In this document: piece by piece, positions 1-58,715 of the stretch
How the letters are laid out: every line of letters starts with the position of its first letter
Numbering within the stretch: the first letter of the stretch is position 1
The notes under the pieces: generated by a model
What the model saw: only the letters and a program-made list of their open reading frames with translations
What the model was told of the DNA's origin: nothing
The model's database searches: none
From: an uncultured bacterium
GTDB lineage: Bacteria; B130-G9
NCBI GenBank assembly: GCA_964480475.1
Contig: CAYZPW010000004.1
Coordinates: 1 to 58,715 of the forward strand
Direction: 5' to 3'
DNA length: 58,715 bases
Translations under genes and position numbers: made by a program

Positions 1-318
1 GATGTCCGTGCCTGCTTCTGGATACGGATTGTACACGAGGTAGTCGATGCTGCTCCAGCCGTTGTCATCGACAAGCTGGCGCCCGTCGTCCGTAAGGTCC
101 CATTTGGAGGGATACTCGCCGACGTCCTCGTAGTAGTTGTTGAGCGCCTCCTCCAGGTTGTCCATCTTCTCTTCAGTTGCCTCGCGGTCCTTGAGGTCAA
201 GGGTAGTGACGAGCGATGGGATCGCCACCGCCGCAAGCGTCGCTATGATCGCAATGACGATGACGACCTCGATGAGGGTCATGCCCCTGCAAGCCCTTAT
301 TCCCAATCTCCGTTTCAT
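1..318 (-). CDS. Prepilin-type N-terminal cleavage/methylation protein (type II secretion pseudopilin or type IV pilin), runs off the window end
   Basis: Not in ORF track; translated by hand from ATG at 318 behind AGGAGGTG: MKRRLGIRACRG-MTLIEVVIVIAIIATLAAVAIP..., a class III signal (G|xTLIE plus hydrophobic helix); frame open to base 1. Confidence 0.9.
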   Translation of the reverse strand, partial: MKRRLGIRACRGMTLIEVVIVIAIIATLAAVAIPSLVTTLDLKDREATEEKMDNLEEALNNYYEDVGEYPSKWDLTDDGRQLVDDNGWSSIDYLVYNPYPEAGTDI

Positions 319-390
319 TTTCAACTCACCTCCTAAGAGAGCGTGATTACTACAATAACTTATCCCTAAAGCCAAACGTCTTACGGTTAG

Positions 391-419
391 AATATGCCCC
401 AAATAACCACTTTTGTCAA
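391..419 (-). promoter_or_regulatory. Sigma70-type promoter of the prepilin gene
   Basis: Minus strand TTGACA-17 nt-CATATT about 70 bp upstream of the ATG. Confidence 0.5.
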
Positions 420-586
420 AGTTTGGCAGAGAGGATACTTGCCGCGAAGCACGGCTCAACACTAATTACAAATCCCGTCACAACGACCCGGGTCGCACCT
501 GACCCCGAGACACAATTATTCACATAACCAGACTCAAGAGTAACAAGGATACCTGCTCTGCTCTCCCAGTCAAGCAGAATCTGAGG

Positions 587-911
587 CCCCAATAATCGGA
601 TTGACAATCGTTGACATCGTGTCTTGAGCTCGCCTTCGCCATTCACGAGGCTGCTCTTGTCGAATACAATAGCGATGCATCTTGCACCCGTTGGGTGGTT
701 TGGAGTGCGGTGGCCTGACACCGCTTTGTTACGCGGCGGCTCGACGCCGCGATTGCTCGATTCGGTCGTTGTGATAGCTGACGTGTATCCGAAACCAGCG
801 ATTGAGAAGCGATCTTGGCATGTCGCGTCAAGCCGCGACCACTGAAATCCGCCGCGCGGCGGACGCACTCCAAAACGTCACCGCACCGCTAGGCCAATCT
901 GGTTATTGGGG
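587..911. mobile_element. MITE-like non-coding element, copy 1 (~325 bp)
   Basis: 17-bp terminal inverted repeats CCCCAATAATCGGATTG (587-603) and CAATCTGGTTATTGGGG (895-911), 15/17 match; internal TTTGGAGTGCG...CGCACTCCAAA inverted pair; inverted homolog at 31283-31555. Confidence 0.7.
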
Positions 912-941
912 GAGAGGGCGGTCAGGCCGCCAGCTGTGAAA

Positions 942-975
942 GGGCAAGAGGCAGCGCCTGTGCCGCCTCTTGCCC
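942..975 (-). terminator. Probable intrinsic terminator of the 994..3273 gene
   Basis: GGGCAAGAGGCAGC-6 nt-GCCGCCTCTTGCCC, 14-bp stem with one mismatch, about 20 bp past the stop; short T run follows on the minus strand. Confidence 0.6.
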
Positions 976-993
976 TGCATGTGCGTTGGGTTG

Positions 994-3273
994 CTAAAGC
1001 AAAGAGAATCCGACCTCGCTGATCGTACCGAGCAACTCACCGGTGTGGGCATCGGTCATAAAAGCCCAGAATCTGTAGTTGCCATGACCACCGATGCGAG
1101 GCGTCATCGATGGGAGTCGTGTATTTAGAATCGTAACATCATAAAGCTCAAAGACCGGTGGAAAATCGAGAACGAGCGGGAATGCGAATCCTGTCCAGGT
1201 CGGCCAGAAGAGGAGCCTGCCGTCAGGCGTGACAAGGAACACATAGAGGAAGACCCGGTAGAGGACGCTGTTGTTGCCGCCTGAGATAGTCAGGAGCAGG
1301 TCGTCGCCTTGCACATACATGGTATCATTCAGTGTTAGATAGAGCCACGGACCTGCGCCTTCTTCGCTGATTTTGACGGTTACGACGTCCGTTCCGGTCT
1401 TCCCGCGCGCATCCGTAGCGACGGCCTGGACGCTGTGGCTGACCTCCTCACCTTCCCTGGCTGCTGGGCTCAGCGTTGTCAGGATCGTGTCTCCCTCGCC
1501 GAGATAGCCTTCGATGTCGGAGAACCACTGAATCGTCTCACCTCCTGCGCCGAAACGGACTTCGGCCTTGAACTCGATTGTCTCGCCTGGTTCGAAGGTT
1601 GAGTTGTTCGCGGGCGTGAGGATGTTCACGACTGGCGGGATGAACTCTACGACAGCGGGCAGATAGAAATCACCCTCGAACGAGCCAGGCGCCCTGCCGT
1701 CTTGAGTGTAGAAGGTGCCTTTGAAAAGCCAAGTGGGCGCAATCGTCGTGCCGGTTAATATCACCTCATTTGGTTCCTCGAAATAGACAAGCGTCGCGTC
1801 CTCAATATCGAACGCTTCGTAGGGCGGAACTTGGAGGAGCGATACCTTGTTCTTGTATTCGTCAACGAGAGCGATTGCCTCGTCCTGTGAGAGGACCTGA
1901 GCCTCTTCTGTCTCCTCGAGCTTGCGCCAGCCGCCGATAGCGCCGATCACTTCGCCCTGGTCCCCTAGATAGACCTTGAGCTTGGCGCCGGGACCTACTA
2001 CGGAGAATATCAGCTCTCTGTAGGCTATCTCGTGGGGGTAGAACACGCAGCTGAGGATGGGCAGCTCATTCAGAGGTTCGCCTCTGCCCTGCCCTTCCCT
2101 ACCATACTCGAATATGATCTCAGTCTCGATTTCGGGGTCCCCGATGCCGCCGAGTATCAGACCTGCCAGACCTAGCCTGGCGAGAAACTCGTTTGCGAGT
2201 TTGATACCGATGTCGCCAATCATCAGGTTGGGGCTCTCCTTCGGCACCTTGAAGAGCTTATCAGCCTTTCCGAAGAACAGCCCACCATTCTTGTGAATCC
2301 GGAAGAAGGTGTCGTCTCCCGGCGAATCATACAGGCCGTAATAGCCGTCATCTCCAAGAACAACATCACCTTCCAGGCCCAGGGCACGCGCTATCGACGA
2401 GGCCTCCTGGTGAGTTATCGTCTCCTCAACCGCCTTATAGACCATCATCTCGTTCTGCTGAGCGTTCACGCGAGGCGGCTGGCATGCTGCGTCGTGGTCC
2501 CATGTCCAATAGGAGCCATCTTTGATGGGGTCTGGGGAGACGTAGCCCTCTCCCCATGCGTAATCGTTGTAGTTGTCGTTGACCTCGGCGAGGACCCTGG
2601 CGGTTACGGTCGTCCATCCATGCGGCTGAACGTAGTCAACGGCGAGGAACCAGGACTGCGTGACCGTAAAGGGGGAATCGAGCGACGAAGACCAGCTGCC
2701 GGTCATGTATTGGCCCCACTTCTTGCCGTCGCCCGGAGCATACACATACATCGTGTTCTTGAAGCCAAGGAGCTGGTGCAGACCATTCATCGCGTGGGAC
2801 CAGTGTCCTGCGCTGGAGTCCCGAAGCACGCTGCAGCAGTCCAGCGCGATCCACTCCAGGTTGTTCGTGCCCCAGAGGTTATAGACCTCCCCGGGGTGCA
2901 TGTGCGAGTCCGAAGAGCCGGTGCTAAAAACTACTGAGCTGTGATCGGCGCCCCAAAACGAGTCGTAATCAGAGCCGCCGTGGGTCCCGATCAAAGCTAT
3001 GTCAACAGAGTCGATCCACGAGTTGTCGTTTGTGGTGAAATCCGATTCCCAGGCGTTGGCGTTGGCCCAGTGGAACTGGCCATACCAGCCCTTGGCGGTG
3101 AGCTCGTCGTAGAGCCCTTCGGCCGACTCATCCCAGTGAGAGCGGTCGTTGCGGGTTCCCGCAAAGTCGTTGATCCACTCGACGCCAACAGAGGCGGCCA
3201 TCAGATTTGCGGCGCTGAAGAGCATCGCAGCCAAGACGATGCAAATGACCGGGATAATCGCGCGTTTTCTCAT
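994..3273 (-). CDS. Exported DUF6345-like protein with Ig/PKD-like domain and shared terminal module
   Basis: Signal peptide, AGGAGG RBS; DSVDIALIGTHG and WIALDCCSVL motifs recalled for DUF6345; PPVVNILTP...WFSDIEGYLG Ig-like domain; C-terminal YVQGD...FLVTPDGRLLFWP module. Confidence 0.75.
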   Translation of the reverse strand: MRKRAIIPVICIVLAAMLFSAANLMAASVGVEWINDFAGTRNDRSHWDESAEGLYDELTAKGWYGQFHWANANAWESDFTTNDNSWIDSVDIALIGTHGGSDYDSFWGADHSSVVFSTGSSDSHMHPGEVYNLWGTNNLEWIALDCCSVLRDSSAGHWSHAMNGLHQLLGFKNTMYVYAPGDGKKWGQYMTGSWSSSLDSPFTVTQSWFLAVDYVQPHGWTTVTARVLAEVNDNYNDYAWGEGYVSPDPIKDGSYWTWDHDAACQPPRVNAQQNEMMVYKAVEETITHQEASSIARALGLEGDVVLGDDGYYGLYDSPGDDTFFRIHKNGGLFFGKADKLFKVPKESPNLMIGDIGIKLANEFLARLGLAGLILGGIGDPEIETEIIFEYGREGQGRGEPLNELPILSCVFYPHEIAYRELIFSVVGPGAKLKVYLGDQGEVIGAIGGWRKLEETEEAQVLSQDEAIALVDEYKNKVSLLQVPPYEAFDIEDATLVYFEEPNEVILTGTTIAPTWLFKGTFYTQDGRAPGSFEGDFYLPAVVEFIPPVVNILTPANNSTFEPGETIEFKAEVRFGAGGETIQWFSDIEGYLGEGDTILTTLSPAAREGEEVSHSVQAVATDARGKTGTDVVTVKISEEGAGPWLYLTLNDTMYVQGDDLLLTISGGNNSVLYRVFLYVFLVTPDGRLLFWPTWTGFAFPLVLDFPPVFELYDVTILNTRLPSMTPRIGGHGNYRFWAFMTDAHTGELLGTISEVGFSLL

Positions 3274-3577
3274 CGTGCTCCTCCTTTTCAGAGGTCTTGA
3301 GCGTTCATCTCAGTGCTGATTGACTAAACAAAGCTGTATCTAAACTCGGTGTCCGAGGCACGGCTCCACGGGGCATGAAGTTCCACAACGCGAGCTTGAT
3401 CCCCGTCGTCCAGCCACCTCACAAGCGCCTCAAGCCACCTACTTGCATTCTCACCAATGTATCACAGTGGATCAGGACATACAACGATGCAACTTCACTG
3501 ACGGAGCAATCGGAAGTCAAGAAACCGAAAGTCGAAGGCTCGAGGTGAAGAGTGGATACGGAGCCAGCTCGCAGCCG

Positions 3578-4378
3578 CTAGCCCGCCGCTTCCGTATTCG
3601 GTGTCGCCGTTGTGATCTCTGCCTCTTCTGTCAATCTATCTGCGGCGAGCTGGCAGTATTGGGCGTCGATGTCGATGCCGACCCCCTTTCTGCCAGTTAC
3701 GGCACAAGCCAGCAGCGTCGAGCCGCTGCCCACGAACGGATCGAGGACAAGATCGCCGACGAATGTGAAGAGCTTTATGCATCTTCTCGGCAGTTCTATG
3801 GGAAATGGCGCGGGATGGCCGACGCGCTTCTTGCTCTCGCCAGAAAACGTCCAGACGCCATTCGTCCAATCCATGAAGTCCTGCCTGTCGATATCCGACT
3901 TGCCCGAACCGCTCGTCTTCTTCCATGAATTCTTGTATAGGACGGCGATCATCTCCACCGGCGCGATGACGTAGGGCGCGCTCGCCGAGAGCCACGAACC
4001 CCACGCCGTGCGCCTCGAGATGTTCTGCTCGTTCCAGACGATGCTGGTGTGATACTTGAGGCCCACCTGCTTGGCGATGCCCAAGATGTCGGCATAGACG
4101 CTCTGCTGCCCGCCCTTGTTCTTGTCGAGGGGAATGTTAAGACATAGACGTCCGTCGTCCTTCAGCATCGAGATAGCCTTCACCAGCCACTGACGTGTGA
4201 AGTCGAGGTAAGAAGCGTAGGACGTCTGATCGTCGTAGGAACCGTAATCGATCTCAACGTTGTAGGGCGGCGAGGTCACTATGAGGTCGATGGAGTCCTC
4301 GGGCACGCAATCCGTGGTGAGGAAATCATCGTTGAGAATCCGTATATTGCCGAATTCGAAGGAGTATCTGCCCGGCAT
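3578..4378 (-). CDS. Site-specific amino DNA methyltransferase (beta class, likely m4C), orphan
   Basis: Catalytic TSPPY near the N-terminus, HPAPFP, and SAM-binding DPFVGSGS near the C-terminus. Confidence 0.9.
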   Translation of the reverse strand: MPGRYSFEFGNIRILNDDFLTTDCVPEDSIDLIVTSPPYNVEIDYGSYDDQTSYASYLDFTRQWLVKAISMLKDDGRLCLNIPLDKNKGGQQSVYADILGIAKQVGLKYHTSIVWNEQNISRRTAWGSWLSASAPYVIAPVEMIAVLYKNSWKKTSGSGKSDIDRQDFMDWTNGVWTFSGESKKRVGHPAPFPIELPRRCIKLFTFVGDLVLDPFVGSGSTLLACAVTGRKGVGIDIDAQYCQLAADRLTEEAEITTATPNTEAAG

Positions 4379-4690
4379 CGATCATATCACTCTTAGCTGT
4401 TGGGTGAACTCAACAGGGACAAAACACTGGCCTACAATAATACAACAACGGTCCCTAAACAGCAGCTTCTTCTAATCGTGCTCACGTAGGATCATGAATG
4501 ATCAATGGTTGAATCACAGCTATTCCAAGCCCGAGGCGAAACGTTGCTCGGGAAGAAGAGGTCCCGGTTAGGGCCGGCGCCATCGAGCCTTTTTGCTTAT
4601 GGGCGCAGTCTATCCCATCTTTCAGCCTTGAAGCCGGGGTGCGAATGCCGATAGAATATAGTGTGAAAATCATCTGACGGGGTGAGTATC

Positions 4691-4996
4691 ATGACAAACC
4701 TGCGTATCAATGTTTCTCGGCCCAACGTCGAGGCGTTTTGCGGCAAGTGGAAGATCTCCGAGTTCGCATTCTTTGGCTCGGTGCTTCGGGAGGATTTCGG
4801 GCCAGAAAGTGACGTGGACGTGTTGGTGACGTTCGCTTTGGATTCCCGTTGGAGCGGTTTCGACATCGTGGATATGATAGACGAGCTGAGGGTCATCTTC
4901 GGTCGGGATGTGGACTTGGTGGAGAAGGATGCAATCCGAAATCCGTTTCGACGGCAGGCTATCCTCTCGTGCTACGAGGTCTTCTATGCGGCCTAG
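4691..4996 (+). CDS. Minimal nucleotidyltransferase (MNT/MntA-type antitoxin)
   Basis: FGSVLREDFGPESDVDVLV matches GS-x10-DxD; DVDLV; about 100 aa; overlaps the downstream HEPN gene. Confidence 0.9.
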   Translation: MTNLRINVSRPNVEAFCGKWKISEFAFFGSVLREDFGPESDVDVLVTFALDSRWSGFDIVDMIDELRVIFGRDVDLVEKDAIRNPFRRQAILSCYEVFYAA

Positions 4997-5348
4997 CACG
5001 GACGATGCGGCGTTTCTTTGGGACATGCTGGATGCCGCGCGTGCGGTGGGGAGCTTCGTTGCATCGCGGGCATATCAGGACTACCTAGACAATCGTATGC
5101 TGCGAGGTGCTGTCGAGCGACACCTGGAAATCCTGGCTGAGGCGGCAAGACGGGTATCTAGAGCCGTTCAGGAGGACCATCCAGAGGTTCCCTGGCGCCG
5201 GATAATTGGGCTGCGCAATGTTCTGGCGCACGAGTATGGCGAGATCAAACACGACAAGATGTGGATTGTAGCAACGGAGGCCATCCCAGCTCTCATTGAC
5301 ACCCTTGAATCGCTCGTCCCGCCCGCCCCCGATAGCCAGCAGCCATAA
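4986..5348 (+). CDS. HEPN/DUF86 ribonuclease toxin (HepT-like)
   Basis: Start taken at ATG 4986 (MRPSTDDAAFLWDML); PEVPWRRIIGLRNVLAHEYG carries the HEPN R-x4-H motif. Confidence 0.9.
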   Translation: MRPSTDDAAFLWDMLDAARAVGSFVASRAYQDYLDNRMLRGAVERHLEILAEAARRVSRAVQEDHPEVPWRRIIGLRNVLAHEYGEIKHDKMWIVATEAIPALIDTLESLVPPAPDSQQP

Positions 5349-5508
5349 GAACTGCATATCCGGGATGACCCGATTTGGGCGCAAAGTCGGGCCGTCGTCC
5401 ACGAAAGGAGCATCATACCTCGCCTAAAAGGGTTACTGCTGGCCCGTTCTCTAACTGATTATTCCATACCCCTCATATATTGATTGCGCAGACATCTCTT
5501 CCTTCCAG

Positions 5509-6879
5509 CTAATCACGCAGCTTCCTCGCGGCCATCATGGCGACGACGTGTATGGGGTCCCAGCTGGAGCCGAACTGAGGCGCGTATGGCAGGTCGAGCT
5601 GGGTGAGGTCTTTCACAGTAAGTCCAGCGTGGATTGCGACGATAAGGGCGTTGATCCTGGCGACGACGCCCTCCTCGCCGACGGCCTGAGCGCCCAGTAG
5701 CTTCCCGGTCTTCGGGTCGAATACAATCTTTAGCTTCAGTGGCTTAGGGTTGGGATAGTAGGCCGCGTGTGAGTGGCCCGTGAACGCCTGAGACGCGGCG
5801 TTGATGCCGAGGCTCTTCGCAGCCGACAACGTCAATCCAGTGACCGCGAAGGCGAGTCCAAATGCCGCTGATATGCCTGTCCCAAGGACTCCAGCGAAGC
5901 ATGAGTCTCCCCCGGCTGCGTTCTCGCCGGCCACCTTGCCCTGCTTCTCCGCAACCGTTGCCAGCGGCATATAGACCTCCTGGCCTGAGACGATGTTCCT
6001 GGCCTGGCAGCAATCGCCGGCCGCGAAGACATCAGGCGCGGAGGTCCGCTGATGATCGTCAGCCACGATGGCGCCGTGCTCACCGATGCTGATGCCAACA
6101 GCCTCAGCAAGCACAACATTCGGCGCCACGCCGAGCGCGAGTATCACAAGGTCAGCGTCAATTGCCTCGCCCTTCGCTTGCACGGAAACAACGCGGCCGT
6201 TGGCATCAGAAAGAACGTTCTGAACCGGCGAATTCATCAGCACCCTCACGCCCTTTTCCTCGAATCGCTGTCCGACCGCCGCCGCCATGTCAGGGTCCAT
6301 GCCTATCAGGATCTGCGGAAGCATCTCTATCAGCGTTACGTCCATCCCCAGCCGCTCCAGCGCCTCAACCATCTCAAGCCCGATGTAGCCCGCGCCCACA
6401 ACGACAGCCCGCCTGGGCGAATTAGCGTCGATGAACTCCTTGATGCTCACCGCGTCGCCGATGTTGCGCAGCGTAAAAACACCATCGGCATCGACGCCTT
6501 CCACCGGAGGGACCTTGGGCGAGGCGCCCGTCGCGAGTATGAGCTTGTCATACTGGAGTTCATATTCGCTGCCCGCGTTGAAGTCGGCGCAGGTCACTGA
6601 TTTGTGCTCGGTGTCGATTGCGAGGACCTCGTGCTTGAGGCGCAGGTCAATGCCCATTTTGTCCCTGATGACGGTCGGCTCGGCGAATGTCAGCTTCCTG
6701 ATGTCCTTAATCTCGCCTCCGATGAAGTAGGGCAGCCCACAGGGCGAGCTCGAGGCATAGATCGACCGCTCCAGCACCGTTACTGTGGCCTTTCTATTGA
6801 TTTTTTTCGCGGCGGTCGCGGCGCCGAGGCCAGCCGCCTGCGCCCCGATGACGACGATTCTCGAGTTCTTGCTCGACAT
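5509..6879 (-). CDS. CoA-disulfide reductase / NADH oxidase-peroxidase family flavoprotein
   Basis: IGAQAAG FAD motif, single redox Cys in SPCGLPY, GAGYIGLE NAD motif, VFAAGDC, DLPYAPQF C-terminus. Confidence 0.9.
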   Translation of the reverse strand: MSSKNSRIVVIGAQAAGLGAATAAKKINRKATVTVLERSIYASSSPCGLPYFIGGEIKDIRKLTFAEPTVIRDKMGIDLRLKHEVLAIDTEHKSVTCADFNAGSEYELQYDKLILATGASPKVPPVEGVDADGVFTLRNIGDAVSIKEFIDANSPRRAVVVGAGYIGLEMVEALERLGMDVTLIEMLPQILIGMDPDMAAAVGQRFEEKGVRVLMNSPVQNVLSDANGRVVSVQAKGEAIDADLVILALGVAPNVVLAEAVGISIGEHGAIVADDHQRTSAPDVFAAGDCCQARNIVSGQEVYMPLATVAEKQGKVAGENAAGGDSCFAGVLGTGISAAFGLAFAVTGLTLSAAKSLGINAASQAFTGHSHAAYYPNPKPLKLKIVFDPKTGKLLGAQAVGEEGVVARINALIVAIHAGLTVKDLTQLDLPYAPQFGSSWDPIHVVAMMAARKLRD

Positions 6880-6924
6880 TATTCCCTCGCTTGGTCAGAC
6901 GACCGCATAGTCTGCGGATGGCCC

Positions 6925-7029
6925 GTAGGGGCGGGTCTCAGACCCGCCCGCCTGTGTCAATCCGATAAGATACGGCGCGCTCACCCTGGCAGTCAATTGG
7001 AACGGGCGTGGTCTTAAGACCGCGCCACA
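6925..7029. repeat. GTAG REP doublet (REPIN-like), degenerate copy 1
   Basis: GTAGGGGCGGGTCTCAGACCCGCCC...GGGCGTGGTCTTAAGACCGCGCC; homologs at 12743, 31739, 46040, 49155. Confidence 0.8.
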
Positions 7030-7194
7030 TCAACCAAAAACCTTGACGGAGAAGGTCAGTCTGTAAAACAATCTGCACGATTGCCGCGGCATTCGCGGTC
7101 ATTGTTCTCAATACAATAGCAGTTGAGAGGACAAATGTTCGGTCAATCATACGGAGAAAGATATGAGCGCGGAAGGCGCTTTGGAGGTGAGTTT

Positions 7195-8136
7195 ATGCCA
7201 GCGAGTCTTGACCCGAACAACACTGTAGTGATAATCGGCGCGGGGCCGGCGGGGATGTCGGCGGCGATCTACGCGAAGCGGTCGGCAGTGGAGGTGATGC
7301 TGCTTGAGCACGTGGCCCCGGGTGGGCAGATAATGCGAACGCAGGGCATCGACAACTATCTGGGCTTTCCAGCTGAGACCTCGGCCGCTGAACTCGTCGC
7401 GAAATTCCAGGATCATCTTTCGTCTTTTGACATAGAGATTCTCTCGGAGACCGCGGCGAAGATCGTTCCGGGTGAGCCGCTGACAGTAGAGACCAGCAGC
7501 GGAGAGAAACTTGAATGTAAGGCTGTCATCGTCGCAACAGGCGCTCGGCCACGGCTCCTTGGCGTGCCCGGGGAGTGGAAGTTCTTCGGCAAGGGAGTAT
7601 CGACGTGCGCCGTATGTGACGGCAATTTCTACAAAGGTCAGACCGTAGCGATAGTTGGCGGTGGCACAACGGCCCTGGAAGACGTCATTCACCTTTCGCG
7701 GCTCACCAAGAAGGTCTATCACATCCACCGAAGGGACCAGCTCAGGCTGGCTGGCGAGACCTCCGACGAGCTCCCCAAGCTCCAGAACGTTGAGCGCGTC
7801 TTCAGCAGCAATCTCGAGGAGGTTCTTGGCGACGAGCAGGTCACTGGGGTCCGGGTTCGTAGCGTCAAGGACGGCAGTGTAAGGGACCTGGCCGTCGATG
7901 GCGTGTTCATTGCTGTCGGCATCGCACCCAACACAGAATTCCTCGCCGGCATTCTTGAGACCGATGACAAGGGCTTCATCGTTACCGATGGGAACATGGC
8001 CACATCCGTGGAGGGTGTCTTTGCCGCAGGCGACGTCCGCACGACGAATCTCAGGCAAGTCTGCACAGCGGTCGCGGACGGGGCAATCGCAGGGATTTCC
8101 GCCGCCAAGTTCATAACAGGCATCTCGCTCTGGTAA
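7195..8136 (+). CDS. trxB: Thioredoxin-disulfide reductase
   Basis: GAGPAG, CAVC redox pair, GGGTTA and HRRD NADPH motifs, GVFAAGD; ATG 7195 follows GGAGGTG. Confidence 0.95.
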   Translation: MPASLDPNNTVVIIGAGPAGMSAAIYAKRSAVEVMLLEHVAPGGQIMRTQGIDNYLGFPAETSAAELVAKFQDHLSSFDIEILSETAAKIVPGEPLTVETSSGEKLECKAVIVATGARPRLLGVPGEWKFFGKGVSTCAVCDGNFYKGQTVAIVGGGTTALEDVIHLSRLTKKVYHIHRRDQLRLAGETSDELPKLQNVERVFSSNLEEVLGDEQVTGVRVRSVKDGSVRDLAVDGVFIAVGIAPNTEFLAGILETDDKGFIVTDGNMATSVEGVFAAGDVRTTNLRQVCTAVADGAIAGISAAKFITGISLW

Positions 8137-8137
8137 C

Positions 8138-9040
8138 TTGCGAATAACCGCCGCCGTCCCGTGCTACAACGCTGAGAAGTTCATCGCTGGGTGCATCCAA
8201 TCGCTCCTTGAGCAATCACGGCCCCCGGACGAGATACTGGTCGTCGATGACGGCTCCAACGACCGCAGCGCCGAGATCATTTCCAGTGTAGGACGGGCTT
8301 TCCAGCCTGTCAGCGTAGGACGGTCTATCCAGCCTGTCGTCAAATTAATCACCCTCGATAAGAACATGGGCGTTGCGCACGCACGGAATGTGCTCCTGAA
8401 AGAGGCGTCGGGGGACGTCGTTGTGTTCATCGACGCGGACGCGGTCGCCGATCGCAATCTCATCCGCGAGCTTGAGGCCCGATACGAGGTTGGCGTGGAC
8501 GGTGCAGGCGGGCGCGCGGTCGAGGCGGCGGGAGATTCGCTTGCGGACAGATGGCGCCGGCTCCATGCCTCACAAGGCCACGGCGACGAGTTCAAGCCCA
8601 ACGTCGATTTCCTCTGGGGCGTTTGCAGCTCGTTCCGACGGGAGGTCCTGCTCGAGGCGGGCGGCTTCGACGAGCGATTCCGCACAAACGGCGAAGACGC
8701 CGAGCTGGGCTTCCGCCTCAACGCGATGGGCAGAAGGCTGGTCTATGCGCCCGACGCCATCGTGCACCACAAGCGGACGGACACCGTCGTCAGCCTCATT
8801 CGGATGATGTACCGCTGGTATTACTGGGGCTACCTGGCGATGCGCAAGGCCCGAGGCGCCGCGTTCTGGTTCTACTTCAAGACCATCATCAAGGTCACCC
8901 TGCGCAACCTCCACACCGACCTATTCCACGAAAAGTCGCCTCGCCTCGCCCTGCTATCAATCCTGCTTTCCCGGATCGAGTTCTTCGCCGCGCTGCGCGC
9001 CGCCTTCACCGCGAGGCGGTTTTTGAGGCAGTCGGATTGA
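8138..9040 (+). CDS. Glycosyltransferase family 2 with an in-frame palindromic insertion
   Basis: PCYN, VDDGS, ARN, FIDAD, GGFDERF and GEDAELG motifs; TTG start directly after trxB. Confidence 0.9.
   Translation: MRITAAVPCYNAEKFIAGCIQSLLEQSRPPDEILVVDDGSNDRSAEIISSVGRAFQPVSVGRSIQPVVKLITLDKNMGVAHARNVLLKEASGDVVVFIDADAVADRNLIRELEARYEVGVDGAGGRAVEAAGDSLADRWRRLHASQGHGDEFKPNVDFLWGVCSSFRREVLLEAGGFDERFRTNGEDAELGFRLNAMGRRLVYAPDAIVHHKRTDTVVSLIRMMYRWYYWGYLAMRKARGAAFWFYFKTIIKVTLRNLHTDLFHEKSPRLALLSILLSRIEFFAALRAAFTARRFLRQSD
8288..8338 (+). repeat. Two tandem 24-bp REP-like hairpins inside the GT2 reading frame
   Basis: GTAGGACGGGCTTTCCAGCCTGTC agc GTAGGACGGTCTATCCAGCCTGTC; same family intergenic at 46380-46406. 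Confidence 0.8.
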
Positions 9041-9044
9041 CAGT

Positions 9045-10661
9045 TTAGTCAAGGATAAGATCGTAGATTGCCAGCTCGCAGGCGTATTCGAGCGTCCCCG
9101 GATGGCACATAACGGCGACTAAGGTGTGGTCGCCCTCGGAGAACCTGGGGTCGCCTGATACCGCTATTTCGTCAAGGAAAAACGGCCCGTGCCACGGCCA
9201 CGCCCGGGGCTGGAGCGTGAGATTGCTCAGGATCGGGCTTATCTCTCGCGTCCACTCGCCGGCAGAGAAGGTCAGAATCTCCGCAGTCGGGGTAATGACG
9301 GCCAGATAGACATCGACGTTCGCCTCGATATATCTCGACGCGCTGCCGGAGAGGAACACACAATAGGCACCATCTGCCTCCTCGACGTCCATGACGATGC
9401 GTGGGGCGATGCGGTAATGAAAGCCCATGTCAACGATGCCAGTGTCGGGCACAAAGTCGGTGCGCGTGGTGTAGAACTGCATCCCCGCCTCCTCAACGGA
9501 TACGCCGCCCGCGTCGATGCAGGGGCTATCCACGTCCTGCCCTGCCGCTGTGCTGCTGAGGAAGTATTCCTGGGAGCTTTGGTCATCCGAGCTGAATATC
9601 GGGTCGAGATCGATATTGCCCTCGCCCTCCAGACCGCCCTGGACGCAGCAATATTGCCCATCATAGTTCGCTGATGTGCCTGTACCCCAGAGGATGGAAG
9701 ACTGGGTCATGTTCTGCCCCCAACCGTAGCCGCGTGCGGTCAGTTCATGGTCTATAAGAGTCGAGTTTTGAACAATGCAGCGACCTCCCCAGATGGCAAA
9801 TGTGCCCCAAGTTGTGTTGTTGTTCAGCAGTAGGCAGTTTGTCAAGGTATAGGCTGTGCCGTAATCAGGAGCTCTTCCCGTATATGACCCGGCCCCCAGG
9901 AGCCCGCAGTCTCCCATCAGATAGTAGTTCTGGCAGCAGCCGTAACCACCGCTGTTGTTGGTGAAAACGCTGTCTGAGACTATCGCGCTTCCTGCCATGG
10001 CATAATACCAGTCGAACCACGAGATGCACGGTGAGCAGTCCGACATGTTCCAGGTGAAATCGCAATCGGTCACGATCAGATGCGGACGGGTTGGATGATT
10101 CACTTCCATGCGTATTCCTGCAGAGGTGCCTCCTGCGATGTTCGCGTGGAAATCGCATTTTATGAATTCTGCGTACGATCGATGGCCCACGTATGCACCT
10201 GTTGTTTGATAGAAGTGGCAGCAACAGGCCACCAACTCGCTATTCGCTCTGGCCTGAATGCCCTTGCCCTGGTAGTTACCATCAATCTGCACTCGCGATA
10301 GCACCAGCTTTGCCGAATCGCTCAGAACAAAGGCAAAACCCTCCTCAGGCTCAAAAGAAGCCGACGCGAAGACAGACTCACCGATGGTCTGCAGATAGAC
10401 CGTTCGCTCGATGGTGAATGGGAACGCCTCGTGAGCCGAGTCATACATCCCGTATGCATACTCAAGATAGACCATCGTCAACTCCGCCTCTTGGTCACGC
10501 GAGTACTCCAGCGCCTCGGTCAGGCTGCTAAACGCATCGGGTATAAACCCGGTGGGTGAGACCTGCAGGATGAGCGGTGAGGCGCCAGCGTGGCCGGGCA
10601 AGGCCCCAATCGTAAAGCTTGAGATGATGCACAGTGTTGCGAGTGTGGCTGTTCTTGTCAT
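9045..10661 (-). CDS. Exported right-handed beta-helix (pectin-lyase-like) protein with shared terminal module
   Basis: ATG 10661 after AAGGAGG; signal peptide; repeated xxCxFxxN strands; SPCIDAG...DMGFHY; C-terminal VDVYLAVITP module. Confidence 0.75.
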   Translation of the reverse strand: MTRTATLATLCIISSFTIGALPGHAGASPLILQVSPTGFIPDAFSSLTEALEYSRDQEAELTMVYLEYAYGMYDSAHEAFPFTIERTVYLQTIGESVFASASFEPEEGFAFVLSDSAKLVLSRVQIDGNYQGKGIQARANSELVACCCHFYQTTGAYVGHRSYAEFIKCDFHANIAGGTSAGIRMEVNHPTRPHLIVTDCDFTWNMSDCSPCISWFDWYYAMAGSAIVSDSVFTNNSGGYGCCQNYYLMGDCGLLGAGSYTGRAPDYGTAYTLTNCLLLNNNTTWGTFAIWGGRCIVQNSTLIDHELTARGYGWGQNMTQSSILWGTGTSANYDGQYCCVQGGLEGEGNIDLDPIFSSDDQSSQEYFLSSTAAGQDVDSPCIDAGGVSVEEAGMQFYTTRTDFVPDTGIVDMGFHYRIAPRIVMDVEEADGAYCVFLSGSASRYIEANVDVYLAVITPTAEILTFSAGEWTREISPILSNLTLQPRAWPWHGPFFLDEIAVSGDPRFSEGDHTLVAVMCHPGTLEYACELAIYDLILD

Positions 10662-10744
10662 TTTGACCTCCTTCAAGTTGTTCTCAACGTCATCATACTA
10701 CACTTTGCCAGGCGCATTTTGCGGCACATTTCAGCCCGGGATTA

Positions 10745-10760
10745 AGCATTATTCGTGCCA
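10745..10760 (-). promoter_or_regulatory. Candidate sigma54 -24/-12 promoter
   Basis: TGGCACGAATAATGCT (GG-N10-GC) about 85 bp upstream of the beta-helix gene start. Confidence 0.4.
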
Positions 10761-10860
10761 TTGTGGCCTTTTTTCTGCCGGTGTGGTTCGCGATAGGGCG
10801 ATAGAACGGCGATCTGGCAATGCGCAGCCCTGAATCAGCCGATTTCCGGCACATCCCAGG

Positions 10861-10966
10861 GTGGATCAAAACTGATCCACTTCTGACGAATCTACAAGCC
10901 CCCAATCCTCGAAATAGGCCCTCTATTCGCCCATTTGTTGGGGTGGGTCAAAAATCGACCCACCCC
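10861..10966. promoter_or_regulatory. Pair of related perfect palindromes (operator/enhancer sites or IS-end remnant)
   Basis: GTGGATCA-AAAC-TGATCCAC (10861-10880) and GGGGTGGGTC-AAAAATC-GACCCACCCC (10940-10966). Confidence 0.45.
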
Positions 10967-11099
10967 TCCGGCCGCCATTATGGGGCAGAGCTTAAATCCC
11001 TACTTTGAGCCCGGTCAAAAAGCTGTGCTGTCAGGCTAGGTCGCGCGTTCCCACCTGCCTGAAAAAGGGCTGCATGACGATTCTCGGCCCGGTATTCGC

Positions 11100-11128
11100 T
11101 TGACATGGCGGTGTTCCGGAGATATATT
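11100..11128 (+). promoter_or_regulatory. Sigma70-type promoter of glnA
   Basis: TTGACA-17 nt-TATATT about 130 bp upstream of the ATG. Confidence 0.65.
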
Positions 11129-11259
11129 GCCCCGCTGCTGTCGAAGACCAGGGCTTTCTGGTGGTGCGATTCGATGTGAGGCTTTCCACTCAAGCTCGAT
11201 CGGGATCGGGACAGAGGGCGGCGGGCGGCATTTACTCACGATTTCATAGGGAGAGATAA

Positions 11260-12702
11260 ATGGCTATTGCAGAGATTCGAACCATGGACGACCTGATTGG
11301 CTATCTTGCGGGCAACTTCCGCTCATGCGACCTCAAGTATTGCGACCTTGTAGGTCGATGGCGCCACGTAACGGTCCCGGTCAGCGATAAGGGGATGGGG
11401 CTTCTGAAGGCAGGCGTCGGTTTCGACGGGTCGAGCGTGCCCGGTTTCACGAGGCTCGCGCGAGGGGACATGCTCTTGCGGCCGGACCCGACCACGGCTT
11501 TCGTTGACCCGTTTTTCGAGGAGCCGACGCTCAGCGTTATATGCGACTGCGTGCTTTGCGACACGTATGAGCCTTTCGAGCGCGACCCTCGGCATATAGC
11601 GCGAAAGGCGGAGAAATACCTGGCCGGATTCGGCGTCGCAGACGAGAGCTCTTGGCTGCCTGAGCTCGAGTTCAACCTCGTCTCGGCCGTCTCATTCTAC
11701 GACGAGTGTTACGGCTCGGGCTACACTATGCGTGCGATGGAGTCCCGCAGCGCTCTGTCATCGCTTGGCGAGGAGGGCGTTGACATCGGCCTCGGCCCCA
11801 AGGACGGCTATCAGGCAGCGCCTCCACTTGATCAGCTGCTCGACGTGCGCATGCGCATGGTTCGCGCGATGGAGGACGCAGGGATAGGCGTCAAATATCA
11901 TCATCACGAGGTTGGAGCGGACGGTCAGGTTGAGATCGAGTGCCTCCACGACGGATTGCAGCGCACGGCGGATAACATATTGCTGGGCAAATACCTCATT
12001 CGCAATATAGCCCGCGAGGCCGGTTCAGTGGCCGTGTTCCTTCCAAAGCCGTTCTTTGGCGAGGCTGGCAATGGGATGCACTTCCACCAGTTTCTGAAGA
12101 AGGATGGCAAGCCCATTTTCTACAAAGAAGGCGCCTACGCGAATCTGAGTGACGAGGCGCTATACTATATAGGTGGAATACTCAAGCATGGCAGATCGCT
12201 GCTTGCCTTCACGAGTCCCAGCACCAATTCCTATAGAAGATTGGTGCCGGGTTATGAGGCGCCGACGAATCTGTTCTTCTCGTCCGGCAATCGGTCGGCC
12301 GCGATTCGGATTCCGCTTTACGCGGACACACCGGAGACGAAGTGCATCGAGTTCAGACCTGGTGACGCGACGGCCAATCCTTATCTGGCGCTTTCTGCGA
12401 TGCTGATGGCAGGCCTGGACGGCATCAAGAACAAGATCGAGCCGACCCATGAGGGTTTTGGGCCGTTTGACACGGACGTGGCTGAGATGTCGGCCGAGGA
12501 GTTGGCCAAGATAACGCCTGTGCCGAAGAATCTGGAGGAGGCGCTTCAGGCGCTGAAGGACGACCATTCGTATCTGCTGGCAGGCGGCGTCTTCCCGAGG
12601 GATGCGATAGATGTTTGGGTCGATTACAAGCTCCAAAACGACGTGAAGGTTATAGGCCGCCGGACGCATCCTTACGAGATCGCTCTCTATTTCGACCTGT
12701 AG
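11260..12702 (+). CDS. glnA: Type I glutamine synthetase
   Basis: GFDGSS, HHEV, PKPFFGEAGNGMH, RLVPGYEAP, NRSAAIRIP, IEFRPGD..ANPYL. Confidence 0.97.
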   Translation: MAIAEIRTMDDLIGYLAGNFRSCDLKYCDLVGRWRHVTVPVSDKGMGLLKAGVGFDGSSVPGFTRLARGDMLLRPDPTTAFVDPFFEEPTLSVICDCVLCDTYEPFERDPRHIARKAEKYLAGFGVADESSWLPELEFNLVSAVSFYDECYGSGYTMRAMESRSALSSLGEEGVDIGLGPKDGYQAAPPLDQLLDVRMRMVRAMEDAGIGVKYHHHEVGADGQVEIECLHDGLQRTADNILLGKYLIRNIAREAGSVAVFLPKPFFGEAGNGMHFHQFLKKDGKPIFYKEGAYANLSDEALYYIGGILKHGRSLLAFTSPSTNSYRRLVPGYEAPTNLFFSSGNRSAAIRIPLYADTPETKCIEFRPGDATANPYLALSAMLMAGLDGIKNKIEPTHEGFGPFDTDVAEMSAEELAKITPVPKNLEEALQALKDDHSYLLAGGVFPRDAIDVWVDYKLQNDVKVIGRRTHPYEIALYFDL

Positions 12703-12742
12703 GTGTTGGGTCTGGCTCCGTTATGACTGCGTGCAGTGCGGT

Positions 12743-12848
12743 GTAGGGGCGGCGTCTCAGACCCGCCCGCCTGCATGAATCCCTGCGGATACGAGGCATG
12801 TTATGCGGCAATCGATTTGAAAGGGCGGGTCTGAGACCGCGCCGCTAC
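12743..12848. repeat. GTAG REP doublet, copy 2
   Basis: Inverted GTAGGGGCG..GTCTCAGACCCGCCC arms around the conserved spacer TGAATCCCTGCGGATACGAGGCAT. Confidence 0.85.
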
Positions 12849-13144
12849 GGCGTGCGCTCATTTACGATTTCAAAGAGCAGAAGATCGAGTTTCTCTGCAA
12901 CTACGGGGTCTTAACTACTGGATTCGACGCGCCGAAGACCAAGTGCATCGCGGTCTGCCGCCCGACGACGAGTGAGGTCCTCTATGAACAGATTATCGGC
13001 CGGGGGCTTCGTGGCCCTAAATTCGGTGGCAGTCAAAAGTGCACGATAATCGACTTCGCCGACAACATCCACCGCCTCGGTCCTCCCCCGGCCTATGCCC
13101 GGTTTGCAGAGTTCTGGAATGACGAGCAGATCGAGAGAGAATGA
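12848..13144 (+). pseudogene. 3' fragment of a superfamily 2 DEAD/DEAH helicase
   Basis: Hand translation: FLCNYGVLTTGFDAPKTKCIAVCRPTTSEVLYEQIIGRGLRGPKFGG..CTIIDFADN (motifs V and VI); in-frame TGA at 12818 upstream with no start codon between. Confidence 0.85.
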
Positions 13145-13292
13145 AGGTGCGTCTGGGGAAGGGCCAAGAATGGCTTTAGCCCAAGAAGACCCTTCGCCTG
13201 ACCTTATGAGCATTATAAGGAGGGGGGGTGAGTCAGGCTGCCCCGGATCCCACAGCTGAAGGGCATATAGCGGGGGGTCGGCCGCCCCGGAT

Positions 13293-13460
13293 CCCCCATC
13301 TTAAGATGGGGGTTAGGACAATCGTAGCCGTCTGCATCGCCTCGGCTGAAGCCGGGCGATGGGATGGCCCGTGCCGAGAGTTCATCCCTCCGAATCACCG
13401 CGTTTCAACGCGGTGATATAGATGGTTCCAATTATCCTAACCCCCGAATTCATTCGGGGG
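13293..13460. repeat. Array of four hairpins beside TnpA (REP/IS200-end-like)
   Basis: CCCCCATCTTAAGATGGGGG (13293-13312), ATCGCCTCGGCTGAAGCCGGGCGAT (13336-13360), ATCACCGCGTTTCAACGCGGTGAT (13394-13417), CCCCCGAATTCATTCGGGGG (13441-13460). Confidence 0.8.
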
Positions 13461-13511
13461 ACCTGAGAGGGCGACGCGACTCCCCCTCCTCTCTCCTCTT
13501 TTCTGGTCATT

Positions 13512-13949
13512 CTACCCCAGAGCACAGCCATACCGCCTCGCGAAAGCCTCATACTCCTCCGCGAATGTCCTTACCCTATGATGCTCCTCCTGCCCCTCGA
13601 TATAGGCGATGACATCCTCCAGAACGGATTGCGAAACTGAAAACGCGCCATAGCCCCTCGCCCACCGGAAGTGCCCCATCACCAGCCGATTGGCATTGAT
13701 CCACCGAGATGAACTCCCCTTTAGAAGCTTCACAGCTCCATCCACGGATCGCGTAGCAGACAGATCGATCAGTGCATGCACATGATCGGGATTGACGTAA
13801 AGCGCCTTGATGTATATGCCATTGGATTCAGCGATAGACATGAGGCAATTGGATACGCGCGCCGCGTTCTCGCCGTGGAGAACCTTCTCTCTTCTGAAAG
13901 TTGACCAGATCAGATGAATCCAGCAACGAGAATGCGAGTGCTGGGGCAA
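13512..13949 (-). mobile_element. tnpA: IS200/IS605-family Y1 HUH transposase (possibly REP-associated); no tnpB
   Basis: HLIWST, HUH motif PDHVH, KGSSSRWIN, WARGYGAFSVS, catalytic Tyr in AYIEGQEEHH. Confidence 0.9.
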
Positions 13950-14003
13950 CTCTCCGTCTCCATCGTGGATATTGATTCAGTCGCTGCGCGTCGCGTGACT
14001 TTC

Positions 14004-14585
14004 TCACTCCTTGACGAGGCCTGAAAAGCCCATGAAGGCGAGGGAGAGGATGCCCGCCGTGATGAGGCCGATTGAGATGCCCTTGAGGGGCTTGGGCACG
14101 TCCATGAGCTCGATGCGCTCGCGCAGGCCGGCGAAGATGATGATGGCGAGCGCGAATCCAACCGCGCCGCTAAAGCCGTAGAAGAGGGTCGAAAGTAGAG
14201 TGAACTTCTTCTGAATGTTGAGGATCGAGACGCCCAGAACAGCGCAGTTGGTCGTGATCAGCGGGAGGTAGATGCCGAGCGCCTTGTAGAGCGCCTGGCT
14301 CATTTTTTGGACGAACATCTCAACCAGTTGCACGAGCGCGGCGATGATCAGGATGAATGCGATGATCTGAAGGTATTCGAGGCCGAGCGGGACGAGTAGA
14401 AAGTAGTGGACAGTCCATGAGACGATTGAGGCCATTGTCATGACGAATATGACTGCGGCGCCCATCCCGACTGCCGTTTCGACGCGCTTGGAGACGCCGA
14501 GGTAGGGACATATCCCCAAGAATCGTGCCAGCACGAAGTTGTTGACGAAGACGGCGCTGATTATCAGAAGGAGTATCTCAGTCAT
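14004..14585 (-). CDS. rnfA: Rnf/Rsx electron transport complex subunit A
   Basis: NNFVLARFLGICPYLG, LPLITTNCAVLG, RERIE; six TM helices. Confidence 0.95.
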   Translation of the reverse strand: MTEILLLIISAVFVNNFVLARFLGICPYLGVSKRVETAVGMGAAVIFVMTMASIVSWTVHYFLLVPLGLEYLQIIAFILIIAALVQLVEMFVQKMSQALYKALGIYLPLITTNCAVLGVSILNIQKKFTLLSTLFYGFSGAVGFALAIIIFAGLRERIELMDVPKPLKGISIGLITAGILSLAFMGFSGLVKE

Positions 14586-14604
14586 TTCTGCTCGCGCGCC
14601 TCAT

Positions 14605-15198
14605 CTATTTCCTGTTCATCTCGATCTTGTTCATCAGCCCAAGCAGCAGGCCAAGGGTAATGAACGCGCCGGGAGGGAGTATCATTATGAGGAACTTCTC
14701 GTAGCTTGTGCCCATCACCTGGACACCGAAGACGGTTCCGTTGCCAAGAATCTCCCGGATGGCTCCCAGAACGATGAGTGCGACGGTAAAGCCAAAGCCC
14801 ATCCCGAGGCCATCGAGCAGCGAGCGGAAGACGGTGTTCCGCGACGCGAACGCCTCGGCCCGGCCCAGGATGATGCAGTTGACGACGATGAGCGGGATGA
14901 AGAGGCCGAGGCTCCTGTAGAGCTCGATAAAGAAGCCGTGCATGACGAGATCGACGATGGTTACGAACGACGCGATGACGACGATGAAGCAGGGGATTCT
15001 GACCTTCTTTGGGATAATCTTCCGTATCATTGAGATTATGACATTGGAGCAGACGAGAACGAACGTCGCGGCGAGCCCCATTCCGACGCCGTTTTCTACC
15101 GAGGTCGTAACCGCAAGGGCAGGGCATAAGCCCAGCACCAGCTTCAGAAGCGGGTTGAGCTCCCAGAAACCTTTGGTGAACTCTCTGACCGCGCTCAA
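14605..15198 (-). CDS. rnfE: Rnf/Rsx subunit E
   Basis: LGLCPALAVT, RIPCFIVVIA, IPLIVVNCIILGRAEAFAS, LPPGAF. Confidence 0.95.
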   Translation of the reverse strand: MSAVREFTKGFWELNPLLKLVLGLCPALAVTTSVENGVGMGLAATFVLVCSNVIISMIRKIIPKKVRIPCFIVVIASFVTIVDLVMHGFFIELYRSLGLFIPLIVVNCIILGRAEAFASRNTVFRSLLDGLGMGFGFTVALIVLGAIREILGNGTVFGVQVMGTSYEKFLIMILPPGAFITLGLLLGLMNKIEMNRK

Positions 15199-15262
15199 GC
15201 TGACTCACCCTCATCAGTCGCAGGCCGGAGGCCGGAGATTCGCCGAACGGCGAATTGGCGGT

Positions 15263-15832
15263 TCATTGCGTCTTCTTCTCGTAGATAGCTTTGTGAGCGA
15301 GAAGACCGAGTCTCACGGCGATGCAGACGGCCCTCGGTGAGATCGTCGCCCCCGTGATTTGATCGATATCGCCTCCGTCCTTTTTGACGGATATCTTGAA
15401 TTTGGCCAGCGACTTGCCGACGAATTGATCGGTAAACGCTTTCTCGACGATCTTGGCCCCTAGTCCGGGCGTCTCGGCGTGCTTTAGGATGTAGATTCCG
15501 GTTATCTTGCCGTCCGGGGCTATTCCGAGCATGGTCTCGATGGTGCCGCTGTAACCGGCCCCAGTCTTGACCTTGACGGCGCGTCCGACGACCTTGCCGT
15601 CCTTCTTGCCCACGTAGAACTCGTATTCGGTCCCCTGGTATTTGTGCTTTTCGACTTCCTTCAGTGGGTCGTTCGTATATGGAGGCAGCACGGCCTTGAC
15701 CGCTTTCAGCTGCTCGTTCCTTTCCGCTTCCTGTATCGGCTCCTTAGTCACTTTGTGGACTTGCGACAGCGCAAACGCAGCAACGCAGCAGACAATGGTG
15801 AGCACGGCAACCATCTTTGGCACAGTATCCAT
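15263..15832 (-). CDS. rnfG: Rnf/Rsx subunit G
   Basis: True start MDTVPK at 15832 (TAATG overlap with the rnfD stop); GYSG, ETPGLG, FMN site DQITGATISPRAV. Confidence 0.92.
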   Translation of the reverse strand: MDTVPKMVAVLTIVCCVAAFALSQVHKVTKEPIQEAERNEQLKAVKAVLPPYTNDPLKEVEKHKYQGTEYEFYVGKKDGKVVGRAVKVKTGAGYSGTIETMLGIAPDGKITGIYILKHAETPGLGAKIVEKAFTDQFVGKSLAKFKISVKKDGGDIDQITGATISPRAVCIAVRLGLLAHKAIYEKKTQ

Positions 15833-16830
15833 TATCCTTTGACCTCCCCCAGGATTCTGGGTTTTGTGAACTTGTCTATTAGCGGCGTCAGAGCATTCAT
15901 GAAGAGGATAGAGAACGACACACCCTCCGGATACCCGCCATAGAATCTTATGATCATCGTCAGAAGACCGCAACCGACGCCGAAAATAAACATGCCCTTC
16001 TTGGTGACTGGTGACGTAACCATGTCGGTCGCCATGAATAAGGCGCCAATCATCAGGCCGCCGGAAAAAACGTGGAAACCCGGACTGGCGTACGTTGTCG
16101 AGTCCATCAGCCAATAGATACCTGAGTAAACGACAACCGTCCCGATGTATGCGACCGGAATATGCCAGCTGATGACCTTTCTTATGAGAAGATACCCCGC
16201 GCCCAGAAGGAGAGCCAGCGCCGATACTTCGCCGAGGCAGCCGGGCACGTTCCCTACGAAGAGGTCCGATAATAGGACCTTTGCGGAGTTCTTGAGATGC
16301 AGCCCCATGTCTATGTCCGTCTTCAGCAGGTTAAGCGGCGTCGCGGTCGAGATGGCGTCCGTGCCGCCTCTGCCTCCGAACGGGGCTGGGAACGTTGTCA
16401 TGAATGACGGCCAGGCGATGAGAAGAACTACCCGGGCCACCAGAGCCGGGTTGAAGGGGTTGCTGCCCAGCCCTCCATACAGGTGCTTTCCGAGGAACAT
16501 CGCTATGAAGCCGCCTGTAACTGCGAGCCACCAGGGCGCTGTTGACGGGAGGTTGAACGCTAGTAGAAGCCCCGTAACCACAGCGCTGCCGTCGGAGGCC
16601 CTTACCGACTTGCCGAACAAGCGCAATAAAAGCGCCTCAAACACAACGCAGGACAGAACGGTGATGACGATTGTCATAAGCGCTGGCAGCCCGAAGAAAT
16701 AGACCCCTGCAAATGCCGCCGGGACAAGGGCGAGATTGACGTCCCACATTATGCGGCTGACCGACTCAGGCGCCCTGATGTGCGGGGAGGACGAAACAAC
16801 TAGAACGTCAGCCAAACCAGTTCGCGTCAT
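15832..16830 (-). CDS. rnfD: Rnf/Rsx subunit D
   Basis: SSSPHIR, GGLGSNPFNPA, FMN site DAISTATPL, GCLGEVS, FMATDMVTSP, YPEGVSF. Confidence 0.95.
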   Translation of the reverse strand: MTRTGLADVLVVSSSPHIRAPESVSRIMWDVNLALVPAAFAGVYFFGLPALMTIVITVLSCVVFEALLLRLFGKSVRASDGSAVVTGLLLAFNLPSTAPWWLAVTGGFIAMFLGKHLYGGLGSNPFNPALVARVVLLIAWPSFMTTFPAPFGGRGGTDAISTATPLNLLKTDIDMGLHLKNSAKVLLSDLFVGNVPGCLGEVSALALLLGAGYLLIRKVISWHIPVAYIGTVVVYSGIYWLMDSTTYASPGFHVFSGGLMIGALFMATDMVTSPVTKKGMFIFGVGCGLLTMIIRFYGGYPEGVSFSILFMNALTPLIDKFTKPRILGEVKG

Positions 16831-16919
16831 TACTTAGCTTGCAAACCGCCATTGATTCCCTGCTTGGACACCTATTCAGCCTGACTCTCGACACTGTCCG
16901 CCCGGCCAAAACGCCCCAA

Positions 16920-16947
16920 ATAATACGGCCCGCCATTTTCGTGTCAA
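16920..16947 (-). promoter_or_regulatory. Sigma70-type promoter directly upstream of rnfD
   Basis: Minus strand TTGACA-16 nt-TATTAT about 90 bp before the rnfD ATG. Confidence 0.55.
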
Positions 16948-17054
16948 GCAAAAATGGGGAGTTTGCCCCTTGGCTGACGTCGCCTGAATAACCAGGTTTG
17001 ATGGCAATCATCTTTAAGACCGCCCTTTGGGCGTGTTGGCGTCCGCAGACCAGC

Positions 17055-17144
17055 GTAGGGGTTCGCCGCGCGGCGAATGTCTGCCCTGCCTGTAACGTCG
17101 CGTGCTTACGAGCAAACGGGCGGAGACAAGCCCCGGCCCCGCAG
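17055..17144. repeat. Degenerate REP-like inverted pair
   Basis: GTAGGGG...GCCC left arm; right arm reads GGGGCCGGGGCTTGTCTCCGCCC on the minus strand. Confidence 0.35.
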
Positions 17145-17276
17145 TATCGCTCCGGCTTTCGGCTGTTGAGTAAGCCGCATCTACTGTGGTATTCTCGCGT
17201 GGCTTCGAGGCAAGGCTGGCCTTCAATAGAGGTCAGAAAACGCATTTGAGTTTTGATCTCAGGACGGGGATTTGCA

Positions 17277-17780
17277 GTGTCTAATGGCAGAGTTTACATC
17301 AAGAGACTGATTGTTCGCTCGTTGTTCCTGGTTGTTGTGGCGAGCGCCATAGGCCTCATCGTCAACGCAGTGCGGACGCCCAACGTCGATCTGTTCGGTT
17401 ACAAGCCGCCAAAGAAGAAGATCGTGGAGGCCGCAAAGCCGGGCCAGGAGGCGACGGTGTCCGAGATCGATCTCGCGACTGTGCTCACTCTCCAGAAGGC
17501 CCAGGGTGTAGTCTTCATCGACGCTAGAAAGAAGGTCGAGTTCGACACGGGGCATATACGAGGCGCGATCAACATCCCGTCCGAGAGCTTCGAGGAGGCA
17601 TTCCCGCCTCATAGGCGATCTCTCCTGAAGGCCGCCAAGATCGTGACGTATTGCAGCGACGTTGAGTGCGACGAGGCTTATGAGCTGGCGGAGATGCTTC
17701 GCGAGGCGCTGAAGCGGCCGATACTCGTCTTCGGCGGCGGGATGAAAGAATACCGGGGGAAGGGGCCTGTCGAGGAATGA
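17277..17780 (+). CDS. Membrane-anchored rhodanese-like domain protein
   Basis: N-terminal TM helix, FIDAR, GHIRGAINIP, IVTYCSDVEC active loop; start uncertain (17253 or 17277). Confidence 0.85.
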   Translation: MSNGRVYIKRLIVRSLFLVVVASAIGLIVNAVRTPNVDLFGYKPPKKKIVEAAKPGQEATVSEIDLATVLTLQKAQGVVFIDARKKVEFDTGHIRGAINIPSESFEEAFPPHRRSLLKAAKIVTYCSDVECDEAYELAEMLREALKRPILVFGGGMKEYRGKGPVEE

Positions 17781-18253
17781 GCGAACGGTCGGCCGTGTGC
17801 ATTCTCAAGCTCGTCTTCTGGAACAGGATAACCGCGCTCGTCTTCAGGGTCTTCGTCGGCGGGGTCTTCGTCTATGCCAGCATCGACAAGATCATCCACC
17901 CCAGCCAATTCGCGGAGATGGTCTATAACTACCGCATCCTGCCGCACATCATCATCAACTTCTTCGCAGTCATCCTACCCTGGATAGAGCTCGTCATCGG
18001 CCTGTGCCTCATCCTGGGCCCGTTCTCCGACGGCGCCTCGGCCGTAACAGCGGGACTGCTTGTCGTCTTCATCATCGCAAGCGCCGCGGCGCTCGTCCGG
18101 GGCCTCGACATCAGCTGCGGCTGTTTCACAACGTCCGGCGAGGGCGCGAGGGCAGGCTGGAACGTCATCATCACAAACAGCTTCCTCATCGCCATGCTCG
18201 CCCAGTCCTTCTTCTTCAAACTCCGCCGACAGAGGCCGCGCGCGGAGGTGTAA
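17777..18253 (+). CDS. MauE/DoxX family redox-associated membrane protein
   Basis: YASIDKI, LPWIE, RGLDISCGCF; 4-bp overlap with the rhodanese gene. Confidence 0.88.
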   Translation: MSERSAVCILKLVFWNRITALVFRVFVGGVFVYASIDKIIHPSQFAEMVYNYRILPHIIINFFAVILPWIELVIGLCLILGPFSDGASAVTAGLLVVFIIASAAALVRGLDISCGCFTTSGEGARAGWNVIITNSFLIAMLAQSFFFKLRRQRPRAEV

Positions 18254-18257
18254 GCTC

Positions 18258-18488
18258 ATGGGAGATGCCGAAAAGGAAGCATACGGCTTCCCCGTCGTCA
18301 TCGAAAAGGACAAAGATGGCACGTCCTCCAACGTTAAAGATAGGCTTGAAAAGAAAGACTCTCAGTCTGATCTCGACTTGATCGAGCAGCGCCGCGATGA
18401 GCCTTCTCGCCCGTTTAGGGCATTCCTGGCCGAGAAAAAGAGGGGCAACAGGTCAGCCCTGGAAGACAACAATTCATTGTTGAGGTGA
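18258..18488 (+). pseudogene. Possible HicB-like antitoxin remnant
   Basis: FPVVIEKDKDG resembles HicB N-termini, but the expected PxLPGCxxxG core is missing. Confidence 0.35.
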
Positions 18489-18495
18489 GCGCCCT

Positions 18496-19191
18496 TCAAA
18501 GCCCAGACAGCCGCAGGATTACCGCGGCAAGGGCGCATAGGAATGTGAGGAGCAGAAAGGCGAGTCCCACGCGTATGGCGACCTCTTGCCTTCGCATCCA
18601 GAGTCTGTAAAGCGGCGTTGGTGTCAGTATCTGGGCTCCCCCACCCGTAGTGCTTACCTGAATCGGGTAGTATCTTTTCGCAAGCTCAATGCGCTCATGC
18701 CAGTTCCACATAAGCATCAGACCAGCAAACAGACCAAGGAAGGGCGAGTAGAGCTCGAACACAACGCTTATCAGGGGCGAGGGATAACTGCAGAATGACC
18801 ACAGCAAGAAGAGAATCAGGACCAACAAAACGGCAAAAAAGATGAAGTAAGAAACCTGACCGTGAATGAAATAAATTCGCAAGAAGCACGAGACGATTTT
18901 GCCCGTCGGCCTCGCCTGGGTCACAGTGTCTTGTTTGAGGCTGAACCTGATTCCCAGTGCTATTTGGTCAGGCTGAGACAAGCCCACCACGGGAAGGATT
19001 GAACCCTTGAATCCCTCATCAGCGCTCTGCACAAGTATGCACCTGCTTCGGCCCTTCCAGTGGATTCTCAGTGCACTGCCATGTGCAGGCTTCTTTTGTC
19101 CCAATGGCAGACGGATAATACACCATCTTCCGGGGATGTCCTCTAAATCCGCTCCGCCACGGGCGATTTCAATTGCCATTCTTGATTGCAT
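18496..19191 (-). CDS. Hypothetical membrane protein (about 3 TM helices)
   Basis: 231-aa ORF with clear hydrophobic segments; no family recognised. Confidence 0.5.
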   Translation of the reverse strand: MQSRMAIEIARGGADLEDIPGRWCIIRLPLGQKKPAHGSALRIHWKGRSRCILVQSADEGFKGSILPVVGLSQPDQIALGIRFSLKQDTVTQARPTGKIVSCFLRIYFIHGQVSYFIFFAVLLVLILFLLWSFCSYPSPLISVVFELYSPFLGLFAGLMLMWNWHERIELAKRYYPIQVSTTGGGAQILTPTPLYRLWMRRQEVAIRVGLAFLLLTFLCALAAVILRLSGL

Positions 19192-19292
19192 ATATATTCC
19201 TCGATAGGCAATTTAATCCTTGCCACGAAGTTCGACAAGCCGGGACTGAACTTGGATTGTTATCTTGTGCCCTTTCTCTGTAAGATAGGCTT

Positions 19293-19532
19293 GTGAAAAC
19301 AACTCGCTACTTCGAGGAGCAAGTTTTGCGGAAGCGGCCCTATATTAGGCGGGAATGGTGCGTTCAGGCAATTCGAAAGCCCATTCGCCGGTCCGTTCAG
19401 CCGGACGGTCGCATTCGTTACTTCACATTTGTTCCAGAAGTAGGTAAGTACCTGAGGGTGGTCACGCTTGAGGACGGAGAAACAGTCCTTAACGCGTTTT
19501 TCGACCGGAGGTTTCGGGAGGGAGCGAATTGA
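19293..19532 (+). CDS. DUF4258/BrnT-like small toxin
   Basis: QPDGRIRY...KYLRVVTLEDGETVLNAFFDR; upstream of and overlapping a DUF2283 gene. Confidence 0.75.
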   Translation: MKTTRYFEEQVLRKRPYIRREWCVQAIRKPIRRSVQPDGRIRYFTFVPEVGKYLRVVTLEDGETVLNAFFDRRFREGAN

Positions 19533-19756
19533 AACTGCATTATTACGAAGAGACAGACTCGCTATATATCGACCTGAGCGAGAGACCAGGCGCCGAATCG
19601 CAGGAGGTGGCGCCTGGCGTCGTGCTGGATTTCGATTCGGATGGGCATCTGGTCGGCATCGACGTCGATCATGCGAGCAAGGTCCTCGATTTATCTCGTG
19701 TTGAGGTCGAGGCCCTGCCGCTGCCATCAGTCGCGATGAAGACCGCTGACAGTTGA
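19529..19756 (+). CDS. DUF2283 domain protein (putative antitoxin)
   Basis: YYEETDSLYIDL...GVVLDFDSDGHLVGIDV. Confidence 0.88.
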   Translation: MKLHYYEETDSLYIDLSERPGAESQEVAPGVVLDFDSDGHLVGIDVDHASKVLDLSRVEVEALPLPSVAMKTADS

Positions 19757-19762
19757 GGACGA

Positions 19763-19786
19763 GGGCGGTTCGTGAACCGCCCCTAC
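19763..19786 (-). repeat. Single GTAG REP
   Basis: Minus strand GTAG-GGGCGGTTC-AC-GAACCGCCC. Confidence 0.7.
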
Positions 19787-20083
19787 GGGAGGTATCCGGT
19801 CTTCCTGGCACCCAATACCTGGCAACAGCATCACCAGCCAAGGCCAATAGCTCGACCTCGCCGGTCAACGACTTGTCGCTGATGGTGGTGCCGTCAGATT
19901 GCGAAGCAATAGGTCGCTGCATCCCATGCGCGGAATGCGTGGGACGTGGAAGACCTGTCGCCGAAGCGGCGCGGCAGGTGGCGCTTCGCCCAGCTTGTGG
20001 GAGCGGCGGCTCGCCGCTCGCGGAGGGGGTGCGGCGGACGAGCGATTGCGGCGCCAGATTGCGCAGCGATATGATGGCCTGCG

Positions 20084-21436
20084 CTATCCCAAGCCCAGCT
20101 CTGCCATCGCGTGCTCCAGCTCATCGGCCAGCAGCTTGCCTTGCGAATTGCCGGAGAGGTCGCTGAGGATACGCCTCTTCTCATCATCGAGCCAGCCGAG
20201 GCGCTCCCGGAGGGTCTTGGCCCGCTTCGTGTGCTTTATGTCCTTCGTGGTTTCAGCTAACACGGCGTCGATGGCGGTCTTGTAGCCCTGGGCCGCCTGC
20301 TTGATGCTGTGCTTTTGCCTTATGTAGGTCTGGGCGGCCTTGCCGATCTTGTCCCCTTCCTTGGGGTTGGACCACAGCTGTTCGAGGCGCTGCGCCACGT
20401 CGTCCGCCTCGGTAGGGGAATGCTCCACGAAAAGGCATGCGCCGGCTGGGAGGTGGCAGCTGTGGACGAGACGGGTCGCCACGACGGGCCTTCCAAGCGA
20501 CATTGCGGTCAGCATTGTGGCCGAGGTCTCACGGATACTGGTCGTCCTGAGGTTCAAAACAACGTCCGACGCGCTGATGTAGTTGGCAAACGCCTCGTCT
20601 GGGACGTAGCCTGCCAGTCTGACCGATTCGGTCAGGCCGCGACGGTTGATCTTGCTGGCGATGTCAACTCTGGGGTCGGGGTCTCCTATGATTATGAGTA
20701 GAGCGTTGCGATGTTTCTTGAGGAGCTGCGCGAACCCGTCCAGGGCTACGTCGGGCTTTCTGTGGGGCCCAACAAAGCCTGGGCAAAGGACGACGAACTT
20801 CCCAAGCGGCAGGTTCAGCTTCCTTCGGGCCTGAGCCTTCTTCAAGACGTTCTTGCGCACGGGGATGCCCATATTAACGAGGTGCGCGGGGGTATCCGGG
20901 GCCGCTATCTTGACCATCCGCTTGACGTAGGGGTTATGCACGATGGCGGCCAGGCTGCTCCTTAGGACCTTCTCGTTCATCGGGAACGTATCCAGCAGCG
21001 CGTTGAACTGGTCGCCTGCCATGACGAGGCGCGCGACCTCGGGGCCCTTTGGGCCCAGGCATTCCTCTAACTCGCGGGCGTATGTCGCCTCGTCGCCGGT
21101 CGCGCGGAGCATGCTGGCTCTCGATGGGTGAAGGTTGAAGTCATGCAGGACGACGACGCCGGGGAAGTTGAAGACGTAGTGATACATGAACCTGTGGTGA
21201 AGGTCGTTGCCCATCTGATAGACAATTGCGTCATATCTCTCGGTCTCGAGGCGCCTCTCGAAGCGTAGGTAGTTGAACACCTCAAACTGCGACGTTATGC
21301 CCTCGTCGTCAGAGTCGTAGTCGTCGATGAATACGTCGATGTCCATAAGTTTCTTGAGCTCGGGGAGCAGATTCCGGGAATAGTCAGCGACGCCCGAACG
21401 AATGGGTGACAGAACGCCAAAAAAAGCGATCTTCAT
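20084..21436 (-). CDS. Glycosyltransferase family 4
   Basis: SGVADYS, YQMGN..HH, VVLHD, GYVP, ETSATMLTAMSLGRPVVAT; ATGA overlap with the upstream gene. Confidence 0.9.
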   Translation of the reverse strand: MKIAFFGVLSPIRSGVADYSRNLLPELKKLMDIDVFIDDYDSDDEGITSQFEVFNYLRFERRLETERYDAIVYQMGNDLHHRFMYHYVFNFPGVVVLHDFNLHPSRASMLRATGDEATYARELEECLGPKGPEVARLVMAGDQFNALLDTFPMNEKVLRSSLAAIVHNPYVKRMVKIAAPDTPAHLVNMGIPVRKNVLKKAQARRKLNLPLGKFVVLCPGFVGPHRKPDVALDGFAQLLKKHRNALLIIIGDPDPRVDIASKINRRGLTESVRLAGYVPDEAFANYISASDVVLNLRTTSIRETSATMLTAMSLGRPVVATRLVHSCHLPAGACLFVEHSPTEADDVAQRLEQLWSNPKEGDKIGKAAQTYIRQKHSIKQAAQGYKTAIDAVLAETTKDIKHTKRAKTLRERLGWLDDEKRRILSDLSGNSQGKLLADELEHAMAELGLG

Positions 21437-22284
21437 TCTGCAACCTCGCGTTCTTCAATGAGATTGAGTGCGAGTCTCATGCGATACGAAGCCCTTGGAG
21501 CGTCGGTTCTTTCTTGCCCTGGGGATTGGGGGAGCGCAATCACCGCCCAGGTTTCATGCACAAGGCTCTTTATCGTGCAATCATCGGGGCACAAGACGAT
21601 TCTGCCCTCTCCGCGCCCAGAAATCCGCGGCTCGGAGGAGTCATTGTGAGCTTCGCTCTCGAACGACGACGAAAGAGACAGGACGACGACGCCGAACAGG
21701 ATTGGGACCTCTTCAGCGACACATTCGTATCGAACTAACACCTGGTTCGCTTCTTGCTGGAGCAAACCGGTCGCGGCCTCCCTGGATTGTGCAGTCCAGC
21801 CGTCGTTTTCGCCGATCGGGGACGCTGGCAGTCGCGGGACCGCATCGAGCAGCGCCTCAAGCAGCATCTTCGCGGGATTCGCGCCGTGGTTGTCGGCTTC
21901 TTGGCCTGCGACAACTATATCGCCCCGATCGGACATCCTGAATCTGATCGCCGCTTCGCTCTGCCTCGGGGTCTTCTGCGGAACCGGCGCCCGGTCTCGG
22001 GTAACGACAAGGTCCCGAAGCGTGATCTTGAGATCAGATTCGCCGGGCTCACGCTTGAGGCAACGCCATATCGCCTCTCCCCGTGCGCTGAACGCGATAT
22101 CGGGGAGTAAAGAGGCCTCCACGTGGAGGTCATAATGCAACAGCTTTGCCTCGTCGAAGCAATAGCGAATTTGGACGGTTTCTCTACAGCCGACATGAAG
22201 CGCAGTTGCGGCCAAAAGAGCGATGCAAGAGATGATCAGGAATGCGCGGGTGCTCGCTCTATCTGAGGATTGGGGTGTTCTCAA
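21433..22284 (-). CDS. Hypothetical lipoprotein-like protein
   Basis: Hydrophobic N-terminus ending in VGC; beta-rich body; overlaps both neighbours. Confidence 0.6.
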   Translation of the reverse strand: MRTPQSSDRASTRAFLIISCIALLAATALHVGCRETVQIRYCFDEAKLLHYDLHVEASLLPDIAFSARGEAIWRCLKREPGESDLKITLRDLVVTRDRAPVPQKTPRQSEAAIRFRMSDRGDIVVAGQEADNHGANPAKMLLEALLDAVPRLPASPIGENDGWTAQSREAATGLLQQEANQVLVRYECVAEEVPILFGVVVLSLSSSFESEAHNDSSEPRISGRGEGRIVLCPDDCTIKSLVHETWAVIALPQSPGQERTDAPRASYRMRLALNLIEEREVAE

Positions 22285-25200
22285 TTGTGGTCCTGGAGTC
22301 GTCGGAATCGCGCAGATTTGGCGCTATTGCGCCGTTCTCAAGCTGATACGGCGATGGCAATTCAGGGTTGAGTCCAGCGCTTGCGCAGTTGGAGAGCTCT
22401 GAGTAGTTCATCGCCTCGTCAAACGCTTTGAGAGCGAAGTAGTATCGCCTGTTGGCCTCCGGCAGGTCAAATAATAGGTTCTCAGTGGCGCCCGGGAACG
22501 ATGGGAAAATGAGCACCGGGGCCGGCGACGCCGCCTCGAAATCCTCCTCAGTACTGATCGGCGCCATCGAAAAACGCACGTCGTAGCCTTCAGCACGGCC
22601 AAGCGAGCCATCATCGCCCGGCGCGGTCCAGTGAAGACGCACGAGGCTCCCATCCTCGCTCAGGTGGGCGCCCAAGTCGTCAACTCTCGCGGGAGGGGTT
22701 GCATCAGCTGTGAAATCATAGAGTCTCAGGCAATAAACGTCGTCAAACATCTCCTGATAATCATACCCGCAGACTATCATCATGTAGCCATAGGGGCCCA
22801 CCACCCCAGCGGGTATCATGAGGATAGGCGTGCGGACGATAGGCGGCCTGGGGATTCCTGTGAGTATCGGCGCCAGGTCGGTCCAACTGTTTCCGCTGAT
22901 GTCATAGGAGAAGATTGCGTTGGAGACCGAGAAATTAGACGTTCTTCCCCCAAATGCGATTATCCTGTTGAAGTCAGAATCGTATCGCATGTCGTGAATA
23001 TAGGTCTCCTTTGGTGCAATGCCGTTCAGGGCCATAGAAAACCAGACCAATGACTCTGGATCGAGTGTGAACATGCTGCTTGTGAAACCATCCTCACCCA
23101 AGCCCCCGAACAGGAATGCGCTGTCGAGGGCCTCAGCATAGGCCATCGCTGTCAGATAGATTGTCGAAGGGCAGAAACCATTGCACTCAAAGGTGCTCCA
23201 TTCGTATGTCTGAAGGTCAAAGGCGTAGAAGTCGGTCACGAATTCGCCGCCGGAACTCATGAGGTATGCCCCATAATAAAGCAGGCGGTTGCGCGACGCG
23301 TCGAGAAACCCAGACCCGATAAGCGGCGTGCCTTCGGAGGGTTCAAACACTGGAGCGTCTCCGACAGGCTCATACTTGACCCAAACATGGTCGGGCAGGA
23401 CGAGCTGATAGACATTCATGTCAAACGCGAGCATCCAGATGCAGTCACGGGCTGAATCAAAGTGCGCCAGACATCGACCGAACGTCGGGAAAGGCCCGGA
23501 TGTCGGCACCTGCTCCCATCTGAGGCGTTCAAGGTCCAGAACGTATAGGATGTCCTCCTCCTCGTAGTCAGGAGTTCCGCCTAAGACATAGACGCGCTTG
23601 CGAGCGGGGTCGAGGACGACCTGGTGATTGAAGCGCGGGTAGGGCGTGGGCCCGGCGGGTTCAATCTGGAACCAGTCAACATCTGCTGCTGGGCGAACAG
23701 TCATAACGTTCGATGCGTGCCCGTCCTGGCCCAGTTCGTCATGCGCCGTCACGAAGAGCTCATATTGAACACCGTTTGCAAGACCCTTCAGCGTATAATC
23801 CCTCGTGAGCCCAACATCCAGAGTGCTGAAATCCTGACCAGCTTGAGTTTCACTTACCTCGAAATCAATCGCTCGATAATGGACGCGGTAGCCGGTCACA
23901 AACAGGTTATCAGGCCTCGACCACTGAAGCAGCGCTGAGCCCGCGCCGGCGACGACAGTGCCCAGGGTGGGAGCATCGAGCAGTTCTTCGGGCGAGGCCA
24001 CATACTCCTCCACAGTATAGTCAGTCTCGTTTGCGCAAGCGTCCACTGCGGTCGCAGCAAAGTAGTAGGTTCTCTGGTTGTCTAGGCCTGTAAGGTCGAT
24101 GGCGGTTTGCCGGAAGACCTTGATCGGCGAGGGGCCCTGGTCGGCGTCTGTCCCCTCGTATGGCTCACAGCAGCCATCACTGTCGTAATAGACCTTGAAG
24201 AAGGCGGGGTCTGGGGAGACGTTCCATTGGCATCTAATCGCTCTGTCGCCGACGCTTCCCTCCCTGATGGATATTACCTCTGGCGGATCGAAGTCATACT
24301 GACCGGACGTCCTGAATTCAAAGTGATAGGGCTCTTGCAGGGCGTTACCTCCTCTGTCCATCAGGGAATCATATACCGTGACGGAAACGGTTGCGCCGGA
24401 TGGGAAGTATTCATAGGGTGTGAAATGGATACAAGCGGCGTAGGGATCATATACCAGCTGCCCTTGCCAAACCCCACCCGGGTCACTCTCCACCCGCAGC
24501 GTATCAGATGATACGCTCTCCGGCGCCACGTCATCTGAGACGACGGCAAACACATGAGTATTCCGGGGCACATCTCGCTCTTGGTGGGCTGGAATTGTTA
24601 TGAGAACTCGCGGCGGCGCGCCGTCCTCCCCGAAACGGAACGTCCAGGACACAGGTTCCATTGCATTCTGCGACGGGGCATCGTCGCTTGCGGACAGCTC
24701 CACCCTAACTTGCTGCCCATACTCGAATCGACCGCTGCTCCCGTAGTAATTCACTTTCGCGCCGTTGAACATCATGAACAGCGTGGGACTGACAATCGCG
24801 TCGTTGATCGTCATTCGGACCGAATCTGCGTCTATTCGGCCACTAAAATCCCTTATGAAGGCAGAAATCCCGCTCGACGTCTCCCCGAACAACTCGTCGA
24901 GATCGACCACCGCTCCGTCCGGCGGTGACGTGGAGATGAGAATTGGCGGCCACACGTCGGCGCCAATTGAGAACGAGAAAGAATGGGACGCCATTACGTT
25001 GGGCGGCGCGGCGAGGTCCTGCCCCGTTATTTCAACGTCGTAACGCCTGTTGAAACCGAACTCTCCCTTACCCATATAGGTCATCATCCATCCCTCATCG
25101 GCGCGCTTGATACTGGCATTGACGTCCCGGCCGTTGACCGTCATCACAAGGCTGCCAATATCAACGTCCGTTCCGTTGTCGCCTATCATCGCGAAAACCG

Positions 25201-26356
25201 AGAACGGGTCGTCCGGGTTCTCAACGACACCAGCAGGTCCGAAGTCCTCCACAAATGGCGGCTCGGTGTCCGGCACAGCATCCGGTCGAATCGTGAAGGC
25301 ATATCGATATGGCTCCATCTGATTCGGTGTCGGGGACCTATCCGCACAAGCGATCTCAATGCCCATCTCAGAGCCGGGCGCAAGATGCTCATCGGGCGAA
25401 TAGACGACGATGACAGAATCCATGAGCTCCTGCGTCTCGAATTCTACGACGTTTCCATCCACAAGTAATTCAATGCTGCTGGGGTCAACTCCTGTCCCTT
25501 CGTCGGACAACTCGATCGATATCGTGGGGTTCGTCCGAGGCGCCTGCTCACCCGGCATGGGCGAGGCGCGGACGAATGACGGAGGCGTCGTATCGTATAG
25601 CCAATGGATGATCCGACGAAGGAGTTCATCGCGGCCGCTCGGGCCTCCCTCACTGTCAACTAGCGCCTCAAGCGCAAAGGAGAGGAACACTGCACGGTAA
25701 TGAAGCGTGGTTCCATCGGCCGGCAGGCGAACTGCCGCCCCATTGACCAGTGATTCGGAACTCATAGTCATGAAGACCTGAGCGTATTCATCGAGTGGCC
25801 TGACGAGCATGAAAAAATCTCTATTGCCGAAGGGTGATTCTGTTGAGAAGGACATGCCGGACCCAATAGGATCGTGCGGCGCTCCAAGTATCAGAAGTGG
25901 TCGCGTGTAGTAATCATACGCGACGTGCATGTATTCGAGCAGCAGACTCTCCGTGTTCTGATACGCATACTCGCCGGCCGAGAGGAGAAGTGCCCCACCA
26001 GCATCCAGGTAAGCCATGACGCGTCTGGCGCCCTCGCCGCGGTAAAGACCGAAACCGCTCCCGCCAACAGAATAGACCACAATCTCGTAGGACGAAAGAA
26101 GAGCCACACTGGGTGAAGTCGCCGACTCAGCTATGCTGAAAGTGTCGTATTCAACGCCGACATGATCGAGCGCCTCCGTGAGATAGTATGCGGTGCTTGT
26201 CAAGAAGAAGGACGCACTGTCGTCAACGAGCAGGATGCTAGGCGAATGCCCTTCCTGGGCATCGTCCGCAAGAACATCCAGCGAGCAACCCGACGCAACC
26301 GCAATGATCGCCAGGATGGCCATTAGCCTCAAGACGCCAGAGTCTATCTGGTTCAT
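22259..26356 (-). CDS. Large lipoprotein: GATase-like N-domain, Ig/Big_5 repeats, Fn3 domains, Kelch propeller
   Basis: Lipobox VASGC; repeated DxxPP...GVD..SI Ig units; Kelch repeats (GPTPYPRFNH, VYVLGG, FLFGG, IIAFGG); Fn3 WTAPGDDG..YDVRFS. Confidence 0.8.
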   Translation of the reverse strand: MNQIDSGVLRLMAILAIIAVASGCSLDVLADDAQEGHSPSILLVDDSASFFLTSTAYYLTEALDHVGVEYDTFSIAESATSPSVALLSSYEIVVYSVGGSGFGLYRGEGARRVMAYLDAGGALLLSAGEYAYQNTESLLLEYMHVAYDYYTRPLLILGAPHDPIGSGMSFSTESPFGNRDFFMLVRPLDEYAQVFMTMSSESLVNGAAVRLPADGTTLHYRAVFLSFALEALVDSEGGPSGRDELLRRIIHWLYDTTPPSFVRASPMPGEQAPRTNPTISIELSDEGTGVDPSSIELLVDGNVVEFETQELMDSVIVVYSPDEHLAPGSEMGIEIACADRSPTPNQMEPYRYAFTIRPDAVPDTEPPFVEDFGPAGVVENPDDPFSVFAMIGDNGTDVDIGSLVMTVNGRDVNASIKRADEGWMMTYMGKGEFGFNRRYDVEITGQDLAAPPNVMASHSFSFSIGADVWPPILISTSPPDGAVVDLDELFGETSSGISAFIRDFSGRIDADSVRMTINDAIVSPTLFMMFNGAKVNYYGSSGRFEYGQQVRVELSASDDAPSQNAMEPVSWTFRFGEDGAPPRVLITIPAHQERDVPRNTHVFAVVSDDVAPESVSSDTLRVESDPGGVWQGQLVYDPYAACIHFTPYEYFPSGATVSVTVYDSLMDRGGNALQEPYHFEFRTSGQYDFDPPEVISIREGSVGDRAIRCQWNVSPDPAFFKVYYDSDGCCEPYEGTDADQGPSPIKVFRQTAIDLTGLDNQRTYYFAATAVDACANETDYTVEEYVASPEELLDAPTLGTVVAGAGSALLQWSRPDNLFVTGYRVHYRAIDFEVSETQAGQDFSTLDVGLTRDYTLKGLANGVQYELFVTAHDELGQDGHASNVMTVRPAADVDWFQIEPAGPTPYPRFNHQVVLDPARKRVYVLGGTPDYEEEDILYVLDLERLRWEQVPTSGPFPTFGRCLAHFDSARDCIWMLAFDMNVYQLVLPDHVWVKYEPVGDAPVFEPSEGTPLIGSGFLDASRNRLLYYGAYLMSSGGEFVTDFYAFDLQTYEWSTFECNGFCPSTIYLTAMAYAEALDSAFLFGGLGEDGFTSSMFTLDPESLVWFSMALNGIAPKETYIHDMRYDSDFNRIIAFGGRTSNFSVSNAIFSYDISGNSWTDLAPILTGIPRPPIVRTPILMIPAGVVGPYGYMMIVCGYDYQEMFDDVYCLRLYDFTADATPPARVDDLGAHLSEDGSLVRLHWTAPGDDGSLGRAEGYDVRFSMAPISTEEDFEAASPAPVLIFPSFPGATENLLFDLPEANRRYYFALKAFDEAMNYSELSNCASAGLNPELPSPYQLENGAIAPNLRDSDDSRTTIENTPILR

Positions 26357-29238
26357 TATCGGTTCTCTCCGTTTCTCAATTGGGATGTTGCTATCTCAAA
26401 TGAAGTAGCCCTGGCGGCCGAGTAGAGGTCGTAAGTGCCGGATAATGTCACGGCGCCATAGGCAGAGTACTGCCCTGACGGAAAATGCTCTGTAATAGAC
26501 ATCTCAGCGACCTGGAAGAACAAGTCAGTTCCGGTCATGGCGAAAAACGGGAAGCCCACTATGTCCGATGTAAAGCCCAGACCATCGAAGAAAAGAAATC
26601 CCCCAGGGGTATCGATTGCTAAATAGACATCGATGCGGACCGACGGACCCTTGTGCTCAAGGCGCGCATCGAGTCTAAGTGTATCGCCGGGCACGAAAAC
26701 GGTGCCATTGACCAAGGGGAAGAGCGCCGGATACAGTCTTCTACAGAGCGTTATCTCCGTTATCTTAGTCTGGCCCCCGATGAGCAGAACGTCGAGTTCC
26801 TCGTATGGTTTGTAGGTAGGGGCGGAGACGTCAAGAGAGTATGAGCCTGCGGGCAGGTTCTCTATCGTGAACCTGCCGTCTGTGCCCGTTCGCACAGTTG
26901 ACGTCGTCGAGTCAAGGGCAACGAGCGCAGATTGAACCGGCTCGCCCGTTACAGCATCCAAAACCCGGCCCATGAGGGTCCCCGTCGTCCCCACATCCCC
27001 AAGTCTGAAGACGCCGCCGCCCTGGGTGGCTGCGTAAAGGACTGACCCGTCCGCGGAGATGTCAAGCGCCGTTATCGCTCGGTTCTCAAGGCCATCATTT
27101 ATGTGCATCCAGACCCCGCCGGCATCCTCCGACACGTATGCGCCGGTGTGCCAGTCGCCCGCAAAGACCCGATCGCTGTCGAGTGGATCGACCGCGAGGC
27201 CCCGCACCGTCGCCTCGGCATCTAAGCCGACATTAACCTGCATCCAGCTCAAACCGCCGTCCTGGCTCTTGAATATCCCGGCGTTTTCAGCCCCCGCGTA
27301 TAACACGTCCGGGTTGTTGGGGTCTATGGCTATTGACCTGATGTCCATTCTGGTTATCCCGGAGTTTATGTGAATCCAGTGTCCTCCGCCGTCAACTGTC
27401 TTGTAAACGCCGGAGTTGAGCGTCACGGCATAGGCGGTGTCGGGGTCGTGCGGGTGCACAACGATGGCGTTGATGTTCTTTGTGGTCTTCTCCAGACCAT
27501 CGTTCATCTGAACCCAGGTATCGCCCCCGTCCGTCGATTTATAGACCCCCATGCTCGGCCGGGTGGTATCGTAAGGGGTCATTCGGTCGAACTCGATCGT
27601 CTTATCGGGTATCCTCGCGCCTGCATATATAACCGAGGGATCCGAGGGCGCAAAGACAACTGTCTTGATCCCATGAAGAGAAAGAGGGTAGTGGACCTGG
27701 TCAACTGGAATGATGACCAGCAGGATCTCCCAGGATTCCCCGCGGTCCTGAGTCCTGTATAGCTCCCCGTAGAACTGGTCGGCAGCAAGGACAACGTTTG
27801 GCTCGTCCGGTTTGACGCAAACGGCCGACCACTCGGGCCTTGGTTGGACGCCGGACATTCCCCCGGTTCCCAACCAGTTGAGGCCGCCATCAAAGCTCTT
27901 GAACGGGCCGGGTCGCCCCACGGCAAATACAACGGACGGACTGTAGGGGTCCATGGCGATGTCAGTCAGCTCGGCGCCAGTGAAACCGTTCATTGCGTTC
28001 ATCCAGGTGGCGCCGGCGTCCAAAGACAAATACAGCCCGCCCGTGTAGGAGTTCACAAACACCTTGTCCGGGTTGGTGGGGTCGATCGTTATGGTTATCG
28101 GAACACCTGAATAGACGTCCGGTAGGCCCAGAGGCATCGTATCCCACGACTCTCCTCCATCGTAGCTTCTCGCAAACTGCCATTCGCTTGATGCGTAGAT
28201 GATGTCAGGATCGCTCCGGTCAACCTCCACTGCGTTCCAACAGCGATACGCCGGCCCGATCTCCGTCCAGCTCTGGCCCCCATCCGTGGTCTTTAGGATG
28301 GAGCCGTGCCGTGGCTCTGGCTCTGGGCCGAAACCCTCGTGCCGGCCCGTCGCGCAGAAGAGCGTGTTGTGGTCGAACGGGTGCATAGTCAGGCCCCCAA
28401 CCACAAGGTTATCAATGCCATTGTTGATATGATACCACGTGGCGCCTCCGTCATCGGACTTAAGTATGCCCTCGGGGACCACGTCCCACCTATCAAATAT
28501 GCCGGTTGCCGTATAGACAACGTCCGTGTCCTCGGGGTCGATCACGATGTACCGAACCAGGGCGTCGCAGTCCAAAACCGTGAACCAGTTGTCCCCACCG
28601 TCGGTCGTCTTGAATATCATGCCTCGCGACTTGTTCTGGCCGATGAGCGGAATCTCCACCCCAGTATAGACGATGTTTGTGTCGTCGGGGTTGATCGTGA
28701 ACGACCTGAACGACATGCCCTCCAGGTCGGGTATCCCGCGGTCCATCTTGACCCAGCTCTCGCCCTTGTCGAATGACTTATAGACCCCACGCATCCCATA
28801 CGTCCCGCACCAAACTATGTTGGAGTCGTATGGGTCAATCGTGCAGCAGAAAATCGGAACCGAGTCGAGCGACGGCCCGAATCTGCTTGTGATGCCCTCG
28901 TTTCTCGGGTACCATGTATAGCCGCCATCGTAGCTCTTGCACATGCCCGCCCACTGGTCGGTTGTATAGACGATGTTGGGGTCCCGCGGGTCGATGCGTG
29001 TGTCGTAGCCCAGCCCCCCGGGCGGTCCCAACGTCGATGTCCACCTGAGGGGTCTAGGCTCCTGAGCCCAAGCGCTCGGGAGTATGAAGAGGCCCCCCAA
29101 AACTAGGATAAGGATGAAGCTCCAGGAAAACTTCGCCCCGAAGCGCGGATGGCATCCAGATGCTAGGCTGCGGGCAAATGCTTGAAAGGCTACTCCCACG
29201 TCGTCAATCTCCCCCGAAATGGAATGTCTCGGTCTCAC
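26356..29238 (-). CDS. Exported BNR/VPS10-like beta-propeller protein with carboxypeptidase-regulatory-like domain and shared terminal module
   Basis: Many SxDGGxTW Asp-box repeats; GTLMGRVLDA..GEPV domain; C-terminal FVPGD..IDVYLAIDTPGG module. Confidence 0.85.
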   Translation of the reverse strand: MRPRHSISGEIDDVGVAFQAFARSLASGCHPRFGAKFSWSFILILVLGGLFILPSAWAQEPRPLRWTSTLGPPGGLGYDTRIDPRDPNIVYTTDQWAGMCKSYDGGYTWYPRNEGITSRFGPSLDSVPIFCCTIDPYDSNIVWCGTYGMRGVYKSFDKGESWVKMDRGIPDLEGMSFRSFTINPDDTNIVYTGVEIPLIGQNKSRGMIFKTTDGGDNWFTVLDCDALVRYIVIDPEDTDVVYTATGIFDRWDVVPEGILKSDDGGATWYHINNGIDNLVVGGLTMHPFDHNTLFCATGRHEGFGPEPEPRHGSILKTTDGGQSWTEIGPAYRCWNAVEVDRSDPDIIYASSEWQFARSYDGGESWDTMPLGLPDVYSGVPITITIDPTNPDKVFVNSYTGGLYLSLDAGATWMNAMNGFTGAELTDIAMDPYSPSVVFAVGRPGPFKSFDGGLNWLGTGGMSGVQPRPEWSAVCVKPDEPNVVLAADQFYGELYRTQDRGESWEILLVIIPVDQVHYPLSLHGIKTVVFAPSDPSVIYAGARIPDKTIEFDRMTPYDTTRPSMGVYKSTDGGDTWVQMNDGLEKTTKNINAIVVHPHDPDTAYAVTLNSGVYKTVDGGGHWIHINSGITRMDIRSIAIDPNNPDVLYAGAENAGIFKSQDGGLSWMQVNVGLDAEATVRGLAVDPLDSDRVFAGDWHTGAYVSEDAGGVWMHINDGLENRAITALDISADGSVLYAATQGGGVFRLGDVGTTGTLMGRVLDAVTGEPVQSALVALDSTTSTVRTGTDGRFTIENLPAGSYSLDVSAPTYKPYEELDVLLIGGQTKITEITLCRRLYPALFPLVNGTVFVPGDTLRLDARLEHKGPSVRIDVYLAIDTPGGFLFFDGLGFTSDIVGFPFFAMTGTDLFFQVAEMSITEHFPSGQYSAYGAVTLSGTYDLYSAARATSFEIATSQLRNGENR

Positions 29239-31210
29239 TTGTCATCAAGATGTCTTCGAGCTGCAAGCCTTTCTCATCGGCCACGTCCTTGAAGACTTTC
29301 CGATAGATAAGCCGCGCATCGACCGTCGCGGTGTTTGCGGCCACTGGCAAGCGGAATTCGTAGGTTGAAAAATCGGATTGAAGCGCGGGGATGCGGGTGT
29401 CGGACAGGATCATCGTCTGCCGCCACGACGGGGCGGGGTGATTGCCAAGCTGGTCAACCAGTATCTTGGCGAACATCTTCCCCGGGCGCCCGGCGAAGTC
29501 CCGTGGCCCGCCGCCCGTGCCGCCATAACCCAGCACAACTTGCTCCCCGACGAACTCAAGCTCGTTGCCGTCGCGATCGAAGGCGTTGACAAGTAGTATG
29601 ATGTTGCGTATCGGCCTGCCGGTAGGAAGATGATGTCCTGCAAAGGCGTTGAACACCTCGACTGTCGCCACAAGGCGGTTGTCCGGTTCCTTTGAGGCCG
29701 CAATTGATAGTATCGCCGATTCGTAGTGCAGCGAGATGCTGTCCTCTCCCATGATGAGATGAGAAGGGATGGTGTCCGGGTCTCTCTCCCTCGCGTGGCT
29801 GAGAGGAGCGAAGTTCTTGGTGATCCCATCCGGCCTGTAGTGGCAGGCCTGGCACTGTATGCCCATTTCCTTATATTCGCTGGCTTCCCACTCGGGGAAC
29901 GATGTGTATGTCGGCACGCCCCAGAACTCACAAGCGTGGCAAGGTGCGCATATCTCGCTTCTCTTCATCAGGGGCAGGAAGGTGCTTATACGCCCAGCAT
30001 CTTTGATGGGTCCCAGCACAATCCAGCGGTCAGGGAACGGACGGCGCAATTCAATTGCGTTAATGCCATAGACCGTGCCCGGGTTAGACAGATCGACGTC
30101 GATGATCTTATGGCAGAAATCACAGAAGACGCCTTGCTGACCCAACGGACTGAGATTAGCCATATCCGAATCGTATGGCGATTTGAGCGCCTCAGAGGGA
30201 GCGTGGCAAAGCGCACAGCTGCCTGCCGTCTCCGGGAAATCGAGCTTGTAGCCAAGCCCAACGCCAGGGTTACCGCCAACGTCGGCCCCAGTATAAAGCG
30301 TCTGAAAAATAGCATTGCTGGCGGAGCGAGCGTGGAAATTGGCGGACCACTGCTGAAACGGAGGGGTAAGGCATTTCATGCAATTGAATTGGTGGTCGGA
30401 TACGGACGGTATCGGCGGAACCCATTCATATTCCTCGTTATCAACCGGGGTTATTGGGTCCAGGGATAGCACGACGCTAGTGGTTGGCGTGAGAACCTCA
30501 ACAGCGGCGCAATAATACTCGTATTTCCAGCCAGAGACGTCGAGTCGCACGTCGCATGGAACACCCTCAAGAACGAATCTGCCATCTCTGTCGCTCTGAA
30601 CCTCATTCGACGAGGCGCGCACCTTTACCGTCGCAGATGAGGCGGGGCCGTTCTCATCGAATATCTGACCGGAGATGATGCAGTGCTGCGGGTCAAAAGT
30701 GAACGATTCGGCACTGAACGTGACGGGCAGGAGAGTGTCAGCAGAAGTCAGCATTCCCCATAGCCAATACTCACCTTGAGGCAGGCTCAGATCGTGCCTA
30801 AGAATGGCCCTATAGACAAGTGTCTTAGGAAGCATACCATGCCGCGTGATATGAAAGCCTCTCGCTGCGGGAACCGGAGAGGGGGAACCCATCCAGCTCG
30901 CCTCGACCAGGCTGCCTTTTTCGACCATCAGGCCCGAGAATGACAAGTCTGGAAGCAAGCAGTATAACCTCCCGTCCGGCAGCTCCAGGCCAAGATACAT
31001 ATCGACGGCAACATCCTCCTGAGGCGGGCAAATCTCGACGTAGAGCCTCAACCGATCCCAGGTGATGTAGTGGACCTTTTCGGCGAAGAACCTGATCGAG
31101 AGGTCTTCATAGCTCAAGGACGTTTGCCCCGTGACAAGCAAAGGCAAGCCACAGGAACACAAACCGGTCATTACGACTATAAGGCACTTGATGTGCCGAG
31201 CACAGGTCAT
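29204..31210 (-). CDS. Exported multiheme c-type cytochrome (c554-like) with N-terminal shared module
   Basis: CALCH, CDFCH, CAPCH, CQACH plus one CMKCL; GHHLPTG; carboxypeptidase-regulatory-like domain; start 31210 or 31237. Confidence 0.85.
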   Translation of the reverse strand: MTCARHIKCLIVVMTGLCSCGLPLLVTGQTSLSYEDLSIRFFAEKVHYITWDRLRLYVEICPPQEDVAVDMYLGLELPDGRLYCLLPDLSFSGLMVEKGSLVEASWMGSPSPVPAARGFHITRHGMLPKTLVYRAILRHDLSLPQGEYWLWGMLTSADTLLPVTFSAESFTFDPQHCIISGQIFDENGPASSATVKVRASSNEVQSDRDGRFVLEGVPCDVRLDVSGWKYEYYCAAVEVLTPTTSVVLSLDPITPVDNEEYEWVPPIPSVSDHQFNCMKCLTPPFQQWSANFHARSASNAIFQTLYTGADVGGNPGVGLGYKLDFPETAGSCALCHAPSEALKSPYDSDMANLSPLGQQGVFCDFCHKIIDVDLSNPGTVYGINAIELRRPFPDRWIVLGPIKDAGRISTFLPLMKRSEICAPCHACEFWGVPTYTSFPEWEASEYKEMGIQCQACHYRPDGITKNFAPLSHARERDPDTIPSHLIMGEDSISLHYESAILSIAASKEPDNRLVATVEVFNAFAGHHLPTGRPIRNIILLVNAFDRDGNELEFVGEQVVLGYGGTGGGPRDFAGRPGKMFAKILVDQLGNHPAPSWRQTMILSDTRIPALQSDFSTYEFRLPVAANTATVDARLIYRKVFKDVADEKGLQLEDILMTSETETFHFGGD

Positions 31211-31282
31211 GAAACTACCCCCGGATCTATCCAACAATTAATATGCGCCACGTCAACACTGAACGTCAAGGCTGAACGCCCC

Positions 31283-31555
31283 CCCCAATAATCAGATTGA
31301 CGCAAGCTGGTTCTGGCTTTTGGAGCGCGGCGGCCTGACGCCGCTTTCATTGGCGGTGACCTGGCACCGCCTTCTCTAGACTGCGTTGAGAGCGTTCAGG
31401 TGGGTGATCTGGAAAGCGCGGAATCATTCATTAGAGCAGATGCCACGTCAGGCCGCGGCAAGTGAAAGCGGTGCCGGGACAGAAGCACTCCAAATCACCC
31501 AACGGGTGCAAGACGGATCGCTACTGTACTCGACAAGATCGGCCTCGTAAATGGC
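31283..31555. mobile_element. MITE-like element, copy 2 (truncated, inverted relative to copy 1)
   Basis: TIR CCCCAATAATCAGATTG; GCACTCCAAATCACCCAACGGGTGCAAGA..ATCGCTA.TGTA.TCGACAAGA..GCCTCGT.AATGGC matches the reverse complement of 638-705. Confidence 0.7.
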
Positions 31556-31738
31556 TCAGCCCGAATAATTCAAGGGCATGACTCTCGTCGGTGTAGGGCA
31601 GGCTTTCCGAGGCTGGGTCATAAGTCGATTGACGAGGATTTCGTCGTGCATTCAGACGACAACGATACAGGAAATACGGCAGATTGTCAAGATCAACGCG
31701 GCGGTTTTCTTATGCGACGCGATTGTCGGAATCGGCCT

Positions 31739-31844
31739 GTAGGGGCGTGGTCTCAGACCCGCCCGCCTACGTGAATCCCTGCGGATACGAGGCATCTTAT
31801 GCGAGCATCAATTAGAACGGGCGGGTCTGAGACCCCGCCCCTAC
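31739..31844. repeat. GTAG REP doublet, copy 3
   Basis: Near-perfect inverted arms and conserved spacer. Confidence 0.9.
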
Positions 31845-31953
31845 ACAACGTCAGATCCGACTTATTGGACAGCCTCTGGAACCCAGGGGCTGATGAGAGT
31901 GACCTGCCACGCAGAAATCTCGCCGCTGGTTTGGACAAGTTGCGGGCTTGCCC

Positions 31954-34110
31954 TCACCCCCCGGCGAGGTCATCCACATCCTGGCTGTTGATAAAGCCGA
32001 GTTCCAAAGCGACGGCGGCTCTGTAGAATCTGACGGCTCGCATGGTCTCGTCCTTGTTTGCCATCGAGAAGAGGTGCTTCAAAAGGGCCGCCATGAGGCG
32101 CACCGCTTCGAGGCCGACGATGAGCGTGCGATGCGTCAGGAGGGCGAGGCGCCCGTAGTGTTTTCTGATGAAGATATGCTTCGACGCGAGGTATTTGAGA
32201 ACCGTGAAATCGCCCCATCTCTGCTCACAGGACTTGCCGCCGAAGTGGACGACCTGTGCGTCATGCACAAAAAAGACTTTGTAGCCCGCCTTCTTGGTGC
32301 GGTAGCAGAGGTCGGTGTCCTCGTGGAACATGAAGTAGCCCTCGTCGAACGGGCCGATCTGTTCAAGCGCAGCTCTCTTGAGCATCAGGCACGCGCCGAC
32401 GAGCCAATCGACCTCGCGCGTGTCGTTGTGGTCCCAGTCCTCATAGACCAGTCTGGAGCGGATTCTCTGCGAGAAGATCGGCTTGAAGAGAAGGTGCGAC
32501 ATCATCAGGTTGAGATTGGTTAAAAAATTCCTGGCAGAGGGCTGGAGTGAGCCATCCTCGTTCAGTAGCCTCGGCCCTACAAGGGCGATTCCGTCGTCGA
32601 AGTCAAGCACCTTAATCATCGCCTGAAACATGCCCGGCTGAACGACGGTGTCCGGGTTCAGAAAACAGATGTGTCTGCCCATGGCGCGCCTCGCCGCAAC
32701 GTTATTTGCGACCGCGAACCCGTCGTTCCGGAGATTTCTGATGATCTTGACCCCGGGATGGCTCTCGGCCAGAGCCTCCACGCTTCCGTCGTGCGATGCG
32801 TTGTCAACGACGATAACCTCGCAGGGAATGTCACCGATGGTCTCCTTTATGGACTCGATGCAGTCCAGGAGGAGTTCTTTGACGTTCCAGTTGACGATAA
32901 TTATCGAGATTTCAGGGCGCTTTTCGGCAATCGTGTCGAGGTAGGTGTCCTCAAAAAAGACCTGCAACGACGGCTTCCTGGTCGCGTAGAGCTCCTCGTA
33001 AATGCTCAGTGTATGAGACGCTGTCTTTTCCCACGAGAAGAGCGAGGCGCGGGAAAGCCCGTCTCTTCGCATTTGACTTCTCAGCGATTCATCTGTCAGC
33101 ACCTTGAACATCGCCTCGGCCAGCTCCTCGGTGGAATAAGGATTGACCATGATGGCGGCGTCGCCGACTATCTCGGGCAGCGACGATGAGCTCGATGTGA
33201 TGACAGGGGCCCCGCAGGCCATCGCCTCAAGCGCCGGCAGGCCGAAGCCCTCGTAGAGCGACGGGAAGACGAAGAGCTCTGCCGCGCTGTAGAGCCGGGG
33301 CAGGTCCTCGTCCTTGACGTAGCTCGTAAAGACTATCGAATCCTCCAGGCCGAGCTCCCTGATTGTCGTGAAGACGTCCCCGTAAAGCCAGCCGAACATC
33401 CCACAGACCACAAGCTTGTGCTCGAGCTTCATCTCAGTCTTCAGAAGGTGATAGGCGCTCAGGAGGCGAGGCAGGTTCTTTCTCGGCTCGATCGTGTTGA
33501 CACACAATATATATGGGCCTTCGATGCCGAACTTCTCCCTGGTCGCGGCGATTTCCGCCGGGTCAGTTACGGGTTTCAGGTGCTCGTTGGTCGCGGAATA
33601 TACAACCCTGACCTTGCTTTCCGGCACCTTGAGGATACGGATCAGGTCCTCCTTGGTGTGGAACGACAGGGCGATGATCAAATCGGCCTTCTGAACGCCG
33701 ATCTTAGTCATCTGCCTCATATACCAGAAGTACTTCTTGCTGTTGGTCTGCGGGAACGTATAGACCACGAGGTCGTGCACGGTAACGACCGACTTGTAGC
33801 CGCTGGATACTACGGGGAGAAAGTAGCCGGGGTCGTGGAAGACATCCGTTCCCTCAGACCTCAGCCGATACGGAAGGTAGAAGTTCCGCCAGAAGTCACC
33901 GACGAGGTGGTTCTCGATCGTTATCGGCGTTTCGTGGGTCCTGAAATTGGGATTCTTGAAATCGATCTTGTTGGTTCTTAACGGGTTATGAAAGATTGTG
34001 TAGTGATTCCTGGTGTCGATTCTCTCCATTGCGCGCAGCAGATTGAAGGTATAAACGCCCATCCCGGCGTGGCGATCGCTGATCCGTCTGGCGTCTATTG
34101 CGATTTGCAT
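31954..34110 (-). CDS. Bifunctional GT4-GT2 glycosyltransferase fusion
   Basis: N-half [29 protein letters not shown]; C-half [40 protein letters not shown]. Confidence 0.92.
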
Positions 34111-34144
34111 GTTTGTGAGCTCGGGGAAGATGCGACGTTAGCCG

Positions 34145-35764
34145 CTAGGCAGCCATGTCAAACGAGTCTTGCCGAGAGGCGGCGCCAGCCTTGGGCTGCG
34201 TGCCCGGCTCAGTTCGCTCTTTAAGCAGCGGCAAATACACTTCCTCGAGCATTTTTCGCGCCTCAGGCATCAGTTCGATTGCCTTTTGGACGTGATCGTC
34301 AACGGCAGTGAACGTCACCGCAGCCTCCTTGTTTCCCCACAATGACCGCACGATACGCCATTTGATGTAAGTCTTGACGTAGCCGCCCTCGTCGCCGAGG
34401 AGTTCTTCAGAGGTGACCTCTACGCCGTTGTCGGACGCAAACTGGACTAACTCAGCGACGATGTCGTCGGTAACCTCGAAGTCCACGGCGAGGTCCCTGT
34501 GCTGCGAGGCGTAGTGCAACCCAAATAGCGTGAATATATTATTGCGAAGCAGATTCTCGAAGCCTTTGCCAAGCTTGGTGTATTCGACGACGACGTCCGG
34601 GTGGATGCCGCCTCCACCGGTGAGTTCCCGGCCAGCCCGCGACTTGTAGATGACCTGATCTGCTTCCTCAGCCTGCTTCTCCCCTCCCAGGTATTTGCTG
34701 CTGCCGTATTGGGAGTATGGTTTCTGGATACACCTGCCGGACGGCGTGTAATACCGCGCCGTGGTCAGAACGAGGGTCCAGCTCTCTGGCAGTTGGATGA
34801 CGCTCTGCACTAGCCCCTTTCCGAAGCTCCTGGTGCCGACGACCAGGCCTCTGTCGTTGTCCTGAACCGCGCCCGAGACGATCTCGGAACCCGATGCGGT
34901 TCCGTTGTCTATAAGGATTATCAGCGGTATATGCGGCAGCTTGGTCCTCTCGGTCGCGGACACGGCCTGATTCGACTCAGCGGTTCGGCCCTTTGTCGAG
35001 ACGATGGGGAGACCCACGTCCAGAAACATGTCACTGACGGCGATTGCCTGAGTCAGCAGGCCGCCGCCGTTGTTACGTAGGTCAAGGACGAGCTCCTGCA
35101 TCCCATCTTTCTTGAGCTCCTGGATCGCCTCGTTCATCTCGCTTGTGGTCGTTTCGGCGAATCTGGTGAGCCTAAGGTAGCCAATCGTCTCGTTGAGCAT
35201 GAAGTAATACGGCACACTTGAGGTCGGTATCTTGTCCCTCTTGATCGTGAACGTCAGCAGCTCCGGAACGCCCTCTCGCTGTACCGTAATCGTAACCTTC
35301 GTGCCCTTGGGGCCTTTGAGCTTCTTTATCACGTCCACCGTGGAGATGTTCCTGGCGTCCTCGCCCTCGATCTCCACGATCCGGTCGCCAGCCAAAAGGC
35401 CCACCTTGTAGGCCGGAGTGCCCTCTATCGGCGAGATGACCGTCAGGATTCCATCGATTATATCAAACTGAATACCAATCCCGTAGAAACTCCCCTTCTG
35501 GTCCTCCCGCATCTGCTTGCTCATCAGCTCGTTCAGAAGGTGAGAGTGCGGGTCCAATACCCTCAGCATCCCCTGTATCGAAGACATTATTAGTTCCGAC
35601 GCTTCCTGCTTCTCCACGTAGCGATGCTGAACGATCGTGAGCACCTCGTTGTAGAGGAAGAGGTTCCTGAAATGCTCCGTCAGATTGGACCCTATTCCAA
35701 CACCGACGGCCGCGAAAAGCGCGACCAAAACTACTATGACTATCCCCCGCAGCGTCTGTCTCAC
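34145..35764 (-). CDS. ctpA: S41 carboxyl-terminal processing protease with PDZ domain
   Basis: LDPHS, GIGI PDZ loop, LDLRNNGGGLL, catalytic TASGSEI and FGKGLVQ, LTTARYYTPSG. Confidence 0.93.
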   Translation of the reverse strand: MRQTLRGIVIVVLVALFAAVGVGIGSNLTEHFRNLFLYNEVLTIVQHRYVEKQEASELIMSSIQGMLRVLDPHSHLLNELMSKQMREDQKGSFYGIGIQFDIIDGILTVISPIEGTPAYKVGLLAGDRIVEIEGEDARNISTVDVIKKLKGPKGTKVTITVQREGVPELLTFTIKRDKIPTSSVPYYFMLNETIGYLRLTRFAETTTSEMNEAIQELKKDGMQELVLDLRNNGGGLLTQAIAVSDMFLDVGLPIVSTKGRTAESNQAVSATERTKLPHIPLIILIDNGTASGSEIVSGAVQDNDRGLVVGTRSFGKGLVQSVIQLPESWTLVLTTARYYTPSGRCIQKPYSQYGSSKYLGGEKQAEEADQVIYKSRAGRELTGGGGIHPDVVVEYTKLGKGFENLLRNNIFTLFGLHYASQHRDLAVDFEVTDDIVAELVQFASDNGVEVTSEELLGDEGGYVKTYIKWRIVRSLWGNKEAAVTFTAVDDHVQKAIELMPEARKMLEEVYLPLLKERTEPGTQPKAGAASRQDSFDMAA

Positions 35765-35831
35765 GGTCTCCTATCCTCGCTCTTAAAGGGTGCAGTTCGC
35801 CACGCGGCGAACACCCCTACCTCGTTATCCA

Positions 35832-37355
35832 TCAGTCCTTCTCACCAAAAACCTGCGCCGAAAACACGTAAATCGTGGCGCCCTTCTTGTAGGCGTCCTT
35901 GGGCAGGCCGGCCTTGCGACACGTCTGCTCCAGGAACGTTATCTTGTCCCAGCCGTTCTCCGTGGCTACCTGCGGCAGGAGCACACCTCTGAACGGGCCC
36001 TGCTCAATCTCAAGCCCGTGAACCCCGACCTCTATCTCATCGATACTGTCGATCTTCGATAAATCGGACAGGACCGAAATCTCGATATCCATATCGCTCG
36101 TCTCGGAAAGGCTCATCGGCGGGAACCGCGGGTCCTGCGTCGCGGCAGCAACCGCCATCTGCTGAACGATTTTGTAAAGCGGCTCCGAGACCGGCGAGAA
36201 ACGCCCGATGCAGCCCCGAAGCGACCCGTGCCGCTTAATCGTCACAAAAGCCCCTCGCTGCATCTTGAGCCTCTTTGAATCGACCTCGACCTTGGGTACA
36301 CGGCGATGCCTCACGTACTCCACAATCGTGTCCCTTGCTATAGCAAGCAACTGCTGCTTCTCAGCGTCGCTTAACTGTTCATCCATACCGGTGCTCCTAT
36401 CATTTACCTTCATCTTGCCCGATGGGATTGAAACTGCAAGGCTGCAATAGCCCACAACCGCATCTTTGCCTCCGGCGGTATCTCCTGAGTTCGCCAATTT
36501 GAGACCCACCATGGCCTTTGCGCCGAGCCCCTTGGCGACCTTCGCCAGCGTCAGCACGGCCGCACCGCCGCAGAGCTCAATCGTCCCGCTTACGAGGCCC
36601 TTCTCAAGCGCGGCGATGTCCAGCCTCTCAAGAACCTTGAACGAAGCCTCGTCGATGCGCTGCGCCTCGTCATAGGGACGGAAGTGCGACATGTCGCTGC
36701 TGGCTATGATGATGACGTCATCTCGGTCGGATAAGAGCTTCGTCAGAATTGAGGCGAGCTGCTCCGCTTGCGAGGCGTCGTTCAGCAGGACAGGCACGAT
36801 CTTGCAGCCTGTCTTGAGCGAACGCTGCAAGAACGGCAGCTGCGACTCGAGCGAATGTTCCCTTTCGTGCGCCCGGGGCACGTATCGAAACTTCCCATTC
36901 GACGCCCTGATTATCTGCTCCGCCAGTTGCTTGTCATTCGCCAGAACTCCGAGCGGCGTCCGATAATCCTGCACGTTGTTGACCGAAACACAACTAAGTG
37001 GGGAGCGGTGCGACGGCCCAATGATTATCACGGTCTTGATCTTCTGGCCCGATTCCTTCAGCAACCGATACCCGTATGCCGCAACGGGGCCAGAATAGAC
37101 GAATCCGGCGTGCGGTGAGACGATACCGATCAGCCGACCTTCGGCCTTCGGCAATCCCTTCGCGCCGTTCAGATAGCCGTCAACCAGCCGCTCCAGCTTC
37201 TCCTTTCCAAACGGATACCATTGACCGGCAAATACCGCCGGCCTCACCTCCCTCTGCGAAGCGGGTTTCACATCGATGGTGCTGGCCTCTGTTGCCTCTC
37301 CCATGGCGAAAACGTTGACCGCGCAAACCGTCATCAGCACGATTGCAGCCGTCAT
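35832..37355 (-). CDS. amrB: AmmeMemoRadiSam protein B (MEMO1-like) and protein A (AMMECR1-like) fusion with signal-peptide-like N-terminus
   Basis: VRPAVFAGQWYP, PHAGFVYSG, EHSLE, SSDMSHF, CGG; then GAFVTI, LRGCIG, DPRF, GVLLPQV; start reassigned to ATG 37355. Confidence 0.9.
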   Translation of the reverse strand: MTAAIVLMTVCAVNVFAMGEATEASTIDVKPASQREVRPAVFAGQWYPFGKEKLERLVDGYLNGAKGLPKAEGRLIGIVSPHAGFVYSGPVAAYGYRLLKESGQKIKTVIIIGPSHRSPLSCVSVNNVQDYRTPLGVLANDKQLAEQIIRASNGKFRYVPRAHEREHSLESQLPFLQRSLKTGCKIVPVLLNDASQAEQLASILTKLLSDRDDVIIIASSDMSHFRPYDEAQRIDEASFKVLERLDIAALEKGLVSGTIELCGGAAVLTLAKVAKGLGAKAMVGLKLANSGDTAGGKDAVVGYCSLAVSIPSGKMKVNDRSTGMDEQLSDAEKQQLLAIARDTIVEYVRHRRVPKVEVDSKRLKMQRGAFVTIKRHGSLRGCIGRFSPVSEPLYKIVQQMAVAAATQDPRFPPMSLSETSDMDIEISVLSDLSKIDSIDEIEVGVHGLEIEQGPFRGVLLPQVATENGWDKITFLEQTCRKAGLPKDAYKKGATIYVFSAQVFGEKD

Positions 37356-37543
37356 CCCATTTACTACAGTAGAACCGCCGTGTTTCCCCGTTTTCCAGAC
37401 CGTTATTTCCCGAAAAAAGCTGCCAACTAACACTTCTTTCTTCCCTTTTTCCTTTTGTCCTTTTGTCACTTTCTCCCCTCTCCCTTTAAGGAGAGCTCTT
37501 ACCGGAGTTGTTCTAATGACTTCCACCAATTATCATAGTTCGC

Positions 37544-38497
37544 GTGGTGAAAAACGTAAAGGCCTCACTCTTCGTTCTTGCCCTGGCAGTTGCCACGACA
37601 CTCGCTCACGGTCAGAACTACGCCATCATGCCGGGCCAATCTCACCAAACTGAGCATTTCATAGTATATTACCCAAGGCCGCTTGAGGGCCTCGCAAGGT
37701 CGATGGCAGGGATTGTCGAGGCTGCGTTCGCAGCGACCTGCAACCAGATGAGCGTCAAGCCGTTCAGGTCGAACACGGTCTTCATCTGCGATTCTGACCG
37801 CGACTTCGAGCAGTTTCATCCGTCCGTCGGCGAGAGCTGGATTTTGGGCTTCACCGTGCCAATGAAGCGGAAGATAGTCGTGAGGTCGCCGTCGCTGGCG
37901 AAAACGAGCCGAGAACAGTTCATCAAGACGCTCAAGCACGAGGTCTCGCACCTCGTCCTGCATCACGCCGTCGGAAAGAACCACAAACTGCTCCCGCGAT
38001 GGTTCGACGAGGGCATGGCTATGCTCAACGCCGGCCAGTGGGAGTGGCTCGACAGCTGGGCGCTCTTCAGGATGGTCATATTCTCCGAGCCGATCCCTTT
38101 CTCGACGCTCCATGATACGTTCCCCGCCGGCGCGACCGACGCGCGCCTCGCCTACGCCCAGAGCTACAACTTCTGCCTTTTCCTTCAAACGACGCTGAAG
38201 AGGCGCCGGTTTGCTGCGCTGATTGCAGGGCTGAGAGAGGGCGTGCCGCTTGAGGCGCAGCTCGCGAGGTTGTTCGGCGTGCCGTTCGCGCGCATTCAGA
38301 AGGCGTGGTATGAAAAAGTCCGCGACAAATACGGCGTCTATCCACTACTCACAAGCGCCGGTATCTTCTGGTTCCTGGTTACGCTCCTGATGCTCATCGC
38401 ATACTTGCGCAAGCGCCGCGCGGCCAAGGAGCGCCTCGCCGAGATGCAGGCTGAGGACGAGTTCGTCGATCACGTCCTGGACGGCAAGTATCACTAG
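37544..38497 (+). CDS. Peptidase MA-like zinc metallopeptidase with C-terminal TM helix
   Basis: Signal peptide, KHEVSH (HExxH), PRWFDEGMA, AYAQS. Confidence 0.85.
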   Translation: MVKNVKASLFVLALAVATTLAHGQNYAIMPGQSHQTEHFIVYYPRPLEGLARSMAGIVEAAFAATCNQMSVKPFRSNTVFICDSDRDFEQFHPSVGESWILGFTVPMKRKIVVRSPSLAKTSREQFIKTLKHEVSHLVLHHAVGKNHKLLPRWFDEGMAMLNAGQWEWLDSWALFRMVIFSEPIPFSTLHDTFPAGATDARLAYAQSYNFCLFLQTTLKRRRFAALIAGLREGVPLEAQLARLFGVPFARIQKAWYEKVRDKYGVYPLLTSAGIFWFLVTLLMLIAYLRKRRAAKERLAEMQAEDEFVDHVLDGKYH

Positions 38498-38502
38498 CGT
38501 AT

Positions 38503-39131
38503 GTTTCCCCATGGGGAAACGGGCAAAAAGGGAAATGGGCGAAAGGGCGAAAAGGGACCAGGCGCCGGCGCCTCGCTTTCGTGTTCCTTGGTGTCCTTAG
38601 TGGATCATGGGCTAGAATCAATTGCTGTCATCGACGCGTATTGAGTCATCCATAACCGGGTAACAGGCAGCGGGTACGTCGTGCCCGCACACCGTCAAGA
38701 TGATGGTTTTTAGTTGAGGCACGGCGGCAGCTCAGGAGTTCTGGGCGTCCCAATAGATTGAGTGGCTTCACAAAAAAATGCTTCTTGATATAGCGGCCAT
38801 CTTATTATAATGTGTTTGATGTGTCTGGCCGGGGCCGACTTGTTATTCATAGTGAGCATCCCCTCTTTGAAGCGAGCTTGAGACAAGGTAAGGCAGGTTA
38901 CGGCAAGGTTTCGCATGGTTGCCTTGGACGTAGATTTGCTGGTCCCGGCCCCAAAACCTCACAGCTATTCGCATCTTCAAAATAACCAAACACCTTTATC
39001 TCGATCCGCCCGGATGTCCCGACCCGAATGCCGACCATGGCCGCCTTTGGAGCGTTTCCAGCGAGCGTTGCCGACTCCCCTTTTTCCTTTTTTCCCTTTT
39101 TCCTTTTCTCCCGTTTCCCCAATGGGGAAAC
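38503..39131. repeat. Imperfect ~55-bp inverted repeats (38503-38556 and 39077-39131) bracketing a 630-bp intergenic segment
   Basis: Both outer ends carry the palindrome GTTTCCCCAT(T)GGGGAAAC, followed inward by GGG(A/C)GAAAA-type arrays. Confidence 0.65.
38813..38981 (+). ncRNA. Candidate 6S-like rod-shaped RNA
   Basis: Follows TATAAT (38806-38811); nested pairings GATGTG/CGCATC, GGCCGGGGCC/GGTCCCGGCC, CAAGGTAA/TTGCCTTG; about 170 nt with no convincing ORF. Confidence 0.4.
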
Positions 39132-39219
39132 TCCTCAACCTCTCACCTTGACACTTGATCTGGGTCTGGCTTATATAGAGCCTCCTTATGAAACGATGAC
39201 TGAAGCTGTGAGGTGGATT

Positions 39220-39765
39220 ATGGAGCGGGACGAGGCGTATAAGCTGGTCAAACAGAACGTCAAGAATCGGAACCTTGTGAAGCACATGCTGGCGACCGAG
39301 GCGGTCATGGCGGCGCTTGCTGAGCGTTTTGGCGAGGATGCGAAGGTTTGGGGGCTTGCTGGGCTGCTTCACGACGTCGATTACGACAGCACATTCGACG
39401 ACTTTCCGCGGCATGGATTCGTGTCGGCGGAGATTCTGGAAGCGAAGGGCGTCGGCGAGGCGATTCTTCACGCGATCAAGGCGCATCCGGGGCATATCCC
39501 GGCCGAGACGAGGATGGCAAAGGCGCTCTACGCGGTCGATCCGCTAACCGGGCTTATCGTTGCGGCGGCTCTGATACATCCCGACAAGAAGCTCGGTTCA
39601 ATCGACGGGCAGTTCGTCCTCAATCGCTTCAAGGAGAAGCTCTTTGCGAAGGGTGCGAACAGAGACCAGATCAAAACCTGCGAGCGGCTCGGAATGACGC
39701 TTCAGGAGTTCGTTGAGGTAGCACTTTCGGCGATGCAGGGCGTCAGCAACGAGCTGGGCCTGTAA
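39220..39765 (+). CDS. HD (HDIG) domain metal-dependent phosphohydrolase
   Basis: KHMLATE, GLLHDVDY, HG, IKAH, D; start reassigned to ATG 39220; TTGACA-18-TATATA at 39148-39177. Confidence 0.9.
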   Translation: MERDEAYKLVKQNVKNRNLVKHMLATEAVMAALAERFGEDAKVWGLAGLLHDVDYDSTFDDFPRHGFVSAEILEAKGVGEAILHAIKAHPGHIPAETRMAKALYAVDPLTGLIVAAALIHPDKKLGSIDGQFVLNRFKEKLFAKGANRDQIKTCERLGMTLQEFVEVALSAMQGVSNELGL

Positions 39766-39927
39766 CAGAGGGAGATTGGTTAGAGGGTGAAACCACGAAT
39801 ACACACGAATAGATTCAGGTAATGTGGAAGTTCAAGATGAAGCACGCAACTCGGCTCTCCACTTCCCGCTAGACACAAACAGCCCGGCTAAGTTGGAACT
39901 CGAGACTTGCAGCTTGGAACTCTCCCC

Positions 39928-39956
39928 TTGACACAAATCGGGATGCTCCATAGATT
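39928..39956 (+). promoter_or_regulatory. Sigma70-type promoter of tRNA-Phe (possibly also eno-gpsA)
   Basis: TTGACA-17 nt-TAGATT ending about 20 bp before the tRNA. Confidence 0.55.
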
Positions 39957-39977
39957 TGGCTTTGGGTGAATGACGAT

Positions 39978-40050
39978 GCCGAGATAGCTCAGTTGGTAGA
40001 GCGAAGGACTGAAAATCCTTAGGTCCGCAGTTCGATTCTGCGTCTCGGCA
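39978..40050 (+). tRNA. tRNA-Phe(GAA), CCA not encoded
   Basis: GCCGAGA/TCTCGGC acceptor stem, TAGCTCAGTTGGTAGAGC D arm, CTGAAAA anticodon loop, GTTCGATT T loop. Confidence 0.97.
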
Positions 40051-40115
40051 TTTTCCTTTTTGCTGTTTTGATTTCATCACTAAGACCCTTGTCAATTCAA
40101 TCAATTAAGAGGTGA

Positions 40116-41396
<1,281 letters not shown>

Positions 41397-41460
41397 TCCA
41401 AAGTCCAAAGCCGAGAGTTTCAAGTTTCAAGTTCCAGGTTTCAAGTTTCAACCTTCAAGT
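41397..41460 (+). repeat. Heptamer tandem repeats (AGTCCAA, GTTTCAA)
   Basis: agtccaa agtccaa ... gtttcaa gtttcaa gttccag gtttcaa gtttcaa. Confidence 0.7.
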
Positions 41461-41522
41461 TGAAGGACTGACAGGGTGTCTCGGCAACCATTGAGCTGTT
41501 CGTTGAGGGAACTGATTAAGAA

Positions 41523-42545
41523 ATGACTGCGGTGAAGCGTGAGGATGTAGCAATCCTCGGCGGCGGGAGCTGGGGCACGGCGCTTGCGCATCTGCTTTCG
41601 GGAAGCGGTCACAACGTCTCGTTGTGGGTGTTTGAGGCGGACCTCGCGGAGCAGATACGGGCCACGAGGGTGAATCGGCTGTTCTTGCCGGAGATAGCGC
41701 TTTCTGAGTCGTTGTTCGTAACAAATGACATGCAGGAGGCTCTTCGTGGCAAGGACGTCGTCATATCGATGGGCCCCTCGGCGTTCGCCAGGAGTGTCTG
41801 TTCCCAGGCGGCGCCCTTCGTGTCGGATGACGCTGTCGTGCTGAACGCGGCAAAGGGGCTTGAGCCGCAGACGCTCAAGCGGATGTCGGAGCTTTTGGAA
41901 GAGGTTTTCCCGAAAGTCGGGCCAGAGAGTATAGCGACGCTTTCGGGGCCCACGTTCGCCAAGGAGCTCGCGCGATGTCGGCCCACAGCAGCGGTGGTCG
42001 GTTGCAGGAACGTCAAGACGGCGAAACGGTTTCAGAAGATGCTCTCGTGTCGCTATTTCAGGCTCTACACCAACAGCGATATCGTCGGCGTGGAGTTCGG
42101 CGGGGCCCTCAAGAACATCATTGCCATCGCCTCTGGCATCGTCGATGGCCTCGGCCTCGGGCCAAACACGCAGGCCGCTCTTATAACGCGAGGGCTTTCT
42201 GAGATCACACGGCTCGGAGCGGCCAACGGCGCCAAGCTTGTGACTTTCCAGGGACTCTCCGGCATGGGCGATCTGGTTCTGACTTGCACGAGCAGGCTCA
42301 GCCGCAACTACAGAGTTGGGCTGGAGCTGGCGCACGGGAAACGGCTCAAAGAGATTCTTGCGGGAATGAAGATGGTCGCGGAGGGCGTGGGGACGAGCAG
42401 GTCGGCGCTCCAGCTGTCCAAAATGTGCAACGTAGAGATGCCGATCACGAGGCAGATGTCCGAGGTCCTGTTTGAGAATAAGGACCCAGACGAGGCGATC
42501 AACGACCTCATGACCCGCCCACTGAAGGCGGAGATGAACTTGTAG
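41523..42545 (+). CDS. gpsA: NAD(P)H-dependent glycerol-3-phosphate dehydrogenase
   Basis: GGGSWGTALA, KGLE, LSGPTFA, GGALKNIIAI, SGMGDLVLTC, SRN, AEG. Confidence 0.97.
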   Translation: MTAVKREDVAILGGGSWGTALAHLLSGSGHNVSLWVFEADLAEQIRATRVNRLFLPEIALSESLFVTNDMQEALRGKDVVISMGPSAFARSVCSQAAPFVSDDAVVLNAAKGLEPQTLKRMSELLEEVFPKVGPESIATLSGPTFAKELARCRPTAAVVGCRNVKTAKRFQKMLSCRYFRLYTNSDIVGVEFGGALKNIIAIASGIVDGLGLGPNTQAALITRGLSEITRLGAANGAKLVTFQGLSGMGDLVLTCTSRLSRNYRVGLELAHGKRLKEILAGMKMVAEGVGTSRSALQLSKMCNVEMPITRQMSEVLFENKDPDEAINDLMTRPLKAEMNL

Positions 42546-42845
42546 AGCCGACCTTCTGCCTGAGCTGGCCTCACTCCTTCTACTGCCGAATGCAGCCGGC
42601 CGGCTCGGCCCCTATGCAGGTTCGCCTCGCCAGGCAGGTTTTCGAGCCTGGCATCGTCCAATGGGCGATGTGGGGCAATAGGTCAATAGGGCAATAGGTC
42701 AAAAGGTCAACTGCCAACCCCTACATCAGCCCTCGAGCATATCGGGCCAATCTCAGACCACGCCCCTAATATGAATTCCTTTTGTCCCTTTCTCCTCTTT
42801 TCCTTTTCTCCCCTCCGACTTTCCGCCTCCAAAGCGAGCAAGCGT

Positions 42846-42928
42846 CCCAACTGGAGGCGAGCTCGGCACGTGCGAGCCGTCAAAGTTCGCCCGCGGGTGA
42901 AAAGAGCTATGGGAGCGGAGGCTCTCCG
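42846..42928. repeat. Dispersed repeat family (CCCAACTGGAGGCGAGCTC...TGGGAGCGGAGGCTCTCCG), copy 1
   Basis: Second copy at 46247-46346; overlaps the last codons and stop of the 42907..45078 gene. Confidence 0.7.
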
Positions 42929-45078
42929 TCGAATGTGAACGGCGCGGTTGCGATGTCGGTTATCATGTTGAACGTGCCTTGCTCGAACATGGCCGTCATC
43001 CAGGTGTAATCGCCCCCATAGAAATCCGGCGGGAAATCGTATATCAGGACGAAGACCATCGGGACCGTAGTGCCCGACGGGAGCATCCCACTCATGAACG
43101 GCTCTGGCATGTCCCCGCCCGGGTAGTAGAACAGCGAGCCGTCCGGCAGCTGACACGCCACCTGGATGTCGATCAACACGTCCGGGCCAGGGTTCTCGTA
43201 TGTCAGCGCGACCGTCATCGTGTCGCCCGCGTGATAGAGCTCTGCGTCCGTCGAGATGGTTATCGTCGGCTTCGCCGGCTGGAGGCCCGACTCGCGGCAT
43301 ACCAGCCCGGTCGGCGTTGCGAACCACACGTCACCGTTGGGCGCGGCGGAGATGTCGCGTATCTTGTTCGCCGGAAACCCGGTATCGGTGTCCCACATGG
43401 TCCACTCGTTCCGGTCGAAATAACCAAGCCCGTCGTCTGTGCCGACCCAGATATTGTTCGCCCCGTCGCACTCGATGCAGTTGATCCAATTTGACGGCAG
43501 GCCGTCATCGACCGTGTACCAAGCGAGTTCATTCTCGCCGTCGAACTCCAGGACACCCATCGTACTGACATCAAAACCTATCCAGAGCAGGCCGTCGTTG
43601 TCGCAGGCGATTGTGCTTGCCCAGGGATACTCAGGCCGCCAATCAACGAGTGCGTCGTTTTGCAGCACAGCGATGCCCTGATCGGTGCCGACCCACACCT
43701 TTCCCTCCAGGTCAGAAGCGATAGACAAAGGGCGGATAGACGGTGATGCGCCCCAAACGCTCCACGACTGCCAGGTGTTATTCGCGTTGTGTTTGGCCAC
43801 ACCGCCGGCACAACATATCCACATATTGTCGTTCATATCCCGGCAAATGTCCTTGCAAGAGTCAAGTCCTATGCCACCGGTACCTGCTCTGCGATAGTCG
43901 ATCATCATGCCTCGCCACACCTTTAGATTCGAGCTGCACGCCAGCCAGATTGACTCGCCGGGACCGAACTCGATGTCGCGAACCTCCCAGCCGTATGTGA
44001 TCTCGGGTTGATATATCACCTCCCATCGGGAGCCGTCGTGGTAGCCAAGCTGACCGCTGCCCGTCCCGTAGAAGAGCTGGCCCCGATCGTTTACCGCCAC
44101 CGATGATATATCATTGTTAATGACCGAGCTCTCAGCGCCCGTGTAGCAGCTCCATAGGCCATTCTTGTATCGAGCGAGCCCTGCCGTGGTTGTGAAATAG
44201 ACGGAGCCATCCGCTCCTGAGGCTATCCCACCGATTCCGTTGGAGGGCAGGCCGCTGTTCAACGTGTTAAAGACGGTCCAATTCTCCCCATCGAACATCG
44301 AGACTCCCACAGGCAGAAAGTCTCCAACCCATACCCGGCCCAGGATGTCAACGTCCAGGTATTCCGGCCAATTGCCTGCCAGGCCGTCTGACATGACATA
44401 CGACCGCACAAACTCCCCATCCTGGAACACACTCACTTTCTCGGTAATCCCCCCCGCGAGCCACACCTCGCCCGGCGACCGAGCGGCCATATCGTCGACC
44501 AGACCAACGTGTTGCTCAAACAGGGTCCACTCTCCGTCGTGGTATCTGGCCAGGACGTCACTAAAGACGAACCAGCCGGTCCCGTCAGCCTCAAAACAGA
44601 TTTCCCTGGCTAATTTCGTCAATGGGCAGTCGGATACCTCATCCCATACCCCATTCTCAAAGCGCATCAGCACCCAGACCCAGCCCTGACCCTCTTTTCG
44701 ACGCACGCTGGCCCAGACGGGGCCGTCAGGCGAGGCTGCCAGCTCCCGTACGGAGCCCTCCAACATATAGACCCTGGTCTCGCCCTGATAGAGGCGCCAG
44801 GGGTGGCTGGAGCAGAACCAGACGCCATCGAAGGCATCTACCACGACGCTCCCGGAGTCGGACGTTGGCAGCTTGTAACTCACTATCTCCTCTGTGGACG
44901 GATCGAAACCTTTCATATCCGACCCGAGCTGATACCAAACCACGCCGTGCGAATCCACGGCGGCGTGCCCTCCGCCCACCAAGGGATTCTGGTAGAGCGT
45001 AAACTCCTGCGCGAACGCGATTGACACAACAAGCAAAGCAGCAAATAGAAAACATGCAGCAATTCTCATCTTAAGCAC
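42907..45078 (-). CDS. Exported Reg_prop-type beta-propeller protein with shared terminal module
   Basis: Signal peptide; repeats NSGLPSNGI, GLPSNWI, VWVGT..G; C-terminal YHAGD..IDIQVACQLPDGSLFYYP module. Confidence 0.85.
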   Translation of the reverse strand: MLKMRIAACFLFAALLVVSIAFAQEFTLYQNPLVGGGHAAVDSHGVVWYQLGSDMKGFDPSTEEIVSYKLPTSDSGSVVVDAFDGVWFCSSHPWRLYQGETRVYMLEGSVRELAASPDGPVWASVRRKEGQGWVWVLMRFENGVWDEVSDCPLTKLAREICFEADGTGWFVFSDVLARYHDGEWTLFEQHVGLVDDMAARSPGEVWLAGGITEKVSVFQDGEFVRSYVMSDGLAGNWPEYLDVDILGRVWVGDFLPVGVSMFDGENWTVFNTLNSGLPSNGIGGIASGADGSVYFTTTAGLARYKNGLWSCYTGAESSVINNDISSVAVNDRGQLFYGTGSGQLGYHDGSRWEVIYQPEITYGWEVRDIEFGPGESIWLACSSNLKVWRGMMIDYRRAGTGGIGLDSCKDICRDMNDNMWICCAGGVAKHNANNTWQSWSVWGASPSIRPLSIASDLEGKVWVGTDQGIAVLQNDALVDWRPEYPWASTIACDNDGLLWIGFDVSTMGVLEFDGENELAWYTVDDGLPSNWINCIECDGANNIWVGTDDGLGYFDRNEWTMWDTDTGFPANKIRDISAAPNGDVWFATPTGLVCRESGLQPAKPTITISTDAELYHAGDTMTVALTYENPGPDVLIDIQVACQLPDGSLFYYPGGDMPEPFMSGMLPSGTTVPMVFVLIYDFPPDFYGGDYTWMTAMFEQGTFNMITDIATAPFTFDGEPPLP

Positions 45079-45140
45079 CTCGTTGTTTTAGTGTGATGGT
45101 AGGGGGACCGGCAAGGGCCGGCCCCCCGAGTTAGCTTTCT

Positions 45141-45545
45141 CTAGCTTCCGCAGTCTCCGGTGTTGAAATGGTCGCCGCAGCACTCTTCCTCGCAGTCTGC
45201 ACACCGGAAGTAGTAGTAATAGACGGTGTTCGGGTTCAGTTCAAGCGTCCCAGCATACTGCGTACAGATCGGATATGGCGGGCCCGGCGTCTCCAGGCTC
45301 AGCAGGATCCCGATGTAGGGGTCTCCGTTCTGCCCCTTCATATACACGTAAACGTCGTGGCCCATCCCACACTCTCTCGAGTGGTCCACCGTGAAATGCC
45401 AGTCACAGGTCTCAACGGCCTGAAGTGCATTGCCATTGCAGATGCAATGGTCTTCTCCACAGCAGCCGGACGCCCAGACATAGGCCACGATCCCAGCAGC
45501 AATGACCAAACAGACTGACAGAACTATGAGAGACTTCTTCGACAT
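45141..45545 (-). CDS. Small exported cysteine-rich protein
   Basis: AAGGAG RBS, signal peptide, 12 Cys in the ~109-aa mature part. Confidence 0.75.
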   Translation of the reverse strand: MSKKSLIVLSVCLVIAAGIVAYVWASGCCGEDHCICNGNALQAVETCDWHFTVDHSRECGMGHDVYVYMKGQNGDPYIGILLSLETPGPPYPICTQYAGTLELNPNTVYYYYFRCADCEEECCGDHFNTGDCGS

Positions 45546-45576
45546 TATCTTCTCCTTTACTTGGAAGTCACAGTTT

Positions 45577-45810
45577 GGTAGGTTTCCCTACACCTTTTTT
45601 GCCGAGCGGCCCACGCCGCTCTGGCTTGCCGGCTGGGAGGCGTAATGCCTCCTGGTCGGCTTTTTCATCTCGGGAATCGTCGAGATGAAACATCTGCGCG
45701 GTGTGGATAGGTGGGCCTCGTGCGGTCGGGTCCGCCGTCGCCGGCTTGTCCTGCGTAGCTAGTGCGAAGGAGGAGGCTATGGCGGACAAGAAGGAATAGC
45801 GCTGCACTAG
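45577..45810 (-). other. Multi-hairpin structured region upstream of the Cys-rich gene
   Basis: Five stems at 45577-45594, 45604-45621, 45628-45660, 45663-45690 and 45759-45810; TTGACA-16-TATTCT on the minus strand at 45905-45932. Confidence 0.45.
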
Positions 45811-46039
45811 TCCCCCCCAACATCTTGTAGCCATCGAGAATACAAATACACTGTATATCGAGTTCACCGTCATCGTCCAATGCACCTTCTCAAATTATAA
45901 CAGGAGAATACAACTCCAGCATCATCTGTCAAGCTCGAAACGGAGAAAAGGAAAAAGGGACAAGAGGAGAAAGCGCCTTTGGGCAGGCTGTGGCAGACAA
46001 GAAGAGGCGAAAAGGCGAAGAGGCGAAAAGGCGATTGAT

Positions 46040-46144
46040 GTAGGGGCGGTGTATCAGACCCGCCCGCCACATGAATCCCTGCGGATACGAGGCATCTTAT
46101 GCGACCACCAATTGGAGAGGGCGGGTCAAAGACCGCGCCCCTAC
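46040..46144. repeat. GTAG REP doublet, copy 4
   Basis: Same arms and spacer; shares the downstream tail GACTTAT.GGACAGCCTCTG with copy 3. Confidence 0.88.
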
Positions 46145-46246
46145 ACAACCACAACGACTTATAGGACAGCCTCTGAAGACCCGGCCCACTCGGCATTAGC
46201 CGCGTATCGAATCACCGGCCCTCGGCCTTTGAGGACGAACAGACAG

Positions 46247-46406
46247 CCCAACTGGAGGCGAGCTCCCATCGGGTGCGAGCCGTCCCAGTTGATTCAAGGC
46301 ATGAAGCATGTATGGGAGCGGAGGCTCTCCGTGCGGAGGCTCTCCGCCGCTATGGATTGGCCCTTTCGTCCCGTTGATCGTAGGCAGGCTGGAAAGCCCG
46401 CCTCAC
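46247..46406. repeat. Mosaic of dispersed repeats (copy 2 of the 42846 family; REP 46380-46406 of the GT2-insert family)
   Basis: Direct sequence match to 42846-42928; GTGAGGCGGGCTTTCCAGCCTGCCTAC on the minus strand. Confidence 0.7.
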
Positions 46407-46450
46407 GCTTCCTTGCCGGGTCATGCCAGTTATGACACGCTTACAGTGAT

Positions 46451-49000
46451 ATGCTTGAGAGGTTCCTGGGGCGAATAGCAGCTCTCTGCTTCACTCGTTC
46501 CTTAACGGTTATTCTCGTCGCGTTGGGGCTGGTTGCGGTCGCGCTGTTTCTTGCGCTTAGGCTTGAGTTCTCAGCCGATATTCGGCAGTTGCTCCCGGAA
46601 TCGGACCCCCGCGTCGAGGAGTACTTCGATGCGATGTCGCGGTTTGCCGGCTCAGAGACGCTCATCGGCGTTGTCAGCCCAACCGGGAAGCAGGATGACC
46701 GCCTCATGCAGGAGTTCGTGAAGCACTTCAGCGAGTCGATAGCGGAGAGCAAACTAGTCGAGAGCGTCGATTTCAACGCCAACCGGATTGCGCTCGTTTT
46801 CTTCAGAGAGTTCTTTCTAAAGCACATTTTCCTATTCCTCGACGAGCAGGATTTCAACGGTGTTGTCGAGGCGCTTTCTGCGGAGGGCATGAAGCGGGCG
46901 TTGAGGCAGGCTCGGGCGACGCTCGTCTCGCAGGTGGGCCTCGTTCAAAAGGAGTTCATCGAGCACGACCCGCTCAACCTGCGGCGATTCATGTTCAAGT
47001 ACAGCCCGAAGCTCAAGCAGGGCCTGAAGCTCGACCTCGTCGATGGCTACTACTTCTCAACCGACCACAAGATGGCCTTTGTGCTGGTAAAACCAAGAGA
47101 CAACTCTCAGAACCTCGAGTTTGACCGCGCGCTGCTTGGCTTCTTGCGACGCGCCGCAGATGCGAGCCTGAATCGGCTGGATGACTTTCACCAATGGACG
47201 AGGGGCGAGGCCGCGAAGCGACTGTCGATTTCGTTTACCGGTCCCCACGCCATACTGCTCGAGGAAAGCGCCGTCATAAGGCACGATATGTTTGCGACGC
47301 TCATCGTCTCTTTCGTGCTTGTGATCCTGCTCTTTGTGGCGGCGTTCGGCCGGCTCGGCAGCCTAGTTTACGTCGGGGTCCCTCTCCTTTCTGCGCTCAC
47401 ATTCACGCTCGCGTTATGTTACTTGACGCTCGGCCACGTGAATCTACTGACGATCGTTCTGGTGGCCTGCAACGTAGGCCTCGGGATAGATTTCGCGGTG
47501 CACCTTTACAGCAGGTATGCCGATGAGCGCGCCTCGGGCAGGACGGGCCAGGACGCGCTGCGCATCTCGTACACGCGCACCGGTGTGGGCACTCTGGCGT
47601 GCGCGGCGACAACATCTCTCGCGTTTCTGAGCTGCGCACTCTGCCGGTTTAGGGGAGTCAAAGAGCTTGGTCTTCTGGCCGCCGCTGGCATCGTTATCTG
47701 CCTCTTCACAACCCTGATGTTCATGGGCGCCCTTCTAAAGCAGGGCGAGCGATTCGCTAGACGTGATTTCAAGACCCCACGCACTGCGGCTTTCGGCCTG
47801 TCCAGGGTCGCACGCCTCGTATCGAATCGCTCAGGCGCCGTCATCGCCGCTTGGGTAATTCTGACGCTAATTGCGGCGGTCAGAGTATCTCAAATGGAGT
47901 TCTCCGAGGATGTCAACAGGCTCAGAGCGAAGACCTCCAAGGCCCTTCAGCTTCAGAGGACGATAAGCTGCGCAGTTGCAGGCAGCTTCAAGGATTGGGT
48001 GATCTTCAAAAGGGTCCCCGACGCCCAGTCCGCTTTGAAGTTCTCTGAGCATGTCCGTGGCGTCTCAGAAGAGATGATCGCATGCGGCACGCTGTCTTCC
48101 GCCTCGTCGCTGCTCGATTTCGTGCCCCCAATCTCAACGCAAAGGGAGAACATCGAACGGCTGGCGCAGCTTGCAGAGCATGCCTCGCCTGAAGAGATGA
48201 TTTCCCGGTTCGAGGCGGCTGCGGCCGAGAGCGGCCTGAGGATGACCGACCGATATGAGGAGTATATCCGTCGGCTGGCGTCATCGCTGCTTGTGAGGGA
48301 CCCCATGGACCTTCACACGGCCACAGCCGATACGTCGCTTCGAAGGCTTCTAGGACGCTTCCTACAGGCCGACGATGATGGCCTCTACACGGCATGCTAC
48401 GTGTCTCCCGCGAAGCTTTTGAGCACCAGAAGCGCCGCAGTCGCATTCGAACGGACGTTGCGAGAGCGCCTCGGCAGCAAAGTCTCGATTGTGAGCACAA
48501 CCTACCTAACTGCCGTCCTGAAAGACCTGGTAACGAAGGATATTTGGTTGATAGCGATCGTCGCCGCTGGCCTTGTATTCGGCGTCTTGCTCGTCCAGTT
48601 CAGGAGGTTTTCGATCGCCCTCGTGGCGATGGCGCCTCTTTGCTCGGGCGCCGTGATGATGCTCGCCGCGGCCTCGATGCTCGGCATCGACCTCAACCCG
48701 GTCAACCTATTCGTCATTCCGATGATACTCGGCATCGGCATCGACGACGGCATTCACCTCGTGCATCGATTCTCCGAGGCTAAATCAACAGCAAAGGACG
48801 CAATCGTCGGCACTGGCAAGGCACTTGTGCTGACGTCCCTAACGACGGTCCTCGCCTTTGGCACGCTGGTCTTCGCCGGATTTGAGGGGCTCGTTCAGGT
48901 CGGCGTCTTCACCATACTGGGCGTGGGATTCGCTCTGCTAGCCTCAATAACGTTCCTACCCGCCCTTTTGCTCCGGTTCGTGAGGCGCGGGGATGACTGA
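46451..49000 (+). CDS. MMPL/RND-family membrane transporter
   Basis: Two 1+5 TM halves with large loops; GLGIDFAVH and GIGIDDGIH. Confidence 0.9.
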   Translation: MLERFLGRIAALCFTRSLTVILVALGLVAVALFLALRLEFSADIRQLLPESDPRVEEYFDAMSRFAGSETLIGVVSPTGKQDDRLMQEFVKHFSESIAESKLVESVDFNANRIALVFFREFFLKHIFLFLDEQDFNGVVEALSAEGMKRALRQARATLVSQVGLVQKEFIEHDPLNLRRFMFKYSPKLKQGLKLDLVDGYYFSTDHKMAFVLVKPRDNSQNLEFDRALLGFLRRAADASLNRLDDFHQWTRGEAAKRLSISFTGPHAILLEESAVIRHDMFATLIVSFVLVILLFVAAFGRLGSLVYVGVPLLSALTFTLALCYLTLGHVNLLTIVLVACNVGLGIDFAVHLYSRYADERASGRTGQDALRISYTRTGVGTLACAATTSLAFLSCALCRFRGVKELGLLAAAGIVICLFTTLMFMGALLKQGERFARRDFKTPRTAAFGLSRVARLVSNRSGAVIAAWVILTLIAAVRVSQMEFSEDVNRLRAKTSKALQLQRTISCAVAGSFKDWVIFKRVPDAQSALKFSEHVRGVSEEMIACGTLSSASSLLDFVPPISTQRENIERLAQLAEHASPEEMISRFEAAAAESGLRMTDRYEEYIRRLASSLLVRDPMDLHTATADTSLRRLLGRFLQADDDGLYTACYVSPAKLLSTRSAAVAFERTLRERLGSKVSIVSTTYLTAVLKDLVTKDIWLIAIVAAGLVFGVLLVQFRRFSIALVAMAPLCSGAVMMLAAASMLGIDLNPVNLFVIPMILGIGIDDGIHLVHRFSEAKSTAKDAIVGTGKALVLTSLTTVLAFGTLVFAGFEGLVQVGVFTILGVGFALLASITFLPALLLRFVRRGDD

Positions 49001-49031
49001 CAGGCTGGATCGTGATTGCACGCGGGGTTGT

Positions 49032-49260
49032 GTAGGGGTGCTGCTTGCTGCACCCTCCTCTGATATGACCGAGCGCTCGCCGGCAGGCGCAGTCTCGCCA
49101 AAGGCGGATATGAAGGGCGGGGCAAGGAGGCTGGGACATAAGTCGGGTGGTTGTGTAGGGGCGTGGTCTCAGACCCGCCCTTTCGAATTGATGGTCGCAT
49201 AAGATGCCTCGTATCCGCAGGGATTCATATAGGCGGGCGGGTCTGAGACACCGCCCCTAC
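49032..49260. repeat. REP mosaic: GTAGGGGTGCTGCTTGCTGCACCC (49032-49055) and GTAG REP doublet copy 5 (49155-49260, spacer inverted)
   Basis: Spacer CATAAGATGCCTCGTATCCGCAGGGATTCA is the reverse complement of that in copies 2-4. Confidence 0.88.
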
Positions 49261-49319
49261 AAGGTAATCGCGATGATCGTGATGCAATTGAAACACGATC
49301 CTGATGGAGGGGATTAGAC

Positions 49320-50138
49320 GTGGCCGCAGCTCCGGACGGGATCGAGCGGGTTGAGCAGAACGGGCTTGTGTATTTCCGTTCAACACGCCTTCAGGGTCTT
49401 GGCGTTCCTCACCTTTTCACGACGCGCCACAGCACGCGAGTCGGCGCACACGCAGAATGGGACCTGGGGTTCAAGGGCCGCGCCGACCCTGAGGCTGTCA
49501 TCCGAGCGAGAGAGTTTGCCTGTCAGGTCCTGGGGGCTGATCTCTCCAGATTGACGGTTACCCAGCAGGTGCATTCTGGACGCGCGGTTGTTGTCGAGGA
49601 ACGTGATGTCGGCCGAGGGGCATCCGGGCCGCAGGACACGATACCCGGCGCGGACGGCATGGTCACGGACGTGCCCGGCGCAGTGCTTCTGATCCTCACA
49701 GCCGATTGCCTCCCCGCTCTGCTGTTCGACCCCGGGGGACGAGTAGGCGCATTCCACGCCGGCTGGCGGGGAGCGCTTGCAGGGATTGCTCAGAATACGG
49801 TCAGGCTAATGGTCGGGCGTTGTGGCTCAAATCCACGTGATTTGACTGCGGTTCTGGGTCCTGCGATTCGGCAGTGTTGCTTCGAGGTGGGCCCAGACGT
49901 CGCAGAGAGATTCAACCTGGCCTCAGGAGGCAAGAAGCGGCAGACCGTCATCACACGTGAGGGACGCTTCTTCGTTGACTTAGCGGCATTTGTCAAAAGC
50001 GAGCTTGTGGCTGTGGGGCTTGAAGAAAAGAACATCATCGACGTCGGACTTTGCACGTCTTGCCTGCCCGAGCTGTTCTACTCCTATCGCCGCGACCGGC
50101 GCCTCATCGGCTCACAAGGCGCAATGATTCGCAGGTAA
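49320..50138 (+). CDS. pgeF: Peptidoglycan editing factor PgeF / YfiH-family polyphenol oxidase-like protein
   Basis: QVHS, TADCLP, HAGWRG, GPAIRQCCFEVG, CTSC..FYSYRR. Confidence 0.93.
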   Translation: MAAAPDGIERVEQNGLVYFRSTRLQGLGVPHLFTTRHSTRVGAHAEWDLGFKGRADPEAVIRAREFACQVLGADLSRLTVTQQVHSGRAVVVEERDVGRGASGPQDTIPGADGMVTDVPGAVLLILTADCLPALLFDPGGRVGAFHAGWRGALAGIAQNTVRLMVGRCGSNPRDLTAVLGPAIRQCCFEVGPDVAERFNLASGGKKRQTVITREGRFFVDLAAFVKSELVAVGLEEKNIIDVGLCTSCLPELFYSYRRDRRLIGSQGAMIRR

Positions 50139-50303
50139 CCGCCACCCACTGACTGTTCAGCGCTCGCTCGCCACCCATTGAATTCTTGAGGCGCCGGGCT
50201 ATGCTACTCCTGGAGATGCAAGGGCTTTTTTCATGGTTCTGCTCAGCGTTGACGGGGTGTGATTGCCCGGTCGCGTCTTAATCCCGAAGAATGGAGAGGA
50301 AAG

Positions 50304-53300
50304 ATGTATAGAGTTTTGCTCACTTTGGCAGTTCTGGTGTTGTCAGTTGGTTTGCAGGCTGAACCTCTGACCCTACAGCCGTACGAGTCGCTCGTCGGGC
50401 CGCTTCCGGAATCAACCCTAATTCCTGAAGAGGTTGACCGAGCGCTTCGATCTGGTCCAGGAGAGTCGGGTGTGCCGGTAGCGCTTGAGGGAGACGGCGA
50501 CTACATACGAGACCTGACGCTCAGAACGCTCCTCTCTCCTTCGGCGCAGGAGTCGCTTGACATCGTGCCCGAGTGGCTAAGGATTGACCTCTACGACATG
50601 TTCACGCGGATGTCGCAGAACGATCAAGAGGATTACGGACAGCTTCTCCTCTCAGTATCCGACCCGCGCCTCATCGACGAGGTAGCGTTTACGATCGCGC
50701 ATTCGTCGAGATCGATCCTGAGCTCTTCCGATCCAGACCTCTACGTCGTGAACGCTCAGCTTCTGTATCAGGTTGATCCCGAGATATCGTATGCCGACAT
50801 CTTGGACTATGGCGAGCCGGGCGTCGATCCCGACTACTACTCGACGATTCTTTACACGTCGATAGTCAGCGGCGCGACTGTTCGATACGAGCTCCCACTC
50901 GACATCTACTACTGGTTCGTGGTTCATCCGAAGCTGGGCGATGAGGACCCGTCGATGAGCCCGACGCTCACCGAACAAACCAGCACTTACGGCTACTTCT
51001 GGCGCGAATATCTTTTCTACAATCCGTCGGAGGAGTTTGATTACACTATCTACCGCATAACTAAGTTCCCAAACATGCTCGAGGTGACAGACGTGGACAG
51101 CTGGGGACCTACTGCTGTTGGATATCTTGAGGATGGCTCGCGACAGTGTCCTGAAGGCATCATCGTGGGCGGTCCGGGCATTGAGAGGCCGGTCTTGGTG
51201 GAATACAACTGGAGTTACGGCCGGATCGTGATGACGACCATGGACCTGGAGCGGGCCTACAACGCTGGACACCGGGAGGCTCTTGAGAATGTCCTAATGC
51301 GCTCCAGCGGACACGAGAGCGAATTCATGGTTCCATACACGGGCAGCGGGTACTTCGACCAAATAGGGATTATCGAGGAGACCGGCGACGCGCAGGTACT
51401 TAATCCCATCTTGCAGGCCCTGGACGACAACGGTATCCGTTATATAGTGTTAACAGTCGATGAGATAGTCCAGATAGAGAGGTGGGAGGAATACTTCACG
51501 AAGATCCTCATCCCCTCCTACCAAGATCGTGACACATACGAGGCCATCGCTTCTGAGGGTTTCATGGCCAAACTCAATGAGTGGGTGGGAATAGTCGGCG
51601 GGACGGTGGAGTTCCATGGGGCCTGCGATCCTGAGAACGACTGGTCGGACCTTCAGCTCTTCAAACTGAGCTACGTAGCGGATGAGATAGACGACGTGGC
51701 GATCAATCGCTTTCCGGTGCTTGGAGAGGTCATCGGTTGCGCGACTCACGTCTGGGACGACAGCTACTTAAGAGCTGGCCTCCCCCGCTACCGCCCATTC
51801 GAGGAAGACTCGATGGCGGTTGACGTTATCACCAACTGGGCGTCCAGAATGCTGTGGATTCAGGCAAGGGGGAATCGCCCGCTCCAGCCGAATCAGATAT
51901 GTTTCGAGCACAACGGCAACTGCGGCGAGATTCAGGACCTGATCAACGCCGCTGCCAGAACGTGCTTGGTTCCGTCGGCTGGGGTCAACAACCACACCTG
52001 GGACCACGTATCCTGTGAGTTTTGGGATCGGGACTGGCACGGGTACCAGGTCGGATGGAATGTTGGCAGCGCCTCGATAGCCAACCAGGGCGTCCTGTCG
52101 GACAAGGACCTCGGAGGCGGCAAGGACTTATCGGCCATATTGCAGGACCGAGGCGATACTTGGCCGGTCAATGCGACCGAAAGATACAGCGAGATATGCC
52201 GGTTCCACGTCAGGGTTGAGGATGTTAACGGCAATCCCGTTGACTGCGCAGAGATTTGGCCCTATGTTTACGATTTCAACGATCCTACCAGGGACCTGAA
52301 GTGCCCTCTGATAGCCTATACCGATTCTTCAGGGGAGGTAATAATGGACCTGGGCAACAAGCGCGACTTCTGGTTCAGAGTGAAGAGCCGAGCCGGTGAT
52401 GTCCACCGTCCCCAGGAGCCGCTTCTTACAGACACCGTTGCGGGCCAGGACTACGAACACACCTTCGTGGTCGATGGCTTCATGCCTCAGCTGCCGGACA
52501 TCGAGGCGATCGAGTTTCCACCCGTTCCGCAGTCTCCCTATGGGTTGTTTGTCTCATACAACGTCGATTACGAGACGCAATACAGCCTCAGTATGGGGTC
52601 ATTCGGGAACAAGAACTATGACGCTGGAAACGTCGACTTCTTCATCCTGAAGTCGGACGATTTCAACAAGTATAGCGATGGCGAGGCGTTTTCGGCCTAC
52701 GAGTGGCGGCACGACTCGGCTGGGGATGAGTTTGAAGTTGACGTCCCAGATGACGAGGTCTATTACCTGGTGTTCTCGAACGAGGACACGCTCATCGTGA
52801 AGGAGTTTGTGTCGATCTTTCTGCAAGTATATCAAAACAATGGCGGGGCCTGGACCCCGGCCGAGAGCTACTCCAACTTCGTCGGGATACCCGCCGGGGA
52901 TTCCTACGTCATTATGTTCAACAACAGGTTGGCGCCAAGCGTCTATGCAGCGGGCTTTTTCGATGCCGAGGTCGATTCATCGGGCAGCTTCGAGCTCGGC
53001 GTTCAGGCGTTCGTGCTCGACCCCAGCGGCCCGCACGACGTGCGCGAGGTCGAGCTTTGCTACGGTGGTGTGCCGCTTGGCAGGTACCTCAAGGATGACG
53101 GTAGATATGATGACGCCATCGCTGGCGACGGGATATTCACGTTTTCGGAGCGCCACATGCCCGGCACGCTCTATCCCGGCGTCTATAAGCTGGAGATAGT
53201 CGCGACCGACATGGCCGGCAACAAGAGCATCTCGTGGCCATATCTGAACGTCCTCTCTATTCCGCTGCGCCTCACGAGCCCAACCTGCTCAATGAACACG

Positions 53301-53657
53301 AACATCTGGCAGCCGGCCGCGACCGCCGATTCTGCCCCGGTGATACTTGGCGGCGGCTTCTTTGGCCGAGACGCGATTCCGCCGGGCGGCATCTTTCGCA
53401 TAATCGTCTATGCGGACGACCCGGACGGCCTCTCAGACATCGATCGCGTCGAGCTCTTCCTTGAGGGCGGCGTCCCGACGGGCGTCCTACTACACGACGA
53501 CGGCGCCGATGGCGATGACCACGCAGGAGACGGCATCTATACGTTCCAGACTTCCATGCCGCCTGGTATCCCGCCGGGCCCACTGACGCTCGAGGTCGTA
53601 GCCTTCGACAAATCAGGCAACATAAGCGCCAGGTATCCGTATTTCACTGTGAGATAG
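50304..53657 (+). CDS. Exported transglutaminase/PNGase-fold protein, paralog 1, with two choice-of-anchor-X-like domains
   Basis: ATG 50304 after GGAGAGG; signal peptide; GNCGE and WDHVSCEFW; two DDG..D..AGDGI(F/Y)TF domains. Confidence 0.75.
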   Translation: MYRVLLTLAVLVLSVGLQAEPLTLQPYESLVGPLPESTLIPEEVDRALRSGPGESGVPVALEGDGDYIRDLTLRTLLSPSAQESLDIVPEWLRIDLYDMFTRMSQNDQEDYGQLLLSVSDPRLIDEVAFTIAHSSRSILSSSDPDLYVVNAQLLYQVDPEISYADILDYGEPGVDPDYYSTILYTSIVSGATVRYELPLDIYYWFVVHPKLGDEDPSMSPTLTEQTSTYGYFWREYLFYNPSEEFDYTIYRITKFPNMLEVTDVDSWGPTAVGYLEDGSRQCPEGIIVGGPGIERPVLVEYNWSYGRIVMTTMDLERAYNAGHREALENVLMRSSGHESEFMVPYTGSGYFDQIGIIEETGDAQVLNPILQALDDNGIRYIVLTVDEIVQIERWEEYFTKILIPSYQDRDTYEAIASEGFMAKLNEWVGIVGGTVEFHGACDPENDWSDLQLFKLSYVADEIDDVAINRFPVLGEVIGCATHVWDDSYLRAGLPRYRPFEEDSMAVDVITNWASRMLWIQARGNRPLQPNQICFEHNGNCGEIQDLINAAARTCLVPSAGVNNHTWDHVSCEFWDRDWHGYQVGWNVGSASIANQGVLSDKDLGGGKDLSAILQDRGDTWPVNATERYSEICRFHVRVEDVNGNPVDCAEIWPYVYDFNDPTRDLKCPLIAYTDSSGEVIMDLGNKRDFWFRVKSRAGDVHRPQEPLLTDTVAGQDYEHTFVVDGFMPQLPDIEAIEFPPVPQSPYGLFVSYNVDYETQYSLSMGSFGNKNYDAGNVDFFILKSDDFNKYSDGEAFSAYEWRHDSAGDEFEVDVPDDEVYYLVFSNEDTLIVKEFVSIFLQVYQNNGGAWTPAESYSNFVGIPAGDSYVIMFNNRLAPSVYAAGFFDAEVDSSGSFELGVQAFVLDPSGPHDVREVELCYGGVPLGRYLKDDGRYDDAIAGDGIFTFSERHMPGTLYPGVYKLEIVATDMAGNKSISWPYLNVLSIPLRLTSPTCSMNTNIWQPAATADSAPVILGGGFFGRDAIPPGGIFRIIVYADDPDGLSDIDRVELFLEGGVPTGVLLHDDGADGDDHAGDGIYTFQTSMPPGIPPGPLTLEVVAFDKSGNISARYPYFTVR

Positions 53658-53662
53658 AGCCG

Positions 53663-53692
53663 TTGATGCCGGGCCCCTGTAACGTGTATAAT
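53663..53692 (+). promoter_or_regulatory. Candidate own promoter of paralog 2
   Basis: TTGATG-18 nt-TATAAT in the 128-bp gap between the paralogs. Confidence 0.45.
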
Positions 53693-53785
53693 GCTCGGCA
53701 AGTATCGATAATTCATACACGGGTGAATCGCTTTTCCGGCGTGATACTTGTCAGGTCACACCGGCAATCGTGAGGAGAACATAGG

Positions 53786-56700
53786 ATGAGAAGAATAGTC
53801 TTGTCAGCAGCGATTTTTTGCTTGGCAGCGGGCTTGCAGCTCGCCAGCCAAGCGGGGCCGTATTCGGTTCCGGCCCAGCCGCTTCCAGGCATGGTTGCGG
53901 CGCCTGACGTTGAACATCAGACCCAGGAGAGAGCGTCCCATAATGGCGTATTGGTCGCACTTGACGGGCGGGGCGACCACCTGCGGGACCTAACATCTAG
54001 GGCGGCCATTTCGCCGTCAGCGGAGGAGTCGCTCGAGATCGTGCCCGACTGGCTCAAGATGGACCTTTACGATATGTTCACGCGGATGGCGCAGAGCGAT
54101 CAGGAAGATTACGGACAGCTGCTGCTCTCGATATCCGATCTGCGCCTCATCGACGAGGTGGCTTTCACGATTGCCCACTCGTCAAAGAGCGTCCTGAGCC
54201 AAACGGACCCGGACCTTTATGTGCGAAACGCCGAGCTTCTGTATCAGATCGATCCAGAGATACCCTACGCTGACATTGTGGATTACGGCGAGGCGGGTGT
54301 GGACCCCGACTTTTACTCTACGGTTCGATACTGGACGATCAGAGACGGCGAGATGGGCCAGTTCGAGCTTCCACTTTCCATTTACTACTGGTTTGTGGTG
54401 CATCCCAAGCTCGGCAAAGAGGACCCATCGATGAGTCCCCAGCCAAGGGAGAATGCGAACACTTATGGCTACTTCTGGCGCGAATACCTCTTCTACAACC
54501 CGTCGGAGGAGTATGACTACAGCCTCAGCTACATGACCAGAGAGCCAAACAGGATAGACGAGTCTGACGTTGACGGCTGGGGGCCTACCGCGGCCGGATA
54601 CCTCGTGGACGGCTCAAAGAAGTGCCCTGACGGCGTGATAGTCGGCGGGCCTGGCATTGAGAAGCCCGTGCTTGTGGAATACATCTGGGGCCAGACTCGC
54701 GTCATCGTTACCACCATGGAAGTTGAGCGGGGCCATGCCGCGGGCAAGGGGGACATGCTGGAGAACCTGACCATGCGTTCAAACGGCCAGTGGGCCGACC
54801 TCCTTTTGAGACAGGGGATCGATCCAGATTACTACGACCAGGTGGCAATTGTCGATGGTTCGGGCGATTGGGGTATTCTGTCCCCGATACAAGAGGTCTT
54901 GGATGACAACGGGATACCCAATTGGGTCATTTCCGCTGAAGAGATGCTTGATGCCGGCCAATGGGGATACTTCTCCAAGGTGATCATCCCCTCACACCAG
55001 AGCCGGTCGTTTTACGAGACAGTTGCCAGCGCCGAGTTCATGGACAACTTCGAATCGTGGGTAGATTTCCGAGGCACGTTAGAGTTCCACGGAGCTTGCG
55101 ATCCTGAAGAGTCATGGGCGGACCTTGAGCTCTTCAAGCTCGGCTACGCGCCGGAGGAGCTCGACGACGTTGCGCTCTACGGCTTTCCCGTCCTTAGCGA
55201 GGTGATAGGCAACGCTAGTTACCTCTGGGATGACAGCGTCAAGAACGCCTCGCTGCCCGGTTCAAGGCCGTTTGAGCCCAATTCGATGGCTGTCGATGTC
55301 ATCTCCAACTGGACTTCCAGGACGATCAATTTCCGCGCAAGAGGCAGTCGGCCGAGTCAGCCCAACCAGATATGCTTTGAGCACGACGGCAACTGCGGCG
55401 AGATACGCTACCTACTCCACGCCGCAGCCAGAACCTGCCTTGTGCCCACAGCGGGCGTCTGCAACAACTCGTGGGACCACGTGACGTGCGAGTTCTGGGA
55501 GCAAGACTGGTATGGCTACCAAGTCAACTTCAACGTCGGCGGCGCCATGATAGCGGATCAAAGGGTGCTTAACGACAAGGACTATGGCGGAACCAGGGAC
55601 TTGTCTGCGATTGAGCAGGACCGAGGCGACAGCTTCCCCGTGAATGCGACGGCGAGATACAGCAAGTCCTGCCGCTTCCATGCGAAGGTTCAGGACCTTG
55701 TTGGCAATCCCGTTGACTGCGCCATGGTTAGGCCCTGGGTTCGCTGGAAGAACCAGCCCAGCGAACCGCTGGACAGCCCGCTGTGCGCGTATACCGATTC
55801 TTCAGGCGAAGTGGTCCTGGACCTGGGCGACCATCGCGACTACTGGTTCGACGTCGAGAGCAGGGCGGGCGATGCGCCCAAAGAGCAGCTCTTGACGGAT
55901 ACTCAGGAGGGTATGGACTACTATCATACCTGGACAATTGAGGAGGGAGTAGTTCCCCAGCTGCCCGAGATCGAGCCGATAGAGTTCCCGTCAGCTCCGC
56001 AGCACCCATACAAGCTGCACGTCTCATTCAGAGCTGATTATGAGACCCTGTATAGTGTGAGTGCGCTGACGTTCGCGGAGAAAAAGGAGGACACGGCCAA
56101 CGTCGATTTCTTCATTCTCGACGCCGACAACTTCAGGAAGTATAGCCAGAAGGAGCCCTTCTCCGCGTATGAATGGCGAGAGGATTACAGGTCCGATGAG
56201 TTTGAGGTCGAGATTCCCGATGATGAGATCTACTACCTGGTCTTCTCGAACGAAGATACCCTTCTCGCCAGGCAATTCGTGACGATAGCCGTCTCGGCGT
56301 TCAAGAACGATGGCCAAACCTGGATTCCCCTTGAAAGCTACTCGAACTTCGTGGGGATACCGGCACAAGATGCCTACGTCATTATGTTCAACAACCTCGT
56401 CGCACCGAGCGTCTATGCGGCGGGCTTCTTCGAGGCACAGGTCGATTCCTCGAGCAGCTTCGAGTTCGGCGTTCAGGCGTTTGTGCTTGACCCGAACGGC
56501 CTGCACGACGTGCGGGACGTCGAGCTTTGCTACGGAGGCGTGCCGCTCGGCAAGTTCCTCAAGGACAACGGAAGGTCAGGCGACGCGCTCGCCGGCGACG
56601 GCATCTTCACGTTCTCGGAGCGTTACATGCCGGGCACGCTCTATCCAGGCGTCTATAAGCTGGAGATCGCCGCGACCGACATGGCCGGCAACACGAGCGT

Positions 56701-57127
56701 CTCGTGGCCTTATCTCAACGTCCTCTCGACTCCGCTGCGCCTCACAGGCCCAACCGGCCCGATGAATACGGACATCTGGCAGCCGGCCGCGACTGCCACC
56801 GGCGCCCCGGTGATACTCGGCGGCGGATTCTTTGGCCGAGACTCCGTGCAGAAGGGGGATACCGTCCGCGTAATCGCCTTTGTGGATGACCCGGACGGCC
56901 TCTCAGACATCGATCGCGTCGAGCTCTTCCTCGAGGGCGGCGTCGCAACAGGCATCCTACTGCACGACGACGGCGCCGATGGCGACGACCACGCCGGCGA
57001 CGGCATATACACCTTCCAGACGCTCATGCCAGCAGGTATCGGAAGCGGCAACCTGACCCTGGAGCTCGTAGCCTTCGACGAGTCCGAAAACTCCAGCGCC
57101 ACATATCCATACTTCACCGTGAGGTAG
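53786..57127 (+). CDS. Exported transglutaminase/PNGase-fold protein, paralog 2
   Basis: Collinear with paralog 1 over its full length; GNCGE, WDHVTCEFW, same duplicated tail. Confidence 0.75.
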   Translation: MRRIVLSAAIFCLAAGLQLASQAGPYSVPAQPLPGMVAAPDVEHQTQERASHNGVLVALDGRGDHLRDLTSRAAISPSAEESLEIVPDWLKMDLYDMFTRMAQSDQEDYGQLLLSISDLRLIDEVAFTIAHSSKSVLSQTDPDLYVRNAELLYQIDPEIPYADIVDYGEAGVDPDFYSTVRYWTIRDGEMGQFELPLSIYYWFVVHPKLGKEDPSMSPQPRENANTYGYFWREYLFYNPSEEYDYSLSYMTREPNRIDESDVDGWGPTAAGYLVDGSKKCPDGVIVGGPGIEKPVLVEYIWGQTRVIVTTMEVERGHAAGKGDMLENLTMRSNGQWADLLLRQGIDPDYYDQVAIVDGSGDWGILSPIQEVLDDNGIPNWVISAEEMLDAGQWGYFSKVIIPSHQSRSFYETVASAEFMDNFESWVDFRGTLEFHGACDPEESWADLELFKLGYAPEELDDVALYGFPVLSEVIGNASYLWDDSVKNASLPGSRPFEPNSMAVDVISNWTSRTINFRARGSRPSQPNQICFEHDGNCGEIRYLLHAAARTCLVPTAGVCNNSWDHVTCEFWEQDWYGYQVNFNVGGAMIADQRVLNDKDYGGTRDLSAIEQDRGDSFPVNATARYSKSCRFHAKVQDLVGNPVDCAMVRPWVRWKNQPSEPLDSPLCAYTDSSGEVVLDLGDHRDYWFDVESRAGDAPKEQLLTDTQEGMDYYHTWTIEEGVVPQLPEIEPIEFPSAPQHPYKLHVSFRADYETLYSVSALTFAEKKEDTANVDFFILDADNFRKYSQKEPFSAYEWREDYRSDEFEVEIPDDEIYYLVFSNEDTLLARQFVTIAVSAFKNDGQTWIPLESYSNFVGIPAQDAYVIMFNNLVAPSVYAAGFFEAQVDSSSSFEFGVQAFVLDPNGLHDVRDVELCYGGVPLGKFLKDNGRSGDALAGDGIFTFSERYMPGTLYPGVYKLEIAATDMAGNTSVSWPYLNVLSTPLRLTGPTGPMNTDIWQPAATATGAPVILGGGFFGRDSVQKGDTVRVIAFVDDPDGLSDIDRVELFLEGGVATGILLHDDGADGDDHAGDGIYTFQTLMPAGIGSGNLTLELVAFDESENSSATYPYFTVR

Positions 57128-57522
57128 TCTGACCGAAAGCTGACCCGATTGAGAGGTCGAAGGGTCAGAGCATTAGAAGCGAGTACATTTGCCGGAGCGG
57201 CGCTTTGGCACGGTGTCTCTACATGGCCTTGTTTAGAACAGCGTTGCGTTTGAACTGTGCTTAGGCCATGATCTGAACCGCCAAGCGTTGGTGGCGCTTC
57301 TGGCGGGCAAGTTCGGGGAGGAGATGATCCCCTCGGCGGTGAGTCCCTTTTGGTTTTGTACCAATCCCCCGGCCCGGCTCTGAGGATAGCGAGGATCCAT
57401 ACAAAATATTGGGGTCTGGAGGGCGAGGAATACGAGATATAGCCACACGTAAGATTGCTTGACTTTGTGCAGAAAAACCGTAATGTTGAGTTGTTAAGGC
57501 ATTTGGATAATAGTATGGGGAG

Positions 57523-57825
57523 GTGACCCAGATGGTTGAGACTAAATTGGCACAGGAGCGTCGGTTTTTTGACCGCAACATTGCTACTTGGCTGGAGCAG
57601 GAAAGCAATATCGGCAAATGGGCCTTGGTAAAGGGCGATGAGCTAATCGGTATGTATGAGGACTTCGACGAGGCGATCCATATTGGTTTTGAGAAGTTCG
57701 GCCTCTCTTCCTTTCTTGTCTCTCAAATAAGGCGGGAGGCCAATGAGATCACAACGACTGCTCTAATGCTTGACGAGATTCTACGAGATAGTCCGGATGG
57801 ATCCTCCTCGCACATACAGCCCTGA
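57523..57825 (+). CDS. DUF5678-like small protein
   Basis: GKWALVKGDELIG.Y..FDEAI..GFEKFG..SFLV pattern; overlaps the downstream protease gene. Confidence 0.65.
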   Translation: MTQMVETKLAQERRFFDRNIATWLEQESNIGKWALVKGDELIGMYEDFDEAIHIGFEKFGLSSFLVSQIRREANEITTTALMLDEILRDSPDGSSSHIQP

Positions 57826-58329
57826 AGATAGACCATATCTTGACGTGACGGGTCCCGTACGCCAATTCGGACCCCGCATCCCTATTCGCGTGCGACTCCA
57901 TCCAGACCAAGTTAGGGCACTTAAGGCTGAGGGGCAACTAGTCCCCAACGAGAGTCGGAAGATGTTTGCCCTCATCGACACAGGCGCACCGGCACCTGTA
58001 TATGGGATAGCATTGCTCAAGAACTAGGTTTGATAGAGATTGATACAACTACGGTCAGGGGAGCGAGCGAGTCAAGAGATTGCCCTGTTTATTTGGCCAG
58101 CATAGAATTAGGTCCCGCGATTATGCTGCACTGTAGAGTTGTCGGTTTGCCGCCAGGCAAAATGCTTGCCAAATGCCTCTTGGGTTGTGATGTCCTCGAG
58201 TACTTTACATTCATTTATATAGGCCCCCAAGGGCGCTATCTTCTTTATCGAGGCACGCCACCAAATGTACTACAGATACTTCCCGAGCGAAGAGGTTCCC
58301 GTGTTGTGCTAAAGCAGAATGGGGATTGA
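57797..58329 (+). pseudogene. Retropepsin-like (clan AA) aspartyl protease, frameshifted just after the catalytic motif
   Basis: ALIDTGA in one frame; the frame of ORF 58030..58329 continues GTCIWDSIAQELGLIE...LLGCDVL; one base appears missing at 57989-57990. Confidence 0.75.
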
Positions 58330-58675
58330 TACACCATCAACTTGCACGAAGTTGACCACCATGTTCTACACACAACACAATGAATCTCTGCCGAGCGGCC
58401 TCATCCTTGAGCAGAGGGAGCCTATCAAGGATGGGCGGTTCTGGGCTTGATGCATTTGTCGCCGATAGCCACCGGTTCCTCGAGGAGCGAGAGCCGGCTT
58501 TGCGCCCCTCGGCCAGTTCCTTGACGAGAATCGAGCCAACGTAGTCCGGCTACCGAACCACTATCGAATGGGCCTGCGCTACACCCAAGAGGTCAACGTG
58601 AGGCATCTTCGTCACCTGTTATCGCAAGGACTGGCCGTTCCCTAAGGGGGATCGCCGGAGGGCCGCTGTGGGGCT

Positions 58676-58715
58676 TGGGCGATACTGGATTTGAACCAGT
58701 GACCCCCGCCGTGTG
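58676..58715 (-). tRNA. tRNA-Val(CAC), 3' half only (window edge)
   Basis: Minus strand CAC-AC-GGCGG-GGGTC-ACTGG-TTCAAAT-CCAGT-ATCGCCC-A. Confidence 0.85.

What the first reader, a model, noticed from the sequence alone, without database searches (positions are those of the whole stretch)
994..45078. Top candidate: a shared ~120-aa terminal module on five unrelated exported proteins, a possible new sorting or surface-anchoring system
Seen by manual alignment: the C-termini of the DUF6345 protein (~994-1355), beta-helix protein (~9045-9410), BNR propeller (~26356-26740) and Reg_prop propeller (~42907-43270), and the post-signal N-terminus of the multiheme cytochrome (~30700-31105), follow one pattern. 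It reads (Y/F)xxGD...(V/I)D(V/I/M)YL(A/G)xxxP(D/G)GxLx(F/Y)...G(D/E/Q/N)(Y/H)...(G/D)TxxL...F. Examples are LVTPDGRLLFWP, VDVYLAVITP, IDVYLAIDTPGGFLFF, IDIQVACQLPDGSLFYYP and VDMYLGLELPDGRLY. The cargo domains are unrelated and identity is low, as for T9SS CTDs or SLH/dockerin-type tags. It does not look like any sorting signal I recognise. The lipid-anchored 1365-aa protein lacks it, consistent with an alternative anchor (inference). The N-terminal placement favours a docking domain over a cleaved signal.
Basis: partly seen in the sequence, partly recalled or inferred. Interest (0 to 1): 0.82.

Follow-up and report, generated by a model that had tools for sequence, protein, structure and literature searches.

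The report
Uncatalogued terminal beta-sandwich domain family
Five unrelated exported proteins of an uncultivated sediment bacterium share a ~120-residue immunoglobulin-like module from a widespread family absent from Pfam and NCBIfam; it sits almost always at the very start or end of secreted proteins and looks more like a binding handle than a secretion signal.

Summary
All five segments are homologous. A profile of 114 family members from elsewhere hits them at E 1e-32 to 3e-15, and the next window ORF scores E 0.39. Profile-profile comparison with an outside subfamily gives 99.7% probability.

The module belongs to a large family: 1022 protein clusters at E<=1e-3. No Pfam-A (2025) or NCBIfam (2026) model reaches threshold, and no solved structure matches by sequence. 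AlphaFold gives a pLDDT-97 eight-strand beta-sandwich. Its structural neighbours are generic: CARDB, macroglobulin MG2, FnIII-like domains, Wzt glycan-binding domain, RbmA.

Placement is strongly terminal in 132 family proteins:
- 72 end with the module, within about 3 residues of the stop.
- 40 start with it, directly after the signal peptide.
- 3 carry it at both ends.
- 33 have 2-3 copies.

Relatives of the window organism (Coatesbacteria lineage) carry many copies. The family also occurs in Thiomargarita/Parabeggiatoa, Desulfobacterales and Fidelibacterota.

The "sorting system" reading is only partly supported. I found no linked machinery and no match to T9SS or other sorting signals. N-terminal, tandem and double-ended placements argue against a cleaved secretion tag. 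The best reading is a non-catalytic binding, retention or assembly module, but its function is untested.

The parts
997..1362 (-). Module copy 1: C-terminal ~122 aa (aa ~638-759) of the DUF6345 protein. It ends at the stop codon.
   Evidence: Outside-member profile E 1.5e-26; leave-one-out E 1.7e-7.
9048..9422 (-). Module copy 2: C-terminal ~123 aa of the beta-helix protein, ending at the stop codon. This is the most divergent copy; its first strands lack the YxxGD motif.
   Evidence: Outside-member profile E 3.2e-15 over profile positions 34-114; leave-one-out only E 0.041.
26383..26748 (-). Module copy 3: aa ~831-952 of the 960-aa BNR/Sortilin propeller protein. It directly follows a CarboxypepD_reg domain and is followed by an 8-aa tail.
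   Evidence: Outside-member profile E 3e-17; leave-one-out E 1.6e-8; Pfam domains.
30683..31117 (-). Module copy 4: aa ~41-185 of the multiheme cytochrome. It lies directly after the signal peptide, carries a ~20-aa loop insertion, and is directly followed by a CarboxypepD_reg domain.
   Evidence: Outside-member profile E 1.1e-15; leave-one-out E 3.4e-4; alignment; Pfam domains.
42922..43284 (-). Module copy 5: aa ~599-719 of the 723-aa Reg_prop propeller protein. The AlphaFold model is of this copy.
   Evidence: Outside-member profile E 1.1e-32; AlphaFold pLDDT 97, pTM 0.89.
994..3273 (-). Host gene 1: 759 aa, with signal peptide, DUF6345, a weak Big_7 match, then the module.
9045..10676 (-). 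Host gene 2: about 538 aa from the ATG at 10661, with signal peptide, a weak right-handed beta-helix match, then the module.
   Evidence: P0011.
26356..29238 (-). Host gene 3: signal peptide, BNR/Sortilin propellers, CarboxypepD_reg, then the module. Its ends overlap the neighbouring genes on both sides.
29204..31237 (-). Host gene 4: about 668 aa from the ATG at 31210, with signal peptide, the module, CarboxypepD_reg, then a cytochrome with four CxxCH motifs (weak ExtKL-like match).
   Evidence: P0009.
42907..45078 (-). Host gene 5: signal peptide, Reg_prop beta-propeller, then the module.
22259..26356 (-). Context, not a member: a 1365-aa lipoprotein (lipobox VASGC; Big_5, fn3 and Kelch domains) without the module. 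Its reading frame overlaps the end of the BNR gene. Its adjacency to the BNR gene is conserved in two relatives.
   Evidence: no module hit; neighbour cluster with L006 and L041.

Best explanation
**What it is.** The five segments are copies of one ancient, highly diverged protein domain of about 115-125 residues (145 in the cytochrome, because of a loop insertion). It folds as an eight-strand immunoglobulin-like beta-sandwich of the CARDB/DUF11/MG2/FnIII-like class. Its conserved LPxGxY resembles the FnIII tyrosine-corner motif (my own reading; not tested). The family is large and is not represented in Pfam-A or NCBIfam.

**What is shown.**
- Homology of the five copies.
- The fold.
- The size of the family.
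- Its restriction to signal-peptide proteins.
- Its extreme preference for the very C-terminus or the first position after the signal peptide.
- Tandem and double-ended arrangements.
- Many copies per genome in the window's lineage.

**What is inferred.** The module most likely acts as a non-catalytic binding handle. It stays on the mature protein and ties diverse exported cargo (beta-helices, beta-propellers, a multiheme cytochrome, thioredoxin-like and lipase domains) to a common partner. The partner could be an envelope glycan or polymer, a scaffold protein, or another copy of the module, giving end-to-end assembly. I do not think it is a cleaved secretion signal.
For: **Homology.**

**Family size.** 1022 representative clusters at E<=1e-3 and 132 at E<=1e-10 among 1.84 billion representatives.

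**Fold.** pLDDT 97 and pTM 0.89 from a 45-sequence alignment. The best Foldseek matches are the AlkC Ig-like domain, alpha2-macroglobulin MG2, CARDB 3idu, the Wzt carbohydrate-binding domain, GH3 FnIII-like domains and RbmA, at TM 0.55-0.69 and E about 1e-4.

**Weak Pfam similarity.** Only sub-threshold hits to beta-sandwich models, none at gathering score: DUF4785_2nd in 6 of 45 members, DUF11 in 5 of 45, plus Arrestin_C, MG2, A2M_BRD and NPCBM_assoc.

**Terminal bias in 132 proteins.**
- 72 are C-terminal, the domain ending within 0-3 residues of the stop.
- 40 are N-terminal, the domain starting at aa 19-30.
- 12 are internal only.
- 8 were scored as both. Three of those are true double-ended ~880-aa proteins; the rest are fragments or start at a miscalled start codon.

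**Copy number per protein.** 28 proteins have two copies and 5 have three. Repeated copies are usual for binding modules, where avidity matters, and make little sense for an export tag.

**Signal peptides.** 111 of 139 complete-start proteins look signal-peptide-like by a crude hydrophobicity rule.

**Cargo diversity.** DUF1565/Beta_helix/NosD, Reg_prop, PQQ, NHL and BNR propellers, PKD, AhpC, FGE-sulfatase and GDSL lipase.

**Many copies per genome.** A DNA pattern that matches only 20 of 129 family modules (about 15%) still found:
- 7 loci with 9 copies in the GTDB representative closest to the window;
- 5 loci with 8 copies in a second MAG;
- 3 loci each in two Coatesbacteria MAGs.

**In the window.** Five of about ten signal-peptide proteins carry the module.
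Against: - No binding partner, ligand or processing site has been identified.
- The conserved residues (alternating hydrophobics, the PDG turn, LPxGxY) look mostly structural, so no functional surface is evident.
- Structural neighbours are generic (TM about 0.6) and include both binding and purely structural domains.
- Surface or extracellular location of the cargo proteins is not shown.
- The C-terminal copies end almost exactly at the stop codon, as T9SS C-terminal domains also do.
- The outside-member profile was recruited with the window-derived profile, so it is not fully independent.
- The signal-peptide count uses a crude heuristic.
- Some taxonomic assignments rest on MAG binning.
Confidence: 0.5

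Rival explanations
1. Generic structural end-cap or spacer. The module would be just one more Ig-like domain that accreted at protein termini by domain shuffling, with no common partner and no addressing role. It would stabilise or project the cargo.
For: The fold and its neighbours are generic. The conserved positions look structural. There are no conserved neighbouring genes. The window copies share only 17-25% identity, so nothing suggests selection for one common recognition surface.
Against: About 91% of family proteins carry the module at a terminus, often flush with the stop codon or the signal-peptide site. From general knowledge, spacer Ig domains such as Big, PKD and fn3 are typically internal and repeated; I ran no positional comparison here. 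The module recurs on very different cargo and in many copies per genome. Double-ended proteins exist.
Confidence: 0.25
2. Secretion or sorting signal. A dedicated envelope machinery would recognise the module, much as the T9SS recognises its C-terminal domains, and would possibly remove it or use it for covalent attachment.
For: It is an Ig-like sandwich of about 120 aa at the extreme C-terminus of many unrelated signal-peptide proteins. There are many per genome. The cargo types (beta-helices, propellers) are those commonly carried by T9SS substrates. One confirmed locus comes from Fidelibacterota, a relative of Bacteroidota.
Against: - No hit to Por_Secre_tail or to the TIGR04183/TIGR04131 models in 45 members, even at E<=1.
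- 40 of 132 proteins, and the window cytochrome, carry the module N-terminally.
- Tandem copies and copies at both ends occur.
- C-terminal copies occur in Thiomargarita/Parabeggiatoa and Desulfobacterales MAGs, lineages not known to have a T9SS (general knowledge).
- The window and 34 related loci contain no candidate machinery.
- There is no C-terminal transmembrane helix plus basic tail, as sortase and exosortase signals have (sequences).
Confidence: 0.1
3. Substrate-targeting module of the carbohydrate-binding-module type. It would bind an environmental polymer or mineral surface rather than the cell's own envelope, bringing enzymes and the cytochrome to their substrate.
For: Foldseek neighbours include the Wzt O-antigen-binding domain, a porphyran-binding CBM and GH3 accessory domains. 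Tandem copies occur. The cargo includes lipase, sulfatase-modifying and beta-helix (often polysaccharide-active) domains.
Against: Many cargo proteins are propellers with no enzymatic annotation. No CBM family matches by sequence. No glycan-binding residues have been identified. This overlaps the best explanation and differs only in the partner.
Confidence: 0.12

Closest known systems
CARDB (PF07705), DUF11 (PF01345) and macroglobulin MG2-type beta-sandwich domains
   Same: They share the overall fold; CARDB 3idu and alpha2-macroglobulin MG2 rank among the best Foldseek matches at TM about 0.6. The N-terminal half shows sub-threshold sequence similarity: DUF11, MG2, A2M_BRD and NPCBM_assoc give weak hits. 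The window-derived profile also picks up partial matches, 6 to 23 per protein, in giant repeat proteins, at least one of which is a DUF11 repeat protein.
   Different: No member reaches any Pfam gathering score. The C-terminal half has its own conserved motifs (LPxGxY..AA....GT...AxF). From general knowledge, those families usually occur as internal tandem repeats, whereas this one is terminal in about 91% of proteins.
Type IX secretion C-terminal domains (Por_Secre_tail, PF18962/TIGR04183; type B, TIGR04131)
   Same: Both are Ig-like beta-sandwiches at the extreme C-terminus of many unrelated signal-peptide proteins, with many copies per genome and similar cargo types.
   Different: There is no sequence match, and no T9SS C-terminal domain appears among the 50 best structural matches. 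This module is also found N-terminally, in tandem and at both ends. It occurs in Gammaproteobacteria and Desulfobacterota MAGs. At about 120 aa it is longer than the 70-100 aa of T9SS domains.
Non-covalent anchoring or docking modules on exoproteins (SLH, dockerin/cohesin, LysM, cell-wall-binding repeats)
   Same: The logic is the same: one shared non-catalytic module on diverse exported cargo, at either terminus, often repeated, and expanded in particular lineages.
   Different: The folds differ and there is no sequence match. No partner (secondary cell-wall polymer, cohesin or similar) has been identified. The host organisms appear to be diderm: OmpA and flagellar motor genes lie in L051.
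Vibrio cholerae RbmA (tandem FnIII biofilm-matrix scaffold)
   Same: It is among the top structural matches (TM up to 0.69). It is a secreted beta-sandwich that works by self-association and glycan binding. That offers a precedent for the end-to-end assembly idea raised by the double-ended proteins.
   Different: Sequence identity is 14-18% with no sequence-level homology. RbmA is a stand-alone two-domain protein, not a tag on varied cargo.

Membership tests
T9SS C-terminal domain (type A TIGR04183/PF18962; type B TIGR04131) | Sequence match to the CTD profile models | tested here: not met
   No hit at E<=1 in 45 diverse members (Pfam; NCBIfam), and none in the five full-length window proteins.
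T9SS C-terminal domain (type A TIGR04183/PF18962; type B TIGR04131) | Located only at the extreme C-terminus of the substrate | tested here: not met
   40 of 132 proteins, and the window cytochrome, carry it directly after the signal peptide. Three proteins carry it at both ends and 33 have 2-3 copies.
T9SS C-terminal domain (type A TIGR04183/PF18962; type B TIGR04131) | Occurs in genomes that encode the T9SS translocon and sortase (SprA, PorV, PorU, GldKLMN) | not testable with these tools
   Whole genomes were not available. None of these genes lies in the window or among recurrent neighbours. Confirmed C-terminal copies occur in Thiomargarita, Parabeggiatoa and Desulfobacterales MAGs, lineages not known to have a T9SS (general knowledge).
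T9SS C-terminal domain (type A TIGR04183/PF18962; type B TIGR04131) | Ig-like beta-sandwich fold | tested here: met
   Eight-strand sandwich, pLDDT 97. The fold is shared by many unrelated families and is not discriminating.
CARDB/DUF11-like Ig-fold domains | Beta-sandwich fold superimposable on CARDB or MG2 structures | tested here: met
   3idu (CARDB) at TM 0.63 and 2p9r (MG2) at TM 0.58-0.70, E about 1e-4.
CARDB/DUF11-like Ig-fold domains | Score at or above the Pfam gathering threshold for PF07705, PF01345 or a related model | tested here: not met
   Best is DUF11 at E 0.0018 in 5 of 45 members; 15.9 bits against a cut-off of 24.6 for the window P5 segment. CARDB itself is not listed.
Sortase/exosortase-type C-terminal sorting signals (LPXTG, PEP-CTERM and similar) | Short motif followed by a hydrophobic helix and a basic tail at the C-terminus | tested here: not met
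   The window proteins end in a beta-strand of the module (...FSLL...LILD...FTFDGEPPLP) with no transmembrane segment or basic tail. No such NCBIfam model hits.
SLH, dockerin and other catalogued anchoring modules | Sequence match to the family model | tested here: not met
   None is listed.

The most novel reading that the evidence does not exclude
The module is the address label of an undescribed envelope-organising system in Coatesbacteria-like and other sediment bacteria. In one version a shared receptor retains dozens of different exported proteins, including an extracellular-type multiheme cytochrome, on the cell surface. In the other, module-module pairing between N-type and C-type copies assembles them end to end into a surface lattice or into complexes. 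The adjacent, overlapping cytochrome (N-terminal module) and BNR (C-terminal module) genes, and the double-ended propeller proteins, hint at the second version.
Probability: 0.15. Interest if true: 0.75.

Novelty: new member of a known kind. Interest (0 to 1): 0.45.

Why it matters
This gives a name and a model to a domain carried by roughly a thousand 50%-identity clusters of exported proteins, mostly from uncultivated sediment bacteria. Those lineages include a candidate phylum with essentially no cell biology (Coatesbacteria), giant sulfur bacteria and Desulfobacterales. For now these regions have no match in Pfam-A or NCBIfam.

A curated HMM would improve annotation. It would also mark a coherent set of probably co-localised proteins in each genome. 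If the module proves to be a retention or assembly handle, it would reveal how these organisms organise their surface or periplasmic proteome. It would also supply a portable tag.

If it is only a structural cap, the result is a routine new domain of unknown function.

Tried and rejected
- **Word-indexed homologue search.** All three searches returned only 6-14 short, mostly fragmentary proteins. They were of little use for taxonomy or architecture. The exhaustive HMMER search was the productive route.
- **The search for related loci on GTDB genomes.** I replaced it with a degenerate DNA pattern scan. Of its 48 loci, 11 (about a quarter) had no HMM match at all, in line with the roughly 9 chance matches I estimated for the pattern.
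- **PDB sequence search with the family profile.** Nothing below E 0.1.
- **Search for linked machinery.** All-against-all clustering of 216 ORFs from 34 loci found only response regulators, histidine kinases, GT4 glycosyltransferases and the syntenic lipoprotein. Context look-ups for four family proteins showed unrelated neighbours.
- **Literature.** Searches for Coatesbacteria, DUF6345 and C-terminal sorting beta-sandwich domains found no description of this module.
- **Chance similarity.** Rejected.
- **Stand-alone signal-peptide-plus-module proteins.** Most apparent cases are fragments or miscalled starts. However, complete ~206-aa proteins consisting of a signal peptide, a ~60-aa repeat segment and the module do exist.

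Full report
**1. The observation**

The window encodes, all on the minus strand, five signal-peptide proteins with unrelated cargo:
- P1, 994-3273: DUF6345.
- P2, 9045-10676: weak right-handed beta-helix.
- P3, 26356-29238: BNR/Sortilin propellers plus CarboxypepD_reg.
- P4, 29204-31237: CarboxypepD_reg plus a cytochrome with four CxxCH motifs and a weak ExtKL-like match.
- P5, 42907-45078: Reg_prop propeller.

None of the claimed terminal segments has a Pfam or NCBIfam match. The five segments are 17-25% identical, and pairwise BLASTP is marginal to modest (E 5.7e-7 to 0.33). Profile methods are nonetheless clear. In leave-one-out HMMs, the omitted segment is always the best non-training hit among 464 six-frame ORFs (E 1.7e-7, 0.041, 1.6e-8, 3.4e-4, 6e-8). 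P2 was the only weak case.

**2. The family**

An exhaustive HMMER search with the five-segment profile, against 1.84 billion representatives, found 1022 proteins at E<=1e-3 and 132 at E<=1e-10. I built a second profile from 114 of these, excluding the window proteins and their close orthologues. It recovers all five window modules at E 1.1e-32 (P5), 1.5e-26 (P1), 3e-17 (P3), 1.1e-15 (P4) and 3.2e-15 (P2). The next window ORF scores E 0.39. The window therefore holds exactly five copies, and the 1365-aa lipoprotein and the two ~1100-aa paralogues have none.

Comparing the window profile with an outside 22-sequence subfamily by hhalign gives 99.7% probability and E 6.7e-26.

One caveat applies: the outside members were recruited with the window-derived profile.

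**3. Is it already described?**

I scanned 45 diverse members one by one.
- Pfam-A gave only sub-threshold hits to beta-sandwich models: DUF4785_2nd in 6 of 45, DUF11 in 5 of 45, and Arrestin_C, MG2, A2M_BRD and NPCBM_assoc in 1-3 members each. The best E-value was 0.0018.
- NCBIfam gave nothing meaningful.
- No T9SS, SLH, dockerin or exosortase-type model appears.
- The PDB has no sequence relative below E 0.1.
- Literature searches found no description.

InterPro's other member databases could not be checked.

**4. Structure**

With the five-sequence alignment, AlphaFold reached only pLDDT 76. With the 45-sequence alignment it reached pLDDT 97 and pTM 0.89, giving an eight-strand beta-sandwich.

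Foldseek against the PDB returns generic Ig-like relatives at TM 0.55-0.69 and E about 1e-4:
- the AlkC Ig-like domain
- alpha2-macroglobulin MG2
- CARDB (3idu)
- the Wzt carbohydrate-binding domain
- GH3 FnIII-like domains
- RbmA
- a porphyran-binding CBM
- the Deinococcus HPI S-layer protein

No T9SS C-terminal domain is among the best 50. The conserved LPxGxY resembles the FnIII tyrosine-corner motif (my own knowledge; not tested). Most conserved positions look structural.

**5. Architecture across the family**

I analysed the 132 proteins among the best 150 that hold a near-full copy.
- 72 end with the module; the projected domain end lies within 0-3 residues of the stop in nearly all.
- 40 begin with it; the projected start is at residues 19-30, immediately after the signal peptide.
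- 12 hold only internal copies.
- 8 scored as both. Three of these (P0033, P0071, P0104, ~880 aa, with no Pfam scan table of their own; P0071 and P0104 were included only in the pooled scan) truly carry one copy at each end.
- 28 proteins have two copies and 5 have three, mostly in tandem at the C-terminus.

Placement is subfamily-specific. One 31-member cluster is almost entirely N-terminal, and a 29-member cluster is mostly C-terminal.

By a crude hydrophobicity rule, 111 of 139 proteins with a methionine start have a signal-peptide-like N-terminus.

Cargo is very diverse:
- DUF1565/Beta_helix/NosD (19 of 78 proteins)
- Chlam_PMP repeats
- Reg_prop, PQQ, NHL, SBBP and BNR propellers
- PKD
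- AhpC/thioredoxin
- FGE-sulfatase
- GDSL lipase
- DUF6345

Complete ~206-aa proteins made of a signal peptide, a short repeat segment and the module also exist. One lies downstream of three collagen/Peptidase_S74 fibre-like genes.

**6. Organism and distribution**

The window is an NCBI contig. Its cytochrome is 90.6% identical to that of the GTDB representative MAG CBDVDH01. Its BNR, cytochrome, MMPL and laccase-like proteins are 64-71% identical, with conserved gene order, to those of the Candidatus Coatesbacteria MAG B130_G9. A P5-like orthologue is annotated as Candidatus Coatesbacteria. The candidate phylum is Candidatus Coatesiibacteriota.

I scanned the GTDB species genomes for the DNA pattern encoding VD.Y[VIL][AG][LIV]..PDG.L. 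This pattern matches only 20 of 129 family modules. It gave 48 loci, of which 37 had an HMM match and 11 had none. That fits my estimate of roughly 9 chance matches. Five of the 37 matches are short, partial or weak: L015, L022, L031, L035 and L047.

Confirmed loci by source:
- CBDVDH01: 7 loci, 9 copies.
- CAZKNE01: 5 loci, 8 copies.
- Two Coatesbacteria MAGs: 3 loci each.
- JAGHCW01: 2 loci.
- Thiomargarita and Parabeggiatoa, Desulfobacteraceae/Desulfamplus, Fidelibacterota and Auribacterota.
- One 2.4-kb contig binned as Saccharibacteria, which is doubtful.

A fragment from Candidatus Tectomicrobia also appeared.

A relative's contig carries OmpA-type MotB genes and flagellar genes, so the lineage is probably diderm and motile.

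**7. Search for machinery**

The window contains no sortase-, exosortase- or T9SS-like genes. Its other genes include:
- housekeeping and envelope genes: GlnA, an Rnf cluster, enolase, GpsA, glycosyltransferases, an S41/PDZ protease, an MMPL transporter, a DNA methylase and an IS200-like transposase;
- several ORFs with no Pfam match: 18496-19191, 19260-19922, 21433-22284 and the paralogue at 50259-53657;
- the paralogue at 53786-57127, which has only a sub-threshold Transglut_core hit.

I clustered 216 ORFs from 34 loci. The only recurring neighbours were response regulators, histidine kinases, GT4 glycosyltransferases and the syntenic lipoprotein. Unlinked machinery cannot be excluded without whole genomes.

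**8. Interpretation**

Shown:
- a real, ancient domain family that is absent from Pfam-A and NCBIfam;
- a strong terminal preference on Sec-exported proteins;
- expansion in the window's lineage.

Inferred: it acts as a retained, non-catalytic binding, retention or assembly module. The reasons are:
- N-terminal, tandem and double-ended placements are common for binding modules and are hard to reconcile with a cleaved C-terminal export tag.
- C-terminal copies occur in lineages not known to have a T9SS.
- There is no linked machinery.

Two window details fit a docking or assembly idea but prove nothing:
- The cytochrome (N-terminal module), the BNR protein (C-terminal module) and the lipoprotein have overlapping reading frames. 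Cytochrome-BNR adjacency is conserved in L006 and L041, and BNR-lipoprotein adjacency in the same two loci.
- In both P3 and P4 the module abuts a CarboxypepD_reg domain, in mirror-image order.

The rival readings remain open: a plain structural end-cap, a true sorting signal, or a module that targets an environmental substrate.

**9. Verdict**

The interpretation as a new sorting or anchoring system is only partly supported. The novelty is a new domain family within a well-known fold class. Interest is moderate. It would be high only if a shared receptor, a self-assembly role or a dedicated machinery is demonstrated.

Noticed in passing
window 50259-53657 (+) and 53786-57127 (+): Two tandem paralogous signal-peptide proteins of 1132 and 1113 aa. 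The first has no Pfam match at E<=0.001. The second has only a sub-threshold Transglut_core hit (20 bits). A scan of the first protein's C-terminal 285 aa gave one sub-threshold Big_13 hit. Both end with two repeats carrying the motif DDGxxGDxxAGDGI[YF]TF, so this is a different, also unannotated, C-terminal repeat.
   Followed up: partly
window 20084-31237 (-): An operon-like run in which the first four reading frames overlap at their ends: cytochrome (N-terminal module), BNR protein (C-terminal module), the 1365-aa lipoprotein (Big_5/fn3/Kelch) and a 283-aa unknown with a possible lipobox. A GT1 glycosyltransferase follows. Cytochrome-BNR adjacency is conserved in L006 (Coatesbacteria B130_G9) and L041. 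The lipoprotein-BNR adjacency is conserved in the same two loci.
   Followed up: partly
window 26383-26982 and 30521-31117 (-): In P3 a CarboxypepD_reg domain directly precedes the module. In P4 a CarboxypepD_reg domain directly follows it. This mirror-image pairing of the same two domains may reflect a shared two-domain unit.
   Followed up: no
window 13512-13949 (-): An IS200-like Y1 transposase (PF01797, E 5.7e-26) lies between glnA and the Rnf cluster.
   Followed up: yes
window 14004-16830 (-): Rnf genes: RnfD at 15832-16830, an FMN_bind (RnfG-like) ORF at 15263-16114, and two Rnf-Nqr membrane subunits at 14605-15198 and 14004-14585. The longer ATG ORF at 14582-15214 is in the wrong frame; the TTG ORF at 14605-15198 is the real Rnf-Nqr subunit.
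   Followed up: yes
L053 551-8621: A complete 206-aa protein (signal peptide, a ~60-aa SxNFxL repeat segment, then a C-terminal module) lies directly downstream of three collagen-repeat/Peptidase_S74 proteins, which look like fibre proteins.
   Followed up: no
proteins P0172 and P0178: These short signal-peptide proteins combine RHS/YD-repeat matches (PF05593) with a C-terminal copy of the module.
   Followed up: no
proteins P0027, P0038, P0042, P0046, P0095, P0124: A conserved ~435-aa subfamily carries the module internally (aa ~198-318), flanked by N- and C-terminal regions with no Pfam match. It is the main exception to terminal placement.
   Followed up: partly
window 3578-4378 (-) and L051 3056-4381: An N6/N4 DNA methylase lies near a module-bearing gene both in the window and in a relative's contig. 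The two are only 27% identical, so this is probably coincidental.
   Followed up: no

Follow-up and report, generated by a model that had tools for sequence, protein, structure and literature searches.

The gene for a family 2 glycosyltransferase in an uncultured bacterium carries, in frame, two 24-nt units of a GTAG-tagged REP palindrome, and orthologs of the gene carry zero, one, three or four such units at the same site while the enzyme has stayed under purifying selection. The palindrome belongs to a dispersed and mostly intergenic repeat family, and the peptide that it adds lies in a loop of the protein. We consider it probable that a single tolerated REP insertion was followed by in-frame tandem duplication and contraction of a 27-nt block. 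The DNA analyzed, referred to below as the window, is the whole stretch of 58,715 nucleotides. A preliminary description of the window, made from its sequence, had proposed that a REP-type palindrome is translated in frame inside this gene, and this proposal stands: orthologs lack the segment or hold one, three or four units of it, and elsewhere the same sequence is dispersed, mostly between genes.

The in-frame units and their host enzyme

The features of the gene that are needed for the description are the following.

8138-9040, + strand: GT2 (GT-A fold) glycosyltransferase gene, 300 aa, TTG start, PF00535
8288-8311, + strand: REP unit 1, GTAGGACGGGCTTTCCAGCCTGTC, intact, encoding V51-V58 (VGRAFQPV)
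8312-8314, + strand: AGC spacer codon (S59) between unit 1 and unit 2, which gives the 27-nt period
8315-8338, + strand: REP unit 2, GTAGGACGGtCTaTCCAGCCTGTC, decayed, with two mismatches to unit 1, encoding V60-V67 (VGRSIQPV)

In the window sequence, 8288-8338 reads GTAGGACGGGCTTTCCAGCCTGTC AGC GTAGGACGGTCTATCCAGCCTGTC; codon 51 of the 300-aa ORF starts at 8288, and the units with their spacer make up residues 51-67, VGRAFQPVSVGRSIQPV. The repeat finder placed the two 24-nt units in direct orientation with a 27-nt period, and exactly two copies were found at this position when up to three mismatches were allowed, against none in shuffled sequence. Unit 1 consists of the GTAG tag, a stem of 8 bp, one of them a G.U pair, and a loop of TTCC, its RNA folds at -11.4 kcal/mol (z -3.8), and it is identical to the family consensus variant GTAGGACGGGCTTTCCAGCCTGTC found in other genomes. 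Unit 2 folds at -5.4 kcal/mol (z -0.7) and has lost the stem, since its two substitutions, G to T (Ala to Ser) and T to A (Phe to Ile), both break it. The preliminary description had spoken of two 24-bp hairpins; it was right about the two units, the 27-nt period and the start on a codon boundary, but only unit 1 still folds well as a hairpin. The unit amounts to eight codons and is free of stops in five of its six frames, with the peptides VGRAFQPV, RTGFPAC, DRLESPSY, TGWKARP and QAGKPVL, and it is because of this length and openness that occasional intragenic copies survive.

The glycosyltransferase gene starts 1 nt past the stop of an upstream TrxB-like gene, and its protein matches PF00535 with an E value of 1.4e-30 in Pfam. 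An AlphaFold (AF2) model built from the ortholog alignment has a pLDDT of 91.4 and a pTM of 0.88, and the top Foldseek matches are GT-A enzymes, for example TarS and hyaluronan synthase. The mean pLDDT is 58 over residues 51-60 and 69 over residues 61-70, with values below 50 at residues 58-63, and exceeds 90 in the remainder of the protein. Insert residues 51-67 run in the model from the last turn of helix 44-54 (alpha2) through a low-pLDDT coil to strand 67-72 (beta3), which is the place, between the DDGS helix and the next strand, that the preliminary description had assigned to them. GT-A enzymes have their nucleotide-sugar site where the strands end C-terminally; because the loop enters the N-terminal end of beta3, GT-A topology implies that it should sit away from this site. 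The DxD and acceptor-side motifs of a GT-A enzyme are intact: alignment A1 shows no variation at D99 and D101, and D37, D38 and G39 are present in at least 90% of its rows. Outside the loop, dN/dS between insert-bearing lineages is 0.19-0.20 (dS 0.49-0.58), equal to that of the insert-free ones, and the enzyme has therefore been under purifying selection ever since the insertion. With the ORF intact over 300 aa and the PF00535 match, the catalytic motifs and the purifying selection all kept, the claim that the insert leaves the ORF undisrupted is borne out. The RNA run search found no runs containing the GT2 gene.

An ortholog series with zero to four units at one site

The protein search returned close orthologs of 283-319 aa with 66-98% identity. 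Their contigs carry the same upstream TrxB-like gene, so the orthologs are positional (syntenic). They can be arranged by the number of units that they contain.

0 units: nine orthologs (P0004-P0011 and P0013), with a 6-residue loop (LARLQG, LAQFEQ, LSSHRD and similar) versus 20 residues in the window
1 unit: P0003 (L002, L003), ISRYVS + VGRAFQPV + VKL, a clean 8-codon addition
2 units: the window and P0001, ISS + VGRAFQPVS VGRSIQPV
3 units: P0125 (L209), all three perfect
4 units: P0002 and P0124 (L001), one unit strongly decayed (AGSTSQPV)

In every intact allele, with zero, one, two, three or four units, the insert is in frame. A gap of about 17-18 aa had been predicted for the ortholog alignment; the gap is present, but the net difference in length from the insert-free orthologs is +14 aa, because about three residues of the ancestral loop were lost. 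The contrary outcome, orthologs with unrelated sequence of equal length at this position, was not what we found, since nine of them have six residues in the loop where the window has 20.

The DNA alignment shows that each array ends directly 5' of (G/T)(T/G)C AAA. AGC is the codon before the single unit of L002 and also the spacer in the window and in L209, while L001 has GAT/CAT spacers and a 37-nt stretch that recurs. From these shared and lineage-specific spacers and the 37-nt recurrence we infer that the 27-nt block, made of the unit and one host codon, was tandem-duplicated separately in different lineages. The number of copies at the site thus appears, from the sequences, to have grown by tandem duplication of the unit with its 3-nt spacer and not by two separate insertions. 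The 27-nt period is found in all four in-gene arrays examined (the window, L209, L001 and the doubtful L198), and alignment A2 makes the single unit of L002 the positional match of window unit 2. In the protein tree the insert-bearing orthologs form no single clade and fall in a polytomy with two insert-free groups; because of this polytomy, the argument for a single origin is drawn from the shared junctions and flanks. A cold-seep run holds the L002-type allele. A metagenome scan with the glycosyltransferase protein gave no further close orthologs, and within-population length variation was not seen in the contigs of seven runs.

The dispersed repeat family and a candidate mobilizing enzyme

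Two further copies of the family were located in the window.

31593-31608, + strand: intergenic half copy, a relic of the family, GTAGGGCAGGCTTTCC, with tag, left arm and loop
46380-46406, - strand: full REP copy, intergenic, GTGAGGCGGGCTTTCCAGCCTGCCTAC, located about 45 nt upstream of an 849-aa ORF starting at 46451

The copy at 46380-46406, which the preliminary description had reported as intergenic, has a 16-nt core identical to that of the in-gene units and folds at -19 kcal/mol (z -3.3), and it is confirmed as a member of the family. Of the two partial copies proposed earlier, the one at 31593-31608, between an ORF ending at 31237 and an ORF starting at 31948, is significant (the pattern has 3 matches versus 0.01 expected), but the one at 48999-49009 was ruled out as an 11-nt match at chance level that no scan recovers above chance. 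The content of the 58.7 kb is two full REP copies, one decayed copy and one half copy. Two other GTAG-tagged hairpins with a different stem, at 6925-6949 (+ strand, GTAGGGGCGGGTCTCAGACCCGCCC) and 19762-19786 (- strand, GTAGGGGCGGTTCACGAACCGCCCT), may represent a second REP-like family in the genome.

The family can be written as GT[A/G]GG[A/G]CGGGCTTTCCAGCCTG[C/T]C or, in a wider spelling, as GT[AG]GG[AG]C[AG]GGCTTTCCAGCC[CT]G[CT]C. An exact scan for RGRCGGGCTTTCCAGCCTGYC, using one genome per species, gave at least 110 loci; among the matches listed there are at least 121 copies in these loci, from at least 49 MAGs with about 13 NCBI phylum labels, and our own calculation with uniform base composition puts the chance expectation at about two matches. 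The labels among the matches listed include Thermodesulfobacteriota, Planctomycetota, Chloroflexota, Thermomicrobiota, Acidobacteriota, Verrucomicrobiota, Kiritimatiellota, Cyanobacteriota, Pseudomonadota, Ignavibacteriota, Armatimonadota (Zipacnadia) and Coatesbacteria. The MAG of a close relative, from the same run as L003, has at least 24 REP copies on 22 contigs, a Syntrophobacteraceae MAG has at least 17, and a Coatesbacteria MAG has the same GTAGGACGGG...TGTC variant as the genome described here. Of the 121 copies listed, 66 begin with a GTGG tag and 36 with GTAG at the 5' end, together 85%, and the outermost stem pair covaries, being G..C in 77, A..T in 29 and mismatched in 15 (Fisher 2e-14). 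With 24 nt, an 8-bp stem and a 4-nt loop, the unit is an imperfect palindrome within the 20-40 bp of GTAG-type REPs; the window units begin with the GTAG that tags this type, and nearly all of the approximately 121 copies listed are extragenic, either because no convincing gene covers them or because they precede the real start of one.

The assignment of intragenic status is approximate: it combines an ORF-span heuristic, Pfam searches on the ten longest spanning ORFs and inspection. On this basis, the approximately 121 copies listed include convincing intragenic cases in the GT2 orthologs and in one MqnE homolog only. The latter case (L063 1376-1430, in a Phycisphaerae MAG) is an inverted REP pair of 54 nt (18 codons) that is read in frame within a loop of a protein homologous to aminodeoxyfutalosine synthase, MqnE (6xi9, E 4e-73); the protein has about 10 extra residues there. 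Several other candidates were rejected: at L011, L028, L033, L072, L101 and L106 the REP lies upstream of the likely true start, at L078 (TilS) the sequence turns poor after the PP-loop domain, and at L029, L080, L104, L109 and L111 the ORFs are without Pfam support. An exact 21-mer at L092 6163-6183, in a 562-aa polysaccharide-export-like ORF where it is read GLLGGLSSLSG and for which there is no Pfam match, may be a chance occurrence or a further intragenic copy.

Copies also occur in pairs and arrays. Inverted REP pairs are present at L063, L033, L079 and L080, and an intergenic direct dimer at L049 has the same 27-nt spacing as the in-gene units. Outside recognizable genes, a direct array of at least seven REP units is found in an Anaerolineales MAG (L030 1-600), and a Planctomycetaceae MAG has four units repeated every 28 nt (L013 2900-3020); the periods of non-coding arrays vary from 26 to 34 nt. 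In the relative's MAG CBDVDH01 (L027 2410-2490, L046, L064, L076, L099 and L103) the REP is often part of a conserved element of about 80 nt, ATTCACAAACTGCGGATGGGATGAGATGTG-REP-TTTTTAGTGATTGCTGCATCC, with a T-run after the REP; the element may represent either a composite repeat or a module resembling a terminator. Ten IMG/VR contigs, viral or proviral (L199-L208), carry the exact 21-mer, apparently mostly between ORFs, and five of the ten belong to a single phage type, as one flank is identical in all of them. Rfam has no family matching the element, and a literature search by the core sequence returned only unrelated primer matches and no paper mentioning the core.

The gene in the window that could be considered for mobilization of the family is given below.

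13515-13949, - strand: Y1 (HUH) transposase-like gene, the only candidate mobilizing enzyme that tblastn found in the window

Its protein scores 74 bits against the NCBIfam IS200/IS605 TnpA model (cut-off 55) and lies below the RAYT threshold, with 28 bits for REP_Tyr_transpos (cut-off 80). The flanks of the gene hold other hairpins, not the GT2-type REP, and its position is kept in a relative. When the Y1 protein was compared by tblastn with the 110 REP loci listed, one homolog was found within 8 kb, in a non-adjacent position. No RAYT flanked by REPs, and so no REPtron, was found in the window or in the at least 110 REP loci. Directly 3' of the Y1 gene, 13230-13470 of the window contains four different GC-rich hairpins (CCCCCATCTTAAGATGGGGG; the GTAG-preceded CATCGCCTCGGCTGAAGCCGGGCGATG; ATCACCGCGTTTCAACGCGGTGAT; CCCCCGAATTCATTCGGGGG), a run that recurs with hardly any base changes at the relative's locus L002 (16400-16640) and that could be the end structure of the element or another REP cluster.

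Origin of the array and comparison with known systems

In the course of events that we favor, a 24-nt GTAG-tagged REP from the dispersed, mainly intergenic family would have been inserted once into the codons of the alpha2-beta3 surface loop of the GT2 gene, at some point in the ancestry of a small group of uncultured bacteria from sediment. Three properties would have made it tolerable: the unit is eight codons long, it is stop-free in five of six frames, and the loop is a variable one that contains none of the conserved catalytic motifs. The unit and the adjacent codon (27 nt, nine codons) would then expand and contract as a tandem repeat, presumably through replication slippage or unequal recombination, with only the in-frame products surviving, to leave the present alleles of one, two, three or four units. 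Individual units would decay freely at the protein level, and the extra peptide would be neutral.

Pure neutral decay fits less well with the exact-consensus units and with the invariant third positions of the last unit. At least one unit in every insert-bearing lineage is identical to the family consensus, despite a dS of about 0.5 (0.49-0.58) in the gene, and the last unit, positionally equivalent in four lineages, has 0 of 8 third positions variable, a condition found in 12 of the 263 8-codon windows of the gene itself (0.046, empirical). These observations would suit an array that is more than a passive relic, in which the units are kept as REPs at the level of DNA or RNA by gene conversion, by re-insertion at a docking site or by selection on the hairpin, for example if it binds a protein or marks a site of mRNA processing; the decayed units (window unit 2 and L001 unit 3), which adjoin perfect ones, and the intergenic direct dimer with the same 27-nt spacing at L049 point the same way. 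We nevertheless regard such maintenance as quite unlikely. The conservation of the last unit is only marginally significant, since 28 of the 263 windows have two or fewer variable sites; the perfect neighbors share the host-derived AGC spacer, for which ordinary tandem duplication suffices; the hairpin of unit 2 can have been under weak selection at most, because both of its changes destroy the stem; and the search for a cognate RAYT in the window and the at least 110 REP loci found none. A broader reading, unlikely in our opinion but worth stating, starts from the near-identity of the family across about 13 phyla and some viral contigs, which would mean horizontal spread or an undescribed conserved trans-acting partner, with the in-gene units renewed to the consensus. 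Renewal, if true, would proceed through conversion or through re-insertion at a fixed docking junction, and the older units would meanwhile decay.

It could also be that the loop peptide is adaptive and that the number of VGRAFQPV units tunes the glycosyltransferase, in the manner of a contingency repeat, through oligomerisation, partner binding or membrane approach, for example. The number of units does differ in every sampled lineage (one, two, three and four) and is always in frame, but the units have changed non-conservatively (AF to SI, and VGRAF to AGSTS in L001), the segment is modeled as disordered coil, most orthologs are without the insert, the contigs of the seven runs vary in no case in length within a population, and the same DNA is mostly non-coding elsewhere, all of which makes an adaptive role very improbable. 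We give hardly any credence to an assembly artefact, in which the repeat was wrongly collapsed or expanded. One related contig does look like one: L198 has, at 2745-3050, five perfect units accompanied by direct duplications of 44 nt and 30 nt in the flanking coding sequence that break the glycosyltransferase frame. Because of these duplications L198 was treated as an assembly problem, and its five-unit array was discounted as probably an error at the tandem repeat; in the sister contig, L209, there are three units and the gene is intact. The window array, on the other hand, is reproduced with 0 differences in two JGI assemblies (L007 and L008) and is covered with 0 differences by Logan contigs of three further salt-marsh runs (X1, X2 and X5), it is with 51 nt shorter than the read length, and the three- and four-unit alleles stand in intact ORFs, the four-unit allele in two sources. 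The preliminary description had allowed for a misassembly, and this base-for-base agreement of independent assemblies and contigs speaks against it. Our preferred explanation is thus still the single tolerated insertion with later in-frame duplication and contraction.

Intragenic GTAG REPs have already been documented, and the GT2 array is a clear example of them and not a new phenomenon; the principle of REPs is unchanged by it. What makes the case memorable is the complete series from zero to four units at one site, together with the very wide distribution of a nearly identical REP family. The series is a natural experiment with zero, one, two, three and four selfish hairpins in one loop of an enzyme under purifying selection, it shows a route by which repeat DNA, at first non-coding, turns into new protein sequence with the behavior of a coding minisatellite, and it marks a loop in this GT-A family that tolerates insertions. 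Annotators and users of alignments are cautioned that peptides such as VGRAFQPV, TGWKARP, RTGFPAC and DRLESP can be derived from REPs, and attention is drawn to a very widely distributed REP family.

The Rickettsia palindromic elements (RPEs) were reportedly described by Ogata et al. in 2000, and RPE-1 is said to be roughly 100-150 bp long. RPEs are not known outside Rickettsia. As with RPEs, a selfish palindrome is found here in frame in a functional gene, where it adds a surface peptide and does not destroy the protein. Unlike RPEs, the unit described here is 24 nt long, GTAG-tagged and present in many phyla, and its host is not Rickettsia, so it does not belong among them. CGTC forms the end of RPE sequences, and RPE-4 and RPE-6, which are short intragenic repeats of R. 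conorii, are counted among the CGTC repeats (PMC3733652). The Rickettsia parallel drawn in the preliminary description therefore holds for the behavior, in-frame insertion, but not for the family: it is an analogy and not membership, because RPEs belong to the CGTC super-family (PMC3733652). The proper comparator is the set of intragenic GTAG-tagged REPs of Di Nocera 2013 (PMC3733652).

The GTAG and CGTC super-families of REPs were defined by Di Nocera, De Gregorio and Rocco (2013, BMC Genomics 14:522, PMC3733652), who accept GTGG as a variant of the GTAG tag. The same paper records REPs wholly inside ORFs in several species, most of them in Opitutus terrae, for which about 70 intragenic cases are tabulated, several in transferases; a single unit contributes 7-8 aa to the protein, a dimer or group 15-30 aa or more (PMC3733652). 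The units described here are like these GTAG REPs in being short (20-40 bp) imperfect palindromes with an unpaired GTAG or GTGG tag and G.T pairs in the stem, and in being mostly intergenic with a minority wholly in ORFs and read in frame. They differ in their sequence family, which is not recognizable in the (supplementary) tables of that paper, where its six-frame peptides FQP, GWK, GFP and LESP are absent (PMC3733652), and in that the host is of an uncultured lineage, and they go beyond its grouped inserts in their direct tandem copies, their fixed 27-nt period and the ortholog series of zero to four copies.

The family also resembles the REP/REPIN-RAYT systems (Nunvar 2010, PMC2817692; Bertels and Rainey 2011, PMC3116915), in which hairpins with a 5' GTAG-like tag are dispersed: dozens of copies are present in the genome of a relative, and inverted pairs exist. 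It is unlike these systems in that no REP-flanked RAYT was found in the window or the at least 110 loci, and the Y1 protein of the window scores as an IS200/IS605 TnpA. The in-gene arrays are comparable to in-frame coding minisatellites and slippage-variable tandem repeats, since their period is a multiple of three, the copy number varies by lineage, and identical spacers within an array indicate recent duplication. They are unlike these in that the repeat unit is not native coding sequence but a captured non-coding hairpin of genome-wide occurrence.

Follow-up and report, generated by a model that had tools for sequence, protein, structure and literature searches.

A five-gene operon from a Coatesbacteria-like sediment bacterium pairs a pentaheme-fold cytochrome with a double BNR propeller

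In sediments, surface multiheme cytochromes drive the flow of electrons to and from iron, sulfur and humic compounds and between species, and the known surface cytochrome systems are mainly porin-cytochrome conduits of Proteobacteria and Desulfobacterota. Beta-propellers combined with c-type heme are found in the periplasm, in cd1 nitrite reductase, the quinohemoprotein dehydrogenases and hydrazine synthase, and CXXCK is the catalytic heme motif of NrfA. For the cytochrome described here, the best match in both sequence and fold is the penta-heme cytochrome c552 of Thermochromatium (T.) tepidum (PDB 5ZE8). A further relative is MccSep/ExtKL from Geobacter, a polysulfide-reducing selenoprotein with several hemes (PDB 9WT8; bioRxiv 10.1101/2025.11.18.688581). 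A sequence-only reading of the present locus knew of no described system with the same composition, and we likewise found none in the searched literature.

Structure and conservation of the five-gene operon

Genes A to E occupy 20084..31210 on the minus strand of the window, the whole stretch of 58,715 nucleotides that was analysed. The features referred to below are as follows.

31211..31953, minus strand: intergenic region upstream of A, with promoter-like sites and one palindromic repeat copy
31739..31844: one copy of a 106-bp palindromic repeat, in the intergenic region upstream of A
31690..31662, minus strand: promoter-like site TTGACA-17-TATCGT, upstream of A
31269..31240, minus strand: promoter-like site TTGACG-18-CATATT, upstream of A
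29204..31210, minus strand: gene A, multiheme cytochrome, 668 aa (open reading frame and database gene call P0001)
30368..30382, minus strand: heme site 1 of A, degenerate CMKCL (residues 277-281), read from the sequence
30203-30217, minus strand: heme motif CALCH of A, canonical CXXCH
30110-30124, minus strand: heme motif CDFCH of A, canonical CXXCH
29936-29950, minus strand: heme motif CAPCH of A, canonical CXXCH
29840-29854, minus strand: heme motif CQACH of A, canonical CXXCH
26356..29199, minus strand: gene B, BNR propeller protein, 947 aa from GTG 29199 (the longest open reading frame reaches 29238)
22259..26356, minus strand: gene C, predicted lipoprotein, 1365 aa
21433..22284, minus strand: gene D, clade-restricted predicted lipoprotein, 283 aa
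20084..21436, minus strand: gene E, GT4 glycosyltransferase (Pfam Glycos_transf_1), 450 aa

The sequence-only reading had proposed five minus-strand genes that all overlap. The five open reading frames are present as it placed them, and three of the overlaps stand (TAATG, 1 nt, at B/C; 26 nt at C/D; ATGA, 4 nt, at D/E), those at C/D and D/E being repeated in orthologous loci. The fourth, of 35 bp at A/B, probably does not: B most likely starts at GTG 29199 rather than at the longest-ORF start, given that the orthologue in the independent assembly L005 uses the same start and that a Shine-Dalgarno sequence (GGGGGAG) precedes it, so the 35-bp overlap is probably a longest-ORF artefact. As this start lies 4 nt past the stop of A, the junction is likely a 4-nt spacer with a Shine-Dalgarno site. 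Gene A most likely starts at ATG 31210 and not at TTG 31237, in view of the 668-aa database gene call and the homology to L005, which begins at 31226. Against L005 the dN/dS of all five genes is 0.23-0.40, indicating purifying selection, and the intergenic region upstream of A has no Rfam match.

The synteny search proposed as a check on the operon recovered A-B-C(-C')-D-E from eight or more independent contigs of the Coatesbacteria clade, so that the refuting case named by the sequence-only reading, an order shared with no other genome, does not apply. The full order is kept in L004, L005, L085, L086/87 and L088, and A-B-C in L001/2, L003, L006, L007, L089 and L090; D and E are missing from L001/2, and where present they always lie downstream of a Kelch gene with their overlaps unchanged. 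The L005 locus shares 95.4% identity with the block over 11,187 bp, with limits exactly at the five genes, and the flanks are unrelated between window and L005 and equal in GC. To judge by these alignments, the five-gene block moves as a unit. The nearest named enolases are those of Ca. Coatesbacteria (84%); the host is a Coatesbacteria-like sediment bacterium, and the five-gene operon is real and conserved.

Products of the five genes

Pfam and NCBIfam agree with the composition given by the sequence-only reading: a cytochrome (A, which also matches CarboxypepD_reg), a Sortilin-Vps10/BNR protein (B), a Big_5/fn3/Kelch protein (C) and a GT4 glycosyltransferase (E). Gene A encodes a signal peptide, a DUF11/CARDB-like shared module (approximately residues 35-175), a CarboxypepD_reg domain (~181-250), a helical pentaheme-type cap (~270-490) and an Ig-like beta-sandwich stem with a GHHLPTGRP loop (~495-668). 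Its AF2 model (pLDDT 87.8) has the succession of helical multiheme cap and Ig-like beta-sandwich that defines the 5ZE8-type fold, and it matches 5ze8 by phmmer (E 3.7e-8) and Foldseek (E 1.9e-18; TM 0.71 on target; 435 aligned columns). On this modelled structure, A belongs, as a cytochrome with the pentaheme fold, to the T. tepidum c552/MccSep superfamily.

Only four CXXCH motifs, not five, are present in A, with CMKCL at site 1. The four canonical motifs (span 29840..30217) are invariant in 111 relatives, and the Cys pair of site 1 is invariant in the family, while the fifth residue of that site is H in 73 of the 111, M in 20, K in 15, Q in two and L in one. The CMKCL codons are the same in L005. 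We know of no standard maturation system that attaches heme to a CMKCL-type site and, by analogy with MccSep, the exposed entry heme may be absent from the A of this window. No heme maturation genes (Ccm/Ccs) occur within the 58.7-kb window.

The fold superfamily common to A and MccSep/ExtKL (bioRxiv 10.1101/2025.11.18.688581) raises the alternative that A, like MccSep, catalyses a reduction itself, with polysulfide, elemental sulfur or another small oxidant as its substrate, and that B only presents the substrate or anchors A. The variable fifth residue of site 1 (H/M/K/Q/L) resembles catalytic hemes such as that of NrfA, and the invariant distal His number only three to four for five sites, as this alternative would suggest. 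However, the Sec/Cys of the MccSep D-G-U-P motif (U325) corresponds to Arg in the P-T-G-R-P of A and mostly to Ser in other family members (column counts S 51, R 19, H 16, F 14, N 7, Q 2), and the QCC segment with the distal Cys ligand (C239) of the catalytic heme 2 aligns to a gap in A in one weak pairwise alignment. The resemblance itself is weak (NF040886, 48.9 bits for a match to part of the family, where the cut-off is 250; phmmer E 0.016), and MccSep is described as periplasmic whereas A homologues are T9SS cargo. We regard a catalytic A of this type as very unlikely.

Gene B encodes a signal peptide, a double seven-bladed BNR/Sortilin-Vps10 propeller, a CarboxypepD_reg domain (26746-26979) and a C-terminal shared module (26389-26736). 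Pfam scores are 124 bits for Sortilin-Vps10/BNR, 60 bits for CarboxypepD_reg and 32 bits for PSII_BNR, and the 13 Asp-boxes are consistent with two seven-bladed propellers. Matches to the BNR 'glycosyl hydrolase' structures 3b7f and 6p2l cover parts of B only and are driven by the Asp-box repeats, and the score against NCBIfam NF045728 (F510_1955 glycosylhydrolase) is 168.4 bits, just under the cut-off of 175. No His or Cys is invariant in the B family, so B has no obvious redox cofactor.

The module that A and B had been said to share is borne out by profile comparison: hhalign relates the N-terminal module of A to the C-terminal module of B (P 1.1e-5) and to that of a beta-helix protein (P 1.6e-8), and an HMM made without A recovers the A N-terminus at E 1.5e-5. 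The same module lies at the C-terminus of three unrelated secreted proteins of the window (994..3273, 9045..10676 and 42907..45078) and is unrelated to T9SS C-terminal domains (hhalign probability <1%).

Gene C, of the 'C2' paralogue type, encodes an alpha/beta N-domain without assignment, Big_5 Ig-like repeats, fn3, a Kelch propeller and a C-terminal fn3-like domain. Its lipobox-like ASGC (AVASG-C) has a counterpart, VSA-C, in the C2 copy of L003, and the lipobox G-C of D (HVG-C / VQG-C) is kept in 12 of 14 homologues, in both cases as judged by eye, from the alignment for D. C and D, both named lipoproteins in the sequence-only reading, are predicted from such sequence features to be bacterial lipoproteins with a signal peptide ending in a lipobox Cys. 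D has no family match in Pfam or NCBIfam and only 13 homologues, which are clade-specific. Its AF2 model (pLDDT 72) predicts a beta-barrel around a helix, resembling in Foldseek the lipovitellin/ApoB N-barrel and more weakly YmcC/LolA, so that its best fold matches are soluble lipid-binding barrels; a C-terminal aromatic beta-signal is absent in all D homologues. E reaches 54.4 bits against Glycos_transf_1 (gathering score 26.4), which places it in GT4, and every NCBIfam match is far under cut-off, with no equivalog reached; lacking a signal peptide, it is assigned as cytoplasmic. C, D and E are clade-specific additions outside the conserved core and, being confined to one clade, may be functionally separate.

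The cytochrome-propeller pair across phyla

Adjacent A and B homologues occur at 90 loci, spread over roughly nine named lineages; they are co-directional in 89 of these loci and within 700 bp in 86. B adjoins A in 32 of the 84 cytochrome-seeded genome loci, from Bacteroidota, Ignavibacteriota, Deinococcus, Acidobacteriota, Nitrospinae, Planctomycetota, Desulfobulbia and Chloroflexota as well as the Coatesbacteria clade, and the cytochrome is present in 60 of the 80 B-seeded metagenome loci (36/42 where both sides have room). The nearest-neighbour cytochrome has a B context too in 76 of 79 cases. The cytochrome heads the operon here, as the sequence-only reading stated, but not elsewhere as a rule, since the propeller gene comes first in 67 of the 90 pair loci. 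In two proteins, P0299 and P0292, a single chain holds both the cytochrome and a propeller of the B type, 45% and 40% identical to B, respectively. The same cytochrome module is fused to other propellers: a YVTN propeller with a di-heme peroxidase-like (CCP) domain, a PQQ-dependent GSDH that also bears CBM96 and a T9SS tail, and a PD40 propeller with HZS_alpha. Both adjacency and fusion argue strongly for the proposed joining of the propeller to a redox centre, at least for A and B. The wider proposal of the sequence-only reading, a glycosylated complex of all five products whose propellers bind particles, is a speculative one, E being a cytoplasmic GT4.

Apart from the two partners, no gene family is conserved across the 90 pair loci; no porin, quinol oxidase, membrane cytochrome or periplasmic multiheme (e.g., decaheme) partner is linked there, and the operon contains no porin or quinol oxidase gene, as had been remarked, and no other CXXCH protein. 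Clustering at 50% identity gives 203 clusters of the cytochrome family at E<=1e-30 (762 at E<=1e-10), and the family has relatives in 316 species genomes, mostly of Chloroflexota. Sequence comparison marks A+B as an ancient pair. As neighbours or as one polypeptide, the two recur in many bacterial phyla and form a probable extracellular redox module, apparently an undescribed one; no description of it was found in the searched literature.

The surface location claimed for the complex receives indirect support. In Bacteroidota, Ignavibacteriota and Latescibacterota, homologues of A and B bear T9SS C-terminal sorting domains (Por_Secre_tail), which indicate such a location, and the Chloroflexi B homologues end in a linker and membrane anchor, whereas the A and B of the window carry neither Por_Secre_tail nor another surface-sorting signal recognised by Pfam.

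The five genes might instead encode independent surface or secreted proteins, such as adhesins or sheath components, that are merely co-located and use a common lineage-specific sorting or anchoring module, with the cytochrome functionally tied neither to C, D and E nor even to B. Such an arrangement would fit the occurrence of the shared module on three unrelated secreted proteins and the lack of D and E in L001/2. It is hard to reconcile with A-B adjacency across phyla, with the A-B fusions, with the fixed position and overlaps of D-E behind the Kelch gene and with the movement of the block as one unit, and we consider it improbable.

The fusions bear also on a possible extracellular, glycan-directed redox system, in which a GH74-like B would bind or cleave a polysaccharide or glycoconjugate and A would remove or supply electrons for an oxidative step. 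In one fusion (P0364) the partner of the cytochrome module is a PQQ glucose/sorbosone dehydrogenase that has two CBM96 domains, and B relatives often carry a lectin-like 3-keto-disaccharide-hydrolase domain (PF06439, on L064 and P0299). The Kelch/Ig protein C and the GT4 enzyme E suit a carbohydrate theme, as do other nearby glycosyltransferase genes (an upstream GT4-GT2 and, in orthologous loci, PMT_2) and the matches of B to 3b7f, 6p2l and F510_1955 (168 bits). Yet that last score is under the cut-off, Asp-box repeats drive the PDB matches, B has no redox cofactor signature and the pair is not accompanied by any conserved carbohydrate-active enzyme, which together make a glycan-directed role unlikely.

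Proposed role and comparison with known systems

We think it fairly probable that the locus is a co-transcribed operon of a Coatesbacteria-lineage anaerobe encoding an extracytoplasmic, probably cell-surface, redox module with A+B as its core. B, a cofactor-less double BNR propeller, would be the substrate-facing partner, binding or possibly hydrolytic, and/or a surface anchor; A would pass electrons between the electron carriers of the cell and a substance held by B. The lineage-specific C, D and E could serve to extend the module, to anchor it or to assemble it, and perhaps also to glycosylate the module or its lipid anchor. This proposal builds on the gene structure, the purifying selection, the modelled fold of A, the conserved gene order, the linkage and fusions across phyla, and the export signals of homologues; that A and B touch and are exposed at the surface in this organism, which way electrons flow and what the substrate would be are inferred.

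More tentatively, the CarboxypepD_reg-pentaheme cytochrome and BNR double propeller could constitute a new and phylogenetically widespread class of extracellular oxidoreductase with two components, or of electron outlet. It would be exported by T9SS in FCB-group bacteria and tethered to the membrane in Chloroflexota, would have no dedicated porin-cytochrome conduit and a tunable proximal ligand of heme 1 (His, Met, Lys or none), and may link cell metabolism in anoxic sediments to substrates that are polymers or particles (glycans, humics, minerals). The cytochrome family is consistently tied to beta-propellers, which lie next to it or are fused with it. Should the pair be a redox enzyme or electron outlet outside the cell, it would offer a testable candidate for electron exchange with insoluble or polymeric substrates by abundant uncultured sediment lineages (Anaerolineae, Ignavibacteria, Coatesbacteria), and the CXXC[H/K/M/Q/L] variants would offer a natural series for the study of heme ligation.

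Porin-cytochrome conduits (MtrCAB, Geobacter Pcc/Ext) are analogous in function, being surface multiheme cytochromes of diderm bacteria in anoxic sediments, but they differ in their outer-membrane porin, periplasmic decaheme and quinol oxidase genes, which neither the operon nor the 90 pair loci contain. In ptdABCDEFG (bioRxiv 10.1101/2023.11.21.568154), compared by description only, PtdA is followed by a porin, more cytochromes and oxidoreductases, none of which occur here. With MccSep, A shares the 'mushroom' architecture, in which a loop of the Ig-like stem extends to the hemes of the five-heme cap, although the MccSep gene (extKL) lies in an ext cluster and not beside a BNR propeller. [quoted passage not shown] Propeller-plus-cytochrome enzymes are alike in design, and the A-family module is fused to GSDH, YVTN/CCP and PD40/HZS_alpha propellers, whereas B is of the BNR/Asp-box type, with no conserved His/Cys or other cofactor signature. 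In its 13 Asp-boxes and two seven-bladed propellers B resembles the BNR propellers of GH74, Sortilin-Vps10 and Ycf48; it stands apart from them in falling just under the F510_1955 cut-off and in having a cytochrome as its partner.

Organisation and movement of the five-gene block

ORF calling placed five consecutive genes, A to E, on the minus strand between 20084 and 31237 of the window:

29204..31210, minus: gene A, with a signal peptide, a beta-sandwich module of ~140 aa, CarboxypepD_reg and a c-type cytochrome region
26356..29199, minus: gene B, with a Sortilin-Vps10/BNR match (124 bits) and 13 Asp-boxes, then CarboxypepD_reg and a C-terminal module
22259..26356, minus: gene C, 1365 aa, with a lipobox-like ASGC, an N-domain without assignment, Big_5 Ig repeats, fn3, a Kelch propeller and a terminal fn3-like domain
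21433..22284, minus: gene D, without a family match
20084..21436, minus: gene E, a GT4 without a signal peptide

The number of Asp-boxes in B is consistent with two seven-bladed propellers, and D66, D236 and D250, counted from the GTG start at 29199, are invariant acidic residues of the protein. No relative of the N-terminal domain of C was found in Pfam or PDB, no specific equivalog of E was found in NCBIfam, and no Rfam family matched the operon or its leader. The sequence-only reading had all five genes overlapping, which stands for three junctions: B and C share one base (TAATG), C and D overlap by 26 nt and D and E by ATGA, the latter two overlaps being seen again in orthologous loci. The 35-bp overlap claimed for A and B exists only if the longest ORF is taken, and falls away with the GTG at 29199, which lies 4 nt past the A stop, has GGGGGAG in front of it and also serves as the start in comparison locus L005 (MAG contig CBDVDH010000015.1). 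The most likely start of A is the ATG at 31210, given the database gene call of 668 aa and the beginning of L005 homology at 31226. For D (21433-22284) the database call on the window contig takes a later start and gives 235 aa; this is probably an N-terminal truncation, since the orthologues keep the full 283-aa form including signal peptide and lipobox. Compared with L005, all five genes have dN/dS of 0.23-0.40, indicating that they are real and under constraint.

An order conserved in no other genome was the refuting case named in the sequence-only reading, but the arrangement is not peculiar to this genome. The order A-B-C-D-E recurs in L005 (A identity 91%) and L004, and a Coatesbacteria MAG (L003/L085) has A-B-C1-C2-D-E, in which two paralogue types of C are present, C of the window being the C2 type. 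The contigs of L086/87 and L088 end before A and hold the remaining part in the same order (B-C1-C2-D-E), with B of L088 retained as a C-terminal fragment only, and A-B-C occurs in L001/2, L006, L007, L089 and L090. Homologues of D number only 13, all from the Coatesbacteria-like clade. L005 is 95.4% identical to the window over 11,187 bp, and the match covers 20045..31226, exactly the five genes, with unrelated flanks on both sides: upstream lie a PMT_2 and a beta-helix protein in L005, and a GT4-GT2 fusion and an S41 protease in the window. The block has thus changed place as a whole between close relatives, and the limits of the match place the promoter region outside the conserved block. 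Recent horizontal transfer is not favoured as the cause of the differing context; rearrangement between close relatives fits better with the equal GC of block and flanks and with a 93%-identical enolase in the database. Relocation as a unit is also independent evidence that the five genes form one unit, and the reading of them as surface proteins that are merely co-located, with no functional relation, is very unlikely.

The neighbouring genes are housekeeping or typical of anaerobes (glutamine synthetase, enolase, Rnf complex, glycosyltransferases), and the closest named enolases (84%) as well as the closest named full-length homologues of A and D belong to Candidatus Coatesbacteria. The stretch 14004-18253 holds the Rnf genes (Rnf-Nqr subunit, FMN_bind, RnfD) on the minus strand, after which come plus-strand genes for a rhodanese and a MauE/DoxX membrane protein. 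Two adjacent plus-strand ORFs, 50259-53657 (1132 aa) and 53786-57127 (1113 aa), had no Pfam match at E<=1e-4. Just 3' of E, a 220-aa minus-strand ORF (19260-19922), Arg/Pro-rich, of low complexity and without a family match, is probably not a gene, leaving ~900 bp downstream of the operon unassigned; within these lies a plus-strand cluster of terminator-like hairpins (19072-19628). A 106-bp intergenic palindromic element occurs in four copies (12743-12848, 31739-31844, 46040-46144 and 49155-49260), with zero expected by chance. Its 25-bp GC-rich inverted arms (GGCGGGTCTGAGACC..CGCCCCTAC) flank a conserved 56-bp core, inverted in one of the four copies, and its appearance is that of a repeat of the REP or MITE kind.

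The cytochrome and its propeller partner

Gene A carries the heme motifs CALCH, CDFCH, CAPCH and CQACH, and its first site has the degenerate form CMKCL. All of 111 relatives keep the four CXXCH motifs and the two cysteines of site 1, whose fifth position is H in 73, M in 20, K in 15, Q in 2 and L in 1; inside the Coatesbacteria clade it is H, Q or L. CMKCL has the identical encoding in L005 and is thus no sequencing error. A matches the penta-heme cytochrome c552 of Thermochromatium tepidum (5ZE8) both in sequence (phmmer E 3.7e-8) and through its AlphaFold model (pLDDT 87.8; E 1.9e-18, TM 0.71). A weaker phmmer match (E 0.016) leads to MccSep (9WT8), the Geobacter selenoprotein polysulfide reductase. 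Its fold is described as an Ig-like stem topped by a helical cap with five hemes, the catalytic Sec lying in a loop of the stem (10.1101/2025.11.18.688581). The corresponding loop of A, GHHLPTGRP, has Arg where MccSep has Sec, and the distal Cys region of MccSep falls in a gap, so that A is a relative within the superfamily and not an MccSep. Membership among the MccSep-type sulfur reductases was rejected on these positions and the score, and that A acts as a catalytic reductase in the manner of MccSep is scarcely probable.

Scanning genomes with A as the seed yielded relatives in 316 species genomes, for the most part Chloroflexota. A B-type double propeller (35-47% identity) adjoins the cytochrome in 32 of 84 A-seeded loci, these records being named Prolixibacteraceae, Melioribacter, Deinococcus, Thermoanaerobaculia, Nitrospinae, Planctomycetota, Desulfobulbia, many Chloroflexota and the Coatesbacteria clade. 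Conversely, the cytochrome is present in 60 of the best 80 B-like metagenome loci, and in 36 of the 42 that extend 2.2 kb or more to each side. The two genes are co-directional in 89 of 90 pair loci and lie within 700 bp of each other in 86, with B preceding A in 67 and A preceding B in 22. Cytochromes linked to B also make up a similarity group of their own (in 76/79 cases the B context is shared by the nearest neighbour). Natural fusions came from a whole-library search for the cytochrome (203 clusters at E<=1e-30): P0299 joins a lectin-like domain, a B-type propeller (45% identity, 742 aa), CarboxypepD_reg and the cytochrome, and P0292 a B-type propeller (40% identity) and a C-terminal cytochrome. 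Taken together, this comparative evidence points to A and B as the functional core of the operon. The cluster had been read as lacking a porin or quinol oxidase gene, and the wider comparison agrees, as no third gene (porin, quinol oxidase or membrane cytochrome) is conserved with the pair across the 90 loci.

The cytochrome also has other partners. It adjoins or is fused to a YVTN propeller and di-haem peroxidase-like protein (28 loci; P0275, P0277), and further fusions place it between a PQQ glucose/sorbosone dehydrogenase with PKD and a LamG, TIG, 2xCBM96 and T9SS tail part (P0364) or after a PD40 propeller and the middle domain of hydrazine synthase alpha (HZS_alpha; P0273). What recurs is this cytochrome in the role of electron-transfer partner to a beta-propeller protein outside the cytoplasm.

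The 28 loci are from Anaerolineae (within L011-L077) and never contain B; two other genes precede the cytochrome, one encoding a YVTN propeller with a di-haem CCP/MauG-like part (~650 aa) and the other a 1150-2000-aa product without a family match (for example L045 5899-9891 and L046 4033-5973). Another cluster (L053/L070/L073) reads DUF362, cytochrome, YVTN/CCP, FG-GAP/cytochrome c, cytochrome b, Rieske and multi-cytochrome c, which in some Chloroflexota ties the family to a complex of the bc type.

Shared module, cell location and accessory proteins

The module that the sequence-only reading saw in both A and B proved genuine. Profile-profile comparison matched the N-terminal module of A to the C-terminal module of B (P 1.1e-5) and to that of a beta-helix protein (P 1.6e-8), the latter also matching B (P 9.6e-16), and an HMM made without A detects the A N-terminus in all clade orthologues. 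Three more secreted proteins of the window, all on the minus strand, carry the module C-terminally: a DUF6345 protein (994-3273), the beta-helix protein (9045-10676) and a Reg_prop propeller protein (42907-45078). Pfam gave weak DUF11/CARDB hints only. The module is unrelated to T9SS C-terminal domains, of which it had been considered a divergent form (hhalign probability <1%), and a by-eye impression of the module on the Nitrospinae B homologue L056 was not confirmed by HMM. We infer a lineage-specific anchoring or association role.

No recognised sorting domain was found on A or B of the window, which bear the clade-specific module instead. Homologues of A carry T9SS sorting domains in Latescibacterota, Ignavibacteriales (NCBI names) and further relatives, as do homologues of B in Prolixibacteraceae and Melioribacter, and in Chloroflexi the C-terminus of B homologues is made up of a Pro/Thr linker, a transmembrane helix and a basic tail. 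These features support an exported, surface-attached pair in the lineages that have them.

The predicted fold of D, of moderate confidence (pLDDT 72), is a beta-barrel around a helix, closest to the barrels that bind lipid at the N-termini of lipovitellin and ApoB, with weaker similarity to YmcC/LolA-like lipoproteins. D is unlikely to be the missing outer-membrane porin, considering its lipoprotein signal, soluble best fold matches, TM of ~0.2-0.3 to OmpF/C and lack of a C-terminal aromatic signal. E is a cytoplasmic GT4, and a PMT_2 glycosyltransferase and a beta-helix protein often lie upstream in orthologous loci. Glycosylation of the operon products would be plausible. A redox system that is itself directed at glycans would be an unlikely reading.

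Proposed function and relation to known systems

We consider it probable that the five genes form one operon encoding a redox module located outside the cytoplasm, probably at the surface. In this scheme A would pass electrons along, B would be its obligate partner, facing the substrate or anchoring the pair, and C, D and E would be clade-specific factors for extension, assembly or glycosylation. The view that no described system has this composition held in the literature searched, where neither the cytochrome-BNR pairing nor its fusions, its breadth or the five-gene elaboration in Coatesbacteria was found described. The parts themselves are already known, namely the c552/MccSep fold, the BNR propeller, the Kelch/Ig lipoprotein and the GT4.

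What the first reader, a model, noticed from the sequence alone, without database searches (positions are those of the whole stretch)
50304..57127. Tandem giant exported PNGase/transglutaminase-fold paralogs with a Cys-His-Gln variant triad
Seen: both have GNCGE (Cys codons 51921 and 55394) and DHV(S/T)CEFW, which align by recall with peptide:N-glycanase GRCGE...DHVWCEY...WxHxD. Both have Gln (WHGYQ, WYGYQ) where the catalytic Asp is expected. Each ends in two DDG..D..AGDG domains closing with (W/Y)PY(L/F)xV, a second candidate anchor type distinct from the shared module. Tails are more alike at DNA level than the middles, by eye. They lie directly downstream of pgeF. Inference: envelope cross-linking, deglycosylating or amidase enzymes with diverged specificity.
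Basis: partly seen in the sequence, partly recalled or inferred. Interest (0 to 1): 0.7.

Follow-up and report, generated by a model that had tools for sequence, protein, structure and literature searches.

The report
Tandem secreted PNGase-like cysteine enzymes
Two neighbouring genes of an uncultivated Coatesbacteria bacterium encode large secreted enzymes whose catalytic core most resembles the eukaryotic deglycosylating enzyme PNGase, with glutamine in place of the usual aspartate; they belong to a large family that nobody has studied, so what they act on is unknown.

Summary
The sequence observations are all confirmed. Genes A (50304..53657) and B (53786..57127) encode 1117- and 1113-aa paralogs, 64% identical, each with a signal peptide.

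**Core.** A profile of the family core matches only peptide:N-glycanases in the PDB (mouse PNGase, E 3.6e-8). It aligns Cys540/His568/Gln582 of A (Cys537/His565/Gln579 of B) with the PNGase Cys/His/Asp triad.

**Third residue.**
- Cys and His are kept in 183 of 184 representatives.
- In the nearest relatives the third column is Q 100, E 44, D 23.
- In a broader sample of species genomes it is E 45, D 32, Q 15. Gln is therefore a derived, tolerated replacement of the acidic residue.

**C-terminal domains.** The DDG..AGDG domains are the known NCBIfam "choice-of-anchor X" motif on Ig-like domains. They are not shown to be an anchor.

**Tails.** The tails are more alike than the bodies at synonymous sites, and their relationships conflict with those of the bodies. 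This indicates an old tail homogenisation.

**Family.** It has at least 628 clusters at E<=1e-30. All 106 verified genomic hits come from MAGs of many bacterial phyla and Thermoplasmatota. No member has been studied.

**New here.** Gene A carries a ~720-bp divergent internal cassette (51024..51743).

**Verdict.** These are probably active secreted cysteine amidohydrolases with an unknown substrate: a new variant of a known kind, of moderate interest.

The parts
50304..53657 (+). Gene A: 1117-aa secreted PNGase-like transglutaminase-fold protein (A-type paralog)
   Evidence: ORF and ribosome-binding site; homologs 52-85% identical in Coatesbacteria MAGs; AlphaFold mean pLDDT 78.9.
53786..57127 (+). 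Gene B: 1113-aa paralog (B-type), 64% identical to A
   Evidence: The A-then-B order is conserved in L001, L005 and L006.
50304..50360 (+). Signal peptide of A (MYRVLLTLAVLVLSVGLQA|E), followed by a disordered linker to residue ~64
   Evidence: Read from the sequence. The model has a helix at 2-16 and then pLDDT<50 for residues 15-64. No signal-peptide predictor was available.
53786..53842 (+). Signal peptide of B (MRRIVLSAAIFCLAAGLQLASQA|G region)
   Evidence: Read from the sequence.
50496..51023 (+). Conserved N-terminal domain of A (aa 65-240; helical bundle plus beta-sheet, many invariant Tyr/Trp), with no Pfam model
   Evidence: An HMM of this segment is found in 185 of 186 family proteins. 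Invariant residues are listed. No Pfam hit at E<=1. The only weak fold resemblance is to IMPa.
51024..51743 (+). Divergent internal cassette of A (aa 241-480; beta region plus flavodoxin-like alpha/beta domain)
   Evidence: Nucleotide identity to the ortholog in L005 is 55-67% here, against 82-99% in the flanking 40-codon windows. The segment is 40-52% identical to every sampled family member. The alpha/beta domain is an optional insert, present in 98 of 186 members.
51744..52193 (+). PNGase-like transglutaminase core of A (aa 481-630), with Cys540 (51921-51923), His568 (52005-52007) and Gln582 (52047-52049)
   Evidence: Pfam PF01841 18.7 bits, below the cutoff of 23. Profile against PDB finds PNGases only. 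The model places Cys at the N-terminus of helix 540-553, His in strand 568-574 and Gln in strand 578-583. Codons.
52194..52922 (+). Two beta-sandwich domains of A after the core (aa 631-873)
   Evidence: DSSP on the model. Conserved with the core in 185 of 186 members. The first sandwich matches PDB 3e8v 'possible transglutaminase-family protein', E 1.6e-5.
52923..53654 (+). Tail of A: two Ig-like domains carrying the choice-of-anchor X motif (aa 874-985 and 1011-1117)
   Evidence: NCBIfam NF041940, 36.7 bits against a cutoff of 25, two stretches. Motifs. Tail homogenised with B.
55217..55666 (+). PNGase-like core of B (aa 478-627), with Cys537 (55394-55396), His565 (55478-55480) and Gln579 (55520-55522)
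   Evidence: Pfam PF01841 20.0 bits, below the cutoff of 23. Alignment to A without gaps in this stretch. Codons.
56393..57124 (+). Tail of B: two Ig-like choice-of-anchor X domains
   Evidence: NCBIfam NF041940, 45.2 bits. Motifs.
49320..50138 (+). Upstream YfiH/PgeF-family gene (context only)
   Evidence: PF02578, E 2.3e-65. The MMPL-pgeF-A-B order is conserved in L005 and L006 only.

Best explanation
A and B are secreted, catalytically competent cysteine amidohydrolases. They belong to a large, unnamed prokaryotic branch of the transglutaminase-like (papain-fold) superfamily whose nearest solved relatives are the eukaryotic peptide:N-glycanases.

**Shown**
- Each has a Sec-type signal peptide.
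- Each has a conserved N-terminal domain, a variable insert, a PNGase-like core, two beta-sandwiches and two Ig-like 'choice-of-anchor X' domains.
- Cys540 lies at the start of a helix. His568 and Gln582 lie on successive strands.
- Cys and His are almost invariant across the family.
- The third column varies among Gln, Glu and Asp.

**Inferred**
- The thiolate of Cys540, paired with the imidazolium of His568, attacks an amide carbonyl of an extracellular protein-linked substrate. This forms a thioester acyl-enzyme that water then resolves.
- The side-chain carbonyl of Gln582 orients His568, as Asn175 does in papain (my recall) and Asp235 does in Png1.
- The substrate is most likely an amide bond on a protein or glycoprotein: a glycosyl-asparagine, peptide or isopeptide bond. 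Degradation or remodelling at the cell surface is a plausible role, but it is a guess from location and domain content rather than a result.
- The N-terminal domain, the insert and the sandwiches choose the substrate, which is why the paralogs differ most there.
- The Ig-like tails serve a shared role, either surface retention or spacing. They were homogenised among the tandem copies by an old gene conversion.
For: - **Paralogy and architecture:**
- **PNGase relationship:** a core profile of 32 diverse members hits only PNGases in the PDB (2f4m E 3.6e-8; 1x3w 2.3e-5; 3esw 2.6e-5). A profile of 80 full-length members repeats this. The alignment continues about 60 residues past the triad (GGGK..S...RGDG....T..YS against [25 protein letters not shown]). 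I take this stretch to be the extension described for the Rad4-PNGase subgroup in PMC3495828; the correspondence was not checked.
- **Triad register:** in the mouse alignment the family's 'w-h-e-y-q' lies on 'W-L-H-C-D'. The Png1 triad is C191/H218/D235 (PMC2791212).
- **Conservation across 184 representatives:** Cys 183, His 183; third column Q 100, E 44, D 23.
- **Independent sample:** in 106 HMM-verified species-genome loci the third column is E 45, D 32, Q 15. The column is therefore the third triad position, and Gln is an accepted substitute.
- **Fold topology:** it matches the published definition of the fold.
- **Literature:** the third residue has a secondary, His-orienting role, and non-acidic variants are active in this superfamily (PMC4866520).
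- **Secretion:** signal peptides. Relatives carry T9SS sorting domains, dockerin, PKD and Ig-like domains.
- **Tail homogenisation:**
Against: - There is no biochemical evidence for any family member.
- The window proteins score below Pfam's gathering threshold for PF01841 (18.7 and 20.0 against 23).
- Fold comparison gave no hit specific to the core. The full model matched multi-Ig chains first, and TG2/FXIIIa only at E 6e-4 to 3e-3. The truncated model gave nothing below E 1e-3.
- The conserved stretch 520-539, just before the Cys, is modelled with pLDDT<50.
- A and B have Ser/Thr where most of the family, and PNGase, have Trp (DHVW). From my recall, that Trp contacts the glycan in Png1, which weakens a strict PNGase reading for these two genes.
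- No conserved neighbouring gene points to a substrate.
Confidence: 0.6

Rival explanations
1. They are true peptide:N-glycanases acting outside the cell. They would release N-linked glycans from glycoproteins by cleaving the GlcNAc-Asn amide. That would make them a prokaryotic, secreted counterpart of Png1/NGLY1 and a further class of bacterial PNGase alongside the PNGase F and PNGase A/H+ types.
For: - PNGases are the only significant PDB sequence relatives, and the similarity extends beyond the triad.
- 26 of 184 relatives carry the exact GRCGE motif of PNGase.
- E572 and W578 are conserved; the mouse alignment places W578 on the Trp of PNGase's WLHCD.
- The proteins are secreted and carry sugar-binding-like beta-sandwich domains.
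Against: - The Zn-binding Cys pairs of PNGase are absent (alignment; Zn with four Cys in Png1 per PMC2791212).
- The catalytic Asp is replaced by Gln.
- The Trp of DHVW is Ser or Thr in A and B.
- There are no glycoside hydrolases or polysaccharide-utilisation genes nearby in any locus examined.
- The organisms live in sediments and aquifers, where I expect N-glycoprotein supply to be less obvious than in the gut.
Confidence: 0.17
2. They are transglutaminases. The acyl-enzyme would be resolved by a lysine or another amine rather than water, cross-linking surface-layer, envelope or matrix proteins.
For: - The fold superfamily is the same.
- The full model matches TG2 and FXIIIa over a core-plus-beta-domain arrangement (E 5.8e-4 to 3e-3).
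- The proteins are extracellular and have adhesin-like Ig tails.
Against: - There is no sequence-level match to animal transglutaminases, even with profiles.
- The Foldseek matches are long, high-rmsd alignments (21-27 Å) ranked below generic multi-Ig chains.
- No prokaryotic member of the PNGase-like subgroup is known to me to cross-link.
Confidence: 0.13
3. They are non-catalytic binding or adhesion proteins. The transglutaminase-like domain would only bind peptide, as in Rad4 or Cyk3, and the Gln would mark loss of catalysis.
For: - Inactive versions of this fold exist (PMC3495828).
- The domain content is adhesin-like.
- The acidic triad residue is missing.
Against: - Cys and His are kept in 183 of 184 representatives. 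So are flanking G541, E542 and D567, a pattern typical of active enzymes.
- Gln, Glu and Asp interchange in one column, which argues for selection on an H-bond acceptor rather than decay.
- Amide or hydroxyl third residues support catalysis elsewhere.
Confidence: 0.07

Closest known systems
Cytoplasmic peptide:N-glycanase (yeast Png1, mouse/human NGLY1; PDB 1x3w, 2f4m)
   Same: - These are the only significant solved relatives by sequence profile (E 3.6e-8 and 2.3e-5).
- Shared motifs: G[NR]CGE, DHV.xE, and W-x3-(third residue).
- The similarity continues about 60 residues past the triad.
- The Cys and His positions are identical.
   Different: - Gln replaces the catalytic Asp.
- The Zn-binding Cys pairs are absent.
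- The protein is secreted rather than cytosolic.
- There are no PUB, PAW or Rad23-binding parts.
- It adds a conserved N-terminal domain, an alpha/beta insert, two beta-sandwiches and Ig-like tails.
- The Trp of DHVW is Ser/Thr in A and B.
Transglutaminase-like superfamily, Pfam PF01841 Transglut_core (Makarova, Aravind and Koonin 1999)
   Same: - Papain-like fold, with Cys on the N-terminal helix and His plus a third residue on successive strands.
- 30 of 44 diverse relatives match PF01841.
   Different: - The window proteins fall just under the gathering score.
- The third residue is Gln.
- The rest of the architecture has no Pfam model.
Vasohibins and other transglutaminase-like enzymes with non-canonical triads (Cys-His-Ser/Thr; SpeB backbone carbonyl)
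   Same: They set a precedent that the third position of this fold can be non-acidic while the enzyme stays active (PMC4866520).
   Different: - The subfamily and the substitute residue are different.
- A literature search for 'transglutaminase-like' together with 'Cys-His-Gln' found no paper.
NCBIfam NF041940 choice-of-anchor X domain
   Same: Both tails match above the curated cutoff, with two copies each.
   Different: By my recall, the name refers to a domain that accompanies different C-terminal anchors in different proteins. Here no anchor follows: the proteins end at the last strand of the domain.
Animal transglutaminases (TG2, factor XIIIa)
   Same: A core followed by beta-domains; weak Foldseek matches.
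   Different: No sequence-level relationship was detected. The surrounding domains are different.

Membership tests
Transglutaminase-like / papain-fold cysteine enzyme superfamily | Catalytic Cys at the N-terminus of a helix | tested here: met
   C540 starts helix 540-553 in the model. Cys is present in 183 of 184 representatives.
Transglutaminase-like / papain-fold cysteine enzyme superfamily | His and an acidic or polar third residue on successive beta-strands | tested here: met
   H568 lies in strand 568-574 and Q582 in strand 578-583. The fold definition comes from PMC3495828. The third residue is Gln rather than Asp/Glu. Side-chain geometry was not measurable.
Transglutaminase-like / papain-fold cysteine enzyme superfamily | Score at or above the Pfam PF01841 gathering threshold | tested here: inconclusive
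   A scores 18.7 and B 20.0 bits against a cutoff of 23. 30 of 44 relatives match at E<=1e-3, best 2.5e-9.
Peptide:N-glycanase (PNG1/NGLY1, EC 3.5.1.52) | Core sequence similarity including the region after the triad | tested here: met
   Profile against PDB: 2f4m E 3.6e-8, 1x3w E 2.3e-5; alignment spans profile positions 48-168. Repeated with a second profile.
Peptide:N-glycanase (PNG1/NGLY1, EC 3.5.1.52) | Cys-His-Asp catalytic triad | tested here: not met
   Gln occupies the Asp column in A and B. Some relatives do have Asp or Glu there.
Peptide:N-glycanase (PNG1/NGLY1, EC 3.5.1.52) | Zn-binding site made of four Cys upstream of the core | tested here: not met
   The family has no Cys opposite the CDAC of mouse PNGase, the only zinc-motif pair covered by the alignment. 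Zn with four Cys in Png1 is stated in PMC2791212.
Peptide:N-glycanase (PNG1/NGLY1, EC 3.5.1.52) | Cytosolic enzyme with PUB/PAW or Rad23-binding parts | tested here: not met
   Signal peptides are present. No such domains appear in Pfam or NCBIfam scans.
Peptide:N-glycanase (PNG1/NGLY1, EC 3.5.1.52) | Release of N-glycans from glycopeptides | not testable with these tools
   This needs an enzyme assay.
NCBIfam choice-of-anchor X (NF041940) | Score above the curated cutoff | tested here: met
   36.7 bits (A) and 45.2 bits (B) against a cutoff of 25, two stretches each.
Animal-type transglutaminase (TG2/FXIII) | Detectable sequence or fold relationship of the core plus beta-barrels | tested here: inconclusive
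   No sequence hit with profiles. Foldseek E 5.8e-4 to 3e-3 with rmsd above 20 Å.

The most novel reading that the evidence does not exclude
This family is the prokaryotic, secreted sister group of eukaryotic PNGase/Rad4. On this reading its members really do cleave glycan-asparagine (or similar glycan-amide) linkages outside the cell, using a Cys-His-Gln/Glu/Asp triad. That would add a new class of bacterial and archaeal N-glycanases, and a candidate prokaryotic source for the eukaryotic enzyme, since Thermoplasmatota archaea carry it. In the Coatesbacteria copies, the swappable alpha/beta cassette would retune substrate choice.
Probability: 0.12. Interest if true: 0.8.

Novelty: new variant of a known kind. 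Interest (0 to 1): 0.45.

Why it matters
If these proteins are active, they define a large enzyme family. It has at least 628 clusters at 50% identity with E<=1e-30, and 3067 at E<=1e-3. It is spread over many candidate phyla and Thermoplasmatota archaea. No cultured isolate appeared among the 106 genome loci I could verify, and no paper was found.

Its nearest solved relatives are the PNGases. The family therefore bears on where the eukaryotic deglycosylation enzyme came from. It could also yield new glycan-releasing or protein-modifying tools.

The free interchange of Gln, Glu and Asp at the third triad position is a natural experiment on how much that residue matters in this fold.

The tandem paralogs show two kinds of module exchange that can be studied in populations: a homogenised tail and a replaced internal cassette.

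Tried and rejected
- **Single-sequence search of A against PDB sequences:** nothing relevant. A family profile was needed.
- **Foldseek with the full-length model:** swamped by multi-Ig/MG-domain chains such as complement C3.
- **Foldseek with a second model of aa 60-650:** no hit at E<=1e-3, and no PNGase in the top 50. The core was poorly modelled once the downstream domains were cut off. The IMPa metallopeptidase match (E 1.7e-3, TMq 0.23) and the peptidase E / flavodoxin-like matches are too weak to build on.
- **Search for the donor of the A cassette with the cassette alone:** one irrelevant hit, and even the known family was not recovered. This is a limit of the word index, not a real negative. 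A local BLAST against 186 family proteins found no close donor.
- **The search for related loci with the diverse core alignment:** It was replaced by a degenerate DHVWNEF DNA pattern. I estimate about 35 chance matches for that pattern; 14 of the 120 loci failed the HMM check, including all three cultured isolates.
- **Calls that hit tool limits:** exceeded size limits, and one search failed on a script error.
- **pgeF/MMPL as a functional partner:** rejected, because the synteny holds only in two close relatives and not elsewhere.
- **A different nearby Asp as the third triad residue:** rejected. D575 and D577 lie in a non-conserved loop. D567 is the conserved Asp preceding His, which PNGase also has in its DHVW motif.
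- **The C-terminal YPYFTV as a sorting signal:** rejected, since the same motif closes the internal domain.

Full report
**What is there.** The window has two long ORFs on the + strand. Gene A runs 50304..53657 (1117 aa from the ATG behind a GGAGAGG ribosome-binding site). Gene B runs 53786..57127 (1113 aa). The two proteins align end to end at 64% identity. These are GNCGE with Cys at 51921 and 55394, DHV(S/T)CEFW, WHGYQ/WYGYQ, two DDG..AGDG motifs per protein, and WPYLNV/YPYFTV. The upstream gene is a YfiH/PgeF-family protein, preceded by an MMPL transporter. Both proteins begin with a typical Sec signal peptide. The model then shows about 45 disordered residues. The closest homologs come mostly from Candidatus Coatesbacteria MAGs.

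**Fold and nearest relatives.**
- Pfam Transglut_core matches both proteins just under its cutoff: 18.7 and 20.0 bits against 23.
- The same model matches 30 of 44 diverse relatives.
- A profile built from 32 diverse core segments finds only peptide:N-glycanases among all PDB sequences. These are mouse PNGase 2f4m (E 3.6e-8), yeast Png1 1x3w (2.3e-5) and 3esw (2.6e-5). A profile of 80 full-length members repeats this result.
- The alignment runs from about 15 residues before the Cys to about 60 residues after the third triad position. I take the downstream part to be the extension reported for the Rad4-PNGase subgroup (PMC3495828), but I did not check that correspondence.
- No animal transglutaminase is found by sequence.
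- In the AlphaFold model (pLDDT 78.9, pTM 0.69), Cys540 opens helix 540-553. His568 and Gln582 lie on successive strands. That is the published topology of this fold.

The fold comparison was not specific, however. The full model matched multi-Ig chains first and TG2/FXIIIa only weakly. A truncated model gave nothing significant.

**The Gln.** In the mouse PNGase alignment the family's W-x-x-x-Q lies on W-L-H-C-D. The Png1 triad is Cys191/His218/Asp235 (PMC2791212). The census of the third column gave these counts:

| Sample | Cys | His | Third column |
|---|---|---|---|
| 184 best-scoring representatives | 183 | 183 | Q 100, E 44, D 23, other 17 |
| 106 HMM-verified species-genome loci, picked by the DHVWNEF motif | – | – | E 45, D 32, Q 15, other 14 |

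Both samples are biased, in opposite directions, but they lead to three conclusions:
- The column is the third triad position.
- The acidic residue is probably ancestral.
- Gln is a recurrent, tolerated replacement that dominates in the branch holding A and B.

No alternative conserved Asp is nearby. D575 and D577 sit in a variable loop. The literature treats the third residue as a secondary, His-orienting group, and records active Ser/Thr or backbone-carbonyl variants in this superfamily (PMC4866520). No paper pairs 'transglutaminase-like' with 'Cys-His-Gln'. The near-invariance of Cys, His, G541, E542 and D567 argues for an active enzyme rather than a decayed binding domain.

**Differences from PNGase.**
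- The Zn-binding cysteines are missing.
- The proteins are secreted.
- The PUB/PAW parts are absent.
- In A and B the Trp of DHVW is Ser or Thr. It is Trp in 153 of 184 relatives and in PNGase. By my recall that Trp touches the glycan in Png1, so this is a lead, not a test.

I therefore do not file A and B as PNGases. They work like one in catalytic layout, and membership fails on three defining features.

**Architecture and family size.** Searching 1.84 billion cluster representatives with the family profile gave these numbers:

| E-value cutoff | Proteins |
|---|---|
| 1e-3 | 3067 |
| 1e-10 | 1373 |
| 1e-30 | 628 |

HMMs of the separate segments gave the following:
- The N-terminal domain (aa 65-240) is present in 185 of 186 members. 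It is rich in invariant Tyr and Trp and has no Pfam model.
- The two post-core beta-sandwiches are also present in 185 of 186.
- The alpha/beta domain (aa ~345-470) is an optional insert, present in 98.
- The double choice-of-anchor X tail is present in 38.

Elsewhere the tail is replaced by Ig-like, PKD or FG-GAP domains, dockerin, or type IX secretion sorting domains. This fits surface or secreted enzymes with interchangeable C-termini.

The tails of A and B match NCBIfam NF041940 above its cutoff, so they are a catalogued domain, not a new anchor. The proteins end at the last strand of that domain. The same closing motif also occurs internally, so it is not a sorting signal.

All 106 verified genomic hits are from MAGs: Cloacimonadota, KSB1, Calditrichota, Zixibacteria, WOR-3, Fermentibacteria, Ignavibacteria, Bacteroidota, Myxococcota, Acidobacteriota, Aminicenantes and Thermoplasmatota archaea, among others. 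The three hits in cultured isolates were chance matches.

**Genomic context.**
- The order MMPL-pgeF-A-B recurs in two close relatives, L005 and L006.
- L001 has a C-type paralog, a 215-aa gene, then A and B.
- A single-copy A-type gene sits between an ABC transporter and NeuB.
- Distant members have unrelated neighbours.

No partner gene therefore points to a substrate. Tandem or nearby paralogs recur in distant lineages, including a Thermoplasmatota archaeon.

**Tail homogenisation.**
- Between A and B, third-codon-position identity is 0.63-0.80 over the last ~250 codons and 0.34-0.62 elsewhere.
- Nucleotide identity between A-type and B-type genes is 66-67% in the core and sandwiches but 75-85% in the tail. 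Orthologs are 78-87% identical in the tail and 78-85% in the body, apart from the closest genome pair, the window and L005 (92-96% body, 87-95% tail).
- The C-type gene of L001 has a tail 78-79% identical (protein) to A-type tails, but only 63-64% identical to the tails of its own orthologs.
- Within-genome A-B tail identity is not higher than between-genome identity.

The exchange is therefore old, at or before the split of these genomes, and not ongoing.

**A new observation: the cassette in A.** Against its ortholog in L005, gene A is 82-99% identical in DNA in every 40-codon window outside codons 241-480 (mostly 93-99%). Within codons 241-480 (window 51024..51743), identity falls to 55-67% and third positions are near saturation. 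Gene B shows no such break. The L005 version of this segment resembles the other A-type genes, whereas the window's version is 40-52% identical to every sampled member. The window allele has therefore received a cassette from an unsampled relative. The alternative is a chimeric contig: this exact protein has been seen on one contig only. The cassette covers the optional alpha/beta insert, which would suit a specificity-determining module.

**Mechanism and verdict.** The best-supported reading is that A and B are secreted cysteine amidohydrolases of a PNGase-like branch of the transglutaminase-like superfamily.
- Catalysis would run through a Cys540 thioester, with His568 as the general base and Gln582 orienting it.
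- The substrate would be an amide bond on an extracellular protein or glycoprotein.
- The paralogs would differ in substrate choice and share a common tail function.

The architecture, the conservation and the PNGase relationship are shown. The chemistry and the substrate are inferred. The rivals are a true secreted PNGase, a cross-linking transglutaminase and a non-catalytic binder. An assay panel with Cys, His and Gln mutants would separate them.

This is a new variant of a known kind. It is interesting mainly for the size and obscurity of the family and its link to PNGase, and less for the Gln itself.

Noticed in passing
window 51024..51743 (gene A codons 241-480): This internal cassette is 55-67% identical in DNA to the closest ortholog (L005), while the rest of the gene is 82-99% identical. 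It is equally distant (40-52% aa) from every sampled family member. Either it is a recombinational replacement from an unsampled relative, or the assembly is chimeric; this exact protein is known from one contig only.
   Followed up: partly
L001 433..3687 (C-type paralog) versus L001 5681..9013 and 9136..12480: A third, C-type paralog lies upstream of A and B in another Coatesbacteria contig. Its tail is 78-79% identical to A-type tails but 63-64% identical to the tails of its own orthologs. Tail homogenisation therefore involved three tandem copies.
   Followed up: partly
window 51861..51920 (gene A residues 520-539, QARGNRPLQPNQICFEHNGN): The stretch just before the catalytic Cys is among the most conserved in the family; H536 is kept in 176 of 184 representatives. 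Both AlphaFold models nevertheless give it pLDDT below 50. It may be a mobile active-site loop.
   Followed up: no
window 53663..53692: A sigma-70-like promoter match (TTGATG-18-TATAAT, 10 of 12) lies in the 128-bp gap between A and B, so B may have its own promoter. This is a consensus match only.
   Followed up: no
window 994..3273 (-), 9045..10676 (-), 26356..29238 (-), 42907..45078 (-), last ~100 codons of each: Four other secreted-looking proteins in the window share a C-terminal module of about 100 aa (GD..., VDVYLA..PDG.L.F, ...G.Y.......GT......F). A similar stretch opens the gene downstream of B in L001 (12559..).
   Followed up: partly
L008 8001..11687 and 11763..15329 (Thermoplasmatota archaeon); L009 2028..5429 and 8612..11998: Tandem or nearby paralog pairs of the same family recur in an archaeon and in another uncultivated bacterium. 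Duplication of this enzyme is a repeated theme across distant lineages.
   Followed up: no
gene A residues 65-330 (window 50496..51293): The best fold match of the N-terminal part is the Pseudomonas O-glycopeptidase IMPa (5kdx_A, E 1.7e-3, probability 0.98, TMq 0.23). This is too weak to use, but it is a second hint of glycoprotein-directed enzymes.
   Followed up: no
window 22259..31237 (-): This is a run of three large secreted proteins. The first has Kelch, Big_5 and fn3 domains. The second has BNR/sortilin and CarboxypepD_reg domains. The third has a weak multihaem cytochrome match. The region is rich in surface proteins.
   Followed up: no
tool behaviour: A homolog search with the 240-aa cassette returned one unrelated protein. 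It failed to return the window's own protein or the family, which local BLAST finds at E 1e-50 to 1e-170. That negative result should not be trusted.
   Followed up: yes
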